Of a stretch of 64,000 nucleotides of DNA, positions 1-64,000 are shown piece after piece. Position 1 is the stretch's first letter. Each line of letters starts with the position of its first letter. Source of the DNA: Octopus vulgaris (Eukaryota); the NCBI GenBank assembly GCA_951406725.2, contig OX597818.1:73842001-73906000 (forward strand), in the 5' to 3' direction. The translations under genes were made by a program, and so were the position numbers. The notes under the pieces are model-generated. The model was given only the letters and a program-made list of their open reading frames with translations. It had not been told where the DNA came from and searched no databases.

Positions 1-225
1 AGTCCTTTAGAAATCATCAGAATGAACACTGGTATACTTCAGGAAAAAGTTTATATGTAAAGCAATCACATTATGCATTCTTTTTGATTCCAGGTGCACT
101 TGCAAATTCTTTATAGGTTAAAATCTCTATAGCTTAAAATGCAGCCTGAAAGACCTAATGATTAATAGAATATCGTTGTACACAATGTATACGTGTATAT
201 ATATGTGCGTATGTGTGTGTGTACA

Positions 226-313
<88 letters not shown>

Positions 314-619
314 CAAGAGAGACTTGTACATTTACATATACACATACACATATTAGAGTGTTTATGTGCTTAATAGCGCATCTGCAGCTGTATGGATCAC
401 TCGTAATGTATTCTCTTCAAGCTATATCAGTCTGTTTTTTTTATTACATCATCTACGTTATTATTTCTGTTTTACATGTTAGTATATATTTTACTTGTAT
501 TGATAAAAGATTCGTTTGTTCTCTATTCCAGAAGTTTATTATTTAATTCGAAGAAATCTTGTCACTATATGTGATATGTTATATTTCTTTATATAGTAAA
601 CCCCAGGTTCATCTCACAA

Positions 620-1030
620 TCTTTTTTCATAATATCGATAGCTTCCAGGTCATCAAGTCCACATCACCTACTATTACGCAAATGAAACTATTATCGGTTA
701 TTTCTCAACTATGGATCATGCCAAATTCCATGCCTGTATCTTTGCTGAAGCGTCTTACAGTCTATATTAAGGAATCTATCTCTTTTTCATTCTTACTAAA
801 TAAACTTCAGATCATCCATGTAGAGCACGTGGTTCATTTTCCTCTTACTATTTCTGAACTGATACCCTGCCTTTGCATTCCTTAATACAAAACTGGGGAA
901 GGGGGATCAAGATACGACAAACATAAAACGGGACAACGAGTCCCTTTGGAACATTCCTCTTTTGATATTAACTTTCCCTATGAGTGTGTCACCTGAGTAG
1001 AAATCTACTTTCCATTGTTTCATGCTAAAC
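620..1030 (-). mobile_element. R4/Dong-clade non-LTR retrotransposon RT fragment (degenerate)
   Basis: Manual minus-strand translation gives KVNIKRGMFQRDSLS..., KMNHVLYMDDLK and TVRRFSKDTGMEFG, matching the R4/Dong RT motifs QGDSLSP, YMDDLK and FS.DIGM.FG. Stops and frameshifts are present. Confidence 0.8.
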
Positions 1031-1040
1031 TATTTAATTC

Positions 1041-1118
<78 letters not shown>

Positions 1119-1224
1119 TTAGTGAGCGAGCAGAGCATGCCATCAAAGTGACACTTGTGTAAAATATACGAAGCCCAGTATATCCATCATGACTACCCGT
1201 CTGATAAGGGTACACCAGGCACAT
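1119..1224 (-). mobile_element. 5'-truncated (~105 bp) copy of the adjacent TAA-embedded retroposon
   Basis: Near-identical to 1252-1355 (gccatcaaagtgacact...aaaatatacgaagccc...catcatgactacccgtctgataa...caccaggcacat) and flanked by TTA repeats. Confidence 0.75.
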
Positions 1225-1251
1225 TATTCTTCTTCTTATTATTATTATTAT

Positions 1252-1805
1252 TGAGTGAGAGAGCAGTTCGTGCCATCAAAGTGACACTGGGGTAAAATAT
1301 ACGAAGCCCAATATACCCATCATGACTACCCGTCTGATAAAGGCACACCAGGCACATGCATCACAACCATGTGTGCGCGACATGGTGATCTCATATCAAG
1401 ATAAACAGCACATGACCTTGCAGGTGGGGCCCAGTTAGAATTTTCTTCAGGTTGAGTAGCCCATCCCGCTCAAACGGTCCCTGAATAAGGGTTGTTTAAG
1501 GATGTTGAAAGAACCACCCATGTTTCCAGAGGTGAATTATTCAAACCCCAAAGAATTCCTCTCAACACATGGCTATGATGCTCCCCCACTACTTCTGCTC
1601 GTGATCAGAGATGCACATATCGTCAGCCACTAAGGGACAAGCTCAACTGGTTAAGGTCAAACAACTGACAAGCAAATCTGTGGTATTGAGCAGAATATTT
1701 GCTGTAGCCCATCTTTTATACCAAGACAAAACAACGTACATGATAACATTTCCAATCAGTTAAGATCAGAAGCCATGAGAGCCATTGCCTGGTACTGCAT
1801 CAGGG

Positions 1806-1807
<2 letters not shown>
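1252..1807 (-). mobile_element. Non-autonomous, non-coding retroposon inserted in (TAA)n
   Basis: About 556 bp of complex sequence with no long ORF, bounded on both sides by (TTA)n. One end is duplicated in tandem. It lies among Dong/R4 copies. Strand is inferred from the truncated copy. Confidence 0.6.
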
Positions 1808-1866
<59 letters not shown>

Positions 1867-2745
1867 TTCCGATTGACTTGCATTTTATTTCATCTTCTGA
1901 CCGTGTCTCAATTAGAGACCTAAGGCAAGTATATATTAGAGGGAGAGAAACCTCATGAGAATGTGAGCGTTCGATGACAACACAGTCTTTTGAGTCTCAT
2001 AGATTGTTGGTTTCCTCGGGATCTGGTCGAAATTTTTTTTCACTATCTTTCTTGTTCATTCCCATAGCACCTACAAAAACAGGGGTGCCGCCACATCCTA
2101 GATATCTCAATCTCATGCTCCTTATATTTCAACAGTTTTTCAAATTCCTTTGCTGATATGTTTCTATCAGTAGGCACAGTCATATCAGTTAGCAGGCATG
2201 TTTTTTGTCTTACGTCTTTGATGACGATGTCTGGCATGTTTTCATTTATTTGCCTTTCTCTCTATATATATATCCATAATCCCATAGGATGGTAACATTC
2301 TCTTCCTCATTCACTGGCTCTGGATGGTGTTCATACTAGTTCTTAGGATGTGGGATAACATTGTGACATCATATACTCCAGTGCAAGTATTGGCAAACTA
2401 AACCAAGCTTGGTTCTACATGTTGCAGTGGCTTGGACTAAGCAGCCGGTAACAATGTCGTCAATACTCTCCAGTTTGTCATTTGCAGAGTCTAAAGTGTA
2501 GACATTAGCTTAATAGTTCCGGGTCAGGAGAATCTGAACTTGTGCTGTTAGGATAAATCCTTCTGTTTCGACTTTCAAACCAGCACTCTGCAGCCACTGA
2601 TGAGTTCTCATATCTGCATCAGCTGCGCCAGCTCGTTTGAAATATTGCCCATGCAATGGTTTTTCTTGACACAGTCTCGATATTATCTCCAAGTTCTCCT
2701 GTTTGTCTTTTGTTTTATAACATTTTGCTAGCTTTTCTGCTAGTT
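1867..2745 (-). mobile_element. R4/Dong-clade LINE 3' part (RLE endonuclease and 3' UTR ending in TAA repeats)
   Basis: ORFs 2510-2692 (KPLHGQY...HQWLQSAGLKVETEGFILTAQ...TRNY) and 2043-2237 (PDIVIKD...LLTDMTVP...KEFEKLLKY, a PD..D restriction-like endonuclease). Confidence 0.9.
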
Positions 2746-2749
2746 CCTC

Positions 2750-3110
2750 AACGGTTACGATGGAATTTTGCAGGACGTCATCCTCGAGCTCTACACATCT
2801 TCCAGGACGGAATTTTTGAAATCACCGTTGACACTGGCTTACACTTCCGGCTTGGAATTTCTGGAGCCACAGTTGACACTGGTTTACGCGTATTGTCTCA
2901 TCCCCATATACTGCATTAATATTCCTCGCACTTTCCGTTTCGCTGTTGCTTTTATTGAACTCATAAAATAAAATATGCCAAATATGCTCCTTCGTCACTT
3001 CAATTCTACCTTTGAAAACAAATAACTATCAAATCGAACTGCACTCTTCAAAATTTGCTCTAAGACTAAGTACAAGGTAAAATTACTACCTACTTTTATA
3101 GCAAGAAGGA
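2750..3110 (-). mobile_element. mariner transposase N-terminal HTH fragment with 5' flank
   Basis: Manual translation EVTKEHIWHILFYEFNKSNSETESARNINAVYGDETIRVNQCQLWLQKFQAG, followed by a diverged ~45 bp duplicate and RPGRCVELEDDVLQ. Confidence 0.85.
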
Positions 3111-4385
3111 TAGTCCGAGAGGATAAAAGGCTGAATTTGAACTCAAATGCAAAACCGGAAGAATTTGCCGCTAAACATTTCGTCTGCTTCCCCAACAATC
3201 CTGCCAGCTAGCTTAAATCAATTGGCTAATAACAAAAAGAACTGGATTAGAAACCAACGCATGTGTTTATTTTTAGCTTAAAGACCCTCCCAAGATACAA
3301 AAAGAAAAAACCTCTATATTTCTCATGTTTTGCTTTCTTTTGTTATTTTATCTATATATTTATTATATTGTAGAGTTGCAGATGCGCGCAAGTTGAAGGG
3401 ACTAACGATAAAACATATTTGGAATATAATTAATATCTTTTGCATGTACAACTGCATTTGTCAATGTTTCTTTTCCTTAGTTCAGGGTCTAAGATACAAT
3501 ATGAGGCTGTTTGGTTACTTTTTCTACCATGCTGAGCTCTCCTATACAGTCAGTCATTTTTAGTCTTGTAACAATGAGTTTGTTGATAAGTGTACATACG
3601 GTTGAATTCTGAGAATTGACATAACATCTGTTGATGAAAGTGTTTCGCCCGGACAATTCCCAAGATTGCGGATGTATTTTGTTATGTTCAGTGAGGCGTG
3701 AATACATTATGAGGTTCTCATTGAAATGATTACATATTCTGAAGTTTATGGATGAATTACGTCGTCTTATAACATCGGTGTTTCTTTCTATTATTCTTTA
3801 GTTATTGATTATATTTCTTGCATGAGCATTACAGATGTAACTAAAACACTACAACACACACACATAGACATATATATATACACTCACATATACATATATA
3901 TATACTCACATATGCATATATATATATATATATACATTCACAAGTACATATATACATATATGCGCGTGTGTGTGTATGTGCATAGATGTACGTATTGGGC
4001 GTTGACTAATCTAAATCCGTTGTAGTAATTCCTACATGTACTTCAAGAAAATATGAGCTATACATTGCAAATGAATGAAATTTAACTGCCTAATAGCGAT
4101 TTTACTTTTTAAAATATAAAGGTTTAGGAAATCGTCCATTAAAATTTCAAGTCCAGATGACGTGAGTTTTAAATATGATTTTCGTAACGGGAGCTAATTC
4201 GAAAAATGATATTTTTTCACACACTAGCGTAAATTAATTGTTAAAAGTACAATATAATTCTCACCTCCCACAAATACCAAAGAGATGATAGTACCAAATT
4301 TATCCTACTATATTTATATATATTTATGTATATATATATGCATACATATGTATATATATATATATATATATATATGCTTACATAT

Positions 4386-4425
<40 letters not shown>

Positions 4426-4464
4426 GTGTGTGTGTGTGTTTGTGTATATATATATACACACAAA

Positions 4465-4960
4465 ATGGGGCAAGAACGCAGAACATCCGAACAACTAGGT
4501 GATACATAAAGGAACAACAAAACACATCCAGATAGACAATACCAAAAAACAAGGGCGAGTCATTCGAAGATGAAGTCAAGAACCAGATCATCCTCGCAAT
4601 TTCGGCTGATTAATCTTCAGATTGCTCCAATCTGGCCAGCCCCAAGGAAAAACTAAGCTAGGAGCATTAGATTTCTTGGAAGAAAGCATCGAATGTATGC
4701 AAAAACAAGGACGGAAAAACAGACAATGTTACACAAATATAAATACAATAAATACAATATAAATTCAATAAAAATAATAACATGTGTGTTTCGACCGGGG
4801 ACGATTTGAATAAAGCTGGCGCGTGTCGAAATGAAGCCTTACGGCAGAGATGCAGAGCTTTCACAAACACAGGGAAGTATATCGATGTTGCACGGACGAC
4901 AGTCAGACCCAGAAAAAGCGAGCAGTAGACCGATCGGTCACGTGGGAAGAGAGGCGTGCT
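4465..4960. repeat. Unclassified interspersed repeat between AT microsatellites, possibly a PLE pseudo-LTR
   Basis: Complex, more GC-rich block inserted in an (AT)/(GT) tract, with no coding motifs recognised. Confidence 0.3.
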
Positions 4961-5501
4961 TCTTAGCTTCCTTCCAACATAAGGATTTCGTTGGTTCGGA
5001 CATTTGTAGAAGACGCTTGCCTAAGAAGCTGTGTAGTGGGACTGAACCAAGAACGTATAGGTTGTAAGTAAACCTTTTTGTACAAGCTACGCATGACCCT
5101 ATGCAATGTAAAATGAAGTGTTTTGTTCAAGAGTTCAAAGCACCAGCAATCGAAACCACGATCTTGCGATGATAGGTGGAACACTGATTTGCTAGGTCGC
5201 CTGCTTGTATATACATATGCACACTGGTACACACATACGTATATAAACACATTTATATATACATATATATATGTGTGTATGTTTATATATATATGCAGAG
5301 AGAGGGTGGTATACCATCATATATGTATATGTGTATCTATTTATACATGTATATATATATATATATGCATATATATATAAATAGATTTATATACACAGGT
5401 ATACATACATATATATGTATGTACCTGTATGTATGCATATGCATACATATACATATTTCCATGCACATATGCACACCCATATATATGCATATATATATAT
5501 G

Positions 5502-5532
<31 letters not shown>

Positions 5533-5559
5533 GTATATATGTATATATATGTATGTATG

Positions 5560-5614
<55 letters not shown>

Positions 5615-6202
5615 CAAATAGGGTTATATGGAGAATGACGAAATAAGAAAGAAGCAGAACGGAAAGATAATATGAGAGCGAGTGAGTGGGTAGAGAGGAT
5701 CTATTTACACCTGCATGTGTTTGGAATACATTATTCAAATGTCAATATGCATGTTTACGTAGAACTGTATTCTGTAAATATTGGCTTATATTCTGTAATC
5801 CTCGCTCATGTATGAAAACCGTTGGTAAAGCTTGTGGATTATAAGATCACTATAGTATTACATCTTTACAATACGTAGATGATCAGCTTGAAATCGAGAA
5901 AATAAAGCAAGCAAAAAATTTACTCTGTTTTAGCAAACAGAGAGCCATTCTACATGTTGCTAGCGTTATTAATAATACTGGATTTTATTTGTTTCGTTAT
6001 CGTTGTTGTTATTGTACGTATAGCTGCACATATATATTTGCCGCTCTACGTTATCTGATACAACTATTATGAAGTATTACGGGACTGTTACCATAGTGAA
6101 AGAAACGCCTCGGTAAACAACAACAGCAGAGACAGGTATACAGATAGAGAAAACTACTAAAAATCACCTAAACTCCCACCCACACATATAAATGCACTGA
6201 AC

Positions 6203-6303
<101 letters not shown>

Positions 6304-6402
6304 TTAGGGAGTATAATATATTTATGATTTGGTTTAGGTTTATCATTGTTTGAATTGCATAATAATGGTTTTTCTCTAATTTATGTATATATATATATAA
6401 GG

Positions 6403-6652
6403 GGAGGCGCGTGGCTCAGTGGTTAGGGTGTTAGCATCATGATCGTTACATTGTGGTGTCGACTCCTGGACCGGGCGACGCGTTGTGTTCTTCAGCAAAA
6501 CACTTCATTTCACGTTGCCCCAGTCTACTCAATTGGCAAAAGTGAGTAACGCTGCGATGGACTTGGTGTCCTGTCCAGCTGAGGAACACATACACCATTG
6601 AAACTGGGAAACCGGGCTCATGAGCCTGGATACGCTTTAAAAGGGTGCATTT
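6403..6652 (+). mobile_element. tRNA-derived SINE
   Basis: ggaggcgcgtggctcagtggttagg (A box) and ggtgtcgactcc (degenerate B box), followed by a ttgtgttcttcagcaaaacactt core-like segment. Confidence 0.75.
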
Positions 6653-6687
6653 ATTATATATGTATATATATATATATACATAATTAC

Positions 6688-7325
6688 AGGCGTGGGTGTA
6701 TGCTAAGAAGCTTGCTTCCCAACCACATGGCTCCGGGTTCTGTCTCACTGCGTGGCACCGTCGGTAAGTGTCTTCTGCTATAGCTTCAGGCCAATTAAAG
6801 CCTTGTGAGTGCATGTGGTGTAGGCGGAAACTGAAAGATGTCCGGCATATATGTATATGTCACCTGACAATCAGTAATTCAAGGATTAAGAACAACAAAT
6901 ATTTATATGAGACTTCTTTCATAAATAGAGAAATGTTGAAAAAATCTCATTCATTCTATTATTAAACATTCAAAATAGGAATGAATAAATAAAATTGAAT
7001 ATTAAGTAGTTATAGAATTTTGATTTACTGCGGCTGACTTTTGGCCAACCCAGTATATATATATATATATATATATGCACATGTTTAATATATGCATATG
7101 TTTGTGTGATTGTGTCTGTGCTCATCCCCTCACACCACCAGCATCACTTCATATCCGATGTTGGTGTTGTTACGCCTCTGTAAGTTAGCGGTTTAGCCAA
7201 AGACACCGATAGAATAAGAACTAGGCTTACAAAGAATAAGTTCTGGGGTCGATTTTCCGACTAAATGCGATGCTCCAGCATGGGCGCAGTCCAATGTCTG
7301 AAACAAGTAAAAGAATAAAAGAATA
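6688..7325 (+). mobile_element. Bipartite SINE (internal AT/GT microsatellite) with an insertion at about 6860-7050
   Basis: 5' half aagaagcttgcttcccaaccacatgg...ggaaactgaaaga; 3' half ccgatagaataag...gctccagcatgg...tgaaacaagtaaaaga. The same family recurs many times in the window. Confidence 0.8.
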
Positions 7326-7509
7326 TATATATAAGATAATATGTGTGTGTTTATGTGTATAATGCAAGGTAATGCTTTGCAGTGTGTCCTCCGTCCTTTC
7401 TTTCTGACTTCAAATTCAAACGATGTTCCAGATAGGAAGTTGTATTGCTGGCTGGCCTTTCTCCAGAGAAAGAGATATACACAAAATTCTGCTAGGGGCC
7501 CGTGGAAAA

Positions 7510-9450
7510 ACCACCTTGAAGAACCACATAGTGAAGTTTAACAAAAAACTGTACATGCAGGTTCAAGGTGCAGCCATCGGTGTCGGTGTAGCTGGCCTCT
7601 TCATGACCTGGTGGGACAGAAAACTTAAACAAATGTTAGCAGAACAGTCCACAACCCTTCTACTCTACAGCAGATGTGTAGATGACATTAATATCATAGT
7701 TAGGACCAACTCTAGTGACGGTAATGTAGAAACTGAGAAATAGCTAACTCCATCCACCAAAGTAGCAAGGTAATTATAGATTACCCCACTAAGCACCCCA
7801 ATAATAGACTCCCTATACTTGATACTGAACTTTGGTTAGGAACTGTGAACAATAGAGTGCAGCTCCTCCACTCCTATTACATGAAACCCATAACTTCAAA
7901 ATATGTTATTCACAACAACTCAGCTTTGTCACACAACATGAAAATTAACATACAGATAGCAGACTTAGTTAGAATAATGAACAATGTGTCCCCACTATGC
8001 GAACCCTATGAAACGAAAAAACATATACAGAACTTCATGCACCGCATGAAGTTCTCTGGATATGATCAGAAATTAGGGTTCGAATATACAGAGGGGCTAG
8101 AAAGAAATTAGACAACATTATACGTACTGACACCAGTGGTACCTGCCCTAGATATAGAAACAAAGAATGAAATAGAATACGAAGAACTTGTGCCAAAGCC
8201 AACAGGGCGAACAAGTGGTATAAAACGTCAAATATCAAGGTGTGATGTTTGTAGAGGTGACAGCCCACGGAGAACTAGCCCGTAGAGTTAGAAAAGTTCT
8301 GAAGGAGACCAAACTCAACATTAAGATAGTTGAAAAGCCAGGGAACTCCGTCAGATCACAGCTATGTAGGACTTACCCCTTTGAGAATACCATATGCACC
8401 AATGATAACTGCATGGTATGTAGGATTAACCCTGGCATTAACTGTAGGACTCGAAATGTAGTTTACAACATATAATGCATAGAACGTGCTTGTAAAGACA
8501 TGAACATGATGTACATAGGGGAAACATCTAGGAGCATTGCGGAACGACTAAATGAACATCTGAGACAATATGACAACAAAAAACAGTCCTCCATACTCAT
8601 ACTCTATCAACACGCAAAATACCACCATGAAGACAAATTGGGTCAACTAGATATCCGCATCTTATACAAGCACCCAAAATACCTAACACTCAGACAAATA
8701 CATGAGTACTTCCTTATAAATGAAACTTCCCCAATACTAAATAGGAAATATACATAGATACTATACCCCCATACCCACAGTTTACACAGGTAAAGTAGAA
8801 AAGTTAATGGGCTGTTATGTAGATAGATATATATATATATATGTGTGTGTGGGGTATATATGTGTATATGCACATGTATGTAAGCATATAATTATAAAAA
8901 TAAGCAGATCAACATACAGACGGATAGGTGCATAGGTTATATGAACTGACAAGCACATATACGCAAATGGAAACTGAAACTCATGACCATATATACACAT
9001 ACACTTTACTTCACACAAGGACACATATAAGGACACGTGTCCACAGATGGCACATAGTTGCAAAACACAACCACACAGACATGCATACATAAGGAAGGAG
9101 GCAGGTGCATACGTATGTGAACAGACGCTCTCATACACACATACATAACAAATACACAAACACGGACATGCAAGCACATGTATATGCAGAATACATACAT
9201 ACAGATGCACACACATACATGCAAATATACATATGCATACACACATATATACATATACACACGTGCATATATGCATACATACATGCATGCATAGCCACAA
9301 ACAAACACACACACACACATTGAACCACAAACATGCGCACAAACAAACAAAAAGGAACGCAGTGTAAACAACGGACATAGTCAAGACTTGAAAAGGTTGC
9401 AAGACGCAACGAAAATTTTATGAAAATAAAAATAAGGAACAAGGAATTTT
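7510..9450 (+). mobile_element. Penelope-like element (RT plus C-terminal GIY-YIG), 5'-truncated and degenerate, with 3' pseudo-LTR
   Basis: KFNKKLYMQVQGAAIG...LFMTWWD...YSRCVDDINII (RT); HSYYMKPITSKYVIHNNSAL (thumb); CRTRNVVYNI and MYIGETSRSIAERLNEH (GIY-YIG). A hammerhead remnant lies at 9388-9420 and a donor-like ggtgagt at about 9454. Confidence 0.9.
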
Positions 9451-9568
9451 ACCGGTGAGTGTGTTAAATTATAAGATACAAAAAGAATATGACTCTCCCC
9501 AGACGCAACAGAATATGCTTCAACACACGAACTCGCATATAGAATCTTGCAAACCAAATCCTAAAATG

Positions 9569-9612
<44 letters not shown>

Positions 9613-10498
9613 ATTCAAAATACACATGCGTGCGTGTGTGTGTGTGTGCTTGCGCGCAAGAGAAGGTGAGAAAGAGAGGGTTTATAGAGATGAGACTGAT
9701 AAACCTATAAATACTATTACCTATCTTTACATACCTACATATACACGCCCACGGACGTATTCACAAACATACACACATACATAAGCTTCTTTGTATGTAT
9801 ACACATGCTTATACACTCCGTGCACACAATATACACACGCGCACGCATATGCAGGTATATATACATGCATAGATTCATACATGCATACATACGCATATAT
9901 AATTAGACATATGTTTATAAAACCTGTTAGCTCACTCAACACCTGTTTTTTTTTGTTTTTGTTTTTTTTTGTCACTTTTCTTTTATCTTTCCAGACATCA
10001 TTTTTCATCAGACCTCTTCTTTCATCTTCTGAAGGTATTTCAATTCCCCAGCTGAGTTTTCTCGTATATTATATTGTCAATCCGCTAGTTATTTCAAATC
10101 CTATTTTTCCACGCCTTTGGGCTTGTTTAATCAATTCATGGACTTTGTATAAATTACAATTTTATGTTATTTTTTGTATGCTAAAGTTTTACTCCTTTCC
10201 TAAAAGACTAAAACTAGGTTCGTAAAGTTTACGATATTTCGTAATTGAATTTGTTTTCCGAAAATTTCATCTAAAACAAGTGTTGAAAGCTCGTAAAAGT
10301 TATAAGCACTTCTGCTAATTTCGCATTGCTTTGCCTTTGAACATATTCCCCAAAATGTTGAAAAATATAAGCAACGCAATCTTATGTAATGAACGAATTT
10401 GTAACATTTATAACATTCGTTTTTCATGAGGGAAGTAAGGTTACAACAACAATAACGACAACGACGACTTCAACAACAACTACATTAATACTAATGGT

Positions 10499-11000
10499 AA
10501 GAAGAAGGAGAAGAAGAAGAAGAAGAAGAAGAAGAAGAAGAAGAAGAAGAAGAAGAAGGAGGAGGAGAAGGAGGAGAATGAGAAGAAGAAGAAGCAGAAG
10601 AAGAAGAAGAAGCAGAAGAAGAAGAAGAAGCAGAAGAAGAAGAAGAAGAAGAAGAATAAGAAGAAGAAGAAGAAGAAGAAGGAGGAGAAGGAGGAGAAGG
10701 AAGAAGAAGAAGAAGAAGAAGAAGAAGAAGAAGAAGAAGAAGAAGCAGAAGAAGAAGAAGAAGAAGAAGAAGAAGAAGAAGAAGACGAGAAGAAGAAGAA
10801 GAAGAAGAAGAAGAAGAAGACGAGAAGAAGAAGAAGACGAGAAGAAGAAGAAGAAGAAGAAGACGAGAAGAAGAAGAAGAAGAAGAAGAAGAAGAAGACG
10901 AGAAGAAGAAGAAGAAGAAGAAGAAGAAGAAGAAGAAGAAGAAGAAGAAGAAGAAGAAGAAGAAGAAGAAGAAGAAGAAGAAGAAGAAGAAGAAGAAGAA
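10499..11000 (+). repeat. ~500 bp (GAA)n microsatellite with interruptions
   Basis: Direct reading. It accounts for the poly-R/K/E and poly-L/F/S ORFs. Confidence 0.98.
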
Positions 11001-12617
11001 CTCTTATATGGATGATCTAAAACTATGCTACAAATGCTAAACGGCTGAAAAAATATTACTACATACCGTACATGGATTTGCCAAAGAAATTGACACGACA
11101 TTTGACTTAGAAAAAGGTGCGAAAGCAACCTTGAAACGAGGAAAACTAGTTAAGAGTAACAACATCGTACTAGATAAAACAAATGAAATAAGGGAATTAG
11201 GCCAAAGCCAGACCTACAAATTCTTAGGAGTCAATCAACTAGATACGATTCAACATAAAAACAGATGAGAGAGAAAACAAGATAGAAATACTATAAGCAG
11301 AAAACAGAGCTCAAGGCGAGAAATAAGATAATAGGTATCAACACATTAGGCGTCCCAGGTACAAGTTACAGCTACAATATTTTTTAATGGACTTTAAATG
11401 AACTAACTAAAATAGTCGGGGAAACAAGAAAAATAATGACTAAATTTAGGATGCAGCACTAAAAACCTGACATAGAAAGGTTATATTCACAACGTATTGA
11501 AGGTGGTAGAGGCCTTATACAGCTAGAAAACTGTTATAAAGTAACCACCATAGGATTACAAAAATACCTTCTTCTTTATAAACAAGGTAAACTAATACAA
11601 ATAGCCAAAACAATAACACGAGTAAATCAAAAAACGGTTTTCTGTCTTTAAGGAAGACGAAAAATATAAAAAAGGAGTCATAGTACCTCACAGCTATGAA
11701 GTAAAAGAAGAAACAACAAAAACTATAAAACAACTGAAATCCAAACTAATACTCGAACAACAGCATATCGTGGTAAACCGATGGCAAGGAAAGCACATTC
11801 ATGGCAAATGCTGGGTTAAGCTAAACAGAAAAGGTATAGACAAAGCAAAATCCCAACAATGGCTGAGAAGTTCAGAACTTAAAGCAGTGGCTGAAGGATT
11901 TTTAACTGCAGCAAAGATCAAAGCCTTCCTACCAGAAATTACAAATTAAAAGTAACAATAATTATATAAATACAAGTAACTGCAAAATATGTTGTGATGA
12001 AGAAGAAACAATAAATTATATTGTCTCGGGTTGCCCAGTCCTGGTTAAGAAAGAATATATTCACAGACCTGAGAATATATGCACTGGAAGGTATGCCAAC
12101 GCAATGAAATGACAGCAGAAAAATAGATGGTATACGCAAAACCCAGAAAAGATCACAGAAAATGAGGGATATGCCAATACACGCAGATAGAGAAATCAAG
12201 GATAATAGACCGGATATAGATGTCAGAGATCACAAAGAAAAATGCCAACTAATCAACGTATCAATATCAACATATTACAACGTTTCTCTAAAAGAAGCGG
12301 AGAAACTTTCAAAATGCAAAATCTGGAAATAGAGGTAACTCCAATGTGGAGCCTAAAATCAGAAACAATTCTTATAATAGTAGACGCTCTGGATATGATA
12401 GGAAAACATTTAGACAAATACATAACCAAAACACCAGGATTTACAAGTGTATATAAGATATAGAAAATGGCACTAGTAAGAACCGCACACATCCTACGTA
12501 AAGCACTTTCAATACAGTGAAAATAAGAAAACCACAGCAAACTACAGCACTTACCCTAGGCACACATAGTTGAGCTCAGTAGTGCAGTAAAAGCACGTGA
12601 TAAAAATAAGACTACTC
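11001..12617 (+). mobile_element. R4/Dong-clade LINE, 5'-truncated within the RT, 3' end in (TAA)n
   Basis: Starts at ctcttatatggatgatctaaaacta (YMDDLKL motif). Contains KHIHGKCW...SQQWLRSSELK, a CKICCDEEETINYIVSGCPVL Zn knuckle, NRPDI (RLE) and KYITKTPG...RTAHILRKALSIQ, then a short 3' UTR and TAA repeats. Confidence 0.92.
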
Positions 12618-12655
<38 letters not shown>

Positions 12656-14345
12656 GTGACATCTAGAGCAAAGACAAGGAGCACAAGAAGGATGCTGAAT
12701 GGTTGCAACAACTGAAATAAACAGTAGTCTGTCCAAAACAGGAAGAACTCTTCATTTCAGTTAAGGAAGTGAAGGAAATCAGCCCAAAAATGGACAATTG
12801 GAAGGCTCCCGAACCAGATGGTGTTCAAGGCTACTGGATCAATACATGCACGAATATCTGTACAACTCGATTAAGTAACACCAGACAGTTAGACAATGGG
12901 AAGGTCTGTGCCGTGCTTAGAAAACATCGAAAAAGGCAATACGGTAGACAATAACAGGCCGATATCCTCCTTGCCATTTATGTGGAAATTTTGATTGGTA
13001 TAGTCGCCGAGTCAATGTTCGAACATCTGGAAACGAAATGGATTCCTACCACATGAGCGGAAGGGTTGCACGCGTAAGTGCAGAGGTACCAAGGATCAAC
13101 TCCTGGCAGACAAAACTATACTTATGGATTGCAAGAGGAGGAAAAATAACTTTTCCATGTCATGGATCGAATTTAATTGGTATTGCATCAAATGAAGGGA
13201 CAATCGAAATCAGGCGAGGCATCTTCCAGGGAACTGGAAGATCTTTGTACTGAGGAAAGCAAAGTCTGTATAATCTATTCAAGAGCCGCCAATAAAAAGT
13301 CAACCACTTATTATTCATGGATGACCTCAAACTGTGAGGTAAAGATGAATCCCAACTCAGTTCCCTCGTTGATATGGTGTAAACTTTCAGTACTGATATC
13401 AGAATAGAGTTCGAACTGAAAAAGTGTGGTGTGTTAGACTTCAAGAGAGGTAAAATCAAATGTATGGACGGGATAGCGATACCGTCGGGAGAGGTTATGA
13501 AGCAGATAGAAGAGACGGGTTATAAGTAATTGGGGATACTGGAAATGGATAAATTCATGGAGAAAGGAATGAAGGAAAAATTTTAAGGCGGAGTGCTTGC
13601 GCAGACTGAGACTGATCCTTATATCGAAATTAAACGGTCGGAATAAGATTGAAGCTATCAACACCTGGGGGATACTCCACCCAAAACGTAACACAGACAG
13701 ACTGTGTGTACCAAGAAAAAAAGGAGGGAGTAGTACTGACTGGAACCGAAAACAGCATTAGAGCAGATGGAAACAACATAGCATGGTATGTAAAAGTTTC
13801 CACTGAACCATATAGAATTGTATAGGATGGAAGATTGCAAATATAAAGCACTGTACAAGGACTTGAGAATGAATGAAACTGAAAATAGATGGATAAAGAA
13901 AAGAATGCATCGACAATTTCATGGGGCTGTTGAAGACAAACAGAGATGAAAGATTGCTATGGATGACTAAAAGTGATTTAAAACGGGAAACGGAGTCTCC
14001 AGTCTGTGTTGCCCAAGAGCAAGCATTAAGAACGAATTACAGAAGAGAAAACATATCAGAAAGTGATAAGTGTAGATTTGTGAACAAAATGACGAAACCA
14101 TATTACCAGTCAATGTACGCCACTAGCACAGAAAAAATATAATAGACGCCATGACAATGTAGCAAAGATTCTTCATTAGACACTTTTCAACAAGTACGGA
14201 CTTGACAGAGGAAAATAGTGGTACGAACATAAACCCGAAGGTATCATCGAAAATGATAATGCAAAGATCCTTTGGGATGTTATGATTCAGTGCGACCATG
14301 ATAGAGAATAGGAAACCAGACATAGTGTTAACTGAGAAATGAAGC
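12656..14345 (+). mobile_element. Second R4/Dong-clade LINE (different subfamily, internally deleted), beginning at the TAA tail of the first
   Basis: KMDNWKAPEPDGVQGYW; IRRGIFQG; NHLLFMDDLKL; LWMTKSDLKRETES..CVAQEQALRTNY; RHDNVAKILH; WYEHKPEGIIENDNAKILWD; KPDIV. Confidence 0.9.
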
Positions 14346-15164
14346 AAAACTATCTCTATGAAGGTATCTGTAATTTTCATTGTTCAAGATATGACTACTT
14401 CAATTGGCTACTTCTTCCCTACAATTGAACACATATCTTTCAAAACGTATACCCAGTCTTTGTTCTCTATTTCACCTACTTGACCATACCTTACAAAAAC
14501 TGGCTATTTGCAGAATTTAAATTAATGAAGATAGTTTTTAAAAAACAATGAAAAAAATGTCGCGGTTTTCAAGGAAAGAGGGAAATAAACTTAGTTATGG
14601 AACTCTATAAGATAATCTTTGTCTGGTAGAAGTATTCATTTTAAGAGAGTTATATTGTACCGTATGTGATGAAGATAGAAGTATAAAAACATTCAAATTT
14701 GTATTAATGCTCCCATACTTTTAAGAAATTATGATAAGAACAGAGTTTTACTCTCAAACCCTATCATGTTCACTTTAATACTTATCTTTCGTATCACTTG
14801 AAATTTTATGCAGCAAAACAAAACATAGGTATAAAATTAATTGCTTTAATTCAATTGGTGGGCTTCAACTTTAACAGCTTTATGTATATAATAAACAGAT
14901 ACATATTAAGGGGCGAAAATCTTTTCACACTGTAAAGATTGAAGCACCATCTTAGTATTGTAGCCAACATCATCACCAGTAATATGAAGGTGAAATTTTA
15001 TTCACACATATATATCAATCTATCTATCCATCTATAAATATATATAAGAAGTTTACTTTCCAACCACATGCTGCCGAATTCATTCTCACTGCTTCGCACC
15101 TTTGGCAATTGTTTTCAAAACCTCGTGAGTGGTTTTGGTGAGTTGAAACTGAAGGAAGCCCGTC

Positions 15165-15210
<46 letters not shown>

Positions 15211-15260
15211 TAAAAATATAAATATATGAAAGAATGGAGTTGGACGACGAATTAACAAAA

Positions 15261-15358
15261 TTCCTTTATTTTCGACATATGTTTCGAAGGCTGCATATTC
15301 CTAATTGCGAAGGAATAAGAGTATATTATGCCGCTTTCTCATCAGGAAAAGCAAGGAA
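15261..15358 (-). ncRNA. Type I hammerhead ribozyme (left-arm copy)
   Basis: Reverse complement of 16299-16396 with an identical core. Confidence 0.85.
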
Positions 15359-16298
15359 CTTATGTCAACATCAAGATGCACAAACAGACTTTTAGATGAC
15401 TGCTCACACGGAGCCCATAGCGATAATGAGTGTCTCTTTAAAAAATTCCTTTATAAGGAGTGACGTCAAAATGGTTGGATGTAGAAAATTCTAGAAGGTT
15501 CTAAAGCTTCAAGGGTTCAAACGAAGTAGGGGAAGAGAGATATAAGAATAGGAAGGTGAAAGGGTGCAGTTCAAATGAATGGTGAATTTTCTTTTGTGAA
15601 TGAGTGTCTGTGTGTGTGACTGTATATAACTGCATTAATGTGCGTGTGTGTGTATGTGTGTGCGTGATTGTGTTTGTGGATGGGTGGATGTCAGAAAACA
15701 GACAGTGGTGAGGAGAACGGTTTGTATCTGTGAGTTTGATTGTGCTTACTATAGATAGAGGGAAAGAGAGAGAGAAAGAGAGAGAAAGAGGAGGGCGAGG
15801 TATAGGGACAAAGGTAACACATACCTCACTGGATTGGGTAGTAGTTCTTTGAAAGTATAAAAAGAATTTTTTGACTATGGGGGTGAAATATATAAAAAAA
15901 GAGTTATATTAATTAAAATTCAAGGGGCTATCTATATTAATCATTATTCATATGATTGAAAGGTGTGTTTTGCCAATGCATGCATCTGTAGGACGTCTCG
16001 ACGATTGTATTTATTAAAGGGACTTTGGCGAACAATAGTCAGAGAATTTGCCGACGATATTACAATTAGTAGTAATGATAATAAGATGAATAGTATCGTG
16101 ACCTTCCTACTCTTATGCCTCTCTTCCCCTACTTCGTTTGAACCCTTGAACCTTTAGAACCTTCTAGAATTTTCTACATCTAACCATTTTGACGTCACTC
16201 CTTATAAAGGAATTTTTTAAAGAGACACTCATTATCGCTATGGGCTCCGTGTGAGCAGTCATCTAAAAGTTTTTTGTGCATCTTGATGTTGACATAAG

Positions 16299-16396
16299 TT
16301 CCTTGCTTTTCCTGATGAGAAAGCGGCATAATATACTCTTATTCCTTCGCAATTAGGAATATGCAGCCTTCGAAACATATGTCGAAAATAAAGGAA
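16299..16396 (+). ncRNA. Type I hammerhead ribozyme
   Basis: Stem I ttttc/gaaaa plus cctt/aagg; CTGATGA at 16312; stem II gaaagcggcata...tatgcagccttc with an inner tattcct/aggaata; GAAA; palindromic stem III ACATATGT; GTC cleavage triplet at 16381-16383. Confidence 0.88.
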
Positions 16397-16579
16397 TTTT
16401 GTTAATTCGTCGTTCAGCTCCATTCTTTCATATATTTATATTTAAAAAAAAACATACAAATTTCCACACGAAGGCACGTAACTTCAAACGTGTCTTCTCT
16501 GATGTGAATTTGCTACCCAGGTATCGGTTAACCGAATTATCCATAACAAGATAATTCATTCTACTACTATATATATATT

Positions 16580-16635
<56 letters not shown>

Positions 16636-16922
16636 CACATATTTCTATGTGTGCCTTTGTGTTTGAGTTTGTGCCCCCATCCCTTACTTGACAGTACATG
16701 CTGTGTTTATGTGCCTCTAACTTGCCGTTTCGACAAAGGAACCCGATAGAATAAGGAGCAGACATACAAAGAGTAAGTCCTGGAGTCGATTTCTGCGACT
16801 AAATGGAGGTGCCCCAGCATGGCCACAGTCAAATGACTGAAACAAATACGAGAATAAAAAAAGGAAAGGAAAATATACATACATACAAACATACGTACAT
16901 ACATACGTGCATATATATATAT

Positions 16923-18676
16923 AGTTGAAATTTACAGAAAAACAAAAGACGAAGACAGGTGTATGAACGAAAGAAGGCAGGTGTATAAACAAAATAACAA
17001 GTGTATCAGTTTAACGCTCGGGACGGTGAGAAAGTCTTCTACGTTTCGAGACTGCGATCTTCAACAGAAAGGAACACGATGAAATAGCCAGACAAAGAAA
17101 AGAAACTTTTGGAGTTAGCAGTCAATCATGGCTGCTGGCTGAACAAAGGTAGTTAGATAGGAGAGCTAGGAAGAAGGAGGCATAACAAAGTATTGGTGAT
17201 CCCAAAAACAAAGGTTCGTGCGCGATAGTGTGTACGTGTGGTGAGGCGTTGGTGACTTGGACGTATGGATTATGGTGTGTGTTCTGGGAAGTGGTCAGTG
17301 CTAGTGTGTGCGGTGTGAGGTGGTGATGTGGTGTGGTGGTGTGTGGTATGGTGTGGCGGTGTTGGGGTGTGGAGATCCGAGGATGGGGAAGTGATGGTGG
17401 GTGTGGGGTGAGGATGTGGGGTAGGAGTGGGGTATGTAGGTGTGGGATGTGTAAGAGCGGGGTGTGGATGTAGTAAATATCGATGAAGGGAGTGGGCGGG
17501 TAAGAATGAAGAGAGGAAATAGGTGTCAGATGAAGAAAGGAGAGGAGGGAAGTCAGATGAAGAGGGGAGGAGAGATGAGCTCATGTGACACAAAGGAGCA
17601 AAGATAGAAGATTGTTTCCTGGTCACGGCAAAGGCTGGAGTCCAGATGGCACTTCTTCAGAAACAATCTGAACACAGACAAGTGTTGTAATGAATGACGG
17701 CAGAGCGGAAATGGCGCGAGACCGGGGTGTCATTGCCGAGTCTAATGTCTAAGAAATGCTCCGCGAACTGGTCAGCCAAGCGGCGTCCCGTTTGACTGAT
17801 GTGCAGAGAAGGACAGAAAGAACAGGAGATATGGTAATTGACCTTGCTAGAAGTGCAGGTAAACGAGTCAGTGATATGATAGGAATGATGATAGGTGCCT
17901 GAGACGATGGTGGTGTTGGAGAGGTAAGGGCAAGTGCTGCAGCGTGGGCGGGAGCAGGAGAACGGGCCAGACTGGGAGGAGGGGTTGCGGAAGAAACTGT
18001 GGTCCAGTATGTTACGTAGTTTGTGAGCTCGTTTGAAGGAGAAGAGGGGCAGATATGCGAAGTAGAGTTGTCGGACTGGAGTCGCTGGAATGTTCGGAGA
18101 ATGGTGCGTGCGTTGGAGGGGCAATGTAGAGGGGTGGTAGGTGAGGGGAAACGTGAGACTGGGAACGGCGGTGCGGGTGCGGGGAGAGAGAGCATAGGCA
18201 CGGTCCACGGAATGTGCTCTGACAAGAGCGATGTGGATAATGGTGAGGGAATATATCCACGAAGGAGTTGAGACTGAGTCTCAAAGTCATGTTTGTCACT
18301 GCAGAGCGTGTGCCCACGGAGGAATTGGGAGTAGAGGGTTGTGAGCTCGGGTAGGACAGGAGGAGGAGAAGTGGTATTATGAGTGTGATTGGGTATGTTT
18401 GTAGTGGATAGATGTATTGAGAGTGGAGTTGTGTATGTTGAGCGAAATGTCAAGAAAGGTGACAGAAGTGTTGTAAATGGTGCAGGATAATTCTACGGCA
18501 GGATGGAAGGATTGGACAAAAGAGAGGAATCAGTATAATTGTTTGTGGGAGAGCGAGGTTGCACCGATACAGTCATCAATATAATGACCGTATACCTCGG
18601 GGTTGGGGCCACTGAATGTTGAAAATATTTGGGCTTCAATGTAGCCAACGAACAGATTCGCATATTTGGGACTCAA
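16923..18676 (-). mobile_element. Penelope-like element (Neptune/Poseidon-type RT plus GIY-YIG), 5'-truncated, with 3' pseudo-LTR
   Basis: PKYANLFVGYIEAQIF...YGHYIDDCIG (RT); YSQFLRGHTLCS; CSRPRCSTC...ITDSFTCTSSKVNYHISCSFC..LHISQTGRRLADQFAEH (GIY-YIG). A degenerate minimal hammerhead lies at 17034-17075. Confidence 0.92.
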
Positions 18677-19119
18677 GATAGATAGATAGATAAACACATA
18701 TCTATATAAATGTATGTATACATATTTATGTAAATTATTATAAATATACATATGTATGAGGTTATATATATGTGAGTGTGGAGGAGGGTTATTCAGAGAG
18801 AAGGAGAAAGATATAAGGACAAAGAGAGTTTAACGCATGTTATTTGTCGAACCAGAGAACCGGGCCAGTTTCTTTGATCAGAATGACCTCAACTAAAACC
18901 AACGGAAGGACAGGAACTGCTGTTACACTGAGAGGATTGAGAGTTTATCTAAGTACTTCTACCAAGAGATGGCATCGGCATTCTGAGATTGTTCCACATA
19001 TGTTTGGTGTTCAAGTCTCGCTCACAAAACTTTGGTTGAACTGAAATCTACAGTATATATTCTTTACCCATACTACCACACAACGCAATCGAATTGCGAA
19101 GCATGTTTACAGTCGCACA

Positions 19120-19610
19120 TATGGTGGTGTACTTAAGAAGCTCGATTTGCAAATATATAGTTTCTGGTTCAGTCCCACTAAGTGACATGTCATGCTAAGC
19201 AAGTGACTTCTACAATAGCCCAGGGCCGTCCAAAGCCTTGTAAGTAGGTTTGGTGGACGGAAACCGCGAAGAAAACCTTCGTATACAGGTGTATCTTTGC
19301 GTATATGTTGCGTGTATGTGTGTATGCACGTGTATGTGTGTATGCACGTGTATGTGTGTATGCACGTGTATGTGTGTATGCACGTGTATGTGCGGTCGTC
19401 TTTGTGCTTGTGTATGTCATCTCTTCAGCATTAATACCGGTGATGGGTTGTTTACGTCCATGTAAAGAGTGTTTCGACAAAACCAATCGATCAAGTTAAA
19501 CTTTAAGCAACGAAATAATTGGGGTCGATTTGCTTACTGAAGACCTTCGAGGTTGTGTCCCAGCATGGTTGAAGCCTCATGACTGAAACAAGTAAAACGT
19601 AAAACTGAAC
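19120..19610 (+). mobile_element. Bipartite SINE copy with an internal 18-bp tandem repeat (tgtatgtgtgtatgcacg, about 4 units)
   Basis: ggttcagtcccact...tggtggacggaaac...ggggtcgatttg...ccagcatgg...tgactgaaacaagtaaaa. Confidence 0.75.
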
Positions 19611-20576
19611 AGAAGCACGGAACATCTTAATTATGCACACAGCATTAGTAACGGCATCTCCACATCAACTTTAATAACTTATATAAATAGGACAAGGCCG
19701 TTCACTCAGAATTTCTGTTTAACAACTTACGTCGTCAAATCATGTATTTTAGTGAGGTTGAATTATGTGAAGATTGACTTAATCTTATCGGTCTTCTATC
19801 GTTTATTGATATGAAAACAGCAGCAGAGAGGAAATCCGTCTGTCGTGGAAAAAATCGTTTGAAGCTGTAATACATTTGACAGAAGCCTTTTGATTTCTCA
19901 TTTACTTTCTGTGCATGTGTTTCCACACGTTAACATGAAATCACTCACTATTGATCCCAGACTTTCAAACTTCCAATGACTTGCATAAATCTAGGTTTCT
20001 TTCTTCATCTGTTTTTGACAGGGCTTACAAAAACATGTCAGTAATGTATTCACATTTATGGATACATATTTACATACAGAGATGTATATATACATACATA
20101 CATGCATTCATACATACACACACATACACATACATGCATAATATATACATACATACATGTATACATACTTCTATATGCATAAATAAATATATATACGCAT
20201 TTATACAGAGATGCATATGTATTACGTATGTATGTATGAAAAAAAAATGAAATAGTATATAATTCCTCCTGTGTCATTATACTTAAAAAACAGCATAGCA
20301 CTATAATGCCTAAATTATACCGTGCATATTTGTATATATACGTGTGAGTTCGTGTGTCTGTGAGGACATGTGTGAGTTATATGTATGTTTGTGTTTGTAA
20401 ATGTATTTGGATTTGTCAGTTCATGGCTTATATGTGTGTATGTCTGTGTATATATGTGTGCCTGTGAGCATATCTATACATTGTCTATATTGGAAATTTT
20501 GATAAGCTATAGTGAATATCTGCATGTGCATGGTGTATGCATGTGTGTGTATGCGTATATATATATATATACATAT

Positions 20577-20614
<38 letters not shown>

Positions 20615-20621
20615 TCTCTAA

Positions 20622-20770
20622 TTCTTTTACTTGTTTCTGTCATTTTACTGCGGTAATGCTGGAGTACCGCCTTTAGTCGAACAATTCGAACCCAGGACTT
20701 ATTATTTGTAAGCATAGTACTCATTGTATCGGTCTCTTTTGCCGAACCGCTATGTTATGAGGAAATAAAC
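20622..20770 (-). mobile_element. 3' half of the bipartite SINE
   Basis: ttcttttacttgtttc...gctggagtaccgcctttagtcga...ggtctcttttgccgaaccgct is the reverse complement of the family tail. Confidence 0.75.
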
Positions 20771-21856
20771 ATAACATATATGATAGTTTCAGTTGAATTA
20801 GGTGCTTAAGTTGAGGCACCATGTCAGTCAGGTAATGTTTCCACTTGTTTTATCTCTCTGTTGATAACTGAGCGTGAGAATTTATTAACTGGTCAACAAA
20901 ATATTTGTTTTATAATTATATTAGATTTGTAACGTGTTCTTCATCGTATTTGCATTAAATGCATATTGAATGCTTAAAACTGCTTGTTTTCTCGTTTCTT
21001 TGTGTCACTGAGGTGTTTGTCAGGTGAGCTAAAAATAACAGCTAAAGAACTTTTTGGGATAAATCTTTTTAGTTCGTGCTATCGCATTAAATGCATATTG
21101 AATGCTTCAAAATACAAAACACGCGTTATTTTCAAATATTCACAGCACGTTCTATTTTCGGGATGCTGACGACAAAATGTGCAGTCTCGCACAAAATGAC
21201 AGCTTCCATATCCTGTTTCCTGACTGGATGAAAATGATCATTGAAACCTCTATAACGTTGTAAAAAAAATATTTTACTGGAAAAAGTGAAATAGCTCCAG
21301 CAATTCAGTTTGGAAAAGTATATTATTGTACCAAATTTTAATATTCTTGATAAATTTTAATTTTTGAAATGCTGGCATACAAACCAACTAGAAGATCCAG
21401 ATAGAATAGATTCTATAGATCTATTATTGGTTTCAATCAAATTCTATGTCCATGCTGTTAGCGCCATTAGCGTTAATGCTTTTTTTATTTTAGACTCAGT
21501 TTACTGTCCTCCTTCCGGAATCGATCCAGCAGGAGAAATGAATTGTACTGCGCTATCCTTCTTTGCGTTCTTTCTGTGGGATAGTTTTATCTAGAATACT
21601 GGAAAAGAATTTGTCTAATTGTTCTCTGAACCCATCTACATCTACACCCCGTACATTTGTGAGGCTTTTGACTAGTTATTACAAAAGGAACACACGTGGG
21701 ATTTAAAATTTACCATATGGCGCGCTTAGAACCGATCCTGAGAGGAATCTACGGTTTAAACTGGATTTGGTACTTACATATCTATAAACCTTCTGTATAG
21801 GAAAAATATACACTTTTCCCTCACCTGCCATCGTCTGTTGCTTTATATAAATTTGA

Positions 21857-21919
<63 letters not shown>

Positions 21920-22202
21920 AGATTTCGGAATGGTCATTTTGCCAGTTTTAACCAATAAAAATCTTGCACAGCAAATATTTAAACGTATATATATATATAT
22001 ATATATATAGATATATATAGATATATATATATATAAATTAGTAATCCTATGCAGCTTTATTCGAGGTGTTATTCATATCAATTGGTGAAGCAATGTTTGA
22101 TGATGTATAATTGTCTATTTTTCATTACGATATTTCGATCGTATACTTTGTATTCTACATGATATTCAAGGATGCCAACATGGAATTTATCTATCGGGGG
22201 TA

Positions 22203-22265
<63 letters not shown>

Positions 22266-22272
22266 CATACAT

Positions 22273-22579
22273 ATACAAGAGTTACAGAATGGTGTATGGG
22301 AAATCCGGGCTATATATGTTTCACAGCGAGTGGAATCTCAGAAGTGGTAAAATGTAGGTAAAGTGTATCTCACATGGTACTCTTCAGGCCAAGGATATCT
22401 TGATTGGATAAAAGGCTACATTCTGATTGAATCTTTGCATCAACATGTACTTCCTTGCGACAATGTAGCCTTGGATCTAATCCACCTATCCTTAGCCTGT
22501 GGGGTACAGCTCACTTGGATTTTACCACTTCTGAGGTTCCGCTCGCTATGAAACATACTCCATTCCATAACTCCTGTAT
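22273..22579. repeat. ~300 bp imperfect fold-back palindrome
   Basis: tatgtttcacagcgagtggaatctcagaagtggtaaaat pairs with attttaccacttctgaggttccgctcgctatgaaacata, with additional inner and outer paired segments. Confidence 0.85.
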
Positions 22580-22789
22580 TCCTTTACACATACTCAAAAA
22601 ACGCTAGCCTACCGAGGAATATTAAAGGACCTTCTTTTCAGCTCATCGTTCTTCGATAAAAGTAAAAAACAATGCGCAAACTTCCGTCTCAATAAACTAT
22701 TATTGTTCTTGAAAGTTACTTTTTTCATATTCACTACAGATTGCTCGAAGCTAACTTTCTTCCTACACCTTGATAATTGGATCTTACGT

Positions 22790-22824
<35 letters not shown>

Positions 22825-22826
<2 letters not shown>

Positions 22827-22955
22827 ACAAGATATCCTTAGTGATGTAGTACGACCGTTTCAAGTGGCTCCATTTATTTGAACAATGCAATCATAGTTCA
22901 ATTAAGTGGAGCCGCTTGAAAAGGTCGTATTGCATCACCTCTGAATATCCTGTTG
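22825..22955. repeat. ~130 bp hairpin, probably an inverted duplication of a PLE pseudo-LTR end
   Basis: gtgatgtagtacgaccgtttcaagtggctccatttatttgaac pairs with gttcaattaagtggagccgcttgaaaaggtcgtattgcatcac. Confidence 0.8.
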
Positions 22956-23288
22956 CTTATTTTGATTTTATTCACCGTATTTTGAAGTTGTACGGATACT
23001 ACCACAGTAAAGTTTGGTGCGTCAACTTAAGTATTTAATTCATCTGAATCAAAACATATACCAAATATATACGTTTTATTTACTTTTCTATAATATGTAA
23101 TTCTTCTAAATGGTATAATCTTTCAATAATATGTAATTTTTCTAAATGATATAACTTAATTTTTCATTATTGAATTGATGAAGGGTGTTTTTTTCTAATT
23201 TATATATATATATATTATATTTTGTGAAATTTGATTTAGTGTTTCTAAATTGAATTTTTACCCTGTAAGTTTGGAATAATATTCCCTC

Positions 23289-23366
<78 letters not shown>

Positions 23367-23404
23367 TGTATGTATGTGTGTATGTATGTATGTATGTATG
23401 TATA

Positions 23405-23477
<73 letters not shown>

Positions 23478-23656
23478 CTTCAATAGTTAGAGTAACTTCG
23501 AAATTTGGGTCTGCTAGTCTACACAACTTTATCTATGTGTGTGTGTGTGTTTGTGTGAGGTATTTTTATTCAAATAAGATGATATAGTATTTAAATTGCA
23601 CACTAAATAATCGGTATTTAGAACTGCTTGCCCTAAATACCGGTTATTTGTAAAAA

Positions 23657-23709
<53 letters not shown>

Positions 23710-24511
23710 GCACACACACACACAAGACAGGCAGCTTTATTTAATCCGATGCATCTATGCCTCAGTATTTAACCGCTTTATTTGTACTTCCTTCAACTTT
23801 TCAAATTCTTGTCCCTTTACTTCGTCAAATATAAACATTTTAGTAATTTCTATAGGGACAATAAAATCGCTGTCACCAATTGTAGGAAAATTAGTTCCAC
23901 TTGTTTTCTACATTTCCTTTACTTTTTTGTAAGCTTCGAAAATATATTTTCTAATGAATAGGATTAAATTGGAAGCGAAACCGATACCTACGTTCTCTGG
24001 CATTATATATAAAGAAGAATGTAGTTGACGACGTCTCTGCGCATTGTGTTCGAAATTCCATTTGAAGAAACGTTCTTTCTGTATTTTTTCTTGTATTTAA
24101 ACTATACACCAGTTTTTTTTTTACCTTTTCTATGTGTATGTATGTATATATATGGATGGTGATGGTGGTGGTTGCGGCGGCGGCGGCGGCAGCGGTGGTG
24201 GTGGTGTTGGTGATGGTGGCACTGCAGATGGTAGTAGTAGTGGTTATGGTGGAGGCGGTGGTGATGCTGCTGCTGCTGCCGCTGCTGGTGCCGATAGTGG
24301 CTGTACGGGGTTAAACGTCTTGGGAAAAAGAAATTACTATAGACTATTGGCAAATGTTCATTACTGAGCTTCAATACATTTCTAATAACAGAATTGGAAA
24401 TTGGTTCAGAAAATTGTCAGTAAATGGTTCTAAAATGGAAATTAGAAAATACGAAAGGAAAAGAAATATTTTATATACTCATTTACACAATAGAAGGAAG
24501 TCAAGTATGCG

Positions 24512-24596
<85 letters not shown>

Positions 24597-24800
24597 TTGT
24601 GTGTAACTGAAATGTCTGTAGGTGTGGATACGATGTCAAAACAAGTGTCGTCATATTTGAATTTTACGTAATATTCTACTGGTCAATATTGTCACAAATG
24701 AGTCTACTTTAAATATTTGAGATTATATGCAGGGATATTGCTTCCCGCTTGTGCTCCGGTTTCTCCAACTTCATGCTGGATGTGGGTTCGCGCGTTTGCG

Positions 24801-25313
24801 TGTGTATGTATGTGTGTGTCTGTGCCTGTGCATGTAGTGGTGCTGGTGGTGGTGATAATTTCAGATGGGATAGTAGGAGTGCCGTAGTAATATACAAACA
24901 TTTAATTTTTAGCTAAACGTTTCGGACAACCAATTTCTGATACATATTCTTTTATTCTTTTATTTGTTCAGTCACATTACTACGACCATGTTTTGGAAGC
25001 CTGGTTCTTATTCTGTCGGACTGCTTTGCCGAATCTCTAAATTACGGGGACGTAAACACATTAACATCGGTTGTTAATTGGTGTGGAGGGGTGGGACAAA
25101 CAGATACAAAGACACACACAAATGTATATATATACAACGGCAGTTTCCGTCTACTAAATCCAGTCAACAAACATGTGTTCGTCCCGAAGCAATAGTAGGA
25201 GAAATATATATATATATATTCTTTATTAGTGAACTAAGGCTAAATTAAGGCTAATTAATTCAATAATAAAGAAAATAAATATACGTTGTTGATATTTATC
25301 GTTGTATATTTAC

Positions 25314-25353
<40 letters not shown>

Positions 25354-25565
25354 GTAAATATACAACGATGAAATGAGTGCTCAACACCGCATTGGTGCGT
25401 TTATTTTCTTTGTATCAGAATATGTCAGAAATTGGTTGTCCGAAACGCTTAGCTAAAAATTAAATGTTTGTATATTACTACGGCACTCCTACTATCCCAT
25501 CTGAAATTATCACCACCACCAGCACCACTACATGCACAGGCACAGACACACACATACATACACAT
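24801..25565. repeat. ~150 bp inverted repeat (24801-24950 / 25417-25565) enclosing a SINE fragment and an AT-centred palindrome
   Basis: The same MFVYYYGTPTIPSEIITTTSTTTCTGTDT translation appears on opposite strands, and the nucleotide arms are nearly identical. Confidence 0.88.
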
Positions 25566-25571
25566 ACATAC

Positions 25572-25633
<62 letters not shown>

Positions 25634-25674
25634 CAAGTCAAAAATAGAAAATGCTAACATAATTTTATAGTGAA

Positions 25675-25722
25675 CATTTCAGTACCGGTTTCGGTCATTT
25701 TGAGACCTTTTCAACTGTAACG
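25675..25722 (-). ncRNA. Minimal type I hammerhead ribozyme, U3-A8 core variant
   Basis: Minus strand reads cgttacag TTGAAAA GGTC tcaaaat GACC GAAA CCGG TA ctgaaatg. Stems I and II pair, stem III is the palindrome ACCGGT, and the cleavage triplet is GUA. Confidence 0.75.
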
Positions 25723-25849
25723 ATTAAATAATTAAATTTAGAAAAATTAGAAGAAAAGTTTTCATATATATCAACTCGTGTGTTCCTTTTCACCCATATA
25801 TATATATATATATATTATGTATATATATATATAGTTTCAGCTCGGAGCT

Positions 25850-26755
25850 GCGGCCATGCTGATCCACCGCCGTTTTGCTACACAATTATTACTAAGAGCC
25901 TCCTCTAACATGTGGCACTTGGTGAAGAATGGATTTTGATATAGCTACCCTTATTTGCACCTCCTGCCGTGTGGTACGTTTATCTGGGACTTGATTTAAA
26001 AACCCCTACGTCTACTTTGTGCAGGTTCCGCAGACTCTTTGGGAGAATATTAAAAAGTTGTGGGCCCTTGAAACCCAGGCTGTTAGAGTAGCTGGTCCTG
26101 AAGCATGATGGCATTGCTGGGATCTTTGATGCTATGCAGTGTCGTCCCGTTCTGGCATTGGTGTAGCTTTCAATGTCAACATTTGGCACAAATCCTTCCA
26201 GGATCTTCCAGATATATATTACTGCATACCTCTCCTGTCATCTCTCCAGGGAGTAGAGTCTTTGCTGTTTCAACCTTTCCCAGTAGCTGATCTGTTGCAA
26301 AGAGACGATCTTCTTTGTGAATCTTCTCTGGATTGCTTCAAGGTCCGCTGTTAATTTCACACTTGTGGGTGACCATATCTGTGAGCAGTAATCTAGGCGG
26401 GTGAGGACAAATGTCGCCAGAGGACCATCATGGCTTCCTTATCTCTGGTTCTGAATGTTCTTAGGATCCAGCCAGCCAGTCGTCTGCACTTTGTCGCCAT
26501 CCTGGTAATGTGCATTTGGAAAGAGGTATCACCACTCATGTCGATGCCCAGGTCCCTCACTGACTTAGACTCTGGGATTGAAATTCCCTGTGGACCGGTG
26601 TACCCTTTAAGTTTCATATTCAGTTTTAGATGCTGGTAGCGTAGGGCTTGGAGTTTTTCAGCGTTAAACTGCATATTATTATCCGCAGCCTATCTGTAAA
26701 CTGAGTCCGACTTCTGCTGCAGGTGTGTAACATCGCTGGTGTTCCGTATTTTTGA
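25850..26755 (-). mobile_element. CR1/L2-group LINE 3' fragment (RT C-terminus)
   Basis: MQFNAEKLQALRY...SVRDLGIDMS...RLAGWILRTFRTRDKEAMMVLW; LDYCSQIWSP; SNSLGFKGPQLFNILPKSLRN. Confidence 0.88.
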
Positions 26756-26843
26756 TAAAATACGCATGTGCTCTATGCTAGTTCTATGATCAAATAATAC
26801 AGTACTATATATATATATATATATTACACACACACACACACAC

Positions 26844-26882
<39 letters not shown>

Positions 26883-27135
26883 GGGAAACAGAAAGAGAGA
26901 GAGAGAGAGAGAAACAGTGGGAGAAGAATCAACTCCCCTGTAAGCCTGTATGATTAATATTTCATCGACCTCGAATGTAGAAAAGTAAAATATGACCTCT
27001 AAGGGACTTGACCTCAGGATTCGAAAAGACGTTCTAATGAATTTGCCAATCGATAACTTCGTGTATGTTTGTATATATGTATGTACGTATGTATGTATGT
27101 ACGTATGCATATAAACAGCTGTATGTACGTACGTG

Positions 27136-27194
<59 letters not shown>

Positions 27195-27196
<2 letters not shown>

Positions 27197-27496
27197 AGGC
27201 GCAATGGCCCATTGGTTAGGGCAGCGGACTCGCGGTTGTAGGATCGCGGTTTCGATTCCCAGACCGGGCGTTGTAAGTGTTTATTGAGCGAAAACACCTA
27301 AAAAGCTCCACGAGGCTCCGGCAGGGGTGATGATCCCTGCTGTACTATTTCACCACTCTTTCTCTCACTCTTTCTTCTGTTGGCCTGCTCGCTTAACCAG
27401 CGGGGTGGCGTCATTCGAAGGCTAAAACAGTGCGAACGCATTGTGACTAGCGATGTATAACAATATCTGATGTCTGGTCGGTCACGTGATCGTGAT

Positions 27497-27501
<5 letters not shown>
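27195..27501 (+). mobile_element. tRNA-derived SINE (Arg-like TCG at the anticodon position) with a (CA)CGTGAT tail
   Basis: ggcgcaatggcccattggttagggcagcggactcgcgg...ggtttcgattccc contains A and B boxes. A second copy lies at 62991-63268. Confidence 0.85.
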
Positions 27502-27537
<36 letters not shown>

Positions 27538-29345
27538 CAGCATATCCTAAATCAGAATGCGAAGCACACACTAAGTTATAGAGCAGGAGAGTTATTTCAT
27601 CGACCTCGAATGTTAGTTATGATTTGTTCATAAGTATGCCCAGTGTGTTTCTCGTCCATAAAGCGCTTAGCTTTATACACGTCTCGTCAGATCCTAATGC
27701 CCAGTGGCCTATAACCTCTCTTCAAATTAGAGTTAGAAAATGACTCGTGGCTAGTTTCTTACAAAGAAGACTTACAGACAAAGAAGAAAGGTCAAGTGCA
27801 ATAAATATGTGGATCATTATACTGAGTGAAGATTCTATCAGCTGAGTATGCCGTCATCAGAGAAGAAGGAGCAAGAGCGATATAAAAATGAGGGAATATG
27901 CTCAGTCGAGTATATTAGTATGTTCAAGATTGTCAAAAATGGAGGAAAGATAAAACAGGCATGTGCTCTGTGCTAGTTCTATGGTCAAATAATACAGTAA
28001 TATGTTTTGCTCAATAGCAGTTTCACATGAGTATCTTCGATGTTAATCCATGATAAGGAATAGCTGAAGTTATCAGTTCCAGTTTTGAATAGAGAATGAA
28101 GGAGTGTTGAATAGGAATATTATACTACAGTAAAGAGGAATGACAGACAGGTAGATGAAGTAATATACATATATCCTAGATGATAGTGTGGTTGTATGCT
28201 TGTAGAGAGAAGTTAGAAAGTCCTAACTTTCTTCTACACACAAACAAATCTTATATATGTGTATGAGAGAGAGTGTGTGTGCATACAAAAATTATACTTC
28301 ATAGTGTATATGTACATTATGGAGGATTCATATCATAGAATAAAGGGTTGAGATCATGAGAATACGATCGGCATTTTGCGTCGTTGTGCAAGGTAAATCG
28401 ATTCACGTTGATCAACTCTACTCTGCTGAAATGAATACCAGCGATGTGCTAGTTCAACTCTCTCCCCCTACAGTTATGGCATAGAGGATATACTGGTGGG
28501 TCAAATGTGAAAGGGTTGATGGTGTGCCTGTGTCAGTTCGCTATTACATACGCACCAAAAACAATTAAAGATATTGGGACATGAAGTCATCCTCTGTGCG
28601 GGTAGTGGCCGCAATTTTATATATTATAAACACACACACAAGCATTTTGTGTGCGTTAATTAAAGGCTCATCTCTCTTTCCTTTCCAGTAACTAATACCT
28701 GAGGGAATTGAGTCACTTCGAGTTGAAGTCAAATATTTCCGCCACGATTTCAAATGGAATGTCAAGAAAATCGAATGAGAGAATTAAATAACTATTAAGG
28801 ACTATTTAGTTTTAAAAAACCACACATTCAAGACTATATATTAGTCCTAATCAATTTATAATTCCTTTCTTGCTCCTTTCCTCATTTATTTGACTGTTTC
28901 CTTCTTCATTTCTGTGCTTGTTATTGATTACATCAAGTTCGTGTTTTGAAAGAAGTAGCCGAGTGTATAGAAAGCGTCAATAATCGTTACAATAATTTGT
29001 GCGCAAAACGTTCATTCTTTTCTCTTCAATAAGATGCAGACCTACAGCGTTATTGTGAGATGGTTGGTCAGCAACATGACTGGACCTGTCTTATACGGTC
29101 ATTGCACACTAGTTTAGTTTTAGTTACTTCTCTTTGGCTCTATTGAGAGCTCGTATTTCAAAGTTACATTTACGGATGTGTTCATCCGTCAATAGGAATT
29201 ACACATGGTCGAGTTGATAGTGTCACGAATCAGCAGCAGAGTCATGTGACATTCATATCCATCCAGTGTCACTATTTTGTGTTCATAGTTAATAATCTAT
29301 ATTCCCATAGAACCGGTCCTACTGTCCAAAGGAGGGCTGTATAAC

Positions 29346-30705
29346 TTTATTCTCAGAATCTATCTTGCAATAGAGTTCAGGAGAGGAACATTAGCTTCCG
29401 GAGCCGAATTTACATACAATCTCATATTTTCTTTGTCTTTTGTCTGTGTTGGTGACCATAGGAAGATAAAGAGAAAGGTCAGTATCAATGAATTATAAAA
29501 ACCCTTGCTAACTGGTTCATTTGAAACATTGATATCCAGCCCGTACAACTCTACAACAAAATCGTATGTGTGCTGCTGCTGGTGCTTACAAGAAAATGCA
29601 CCTAATTAAAGGTACACGAGAATCAGGGGATATTTCTTCAGCTAGAGTACTTGCCGAACCTCTTCTCCTGGTTGTAGGGCAAACACAATATTATATATAT
29701 ATATATCTCAACACTCGAAAGAAAAAGAATATGTGAAAAAGAATAGACTGAGAGATCTAATGTTAATGTTCTTAATGCCAAATACTTGAGAACGAATAAC
29801 AATTGATTTCAGATTTCTGGTGAGACTGCTTTAAGAACACATTTAAATACAAAATATATTAACTGAGAATAAGACACATTCTTATATTCTTTTTCAAACA
29901 CTTAAGGCTTATCAGACAATTAAGCTAAGTCATAAATGTATCCTTTCCCTTACATTTTTTATCCATACAGTCTATTTACAGGCACTACGTCTGCCACTGA
30001 AAATTCTTGAGGCCAGTCCGTTTCATGAGAAACCAAATTTTTCTTTCGTGTTTCAGTTCAACAATTTTATCTGTAATTTCATTATTGGGTTTCCTTGAGT
30101 GTATTCTAAAATGTATGGCACTCCTGAAATTTAGCTACTTTAGTTATAAATATATCAGATGAGAGTGTAATACTGCTAACATAATAGTACTCAAACATAA
30201 TAGTGTCTCAAATATATCATTTGCTTGTATAAAATAATAAATTTAATAGTTCTTACCTTATTATTATATAGCTGACATGAAATTATTTTCCAATGGTAAT
30301 TCCCAATGGCATCTGAAATTAATAACAAAACAAACTAAATATAAATCGTCTAATCATTTAGTAAAAGGTGGTACGAATATAACTATCGTTAACAGAAATA
30401 CTGGGATATTTTATTGTTTTCATTAACATGAGGTATCGTATAGAGTGACTTCACTTCGTCAACAGTATGACAATTTTATATAATTCTAGATACTTGAGAT
30501 TATTTCCCTTACTCACTTGGTGACTTTTCCAGGTGCCATCACAATAATGCTTACTTTCTCTAAAGCTGGAGAAATTTTTAATAACTCAAAAGTTATGTGG
30601 TGAGGAATTTAATACCCAGCTATTTGCCTTTTTTATTGGCTATCCGGAGTTATATACTTTACACTCATTTTCAGTCACTTTAAGAAAATAGGGAATATTA
30701 TATAC

Positions 30706-30773
<68 letters not shown>

Positions 30774-31617
30774 GTTGCTGAAGTTAACTGGAAAGAGTTT
30801 AATGCAGTACAACACATTGCAATAAAAAGGCTATCTTTCGAAATAAATTGAGATATGAAATTCCCGAGGAAAAATTGTTGACGAAAATTGTGCTGCAGAC
30901 AAGTCTGGCAGAACTATTTGTATCCCATTCGGAATGTGATTTAGTGCTACGCTAAAACCTTTGCTCATTTAGGCACACACAAAATCTATTGAAATAGCAT
31001 TCATAAGAAAAAATGGAAATGTAAATTTCAACAATTAACATATATATATAAATATATACATGGTACATTGAAGTAATTTTTAGGCAGCACAAAATCCTAA
31101 AGCTATCATTAAAGGCCTGTTGTTCAAACTAGAAGAAAGGCAATCCTCAACACTAACCTTCCTCTAATATTCTAATAGAGTCATTTAAATCTATTGATTG
31201 CAGTCATGAATGGAATTCAGTTTAGTCACAAACCATTCACTTAAATACATCATCAATACCTTTCTATTATAAGTTTTACAACTTTAAATGAGTTTTTAAA
31301 ATCTCAGCACCATCTAACCCACTTTCTCTCTCCCTCTCCCTCTTCCTCCCTCTCTCTTCCTCCGCTCTCTCCCCCTCTCTCTTCCTCCGCTCTCTCCCCC
31401 TCTCTCTTTCTCTCTTTCTCGCAAGCACACCCACACACACAAAGTCATACACGCACGCACACACTCTTCATGGTCAGCATACCTTTATGTAAACTGCCAA
31501 CAGTTTTACACCACAGTTATTAACAACCCAGTTGAAGGCAATCTCGAATCCAGATTTCATAAAAGCGAAAAGCTTTATTTTAAAAGAAAATAACGTTTTG
31601 TACGCAAGGTGATTATT
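29346..31617 (-). other. Candidate spliced transcript (exons ~31617-31483, 30565-30517, 30312-30257, 29443 and below); no long ORF
   Basis: Minus-strand donors AAG|GTATGC, CAA|GTGAGT and AAG|GTAAGA; acceptors atttctccag|, tttgttttgttattaatttcag| and ctgacctttctctttatcttcc...acag|; AATAAA at 29351-29346; TE-poor surroundings. Confidence 0.4.
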
Positions 31618-32139
31618 CTGAAGGTATTTTCGATCCATCAGGGAAAAAGTTGTACAATTTATTACGTTTTTCTATTTTTGCTTTTAGCGGGGAGTGTTTT
31701 ATTTTTTCTTCTACCAATTCCCTCCTTCAGTTGATTCTTTCCACATTTCAATTATCCTCCCTGTTTACATTTCCATACCAGCAGTCACTTAAAATATTTG
31801 CATTTTTTTTCTTTTTACAAATTCAATTCTATTGAAATTTGCATTTCTTTAGTTACTCATTAACTTAATTCTTTTCTTGATGTTATTTCCATCAAATATG
31901 GCATGGAAATGATGTTCCACAGACGTTATTCTGTGACAAAATGTGAAGCTACGTTTAGTAAAGGAGAGAGAGATAAGCAGGGTTAACAAATATTTCAATC
32001 TAATACAGCAAGAAACATGCAGCTTTCAGAAGCTGTGAGATTGAAAACGTGAGATGAGCCCTGAATATAATGCAACGTAATATGGTGCAAGTGACAATTT
32101 CAGATGCTGGACGTCATGTTCACTTTGAAGGAAATTCAG

Positions 32140-32316
32140 CTCCACAAGATGTCTTCATTGGCGTATAACCTAGATATTCAAGCCAAGATGATCTTAACGA
32201 GTCCCCTAATTGTTGATGGTGAATGATTAGGTCGAACGTTTACGTATGTTAGACTTGCATTAGGTTTATGAAACGGTTCGTGTAGATCAGTATCTAAATC
32301 GAATGTAACATCTAAA
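32140..32316 (-). mobile_element. Penelope-like RT thumb fragment
   Basis: LDVTFDLDTDLHEPFHKPNASLTYVNVRPNHSPSTIRGLVK, resembling the PLE FLDV..L...KPN...Y....SNHP motif, adjacent to (GATA)n. Confidence 0.75.
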
Positions 32317-32331
32317 TAGAGATAGACAGAG

Positions 32332-32413
<82 letters not shown>

Positions 32414-33102
32414 GTATATAGATAGAGAGACAGACAGACATATATACATATGTAAATACACATATTTATGAATGAATGAATGAATGTATGTATGTATGTA
32501 TGTATGTATGTATGTATGTATGTATGTATGTATGTATGTATGTATGTTTCATGGATTTTAATAATATTTTCGTCTTGTAAGTATTGCTCCTGGCAATCCC
32601 TTTACAGAAGTGTTTTTCGATGAATATATTTCCAAACATCCTACGCTCTATATCCTAACATATTTTACAGATTAAAGAATATACAACATATGCCATACCA
32701 CATTTTAATCTCTCTACCTTATTTGATATACACGAATGAGTTATACGTTTGCATAATTCAGTATTAAAAAATACTACGTAGATAGATCCCGCATCGAAAG
32801 TTCAGTGCATTTGACACAAGGCTTGCTAACGTGGTACAAAATCATTTCATTTCGTACGTAAAAGTTTTCCGCGAGAAAGCCAACAGAGTTTTCATAAACA
32901 GAATATGGCTTCATTAAGAACAATTCATGGCTCTATATAGCTATATTCTAGACTGGTCAACACCCTGCAGTCGACTGGAAATTTTACTAATACGAAAATT
33001 GGCCACAAATTATGAAGAGAATTATTTACTAAAAAAAAGATAAAAGGTATATTTTCGTGTTTTAGATATAAAGATATAATGATCATGTATTCTTATATAT
33101 GA

Positions 33103-33161
<59 letters not shown>

Positions 33162-33172
33162 AGCACACAGAC

Positions 33173-33230
<58 letters not shown>

Positions 33231-33854
33231 CGCGCACACAGACATATGGAAGTATTTATTCGAAATTAAGAATGTGAAAAGTAAATATAAGAAAGTTATT
33301 TTTATAGCGGTATAATGTTTTTCAGCGAAATATTTCTAAAAATAATGTCTGTTTGTCGTCATAAGGACTAATATTTACGTGTCGAGTGCATAAATAGGAA
33401 AAGTATATCAGGCCTAGACAACAATTGATATATTATCGTTAGTTGTATAATTGTCTTTGAAATGAATGCAGTATCAAACAAAGAAAAGTATCTCTGCAGC
33501 AATCTACCTGATTTAATTTATTCATATTCGTTTTGTCTGCCCCACAGGAGATGTCTAAATAAATCTATTTTGAAATAAACTATACATCAAGAAGACTACA
33601 TAGAATATACTCGGACGTAAAACTGAAAGAAACATAAATTTAGTTACATTATCATATTTGAACATATATTCATTCACGTATCCATCACCAGTCTTAATTC
33701 TCACATGAATCCCATCAACACTGAATATACTTATGAAAGAATTAAATTAACAGCACAAGTTCACCTTGTGTACATCTTTTATTTTACTAAAGCGGAAAGA
33801 TATTAACCACTCTTTTAAGTGGTAATTGAGCGCAACCTCATCTATTTTCTCTGT

Positions 33855-33946
33855 GGCACATTGGGCAAGTGTCTTCTACTATAGCCTGGGGCTGACCAAA
33901 GCTTTGTGATTAGATTTGGTAGACGGAAACTGAAGAAGGCATGTCG

Positions 33947-34013
<67 letters not shown>

Positions 34014-34220
34014 GTGTGTGTGTGTGTTTGTCTATTTCTTATTTGTGTATGTTTGTCTTCCCACTATCGCTTGACAACCGATGCTAGTGTGTTTACGCCC
34101 CCGTTATCTAGCTGTTCGGCAAAAAGAGATGGAAAGTATTAGTACTACGCTTACAAAGAATACGTCCTGGGATCGATTTGTTCGAGTAAAGCAGTGCTCC
34201 AGCATGGCTGCATTTAAATG
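33855..34220 (+). mobile_element. Bipartite SINE copy with an uninterrupted internal (AT)/(GT) tract
   Basis: gggcaagtgtcttctactatagcc...ggtagacggaaactgaag...(AT)n...cgcttgacaaccgatgc...gtgctccagcatggc. Confidence 0.8.
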
Positions 34221-34329
34221 CCATCTCCTCTATAACTGTAAGGTGTTCGATTTTATCTATGATCCCTATGTCAACAAATGATGGGCTATTCAAAAGTGCT
34301 GAAAATTGTCTACCTAGCGCTTATGAATA

Positions 34330-36030
34330 GAAGCCGTGTCAGTCAAAAACAAATGTCCATTTGCTGTACACACTGGAGCTATTGAAGAAGATTTGGGGCC
34401 ATATATTTCCTTATCATAAGAGTACAAACACTTGGCAGCGTTTCTATCAGCTGCATGTTGCGCCCTTTTCACTCTGTCATTCCATTATTCCTGTTTAATT
34501 TTCCTTTGAGCAGTCTGCACTTTCCCTTTCAGCTTTCTGTAAGTTTTGTTTGAGTTGGGGCTTAAGGACAGAGATAGAAGTGTATATCCTAAGTTTTGTT
34601 TTTCTAAAAGTAGATCATGGATCTCTGTTGATTTGTCTGAGAACCAGTCACTGGACTTCCGTGATTTAAATACCACTGAAGAACTTGCAGCCTGAAATTC
34701 TTTTGTTCTGAAATCTTCCCACAGATTGTTTGGATCAAGATTGATACTTTCTATAGCATTGTGGAATCTTTGCAAGTTGCTTGGTAATTTGAAGTTGGCA
34801 ACATCTAACTTTTATCGACGTTTAGGCATTATCGAAAAATTCATTGTTCCACGCACTAGACGATGGTCCTCTCATGGCCCAAACTCTAGAAACAAATTTC
34901 TTATCCTGCTTTCTGATCAAAATATAATCTACGAGATACCAGTCCATTGATATTGGGTACATCTAGGTGCTTATATATATGCTTTTCTGCTTAAAGAGAG
35001 TGTTGGTAACAACCAGATTATTCTCAGTACACAACGTAAAGAAAGCTACTCCAGTTTTATTACATTTTCCAATGCCATATCGGCCAGCAACAGGCTATGA
35101 AATGTAGCCATCTACAAGTCTTGCGTTGAAATCTTCCATTATGACCAGCTGGTCAGAAATTTGTACTTTCCTCAATTATTGTATTAGATCATCATAAAAA
35201 CGTCCTACAATTTGATCAGTATGAGACATTGATGGTGTATAAATACTGATAATGATAAGAAACCTACCTTTTGTCAGTTTCATACGGCATGACGTGGTTA
35301 GTTCAATTATATACCACTTGGAAATTATGCAACGGAGGATAGTAATGAATTCTTGAGAGCAAACCCAACACTAGATTCTCTACGCTGACCCTCATGTAGG
35401 CTTCTCCAGAAGATACTATATCTAGAAGTAGGTTCATTTATTTGACCCTCACCAGTGAGACGAGTTTCAGAGGCGCATTATTTTTTAAGCTCACATGCAA
35501 TACGTGCAGTACACCTTTCTGGCCGCTTGTTGAAATTATCATCTAGAAGTATGCACATTCCAACAGCCAAAATTCAGAGTATGTATGTTTTTTCTTCATC
35601 TTGGACACCTGCCGAGCGAGAACTCTTCCCCTGGCGTTCCCAAGACATTTTTGCCATTTACTGAATCTGTTTCGAACATTTCAGAGTAAGTAGCAAGTGC
35701 ACTTTAGGTTTGCCCCAACCAATTCAATGATTTTACTACGATTTAGTGTACAAAAACCTGTGCAGATGAAATATTTTCAGTGCACTACTCCCATCTATTG
35801 GCCAAAGAATGCTTTCACCGGTGTGATAGGAGAATTGACTTACTCGGGAATTTCCAAAGCCTCAGGTTTTATTTTGGTGATGTCCTTCTCCTAGGTAGAT
35901 TAACAACTAAGGTTAAAGAGATTTTACCTACCCACGAGGTTGGGTACCTTGTGCCAGACGCCTCACCGACACGCAAACGCTCCATATACTCATTAAATAT
36001 CATTTCGGTGCCAGATGCGGACGAATTCAT
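34330..36030 (-). mobile_element. RTE-clade LINE 5' portion (5' UTR and APE endonuclease), degenerate
   Basis: NFGCWNVH; SETRLTGEGQINE...YSIFWR...RRESSVGFALK; IMEDFNAR; NLVVTNTLF; WYLVDYIL; KSSDWFSDK. An RTE-type 5' UTR motif cctaggagaagg...aaaacctg lies at about 35860-35900. Confidence 0.85.
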
Positions 36031-36145
36031 ACATATGTACATACATAAAAAAGTAAAGGATACGTAATTTAGAAATCTAAATAAAATAAGATTTAAATTT
36101 AAATAATGTATATATATATGTATATATGTATGTATGTATGTATGC

Positions 36146-36184
<39 letters not shown>

Positions 36185-36392
36185 TTATATATTATATATA
36201 TATATATATATATAGCATATGTATATATATATGTATATATATCATACGTCATATATGCCACATACGGACCGAGTATATATATATATATATATATATAATA
36301 CCAACGAATATATATGGCGTATATATATATATATATATGCCCTGTCCTACATTCAGATGGCTATATATATATGTCTATGTATATATAGATAC

Positions 36393-36460
<68 letters not shown>

Positions 36461-36462
<2 letters not shown>

Positions 36463-37302
36463 AGAATGATTTGCACCATAATATCAGATACAAACACCCA
36501 ACACACATGTCTCCAGGAACTCAGAACTACACTCATAAATAGGAATTATCCACAACACCTAATAGACAATACTATCCAACGAGCACCGAAATTAAATATA
36601 CAAAACCTGAGACAACCAAAACCAAACAACGAAGAAAAATTTAAAACCCTACATCTCTACACACAACCCACTTAACAATGAGGCTTTAGCACCATACTCG
36701 AAAGCACAGCCCTACTCAAGGGGGACCTAAACATGAACCGAATCTTCCAAATGTGCACCATCATAAAAAGTAAACGGCAAGCAAAATCATTAAAAAAGAT
36801 TTTAACCCAGGCTACACTGCACCCAATAACAACCACAAAATCAACAGTTAGAATATGTGGAAAGTTCAACTGCGGGATCTGTGTCCTCTTAGTAGAATGT
36901 TCGGAATACATAATAGAACAAGGCCATCATTTTACCATCAGAACAAACTTCACCTGTAATTTACGTGATAACATGCGCAGGGTGCAATAGGCAATGTATT
37001 GGCCATACAAAGTACAGACTACGAAAAAGGATGGCAGTGCATAAATCCCAAATTAGGAATCCTGAATATAGGAAAATACCTCTCAGAGGCCACATAGACA
37101 GATGTGCATCAAATAAAAATCCCAAATTCACAACTTTCCCACTTTACCAATTCAGTAACAACGTAACTGTCACTCAACGTCATAACAAATAACTCCATTT
37201 CATTAGAAAATTCGGACCAAGTCTAAACGCCCTGGACCTGGAACGTTAAAACCATAAAGCAAAATGGAATTCTACAACTCCAGTTCCCACTACCACCACG
37301 AG

Positions 37303-37353
<51 letters not shown>

Positions 37354-37401
37354 TGCTATTACTATAGCTAATGAACTACTGCTTACTCCAACCACCACAG
37401 T

Positions 37402-37449
<48 letters not shown>

Positions 37450-37900
37450 AACTACTACGACTACTACTACTACGACGACCAACAGTCTTCCGATGCTGCT
37501 GTTAACGGTCACTTCCACTGCTGCTGCTACTACAGGCAATGAACTACTGCTACAACTCTAACCATCACCACCACGATCACTACTGCTACTACGATAAACG
37601 GTCACTGCTACTACTGCTATTTCGGCCACCGTTCATTTTCACAATTACAGCCAACGAATCTAGTCAACGCACAGGACAGCCATTATGTTCCCCCAACAAA
37701 ACACCACCATGTGGACTCTGTTGAGAGTAGTTAGAAACAATTATGAACATTTTTATTACATTTAACTTTTAAAAATATTTTTGATAGGGTTCGTTTTTTC
37801 GAGAAGAACCGAAGCGTAAAATCTCTAAGAAAACTAAAATTTATTTTATATAGTGGAGTTTTCAAACTTCTTTTTTATAAATATATACCCACTCGTATGC
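36461..37900 (+). mobile_element. Penelope-like element 3' part (thumb plus GIY-YIG) and pseudo-LTR
   Basis: RMICTIISD...[14 protein letters not shown]; IIKSKRQAKSLKKILT...CGKFNCGIC...TNFTC; ITCAGCNRQCIGHT..RLRKRMAVH. A degenerate hammerhead lies at 37777-37822. Confidence 0.88.
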
Positions 37901-37925
37901 CACCTACACATTTTATATATATATA

Positions 37926-38828
37926 TACTGGCAGCTAAGCCCGGCTTTACCCGGTGTGTTTGGATGATGTGGCTGTGATCTTTTTCGGTTAGGCATAGTC
38001 TATTACAACCTTATCTTTTTGGGTCCCATGTTTCGATTGGACCCTCCAGCTGTATGAAAATTTCCTGAATCCCCCCACTTGTCAGAAAACAGCTTCAGGA
38101 GATGTGAAGAACGATTTTGTATGTAGTCTGTTTCTGAGAGCTATTCTATTGGACCTCTATCTAATCCTTAAAACATTGATTTAATTATGAACATAGAAAG
38201 AAATCATACATTAACCCCTATTTTTGTAAGCAGTTGTATCCGTAAAAATTTTATTTGCAGAAAGCAGAAATAGAAAGAAGATACATGAAATGGACTTGTG
38301 TGTGTATATATGTGTGTATGTGTGTGTGTATCAGTGTGTGCATGCGTGCTCATCATATAAAATTTTTACAATAGTTGATTTATGGAAAAGATCATATTAA
38401 ATTTTTGAAACGCAAATATGTGAATGAAAATTAAATTCAGAACTCTACATGGTAGCTAGACCAGGTAGCAATTGCAGCCAAATCTCCCTAAAAATATCCT
38501 ACTGTCTTAATCCGACAATTCTGCCTATTATGTAGCTTTAATGAGAAACTTTAACTTAAGATTATTAAGATTAAAAAGATTATTAATCCCACAAAGAGAT
38601 GAAAGAAGAGAGACAGCATAGCGAAAGCTTTGGCTGACTGTCATCCTGTACTCCCCTTGTTGCTAGTGAAATTGTAAATGCCGGCTGAGTGAGCAACTCG
38701 ATGTTTTAATGACAGAAGAGACAGGGGAATTCTATTAGAAAAGTTTTTATCGATTTTCTCGGTAACTATGGGGGCTAGGAAAATAATACAAACCGCATTC
38801 CAGTCTATGCACCCATCTTCATATATAT
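37926..38828 (-). mobile_element. Probable non-autonomous Helitron
   Basis: The minus-strand end ...ccgggtaaagccgggcttagctgccag resembles a Helitron 3' hairpin plus a degenerate CTAG. The other end lies in a TA-rich tract. No ORF. Confidence 0.4.
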
Positions 38829-38906
38829 GTCATTTTTCACGCGAATCCACCCAGCCGTTTGGCTGTGAACCTCATGACAAGAAAGAATACAACAAAAGAA
38901 TGCAAA

Positions 38907-41900
38907 ATGACATGCTTAGGATGTGGTAACCGTTATATTGGACAAACAGGAATTTCACTCCGTCGAAGAACCACCATTCACAAAGGGCAAATCCGCCACC
39001 CACAATACAGACAGTTACAGGTTAGTGAACACATAGATAAGTGTGCCAGGAACATTAATCCTAATTTCCAAATCTTCCTCTTCTATCAATGTTCACAGAA
39101 CACCACAATGCAACAAACGTTGAATAAAGAGGCATTTTTCATCAATAAATATCTCCCCCAACTAAATATGAACACACAACTTAATACAGAACACCACTAA
39201 CCCTTCAATTAAAACCACTAGCCCTTATACACTCCCTACATCATTCACATTACAATTCTATATCAAAATCCAGAACTACTTACCTCCCTTACAAATAATA
39301 TTTTCTCTCAGGAACTATTAGACGTGACACCGTTTATTAGCCGGTGTTTATTCAAAGCAATGAATAGCTTTGACGAAACCATGGCATGCTTTGCTTTCTG
39401 ACTTTTTAATCATCTCATAATAATGACTTTTATTACTATCTCACTCCATCTAAATGTATATATCTCTCGTTACCTTTCATAAAATGCCTTTTCTTTTTTT
39501 ATTTACAATGTGCATTTTCGTTGATTTTTTTCTTATTTTCCCCTTACATTTCCACGTGCATTTTATATTTTCTTTTTGTAACATATTTCTACTCTATTTC
39601 ACTACACGGGAGATTGAAAATGCCGCAAAATCCAAAACTCTGCAGTGAAAACTCTCAACGAAGAGACCCTTAAGGAACTGAAAGAGATTAACACAAATTT
39701 GAGACTTTTAATCAGCAAGATTGAAGAATTCACTTGCTTTACACAAGAGGCAAAAGAAAAAGAAGAGAAAGAACATCCTCTGGAACAACTCAATCAATAT
39801 TTGTCCGAATTATGCACCACTCTTCACTCTTTACCTCATAACAATTCTCTAAATGAAAATCCCCTATAGATGATACACAAGACAGCAATCCCTCCACACT
39901 TACACTATCTATTAAAAACCGCATTATCCACATATGGAATGAAAAACTTAAAGCCAGAAAATTTTCATTCTGGAATACGATTAAAAACAACTACAAGGCA
40001 GAAATCTACGAACGCTTGCTAAACTCTACACCAATAATTTTGCCTCGTAAATTCCAAATTAAACATATTCCAAACGAGCAAGAAACAACAAAGACAATTA
40101 AGAGAGAAACTAACACTGGAAAAAATGAAGACACAAATAGAACTCCTTAAGCTCAGAGTGCTAAGCAATGAACAAAAATTTAAAAACATAGATGAGGAGA
40201 ATTACAACGAACTACAGAAACAAGCAGATGGTCCTCGCTTGGAAAGTGTTTTTAAACTATGGAAAACAACTTGCGTGGATGAGGAAACCAACTCCTTACA
40301 ACGCTGTGATAAACAAGCCAATTTCTTTAATAACTACGGAACTCAGTTTAACATAGAAAACGCATCGAATAACTCCTTCCTGAAGAAAAATTAACGAAAA
40401 ACATACACAGAAATGACCCCACGTGTATCTAACACAAACCACAGACGGTCTGAGGGACACAACTCTACCATCTTCAACTCTCTTACTCCCCCAAATAACT
40501 ATCAAACAACTATCAATAATTAAACCCACAGTAGGAAATCTAGACACAATCCTCAAGGTATCCTACATACAAATCAATGATTTCATCGAAACCTCCAGAC
40601 TAACCTATATTTTGGGGAACCAATTCCTACAAAGAAGAACTTACCTCCGAGACTTTACACCCAACATAGCTGCCTCAACCAGTCAACTAGACAAAACCTG
40701 ACTAGATAACATAAATTCTCCCTCCACCAATATTACAATATTAAAAATCAATTAAACCCAAACCACATCAGCCACAGACGATATGACAACCCTCGGTACA
40801 ACCATAATCCAGTACGCTACACAGACACTTCACAAACACACTACCATAGACACACTTTACACCCATTTTTTCCTCAGCAAACCAAACAAAATACACACCT
40901 TCCACATCAATCCACCTACTACCACCATTTTTAGATGTAAACCAGAGAAACAGAGATGTGAAATGGAACAAAATAAACAAGACCAACCGAAAATAATCAA
41001 CCTGCCAAAGAAAATCCTGAGTTTTACGCAAACCAAAATCCTAGCAAGAGGTTTAAAATTTACCCCTACCCCACGCAGATCGAACCCAAATAAAATTAAG
41101 GACAATACTATGGATTTCTGCCGAAAATTACGCCTCAACTACACCAGTGGGTTACATAGAACTGAAGTTATACCAATCATCACTAGAAAAATATGGCGCC
41201 GCTTTTAATTGCTATTTAAAGGAGAACTGGAAGAGATATTTGGATGATTGCTTTATACTTTCGAAAGACAGCATGGATAAACTCCTTGATTTCAAATTAA
41301 TGCTTCACAACATACATAGTAATATACAATTCACTATGGAACACAACAATAAACAACTCCATTTTCTAGACATCTTAATTAAAATAGTTAACAACCACAT
41401 GGAAACAGATATTGTTTATAAACCCACAGATTCTAAACAATACCTATTATTTAACTCTTAGCACCCCAAACACATAAGAATTAATATACCATTTAATCTA
41501 GCGAAAAGAATCTGTACCATAGTTTCGGATACATATACACGTGAACAAAGACACCTTGAACTTAGATCAACACTAACTAAAAGACATTACCCAATCTCAT
41601 TAATAAATGAAAGCATTAAAAGATCTAAGGAAATAGATACACAAATATTAAGGCAAGCCAGCCGAAATACTAAACCAGACTTAAAAATACTCCCGTACAT
41701 TTCCACACGTAACCCTAGAAACAACGAAGTCTTCAAAATTATCACCCGAAATCTTCCCATCGTCACAGCAGCAAAACAATGTACAAAATTATAAGCTCAT
41801 ACAAAATTATAAAAAGTAAAAAGCAACCGAAGTCACTGAAAAAACATTAACCAGCGCAAGACTATATCCACTAACAACAGAACCAAAAGTGAAAAAATGT

Positions 41901-42710
41901 GGGCGTCCTAAATGTGGAACATGCCCCCACCTTTTGGAGGGTTCAGAATTTCACTTCAAACAAGGAGAAATATTTAAGATCAAATCAAATTTCACGTGCG
42001 CCTCGGAAAATATAATCTATGACATGCTTAGGATGTGGTAACCGTTATATTGGACAAACAGGAATTCCACTTCGTCGAAGAACGACCATCCACAAAGAGC
42101 AAATCTGCCACCCACAATACAGACAGTTACAGGTTAGTGAACACATAGAAAAGTGTGCCAGGAATCATAATCCTAATTTCCAAATATTCCTCTTCTATCA
42201 ATGTTCACAGAACACCACAATGCAACAAACGTTGAATAAAGAGGCATTTTTCATCAATAAATGTCTCTTCCAACTAAATATGAACACACAACTTAATACA
42301 GAACACCACTAACCCTTCAATTAAAACCACTAGCCCCTATACACTCCCTACACCATTCACATTGCAATTCTATATCTAAATCCAGAACTACTTACCTCCC
42401 TTACAAATAATCTTTTCTCTCAGGAACTATTAGACGTGACACCGTTTATTAGCCGGTGTTTATTCAAAGCAAAGAATAGCTTTGACAAAACCATGGTAAT
42501 TTTTCTTTCTGACTTTTTAATCAACTCATAAGAATGACTTTTATGACTTTTATTACTACCTCAGTCCATCTAAATGTATATATCTGTCGTTCCCTTTCAT
42601 AAAAAGCCTTTTCTTCTTTTATTTACAATGTGCATTTTCGTTGATTTTTCTTATTTTCACCTTACATTTCCACGTGTATATTATATTTTCTTTTTGTAAC
42701 ATATTTCTAC
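38907..42710 (+). mobile_element. Near full-length Penelope-like element in partial-tandem arrangement (~700 bp direct repeats 38907-39605 and 42019-42710); ORF decayed with a central RT deletion
   Basis: Duplicated MTCLGCGNRYIGQTG..LRRRTTIH GIY-YIG end; N-terminal region from 39645; ILARGLKFTPTP...FCRKLRL; GYIELKLY...WKRYLDDCFIL...FTME...FLDILI...TDIVYKPTDSKQYL. Confidence 0.93.
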
Positions 42711-42753
42711 TATATATATAAATATTCATGTGACCGCATGTGTATCGTTGGCG

Positions 42754-42811
<58 letters not shown>

Positions 42812-42849
42812 GTAAAATATATAAAAAGCGATTTATACATATTTAGACA

Positions 42850-43067
42850 TATTTGTTGGATGACCGTTGACTACTCATTAGTTCCTCCATTCTTTGACTG
42901 TTCATACTTTTCGCCCAGCATGGTGTGCAACAATCACCCACCTCACCAAGCAAGCCTAGCGTGATTGCTAGTTGAGTCGCCGACGACCCGACCCTGCAAC
43001 AGTGAGTACTGGATTACATGTTACTAGTAGCACTCAAGAGTGACCAGACAGTAGCTCTCATGAGCCC
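42850..43067 (-). repeat. Short copy of a non-coding repeat related to 45353-45890
   Basis: The reverse complement gagtgctactagtaacatgtaatccagtac...gggtcgggtcgtc...gcttgcttggtgagg matches 45361-45455. Confidence 0.7.
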
Positions 43068-43577
43068 ATAATACACACGTACATAAATACATATATTGTG
43101 TGAGTGTGTAAAAGAGAGAGAGAGAGATGAATTAAAGAGACTGTATCTGTACTTTTCAAAGTGATACAGAAGGGTGAATAGATCTTGATATCTTGTAATG
43201 GAACTTAAACGTTCATTCTTTTATTTATGACCTTCACTTTTTAATTCGCATACATCTAGACACAGCCAGTCATTTCTAGACGGCATCTCTTTATCATAAT
43301 GTTAAATTTACTTCCTCGTCCATTTTGTCCTCACACATGAATTTTTATTCATTTATTTATGGTTCCGTTGTTCATATTTGACGTCTCGATAAAACGGTTC
43401 CTTCTTGTTCTTAGCACACACTGAAGATTTACTGAATGTAACAAACCTTTAGAAAAATTGGAAAAGTACAGTCTAAGCATCAGTGATCTCTTCTCTAATT
43501 TTGAATATCGTTTGTTCTATTTGCACTAATATTATTATTGTTGTTATTGTCGTCGTTACTGTTGTTATTATTATTAA

Positions 43578-43626
<49 letters not shown>

Positions 43627-43699
43627 AGTTGTAGTAGTAGCAGTAGTAGTAGTAGTTTTATTATTATTATCATTCTTATCATTATCACTATTATTATTT

Positions 43700-43747
<48 letters not shown>

Positions 43748-43986
43748 TTGCGAAGATGACATTATGGAATATCACGGTTTGTTCACATTTAGAGTGTTGG
43801 TGAAAGCTTACAATTTTTGTTTGTTTGATTCATTTTCTCTCCACTAAGGATGATTGATGGGAAAACAGGATATATAAAACAGTATATAAAATCTTCATAA
43901 AGACTATATATAACAAAATACACGCACATTTAACGAAAACTAAACCGCCTGCTGTTTGAACAGAGACCGGAGATATAGACGTGCGC

Positions 43987-44017
<31 letters not shown>

Positions 44018-44179
44018 AGTGCTCGTGTTTCTTATTTATACGTGTGTTTATGTACACACATGTTTGTGTGCGTATATATATATATATGTATATATATGTA
44101 TATGTATGTAAATATATATATATATGTTTAAGTATATATGCATATGTATACATATATACATACACACACACACACATAC

Positions 44180-44245
<66 letters not shown>

Positions 44246-44586
44246 TTACATATACCCGCCTCATAGTTCTATAGAAATCAACCGATGGAAGTAAAAAGTC
44301 AGAGTGACAGAGTAAACAGTGCGGGACTGGATGAGACAAGAAATTGATCTCAATGCCTCTTACTCTCTCTAATGCTTTCAAACCAATCAACGATCAATCG
44401 TTATTTGTGTATGTGTATGTGTGGGAGAGAGAGAGACAGAGAAAGACAGAGAGTTAGAGAGAGAGTTTTATCACCGCGTATAAAATGATGGAATACTATG
44501 GTAAATATACTAGCCAAATTGTACGTATCACACGTTATTTATAATACTGAAAGAAGAATGATGTATGTATTAATTCGTCTCCATGT

Positions 44587-44623
<37 letters not shown>

Positions 44624-45047
44624 GTAATAGAGTGGATCTGTGCAATTTTGTGTGTTTGTGATTGTGTATTTTATGGGGCGATGGGAACTGTTGACGTTGA
44701 AGAAGAATTGGCTGAAAGAGACGAGTCATATGGGTCATTTTGAAATGTGCGTATAGTTGCATAGTAACAGACAAATTCTATACTGGAATATATCAACTGA
44801 AAATAAGTTGATGCTAAGTGGTGAATGTGGAGATAAATAGGGATGTTTGTAGGTTTGTCTATTTACAGAGAGGATATATTACAGAGAAAGTGAAGAAAAG
44901 TTTTTAGAAAATAAAGAACAGAGAGTAAACAAGAACGACATGATGAGAGACATGGGGAGATATTTATTGTAAAGATGAAAGTTTTAACGATGACGAAATA
45001 GGATGTGTGGAATATATGTAAGGAAGGGGAGAGAAAGAGAAACAGAG

Positions 45048-45100
<53 letters not shown>

Positions 45101-45352
45101 GATAGCTACATATATATGCTTCACATTTGTACCTGATTTGCAAGATCTTTTATATATGAATACGTGTGCTGAAGCACATATTGTGTCTGGGGAAAATCGT
45201 ATTGTCTTATTGCGTTATTATCTAACGCACTCACTGGTTCGATTTCCACCTTTATCGGAGCTGCGTTGTCTTTTTTTTACTGTCTGTACACATGTGTGCT
45301 TGTGTATGCACATATGCATGTAATGCATGTATATATATATGTGTATGTCAGA

Positions 45353-45895
45353 ACACTTTCGAGTGCTACTGGTAACATGTAACCCAGTACAACCTGTTGC
45401 ATGGTCGGGTTGTCAGACACTAAACCGGCAACCCACCAAGCTTGCTTGGTGAGGAGGGCGTTTATTGGACACCCAGCGGGATGAAAAATGAAAGCCGTCG
45501 AAAGGCGGAGAAACACTTGAGAGTCAACCCCCATCCAATAAATGTTTTAAGGCTGTATCATGCGCGGGGACATAGAAATAATCGAACTGAATACCCGATC
45601 GCGCGGTTAAACCATTGGGAGTGAAGGACTCCTAGCCTTTGTTAGGCCATCCTTTTGCAGAAGGTAACTCAGGTAACTTGGATAACTCCGACATAAAACC
45701 TGCTGCTCAATGGTTACCGATGATGTTGACTTGTTCTTCTTTTCGGATAATGGCTGTTGTTGCTTAGTAAGTGGGATTGACTCAGTGCACAGCCTTTCCT
45801 CACTTTAAAAAAATCTTCTTGCACAGGCATTGCACAATAACAACATTGATTAAGCTTCGTGCAATGGCCATACTCGATAAGGAGGGGGCAGCCAC
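45353..45895 (+). mobile_element. Non-coding repeat resembling an RTE-type 5' UTR (possibly a non-autonomous derivative)
   Basis: Contains an agaaggtaactc...aaaacctg motif like the RTE 5' UTR at about 35.9 kb. No ORF; sits in a microsatellite. Confidence 0.45.
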
Positions 45896-46309
45896 AATAT
45901 ATGTATGTATGTAAAAATTATGTATGGTTGTGTGTACGTATGTAAGTATGTATGTATGTATGTATGTATGTATGTATTCTGCATATTCATGTACTTGTAT
46001 GTGCATGTCCGTTTGTGTATGTGTGTGCGTGTTTTTCCCTGTATGTGTGCTTGTCTCCCTACATTACCTACATACCTATGTCTTTATTACCTATGTATCT
46101 ATCTATTTACTTACATATCCATTTCCTACACACTGACACGCAAACACACACACATATATACTACATACGTATATTTATATATATATATATCAATATATAT
46201 ATATATACGGATATATGTATATGTATATATATTTGCATGCATAACGGCCTACTAGAAAATGATCTTACGTATGTGTATTTTTGGGTGTTGGGTTACCATT
46301 ACCTTCTAG

Positions 46310-46620
46310 ATGTATTTCCTATTTAGTACCGGGAAAATTTCATTTGAGACCGTACTCCTGTATTTTTCTGAGTGATGGGTCCTTCGCATAAATGCATATG
46401 TCAAGTCAGCTTAGTATGCTTCTATGCTGGTCTTTGGCCTGTTGGTAGAATAAGGAGGACTGTTTTTTGTCATCATATTGCTTCAAGAGTTCATTTAATC
46501 TCCGCAATATTTCTAGATGTTTCTTCAATGTATGTCGTGTTTTTTTTTTTTTTTAGAAGTACACTCTATGCAATTTTTTGCACTATCCAGTGGGAATGAA
46601 TTTCAGTAACTATTAAGATA
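46310..46620 (-). mobile_element. GIY-YIG C-terminal fragment of the same PLE family as 7510-9450
   Basis: Manual translation TYIEETSRNIAE.LNELLKQYDDKKQSS...PVLNRKYI, compared with MYIGETSRSIAERLNEHLRQYDNKKQSS...PILNRKYT. Confidence 0.8.
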
Positions 46621-47260
46621 ATGTACTTTTAGTTATGGATGAATTAAGTTTAGCTATAACCTTTCCATTCTTATAAATATCAAGTAGCTATTTAACTTGC
46701 TATGTGAACGTATGTGCACCAAACCACACGTATGCGTATACTTACATCTTCATGGAGTCTTGTAAGAGCGAGTGTATAGGGCTTTTCGCGAAAATCCCTG
46801 TGCGTGACGGAAAATGAATCACATACAAGTTGAGCGAAACTCAACAAAATGAAAAAATTGTTTTACTCTCTTCTTTTCTTATTTCTCTCTTTTACCTCAG
46901 TATGATCCAACTTTTAATAATCTATAATTTTTATATTCCTTACCAATCATTTTTGATATTATCTACCCTTCCCCTCATTGAATTTTGTGAATATTTAATC
47001 ATTTGAACATCTTTTCTATTTCGTAATTTTGAATTTTTTAAATCTGATTGTTTTGTATACGTTTGTACCATTGATAAAAATGATAATTGTTGAAACTAGT
47101 TGTATGTAAATAAATTTATTTAAAAACAATTATATTTTTCTCAATTTCAGGTGCATTTTCAGAGACAAATTCTCCTATATGCATATATCATTCAACTACG
47201 GTAGCAGTTGAATAATATTCTTAACACCGCAATTTACTCATACGCAACACCTTCACAGTG

Positions 47261-47321
<61 letters not shown>

Positions 47322-47339
47322 GTGCGTGTATATGTTTGT

Positions 47340-47560
47340 GTGTCTGTGGTGTCACCCCCCCCCCTAAAAAAAACACGGCTTCACAACCAATGCTAATGTG
47401 TTTACGTCCCCGTAACTCAGCGGTTCGGCAAAACAGGCCGATAGAATAAGTACTAGGCTTACAAAGAATAAGTCTTGGCGTCGATTTGGTCGACTAAAGG
47501 CGGTGCTCCAGCATGGCCACAGTCAAATGACTGAAACAAGTAAAAGAGTAAAAGAGTAAA
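47340..47560 (+). mobile_element. 3' half of the bipartite SINE, preceded by a pseudo-LTR-like block (about 46820-47240)
   Basis: gtgtttacgtccccgtaac...ccgatagaataagtactaggcttacaaagaataagtc...gactgaaacaagtaaaagagtaaaaga. Confidence 0.85.
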
Positions 47561-47999
47561 ATAGTAACGACACCGCTACTTTGCAATTATTTTAATTACG
47601 CCACCTGTATTAATTAATGAAATTGTAACATAAAAATGAGAAAGATTAAATATTATCTAGATATTTTGGCAATAACCCAGCAATTTTGGTAATCTTGCAT
47701 TTTAACTTAAAGGCGTGTCCACGCATCTAAGCTGTTAGCTTACGGCGTTCGGTAAATTCCGTAGATTTATTTATTTATTCATGTTTGAGTGGAAACGTAC
47801 ATTTTATTTGAAGACAGCATAAAGTGAAAGAGAGAAGAAACGGACATGGAGGTGTGTATGTGTTGAGTGGGGTGCGAGACAGAAAATGAGTGGTGTGTGT
47901 ATATGTGAGAGAGAGGGGGGAGAGAGAGTGATGGTATACATGTTTTATATATTTTTCTCGCATCTTTTTTCAGTGAATATGAGTGATTGACTGAGAGAC

Positions 48000-48042
<43 letters not shown>

Positions 48043-48433
48043 GTGTGTTGTTTTGTGTATGTCTGTGGCTGAGAGAGACAGAGAGAGAATGAGAGAGAGG
48101 GAGCAAGAGTGATGGCATAAACTTTACTTAAATGCAAAAAGAAATTTTATGAGAACACACACCTTCACTCATACGCACAAATATAAAAAAACAAGTATGT
48201 ATTTATGCGTGTACTTTTATACGCCTGATTATGGATGTACGTATGTGTTTGTGTGCGTAATACTGACCCTAGTCATTTTACATATACATGACAGCTCTCT
48301 CTCTCTCTCTCTCTCTCTCATTCTCTCTCTCTCTCTGACAGCACTCCTCTCTCTCTCTCTCTCTCTCTCAGACAAACACGCACTAAAAAGATGCGAGAAA
48401 AAGTAAATACATCAAATTCACGCTATCACTTTC

Positions 48434-48464
<31 letters not shown>

Positions 48465-48479
48465 TTCTCTCTCCCTCAT

Positions 48480-48529
<50 letters not shown>

Positions 48530-48765
48530 GCTCTTTCTCTCAACTCAACTTGCAGTATTTTGAATTAACATATGCAACTACATATTATTTTTTATGTCAT
48601 TCGTATTAACTTATATAACCTAAGTTGAATAAGATTATTGAGAAGTACTTATAAAATAATAGCATATTGTAAACTCCTAATTTAAGTTCCCAATGAAATT
48701 GTTATCATTATTATTAGTATTAGTATTAGCATTAGTATTAATAGTAGTAGTAGTAGTAGTAGTTT

Positions 48766-48825
<60 letters not shown>

Positions 48826-49139
48826 CAGAAGTAGCAGCAGTAGTAGTAGTGGTAGTAGTATGTAAACATTTATGCATATATATGTATGTGCGTGTGTGTA
48901 TGTGTGCACATGTATATGTATACAGGACATAGAGAAAGAGAAGGAAACAAACAAACAAACAAACAAAGAGGAAGATATTGACTGATAGACAAACAGAGAG
49001 TAATAGAGAGATGGTATTGCTACAGTTGATGCAGCGATTGCAATGACGAGCATGATGATTTGGGGGAAAATGAAAATGAAATTAATAATGACAGAAAGAA
49101 CGAACTGTTGAAATGATATATATCTGCAAAAACGTGGCA

Positions 49140-49560
49140 CTCATCGAGCAGGAAACTTCGTTATACGAAGTTCATTGTGCAGAATATTCTCAAATCCCTA
49201 TGCTAACAGAGATGTGCCAATAGCTTTGACTATTTGTTTTGTAGTCAGTCGCCAGTCATCCATCAACCTGTGGTGAACACGATCAATGTTTTCCTCGGTG
49301 GTACAGTTGCAGAACGTTCGGGTCTTGAGTCATCTTCACGAATCTCCCTTCTCCTTCTAAATGTTCACTTTTGATAAAGTTGGAGTGTTTTCCCCTTACA
49401 TCGGAACCATGTCAGCATGAATGAACTTGGGGGCTAAATCCTCTTTCAGCAGGTACTTGAAAACTGAATGATCTCAAATTCCCTTGGTTTTCAAGAGAAG
49501 TCGCTGCTTCTTAATTTTCAAGTTTTCTTTCGACTGTCAGATACCAGTTTATCCGGAAAT
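49140..49560 (-). mobile_element. mariner transposase N-terminal fragment
   Basis: HSVFKYLLKEDLAPKFIHADMV...REDDSRPERSAT...TEENIDRVHHRLMDDWRLTTKQIVKAIG. Confidence 0.8.
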
Positions 49561-50318
49561 TTACAATGCCGTTATTAATAACGAGCATTGAAATTAAGGC
49601 ATGCAAGATTTCACATCTCTAACACCTCTCCTTCATTATCAGCATATGAAGCTTTCAGCCCATTCCCGTGCGATGATGGTATTGTATTACCATGATGATC
49701 ATGATGACAACGACGACGACGATGGCTAAGATAATGATGATGACGATGGTGATGGTGAAGACAACTATGCTGATGATTATAACGCTGATGGTAGGATATG
49801 TTGGGATAAAATGTGTAATTGTGTTGAATATGCAGAGAAGATATAACGGGATCAACATTACAAATCCATTCTTTCAAGACTGTCAGTGTTCGATCTTTGT
49901 AATCGCCAGTTTCAAAAGTTTTCCTCGTTACTGCTGCGTGTTCTCTGCCTTCAGTAGAACTTTTATTAATTGCCGTCACCAAAACTACCATGATGGAGCA
50001 CTACTGTCATAATTAAACTGTTTGTCTCTTTCTTTCTTTTCGATGGTGGGGAGGTTACCAGGAGTGTATTTTGTCAAAGTATGTTAAAAACATTATTTTC
50101 CTCAGTGCATTCGCTGGTGGTGATAGGATGGAACGGACTTATACTCAAACGAGAGACCTGGACCGAACGGTTACAACGGAGAGGAAACTACTAAAGCCTC
50201 CCAAGTCCAGGTTCTGAAACTGCCGATGGGTTGCATTTACCAACCAGATAAGGAAATCGTCGCTTCCACTATGCTTCCCCACGGTATTCGTAACATAAAA
50301 TTTACTTTCTCACACCTT

Positions 50319-50690
50319 TAGGGTGATTCAAAAGTCTACATACATAGGAAAAATTTATTTTTTTAATAAGAACCAATTTATAAGATTCCCTAGATCCCCT
50401 GATCTGATCCCTTTTGATTTCTATTTTTGGAGGCATTTGAAAGGCATGGGGTATCGCAGAAAGATTAAAGAAATCATTTGACGGAACGCATCACCATCTC
50501 ATTTGCACAAGTATCATCTGATGTACTATTACGAGTTCCCAATGAGTGGGGTAAACGTAATGCAATGTGTATTCAAAACGATGATAACCATACAGAGCCT
50601 GTTAAATAAAAGAAAAACTGTTCTTATAAACTGTTTTTTATATAAAAGATCAATTATTCCAATGTATGGCGACTTTTGAATCACCCTGTA
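50319..50690 (+). mobile_element. Internally deleted Tc1/mariner-superfamily element with ~30 bp TIRs
   Basis: Left agggtgattcaaaagtctacatacatagga; right tccaatgtatggcgacttttgaatcaccctg followed by TA; internal PRSPDLIPFDFYFWRHLKG remnant. Confidence 0.88.
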
Positions 50691-52256
50691 GTTCAACAGC
50701 TCTAACTTTGCACCATTGTTCTCGTTAGTAGATTCCAGTTTGCCACAAGAATTTGAATTATCTTTCTGATTTGTGGGTAATTTTACTCCTGCAGCAGCTA
50801 GTCGTGGAGGGGAGAGTAATATGGCATAGCACTGACTAAAATACATACTTCATATATATGTGATGGGGAGGGCGTATTGGTATACATGGCTTACACCTTT
50901 TCTTTTAAACATCTATTGAAAACATGACTTTGTATTGATTTAATCACTTTCAATTAGTTTATCTCATATCTTCGTATCCAACAAATCCATTTGGTTTTGG
51001 GCGAGAATGTCCTCAAAGTAATTTTATCAGCGATTCTGAAACCATACAAGCCTCATCTTCAGAAATAAAACCCAACATTCGAAACTGTATTTATACGACT
51101 CTATCTCTAGACAAACTTTTACATTAACAACAATGGCTACATCTGATTTCACAAAATACATAAAAAATTGTATATCTACACGGCGAAAATGAATGGCCAC
51201 TTAAGTACAAAATGTTAGAAGTACCAATCACTACTAAAAGCATTTACATTCTCTTCTACAAACGGAACACAAAATAAAAGGAATCTGCAAAATAAAATAA
51301 GCATTAATCAAAAATGGATACATATTCAAAGAGATTAGTAAACCGATTTATTGATTAATACAGACAGAAATATAATGCAGAAATACATGAGAATATATTC
51401 CACTCTGAACTAAAATGCATAAATTACACACAAAGTATAAGAATCAAATGCATGCCAGATATATAACATATGAAACCATATTAAAACATCTCATAAACAC
51501 AAAATAAGCCACACCAAAAAATATATTGAGATAAATAGTATGTTATATAAGGCAATAAGATCTAACATGTCTTTATTAACAATGCACCTCAACCATGTAA
51601 ACCTGAGAACGACCAAAGTAAATGATAAGTTTTCAATGAGAGCTGCAATCATCAGATTTTCGACAGCTACATGCACCAGATTTATACAACACTGTCTCGT
51701 AGGCTCATCAGGCATTTTAAATAAGAAACCTTTGCAACACAATATATCAAACACCATATAAAAATGAACATAGAACAATATTTGCAGAATATACATTCAT
51801 GCGTAATAGAATTACCCTAGGTAGTAGGCGATTGATTACAAAAGCAATATTAAGAATGCACAAAATATTTACCACTGGCATGCAATATACCGACAGTGCA
51901 ATGCAAATCAAATTACGTAGAATGAAGACTAGAGCAGTCAACTATTATCAGAAACGTCTGTGGAAACAGAAGTCCACTATTATAGATCCAAAGATGTTTA
52001 ACATTCTAAAACGATGGATGAAATAGCTCTGAAACATTATCGCAAGAAATAAACTGTATTTGAAGCACTAACACAAGAAAATTAAGGAAAACAAATAGGT
52101 TTTATTTTTCGATATAATACATACACGCACTTCCACACTGCCAGAACGACTCACACACACTCATATTCTTCGCTCATTTTTCTTTTCGTTTTCTACCACA
52201 TCCCCTCAGTTATTAAGCGTTCAACTAACACATCTGTTAAAATTTGCCATTCCAGT

Positions 52257-52294
<38 letters not shown>

Positions 52295-52303
52295 TATTAA
52301 TAA

Positions 52304-52348
<45 letters not shown>

Positions 52349-52382
52349 CAGTAGTAGTAGCAGCAGCAGCAGCAGCAGTAGC

Positions 52383-52428
<46 letters not shown>

Positions 52429-52661
52429 ACAATAATAATAAGCATAATTGAAAATAACAATAATAAATAATGATTATCATCACATTAAATCCTTTATGTA
52501 TATATATACACATTTATATACATATACTTCTATTGCATCTATTAGTAACTGTTGCAATTGTAACCTTAAAATGACACTGGTGCAGTTTCTTCAGGGACTT
52601 CACTTTAATATCCTTTGATAGAAAGTGTATATATAATATTATATTATGTTCGAGTAGTTAC

Positions 52662-52824
52662 AAGAATATAGGTAAGGGAATAATGTTTACAACCCAATCT
52701 TTTCCACTGGATATGAATATTGGTCAGTATCCCATGAGGGCACAGTTTTTTATGAATTACTGATCAACATACATATCCTGTGGAAAAGATTAGTTGTGAA
52801 CATTATTCTCCTGCCTATATTCTT
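52662..52824. repeat. ~160 nt imperfect hairpin upstream of a hammerhead
   Basis: aagaatataggtaagggaataatgtttacaac...tcagta pairs with tactgatc...gttgtgaacattattctcctgcctatattctt. Confidence 0.85.
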
Positions 52825-52925
52825 CAAAATACTTTTACTCCTGTATTCTTCTGTTTTATTCTTTCTAAACTGTGTTTTATTCCTTGTAAACTATAAATTT
52901 TCGCCGTCTAAAATATTTATACCTT

Positions 52926-53000
52926 GTCTCTGATGATGGGATACCCAGTGCACTTACATGCTTACCTATCACTTGGTGACCCCGGAAACGTCTGTAAGAC
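52926..53000 (+). ncRNA. Type I hammerhead ribozyme, probably partly degenerate
   Basis: gtct CTGATGA t gggatacccagtg...cacttggtgacccc g GAAA cgtctg TA agac: stem I gtct/agac, a long stem II and a GUA site. Confidence 0.65.
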
Positions 53001-53434
53001 TTCAAATTCACCTTACGTTAATTTAATTATTCTAAATATTTTGAAATACTTGTTCTGCCTTGGTTTTTGATTTCTTCTCTAATATAATATGTACTTCAAA
53101 ATTTAAATTTATTTTGTCAAAATATTTTCGTCGCTTTGAGACCGCGACCTGTTCACTGACAAAATTTAAACGTTGAAGTCAATCTAATGGATTTTGTGTG
53201 TTTCTTATATGGCTTATAAACACCTTCCACGCTGCAATTGTTTTCGTCCCAGCACACGATCTCAGATCAGGTCACTTGCTAAGCAAGTACATCTCCGTAA
53301 TATGTACTTGTTATAACGGAATCTTAACACGGATCCCTAGATTCAGCCTTAGCTGTGAACGTCGACCAACTGTAACACCACTTACTCAGCGTAAATATTC
53401 GTTTAGATCATACGTGATATAAATCTCTCACATT

Positions 53435-53479
<45 letters not shown>

Positions 53480-53519
53480 ATGCGTGTGTGTATAAATGTA
53501 TGTATGTATGTGTCATCTC

Positions 53520-53715
53520 TGTGTGTCTTTATGTTTATGTCTGTCTTCACTCCACTAACGCTTGATAGCTGATGTTAGTGCGTTTTCTTTCCCGTACCTT
53601 AACTATTCGGCAAAAGAAATCGATAGGATAGGCACCAGGCTTATAATAAACACTAGGTCGATCTATTCGACTAAAATTTCTTCAAGATGGTGCCCCAGCA
53701 TAGCGGCAGTCTCAC
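53520..53715 (+). mobile_element. Degenerate 3' half of the bipartite SINE
   Basis: cgcttgatagctgatg...ttcggcaaaagaaatcgatagg...ggtgccccagcatagcggcagtc. Confidence 0.65.
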
Positions 53716-54812
53716 TGTTGGAAGAAGGAAAAGCTAAACGAGATATACCACCAAATCACATTCGATTTCTCCAAACTCAGTAAATTTGTAAAAATTAAGC
53801 CCTGAGCTTGAACTGCTAGAATGAAATGAAGAGTGGTTGGATTATGTATATTCTCTGAATCAAAATTCCGAGGACAATAAATCCTGCTTATAAATATCAT
53901 TTGTTTCACTTCATATTTCAAATGACTGCAGTACAAGCTATGCGGTATAGGTCATGTAAAGCTCAGCCCGTTTAACAATTACTACTCCTGTATCTTGTTC
54001 TCCAAATTTCTAGATGTTTTCCCCATACTAACTTCATTGAAGTGGCAGCAAGTTTCAAAACTCTTGTTGCCATCCGCATGCTAACTTAAGGAGAGAGTAA
54101 GTCTGACGAATTCAACAGCACTGATGATCACATAATCGACGAAATGGAAGATAATGAACTACAGGTCTCTATATATATGTAAGCCTGTATGTGTGTATGT
54201 ATGTATATACATGCAGAGAGATAGAGAGATATGTAAAATGTTGTTAGGATAGGTGTACGAGCTTATGGGCGAAAGATGCGTGCTTCAGTGTGTGCGTGCG
54301 TATGTCAAAGAAAATATAGGTTACTATGTACGAGTTATGATGAACATTCAGCATTTGCAGCATTATAAATAGCTGTAACGTCCTACGATTTGCATTTAAT
54401 TGCGCACCACAGTAAAACTAGTTGTACCCCAGGGCATTGACATTTCTAAACACTTCATCACACACACTCACACACACACACATACATATAGACACACATA
54501 TACACACATACATATATATGTATATATCAAATGCTCTATAAAGTTTATAATATTACCTTTGGCCATATATTTGTTTCAAATATCATTTCGTGGTGTAAGT
54601 TAAATGTCGCCTGAATGGTAGTGAGTAACCGGAAGCACATTTTACGTGAGTGAAAGACAAATATCAATCACCAATGTGTATGAAAGTAGGCAATTGTGGA
54701 TCGCAAATATATCAGTTATAATATATCGGTTCATCATCCATCTAGACATACGTGAAATGCCAAGTACTTTGTCAATATTGCTTGTACGATAATTCTGATG
54801 TTGTATACACAC

Positions 54813-54867
<55 letters not shown>

Positions 54868-54898
54868 CCCCTCTATCTATCTATGTCTATATATGTAT

Positions 54899-56852
<1,954 letters not shown>

Positions 56853-57280
56853 AAATAATAGCAGGAAAATTGCATCAAAAAATCATCACAGAAAATATAC
56901 GTCATGAAGAATATGAAAACTGTCATAAAAATAGCCGTTTACTGACCAAATATAGAGTAAATTAATGTAATTTTGAAATTATTATATTTAAAATCAGTGT
57001 GCTGTACGTTACAGGTGTACAAGATCAAATTTTAAGAAGGAATATTTCTGGCATTCATCCAATGGATAATTTATATTATGTGAATATCTGTATACTCAAA
57101 ATAATTCAAATTTAATTTATTTTTTCCTACTTGTAACAAGCTAACCAGTATATGAAAAGTAAGAAAAATAAGATATTAATGTGAATCTTTACTTATGATT
57201 TATGATTTTGTTTAAAGTTTTATAAAACCTGTCTTCCATTGGATAATGCTCGCTACTGTATATATATATATCTATATCTA

Positions 57281-57384
<104 letters not shown>

Positions 57385-58624
57385 AGTGCATCCATTAAAT
57401 GGACGTTAGTAAGACTTTACGTCTGATTCTACACCTGAACTACCATCCTCATGGAAACCATACGTACATGAGTGAAAATGAGTGCGACATTGTATAACAA
57501 GGCCGAGCCCCTGAATTTCAGGTACGATCCATTGGATTATACGTATCATCCATCTGCAACATTGTACACAGTTTCTACAGATTACTTTCCCTTATAATGT
57601 ATGGTTTGACGCATGTTTGTAAAAGTTACACTTGCTCAAGCTGTTGGGAACCGAATCCATAACTGAGACGTTATCATTATGTAGTGATCTTGTTTTTCCT
57701 GGAATCATACCGCAATAATTATGAACCTCATGCAAAAGAAGTAATAATGAATTTAAAATGGCATGTGTATCATCATAGTGACAGGCAAATTTTGTTACGG
57801 TATTTGTCCTGAGCTAATATATCATATGAATGTTCTGTGTTTATAAACACAAAATAGATCGAAGGCAGAGGAAAACCGTCTGAGCGGCAGCCAATGAGAA
57901 TTAGCCAGACATGCATATTACATTAACACTGACAAGACAATTTTTTTGCCTCCGATGTATTATTTGTAAACACTGCACATCCATGTAATATATTATCTTA
58001 GAAAGAATACAACAGTAAACTACCCTATTTCGATGTGTCTAACATTAAATATGATATACATATAACTGTTATTTACCATATGTCATAAGTTACTTCAGCG
58101 CACATGTCCAGTTTGGGCAACATCAAGCATTTCTACTGACATAATGGTCCAGCTATCTGTTGCAATGTTTCCGCCATCGGTCTGTATGATAATGCAAACA
58201 CGGATAATCTCAAAAACAGTGGCCTAAAAACTACACTCATCCCAACAAAAATCTGAAGGGAAGATTATCTAATTCACCCTGTGTAATAGAATTTACAAAT
58301 GAGGAAATCCACCTGCATACCGAGACTATGGTTGCTATGTCGGTTGCGCCTAACATACTACACTTGACAGCAGCCAACTCTTTGTAAACAAAAGCTAAAA
58401 TGTCTTCGTTAGTAAGGCTAGAAAAACGGGAAAAAAAACGAAAAAGTATAACTTAAATTCATACATTTAAAGGGGTTACATCGAAACATATCTTAACATA
58501 ACGCAGACTTTGTATCTAGGACTATAATACAGCAAATTTAGTCTCAGTTTTTCATTGGAATTGCAATAATAGCTAAGGGTATAATTGAATGTTATTTTCA
58601 AAACAATATCGTTTTCTCTTCATA

Positions 58625-58845
58625 TAGCCGCGTACTGGCAGAATCTTTAACACAAAGGACAGAATGCTTAGCGGTGTTTTGTCTGTCTTTACGTTCTTAG
58701 TGCAAATGCTGCCGAAGTCGAATTTGCCTTTCATTGTTTCAGGCTCGATAAAATAAATACCAGTTGAACACTGCGGTTGACGTAATCGGCTTATCTTCAT
58801 TCCTGTATTAGCTGATATTGTGCCCCAAATTGCAACCAGTATTTC
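58625..58845 (+). mobile_element. tRNA-derived SINE, degenerate copy of the 60972-61204 family
   Basis: ctggcagaatc.ttaacac...gtcgaatttgcctttcat...cgataaaataaataccag. Confidence 0.65.
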
Positions 58846-60499
58846 TGTATTGATATGTGTGTGTTTGCCTATACATGCATACATATATACGTATGTATGT
58901 ATGTATGTATGTATGTATGTATGTATGTATGTATGTATGTATGTATGTATGTTTATATGCATGTATGTATGTATGTATGTATGTCTATATGCATGTATGT
59001 ATGTATCACAAGAAGATGACATTAAGAGAAATTGCTCAAACAATGTAGTCATTAAATAATGTTTTATTTTTAATGTTGCATTTCTATTTCTTTATCATTA
59101 TATTATACATTTCATCATATTCACAAAAAAGCTATTGTGTCTGTTATGTTCGGAAATATTTCTTTTGCACCACCGCCTCCACCACCACCACTCTTAAAAT
59201 CATCACATCAGCATCAGGATAAATACTAATGGCAATTTTATTGCAAAGAGATATTCTTGTTATATTTGGGCAAAATTAATAGATATAATTTTTAAATGAA
59301 CGTAACTGACTGCTGCCGAAAACCTGTGTATTTGTCAACAATTTGCAAATAATGTAAGCCCCACTTGTATTATCTGTTCCATTTGAAAATAAATATTTTT
59401 GATACGTGGAAACATCATTGTCGTATTTACGTATTTCTAAACAAAAATTATTCTTAGAATTCATTGTATAAACTATTCAAGACACAAAAATACTATATTG
59501 TATTTTTCATCTTAAGTAGGCACTTAATATCTCTCAGAAGAGCAAGAAATGGCAGTGAATCATTTATTCAATGATACATTGAGGACAATCTAAGTACACT
59601 TTTACAAATTTTTTTTTAATATGTATATTCATATGTATAGTTTATATTTTTTTTAAACTGACATGATAAGACAAAGGCGAATCAAAATGGCCGCCAATTT
59701 CTGATTTGAATCTTTGTGAATTGTAGTTTTTAATTTTTTTTTCGGTTCCATACTTTCTGTCTGCACTATGCTCTTTAGATGTACTAGTATTTACTTCGTC
59801 ATGTAATGCAAACACAAGATTGAACACAAAAATGTTCATTATATAATTTAGACAGAATAAGACACCTTCAGCTTTTTGGACCCTCCGTATGTAATGAGAT
59901 TTATGCCCAACTAAAATATTTGAAAGCTACACGTGGTCTGGAGGAAATTGAAGTAATGCAGTGAAGGTATGCAAGAAAATGAATAATCGAAAACGAAAAG
60001 TTAGATATTTGTAGATTATCCTTGTTGTTATTTAATCCTGTATCTTGCTACATTGAGAACACTGATGAATAACCGTGTTCTAGATATGGCTACCACATCA
60101 TATTTCAAGAATAGTGATTTTTACCATTAAATCATTTGTAGGATCTATTCCTATCATTCATTTAATAAGAGAGCAAGATGTATTCTGAGAGAGAGGTTGA
60201 TAGTGTTTCTAGTAGTTTTAAATCACCACGTAGAATTCGTTAACTGTCTTGTGTTTGTAGTATAACCTGTAGTGCCTCGAAAAGCAAAATTGATTTAAGC
60301 GGTAAAATATGTTGTGATAGAAGTTTGTAATAGAAGCGAATTGTTAGTTTTGCTGTTTATATTTTGAGGATACTCGCTGGTTAAATCAGCTGGATTACTG
60401 ATGGAACCCAGAATTTTAGTATTTAAATTGAAAGCAAATGCAGCTCTTAATAACAACTTGGATTACATCATGCTTGTACGATCAATTGTGTGTGTGTGT

Positions 60500-60610
60500 G
60501 TGTGCGTGCGCATGCGTGTGTGTGCGTGCGCATGCGTGTGTGTGCGTGCGCATGCGTGTGTGTGCGTGCGCATGCGTGTGTGTGCGTGCGCATGCGTGTG
60601 TGTGCGTGTG
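60500..60610 (+). repeat. 20-bp tandem repeat (gtgtgtgtgcgtgcgcatgc), about 5 units
   Basis: Direct reading. Confidence 0.9.
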
Positions 60611-60864
60611 TGTATGAAAAAAATATTCACTGATGTTGAAGTTAGGAAGTATTAAGGAGTATCAGTATATATTAAGACATTCATATTACAAAATTATAAA
60701 TAGGCAGAAATGCTACATTGGGTAAAATAGTTTTTCAACTTGATTCCATTTGTAGCGTTCTAATTTCGAACACTTTCCTTCCCCGTTTTCACCTGTGAGC
60801 GTTTATATTTTTATAGATCCTCCTGAGATGATTGTCAATGTACTTTTTTTTTTGGGGGGGGGCA

Positions 60865-61204
60865 GTCGATTAGATCGACCCCAGTACTTAATATATCTAC
60901 CTTGAAAGGATGAAAGGCAGAGTTGACCTCGGCGGAATTTCAAGTCAGAAGGTAAAGACAGACGAAATACCTATTTCTTTATTACCCACAAGGGGCTAAA
61001 CATAGAGGGGACAAACAAGGACAGACAAACGGATTAAGCCGATTACATTGACCCCAGTGCGTAACTGGTACTTAATTTATCGACCCCGAAAGGATGAAAG
61101 GCAAAGTCGACCTCGGTGGCATTTGAACTCAGAACATAACGGCAGACGAAATATGTCTATGCATTTCGCCCGGCGTGCTAACGATTCTGCCAGCTCGCCG
61201 CCTT
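60865..61204 (-). mobile_element. tRNA-derived SINE (60972-61204) adjacent to or nested in an older partial copy (60865-60971)
   Basis: Minus-strand head aaggcggcgagctggcagaatcgttagcacgccggg; the central aggtcgactttgcctttcatcc motif occurs twice. Confidence 0.8.
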
Positions 61205-62855
61205 GTATATTCGTCAATGTAATTACTTTGACGCCATTAAAATAGATACCTCTCATTCCTTTATGTACTTAATTCAACTAATTGTACCACAATTCTAAAA
61301 AGTCCTATGGTAGAATGTTACAACTAAATTATTACATCCACACACCCTGTTTTTTTTGTGAGATGTGATTTGTACTTCTCCCGTTCTGGCAAATGTGCGT
61401 TTTTGTTGTGGTGATAGTGGAGGATTTCCCCTTGTTCCACATTTTGCTTTTAGCTACTCAATCAACTGAATTGCTTATTCTTCAATTAACATCACTGTAG
61501 CTGAATCATCCACAGAAATGTGTACCATTAAAATCATTCCCAGGCAGAATCACATAGTGTATGGCGGGGTTGTACCAATTGAATTATGCATGCAAACAAT
61601 CGTGCGAGCTTTTAAACAGATTCTGCCAACCGATTTCATGTACAAGATATGAGTCTAACAGAGAAAATGTTAGTTATACAAGATACCAGGCTATGGGATT
61701 AATACCGAAACTTCGTGGTTGGAAAATGAATTTCTTAACCATTAGACCATGCTTCGCCTACGTATTCAGTGCAATAAACGCTTATTATTAAGTATCAAAA
61801 AAGTGTTGCGCAGGCAGAATCGTTATTGCAACAAACAAACTGGTTGGTGCCAATTCTTCTGGCAATTTATCTTCTGAGTTCAACATAACTACCAGTCAAA
61901 TACTGAAGTTGATGTAATTGAATTGCCTCCTTCCTACCTAAATGCTGACCTGATGCCAAAACTTTAAACCAGTGTTAAATATTAGTTATTATTTACCACC
62001 AAACATGATGAAATATATTTTTATAAAAATCATTATAGATGGGTAATGGATAATAGAAGTGGGTAGAATGCCAGGCAAAATTTGTGTCACTATACCTAGC
62101 TTGATGAATTTACATTCGGCGTTGAATTCCTGCTATGGTTCCAATCATAATACACATTACAGCAGCAACAAAGAGTAAGGGTGGTAGAAGTAGTGTCTAT
62201 TTTTTGACACTGAATGTCTTGTTCATCTGAAATTATATATTGCTATTCTAAATTTATAAAGCTTCCACAAAACACACCCCAGGATATGTGAGTTGATGTA
62301 GCTTTTATTAAAACAGACGGTTTCCTGAGAGTTTGACTGTCGAAATTGAATGAATGATTTTTCAACGTATCGCGATATTATTAAAGATTTAATTAAACCA
62401 AATACTAAGAAGAAATCAAGATTATCATCGAACTGGCTTATAAGAAGATGGTTTGAATTTTAGCATTGTAGAATACATCACTAACTAGTGTTGTGAATGC
62501 AATAGAATGTTAAGCCACTACATTGTGAAATCACACTTTGTTTTCTGAAGCATGAATACGGATATACACAAGTTGTGTGTACTTGCATGACTGAATTTTG
62601 CAGCATGCATATATTCATCTCGGTCAGTCATAACCTGACGAATGTACCAAGAGAAAGGCATATCGATGTGTAAAACACACATAAACGCACACACACTCAG
62701 GCACATTCACACATACAAAAACACATATACCCACAGAAAGACACACAATCACACACACACTTATATAGGCATATTCAGAGAGAGAGAGAGAGAGAGAAGA
62801 AGAAGAGAGATTATATATGACCATTTTAAATATATACATACTCAGAATTCATACA

Positions 62856-62889
<34 letters not shown>

Positions 62890-62947
62890 ATTATATTATA
62901 TTATATTATATTATATTATATTATATTATATTATATTTTTATTATAT

Positions 62948-62990
<43 letters not shown>

Positions 62991-62997
<7 letters not shown>

Positions 62998-63268
62998 ATC
63001 ACGTGACCGACCAGTCCATCAGATGTAGTTACACATCGCTGGTCACAATGCGTTCGCATTGTTTTAGCCTTCGTTTGACGCCACCCCGCTTGCTAAGCGA
63101 GCAGGCCAACAGAAGAAAAAGTGGGAGAAAGAGTGGTGAAAGAGTACAGCAGGGATCACCCCCCCACCTGCTGGAGCCTCGTGGAGCTTTTAGGTGTTTT
63201 CGCTCAATAAACACTCACAACGCCCGGTCTGGGAATCGAAACCGCGATCCTACTGGGCCATTGCGCCT
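62991..63268 (-). mobile_element. Second copy of the CGTGAT-tailed tRNA-SINE, with a deletion in the tRNA head
   Basis: Reverse complement of 27195-27501, lacking the ggttagggcagcggactcgcgg segment. Confidence 0.88.

Positions 63269-64000
<732 letters not shown>

What the first reader, a model, noticed from the sequence alone, without database searches (positions are those of the whole stretch)
9380..47110. The U3-A8 hammerhead core recurs at four loci with unrelated flanks
Seen: 9388 (+) TTGAAAA g gttgc-aagac-gcaac GAAA attt TA; 25714 (-) TTGAAAA; 37781 (+) TTGATAG ggttc...gaacc GAAG cg TA; 47071 (+) TTGATAA ... GAAA ctag TT. Each has a different palindromic stem III (AAAATTTT, ACCGGT, ACGT-like, ACTAGT), and two lie downstream of GIY-YIG ORFs from different PLE families. 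Inference: the variant core may be as common as the canonical one in this AT-rich genome, which would be an under-counted ribozyme class. Three of the four copies are individually degenerate.
Basis: partly seen in the sequence, partly recalled or inferred. Interest (0 to 1): 0.75.

Follow-up and report, generated by a model that had tools for sequence, protein, structure and literature searches.

The report
U3-A8 hammerheads in Penelope retroelement tails
Four different jumping-gene families in this animal genome carry a small hammerhead RNA motif, predicted to cut itself, in which the usual core C-G pair is U-A; this variant is already published and here makes up a large minority (about 10-40%) of such motifs, not half.

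Summary
The four motifs are at the stated coordinates. Each is a copy of a different high-copy repeat: the 3' end (pseudo-LTR) of a Penelope-like retroelement. In each family the majority sequence is a minimal type I hammerhead with U3-A8, paired stems I and II and a palindromic stem III. Only the copy at 25714 is intact. The variant is known: Cervera and de la Pena 2014 counted about 1,300 U3-A8 against about 2,000 C3-G8 motifs in Schistosoma. 'As common as canonical' is not supported. U3-A8 makes up 9-27% of motifs in an even 1.6-Mb genome sample and 38% with one genome-wide pattern (6,608 against 9,650). Across families, positions 3 and 8 are almost always Watson-Crick. In a fifth lineage they vary independently, and a U3-G8 wobble is the commonest state, a likely stepping stone. 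Contigs of three runs guessed to be RNA show A-to-G hyper-editing across the family-2 core. Cleavage is untested. The scan noted related 3:8 swaps elsewhere in this genome before.

The parts
7408..8754 (+). Broken Penelope-like ORF (RT, thumb, Cys linker, GIY-YIG remnants) of family 1, ending about 630 nt upstream of site 1
   Evidence: collinear ORF remnants in other family-1 loci (L006, L010, L011, L025); only distantly alike to the family-2 RT
9385..9421 (+). Site 1, family 1 minimal type I hammerhead: U3 9388, A8 9393, stem II 9396-9410, GAAA 9411-9414, palindrome AATT 9414-9417, U17 9418. Stem I is broken in this copy
   Evidence: 29 of 30 fetched copies U3-A8, 13 of 30 structurally intact
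25680..25717 (-). Site 2, family 2 intact minimal type I hammerhead: stem I CAG/CTG, U3 25714, A8 25709, stem II GGTC/GACC, palindrome ACCGGT, A17 25683
   Evidence: 1,953 exact 28-mer matches genome-wide, first 100 listed all U3-A8; Rfam HH9 19.7 bits against gathering 52; near-full element L302 with 784-aa RT+GIY-YIG ORF
36490..37228 (+). Broken Penelope-like thumb, linker and GIY-YIG remnant of family 3, ending about 550 nt upstream of site 3
37777..37822 (+). Site 3, family 3 minimal hammerhead: stem I ATTT/AAAT, U3 37781, A8 37786, stem II GGTTC/GAACC. This copy has A9G and A15.1G
   Evidence: 30 of 30 copies U3-A8, 13 of 30 intact
47065..47106 (+). Site 4, family 4 minimal hammerhead (old family): U3 47071, A8 47076, palindrome ACTAGT 47095-47100, U17 47101. 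Family stem I is ATACCA/TGGTAT; this copy lacks part of the 3' strand and has a damaged stem II
   Evidence: 43 of 49 copies U3-A8, 4 of 30 intact; same-strand ORF remnants upstream in 6 of 31 family rows

Best explanation
The four sites are copies of four Penelope-like retroelement families whose 3' pseudo-LTR carries a minimal type I hammerhead motif with U3-A8 in place of C3-G8, predicted to self-cleave as a dimer. Shown: family membership, the U3-A8 state, paired stems I and II, palindromic stem III, position about 0.55-0.8 kb downstream of RT/GIY-YIG coding remnants on the same strand, and a minority share of 9-38% among this genome's motifs. Inferred from published work: two motifs in a tandem transcript pair through the palindrome, and cleavage after N17 frees element-length RNA for retrotransposition. 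The U-A pair keeps the 3:8 Watson-Crick contact of the active fold. Inferred here: U3-A8 arose more than once, likely by two transitions through a U3-G8 wobble. Most genomic copies are 5'-truncated and decaying. Transcripts across inverted pseudo-LTR pairs are likely hyper-edited by ADAR, which would destroy the core.
For: Family alignments and structures. Strict descriptor on 1.6 Mb: C-G 11, G-C 5, U-A 4, A-C 1, other 12 states 0; shuffle means 0-0.33. Wide descriptor: C-G 71, U-A 10, G-C 8, A-U 6, 12 non-pairing states 19 in all; shuffle means 0.4, 3.0, 1.0, 2.9; C/U by G/A odds ratio 79, p 2e-8, copies not independent. Same-strand PLE protein hits upstream in 6/31, 9/31, 4/30, 6/31 rows against 0, 1, 0, 3 on the other strand (the window copy is counted twice in family 1). 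Near-full element L302 with RVT_1 and GIY-YIG. Published U3-A8 minimal hammerheads in PLEs, natural U3-A8 covariation and earlier in vitro activity. One clade for U3-A8 weakly rejected, p-AU 0.046. Sister repeats L304 (C3-G8) and L305 (U3-A8) are 88% identical.
Against: No cleavage data. In families 1-3 the core is no more conserved than the flanks (0.97/0.97, 1.0/0.98, 0.97/0.96), so selection is visible only between families. In the L304/L305 lineage the first 100 of 452 matches are U3-G8 54, C3-G8 21, U3-A8 18, C3-A8 7 (hand tally; odds ratio 1.0), so a lineage can spread without a Watson-Crick 3:8 pair. Of 71 C3-G8 sample hits, 22 have U4C and 14 have A6U, so core changes are widely tolerated. 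Family 4 has one nucleotide too few between core and stem II, or one too many before G12. The family-1 palindrome AATT is too weak to duplex alone (+2.2 kcal/mol). The careful tree did not force more than one origin. Published minimal motifs cleave poorly even as dimers.
Confidence: 0.75

Rival explanations
1. The motifs are hammerhead-derived but largely vestigial. C3-G8 drifts to U3-G8 and U3-A8 by transition and CpG bias in an AT-rich genome, and the elements move without cleavage.
For: Independent variation of 3 and 8 in the L304/L305 lineage with U3-G8 dominant, and C7-G8 is a CpG there. Abundant U4C and A6U subfamilies. Naiad elements spread without canonical hammerheads (PMC8557442 passages).
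Against: Across families non-pairing 3/8 states are at shuffle level while pairing ones are enriched. G3-C8 needs two transversions, which AT bias does not give. Stems I, II and the palindrome differ in sequence between families yet always pair. The young, coding-competent family 2 has a perfect motif.
Confidence: 0.2
2. U3-A8 is as common as C3-G8 in this genome and is an unrecognised class.
For: In the window, 4 U3-A8 sites against 3 C3-G8 sites found (15345, 16312, 17067). Genome-wide short-stem pattern gives 38%. At least 7 U3-A8 families seen (four here plus H05, H18, H26).
Against: Even sample: 4 against 11 (strict), 9 against 35 (wide, UGA core only), 10 against 71 (wide), 18 against 117 family copies. 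Already described with a similar ratio.
Confidence: 0.04
3. Chance matches of short AT-rich words.
For: 60 TTGA.AA heptamers in the window. Three of four window copies fail the descriptor. Shuffles give 3 U-A hits per 1.6 Mb with the wide descriptor.
Against: Family majorities restore the stems that the window copies lack. Same position relative to PLE ORFs in all four families. Pattern count 6,608 against control 890.
Confidence: 0.01

Closest known systems
Minimal type I hammerheads (min-HHR) of metazoan Penelope-like elements, including the U3-A8 variant of Schistosoma mansoni (Cervera and de la Pena 2014, PMC4209133; read parts 1-3 of 4 and supplement passages)
   Same: Location in pseudo-LTRs, short stem I, palindromic stem III, solo and inverted copies, and the U3-A8 core itself (about 1,300 hits against about 2,000 canonical).
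   Different: Different host. At least 7 families in at least two distant PLE lineages. Stem II is mostly 4-5 bp and three of four families lack the extra nucleotide after A9. Family 4 has an odd stem II junction. The supplement passages I saw list only C3-G8 examples for molluscs; one supplementary file could not be searched.
Natural U3-A8 hammerheads (Perreault et al. 2011, PMC3088659; read section 8 and passages)
   Same: Same covariation, said there to be active in vitro (citing Przybilski and Hammann 2007, not held, not read).
   Different: Rare examples there; thousands of retroelement copies here.
Non-LTR retrozymes (PMC7229834, passages; bioRxiv 10.64898/2026.07.22.740005, part 1 of 5)
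   Same: Tandem units of about 360 bp with one hammerhead each at L303 (U3-A8) and L304 (C3-G8).
   Different: The four window families are dispersed ends of coding PLEs, not tandem arrays. No circular RNA evidence here.
Rfam Hammerhead_HH9 (RF02275)
   Same: Site 2 aligns core-to-core at E 0.0078 in a 131-base search.
   Different: 19.7 bits against gathering 52; no long stem I or loop-loop contact.

Membership tests
Minimal type I hammerhead of PLEs | Core N3-UGA-N-N8-A ... GAAA ... UH with a Watson-Crick 3:8 pair | tested here: met
   U3-A8 in 29/30, 30/30, 30/30, 43/49 copies; H17 = U, A, A, U. Copies were picked by likeness to the window copy; an unbiased list for family 2 gave 100 of 100
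Minimal type I hammerhead of PLEs | Paired stem I (3 bp or more) and stem II | tested here: met
   Stem I 3, 3, 4, 6-7 bp and stem II 5, 4, 5, 4-5 bp in representative natural copies
Minimal type I hammerhead of PLEs | Canonical spacing A9, stem II, G12 | tested here: inconclusive
   Met in families 1-3. Family 4 either uses A9 in the stem or has an extra nucleotide before G12
Minimal type I hammerhead of PLEs | Palindromic stem III allowing dimer folding | tested here: met
   AATT, ACCGGT, ACATGT/ACGT, ACTAGT; self-duplex +2.2, -8.3, -4.6, -4.8 kcal/mol; cofold pairs the palindromes for families 2-4, not 1
Minimal type I hammerhead of PLEs | Located in the 3' pseudo-LTR of a PLE | tested here: met
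   Same-strand RT/thumb/GIY-YIG upstream in a subset of copies of all four families; repeat ends 100-200 nt after the motif; inverted partial copies frequent
Minimal type I hammerhead of PLEs | Self-cleavage after N17 | not testable with these tools
   Only assembled contigs were served, which cannot show RNA ends
EN+ Penelope-like element with C-terminal GIY-YIG | Single ORF with RT, Cys linker (CX2-5CxxC) and GIY-YIG | tested here: met
   L302 784-aa frame: RVT_1 E 2.9e-8, GIY-YIG E 1.5e-4 (22.4 bits, cut-off 22.6), linker CGRPNCGIC. Linker defines Neptune and Nematis (PMC8557442 passages)
Neptune versus Nematis clade | Placement in an RT tree with reference elements | not tested
   No reference sequences on hand. 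Families 2-4 group together and family 1 is far off
Canonical (tertiary-stabilised) type I hammerhead, Rfam | Gathering score; 6-bp stem I with loop-loop contact | tested here: not met
   HH9 19.7 against 52 bits; no hammerhead match in L303-L307

The most novel reading that the evidence does not exclude
This genome records the evolutionary path of a ribozyme catalytic pair in action. Penelope-like lineages repeatedly walk C3-G8 to U3-G8 to U3-A8, the wobble intermediate itself spreads as hundreds of copies, and the host's ADAR hyper-edits the A-rich U3-A8 core in transcripts of inverted pseudo-LTRs, switching the ribozyme off.
Probability: 0.3. Interest if true: 0.6.

Novelty: new member of a known kind. 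Interest (0 to 1): 0.33.

Why it matters
The variant itself is known, so the finding mainly adds a host with thousands of copies and several lineages. Its value is as a test bed. A young, coding-competent family with about 2,000 identical U3-A8 motifs, and a lineage holding all four C/U by G/A states on one scaffold, make an open question directly testable: do minimal hammerheads of Penelope-like elements need to cleave for the element to move? Descriptors fixed on CUGANGA would miss 10-40% of motifs here.

Tried and rejected
Whole-window Rfam scan: the 150 listed of 302 matches held no hammerhead, nearly all microsatellite hits to miRNA models; the rest were not shown. First descriptor with stem I of 4 bp or more found nothing in the window. 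Pfam on 14 window ORF fragments: no RT or GIY-YIG hit, one weak DUF hit. An apparent second family-2 copy at '38286' was a reverse-strand index of site 2. Family G26/F14 (G3-C8-like, window 39096 and 42208, minus) was dropped as antisense of a GIY-YIG ORF. H13, H15, H16 and H22 were dropped from family counts as chance matches in microsatellite or coding repeats. L032 was dropped from the second tree because its ORF is not family 2's; the long-branch H00 row and several near-duplicate rows were also left out (12 of 21 rows kept). RNA search: no holder on record as RNA; contigs cannot show ends or strand. Lunse et al. 2017 (PMC5785218) and Przybilski and Hammann 2007 (PMC1986816) are not held; I saw only their citations and a review's summary, and they may already cover more core variants. 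Searches: 'hammerhead'+'U3-A8' gave 1 paper; 'hammerhead'+'octopus'+'Penelope' gave 5 papers, 4 listed, none by title on this; 'hammerhead'+'A-to-I editing'+'Penelope' gave 0. Spelling variants were not covered.
Full report
Observation. The four heptamers are at 9388 (+), 25714 (-), 37781 (+) and 47071 (+). The word itself is common (60 in the window) and only site 2 passes a structure descriptor. The window lies in a 2.8-Gb animal genome rich in microsatellites.

Families. Searching the genome with each site gave four unrelated repeat families with 2543, 788, 1330 and 875 first-look candidates. I aligned the 30 best loci of each, plus 20 more for family 4. The majority sequences restore what the window copies lack. 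Family 1 has stem I CTA/TAG, a 5-bp stem II, palindrome AATT and U17. Family 2 has CAG/CTG, GGTC/GACC, ACCGGT and A17. Family 3 has ATTT/AAAT, GGTTC/GAACC, ACATGT or ACGT, and A17. Family 4 has ATACCA/TGGTAT, ACTAGT and U17, with a stem II junction that is one nucleotide out of register. U3-A8 is kept in 29/30, 30/30, 30/30 and 43/49 copies, and 13, 29, 13 and 4 of 30 are structurally intact. These loci were chosen for likeness to the window copies. An unbiased check for family 2 gave 1,953 exact matches with positions 3 and 8 left free, and the first 100 listed were all U3-A8.

Context. Copies share sequence from a few hundred bases upstream to 100-200 bases downstream of the core, and many have an inverted partial copy beside them. 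RT, thumb and GIY-YIG remnants lie upstream on the same strand in 6/31, 9/31, 4/30 and 6/31 rows, against 0, 1, 0 and 3 on the other strand. L302 is a near-full family-2 element: a 784-aa open frame with RVT_1 and GIY-YIG matches, the motif about 700 nt after the stop, and an inverted pseudo-LTR at its 5' side. This is the layout described for endonuclease-bearing Penelope-like elements (PMC8557442 passages).

How common. I took 160 evenly spaced 10-kb stretches, 1.6 Mb from contigs C1-C20, and tabulated all 16 states at 3 and 8. Strict descriptor: C-G 11, G-C 5, U-A 4, A-C 1, the other 12 states 0; shuffle means at most 0.33. Wide descriptor, allowing U4C, A6U, long stem II and junction extras: C-G 71, U-A 10, G-C 8, A-U 6, non-pairing states 19 in all; shuffle means 0.4, 3.0, 1.0 and 2.9. 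With the UGA core only it is 35 against 9. By family copies it is 117 in 18 C3-G8 families against 18 in 7 U3-A8 families (my sum; inverted pairs count twice in both; singletons left out). A genome-wide exact pattern for short stem II and AC..GT palindromes gave 6,608 (control 890) for U3-A8 and 9,650 (control 370) for C3-G8, or 38% after subtracting controls. That pattern misses families 1, 3 and most of 4, and also the U4C, A6U and long-stem C3-G8 families. So U3-A8 is a large minority. The window (4 against 3 found) is richer in it than the sample.

Do 3 and 8 covary? Between families, yes (odds ratio 79, p 2e-8, copies not independent). Within families 1-3 the core is no more conserved than the flanks, as expected for dead copies. 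Against my reading: L304 (C3-G8) and L305 (U3-A8) are 88% identical, but a pattern with 3, 7 and 8 free found 452 copies, and of the first 100 listed 54 are U3-G8, 21 C3-G8, 18 U3-A8 and 7 C3-A8 (hand tally; odds ratio 1.0). Collapsing neighbours gives 39, 8, 15 and 5 loci. C7-G8 is a CpG there, so some A8 copies are decay. Eleven copies at nine loci share U7 and A8 and look like a propagated subfamily. The wobble state spreads, which suggests a stepwise path and also that cleavage may be dispensable in some lineages. The 22 U4C and 14 A6U hits among the 71 C3-G8 point the same way.

Origins. On the thumb-linker-endonuclease region, families 2 and 3 are sisters (99/97) and family 1 is on a very long branch; starred branches did not force more than one origin. 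With 12 of the 21 rows, family 4 grouped with a C3-G8 family (SH-aLRT 98) and one clade for U3-A8 was weakly rejected (p-AU 0.046). The links of the non-U3-A8 motifs to their ORFs rest on single copies. More than one origin is likely, not proven.

Mechanism. Shown: the anatomy above. From the literature: such motifs are inactive as monomers, cleave slowly as dimers, and are proposed to release element RNA from tandem precursors (PMC4209133 parts 1-3; PMC6765202 section 11 part 2). U3-A8 keeps the 3:8 pair and was reported active in vitro (PMC3088659 section 8). Computed: the palindromes of families 2-4 pair between two molecules, that of family 1 does not. Cleavage itself is inferred.

Editing. 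No run on record as RNA holds the stretch. Contigs of three runs guessed to be RNA (X2, X3, X5; two studies) carry loose ends over site 2 that differ from the window only by T-to-C on the plus strand, that is A-to-G on the ribozyme strand. By my alignment X5 has 11 changes at 13 T positions and none at the other 17. All three change A6, A7, A8 and A9, and they differ from each other in loop 2. The five other runs laid (X9, X14, X15, X18, X19) list none. The edited 16-mer occurs once in the genome (control 2) against 2,507 for the unedited. This fits ADAR hyper-editing of sense transcripts, for which the inverted pseudo-LTRs would supply duplex. It lacks DNA from the same animals, and the runs may be from a related species. 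Hyper-editing of Penelope repeats is known in lizard and is high in octopus (PMC5625713 passages).

Comparison and verdict. U3-A8 minimal hammerheads in Penelope-like elements were reported in 2014 with about 1,300 hits against about 2,000 canonical. Rfam scores site 2 far below gathering and misses C3-G8 minimal motifs too, so under-counting is not specific to this variant. Lunse et al. 2017 could not be read and may cover more. The scan's earlier notes describe G3-C8 and A3-U8 swaps in this genome; I saw such motifs too. The finding is real, a new member of a known kind, with modest interest. The wobble lineage and the editing trace are the parts worth following.

Noticed in passing
window 53110-53166 (-), core at 53156: Intact minimal hammerhead with G3-C8 and a 9-bp stem I. 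Its family gave 5 strict hits in the 1.6-Mb sample, often as short inverted pairs.
   Followed up: partly
window 39360 (+) and 42472 (+): Two copies of one pseudo-LTR about 180 nt after GIY-YIG remnants. The first has A3-U8, the second is decayed; a sample copy (L212) has G3-C8. Stem II is very short.
   Followed up: partly
window 15345 (-) and 16312 (+): Inverted pair of identical C3-G8 hammerheads with a long stem II.
   Followed up: no
window 17067 (-); family H00: C3-G8 motif with A6U. The largest family in the sample has A6U and U4C subfamilies: 14 and 7 of 28 seeds.
   Followed up: partly
G000:C1:20002150-20003200 (L304), C1:23281650-23282450 (L305): Lineage of about 360-bp units, 452 pattern matches, with U3-G8 in 54 of the first 100; often tandem or inverted, retrozyme-like.
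   Followed up: partly
G000:C1:8134250-8135150 (L303): Tandem 361-bp units, each with an intact U3-A8 hammerhead and a 6-bp stem I: a candidate U3-A8 non-LTR retrozyme.
   Followed up: partly
window 25680-25720, runs X2, X3, X5: A-to-G hyper-editing-like contigs across the family-2 core; the edited form is essentially absent from the genome.
   Followed up: partly
L302 (G000:C1:26209750-26213750): Young near-full Penelope-like element with a 784-aa open frame and a 700-bp inverted pseudo-LTR.
   Followed up: partly
one search list, e.g. G000:C1:3182057-3182089: A further frequent family with a U3-A8 core and a stem II of only 1-2 bp before GAAACCGGT.
   Followed up: no
window 22853-22925: Short inverted repeat made of two partial copies of hammerhead family H17, without the core 5' half in register.
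   Followed up: no
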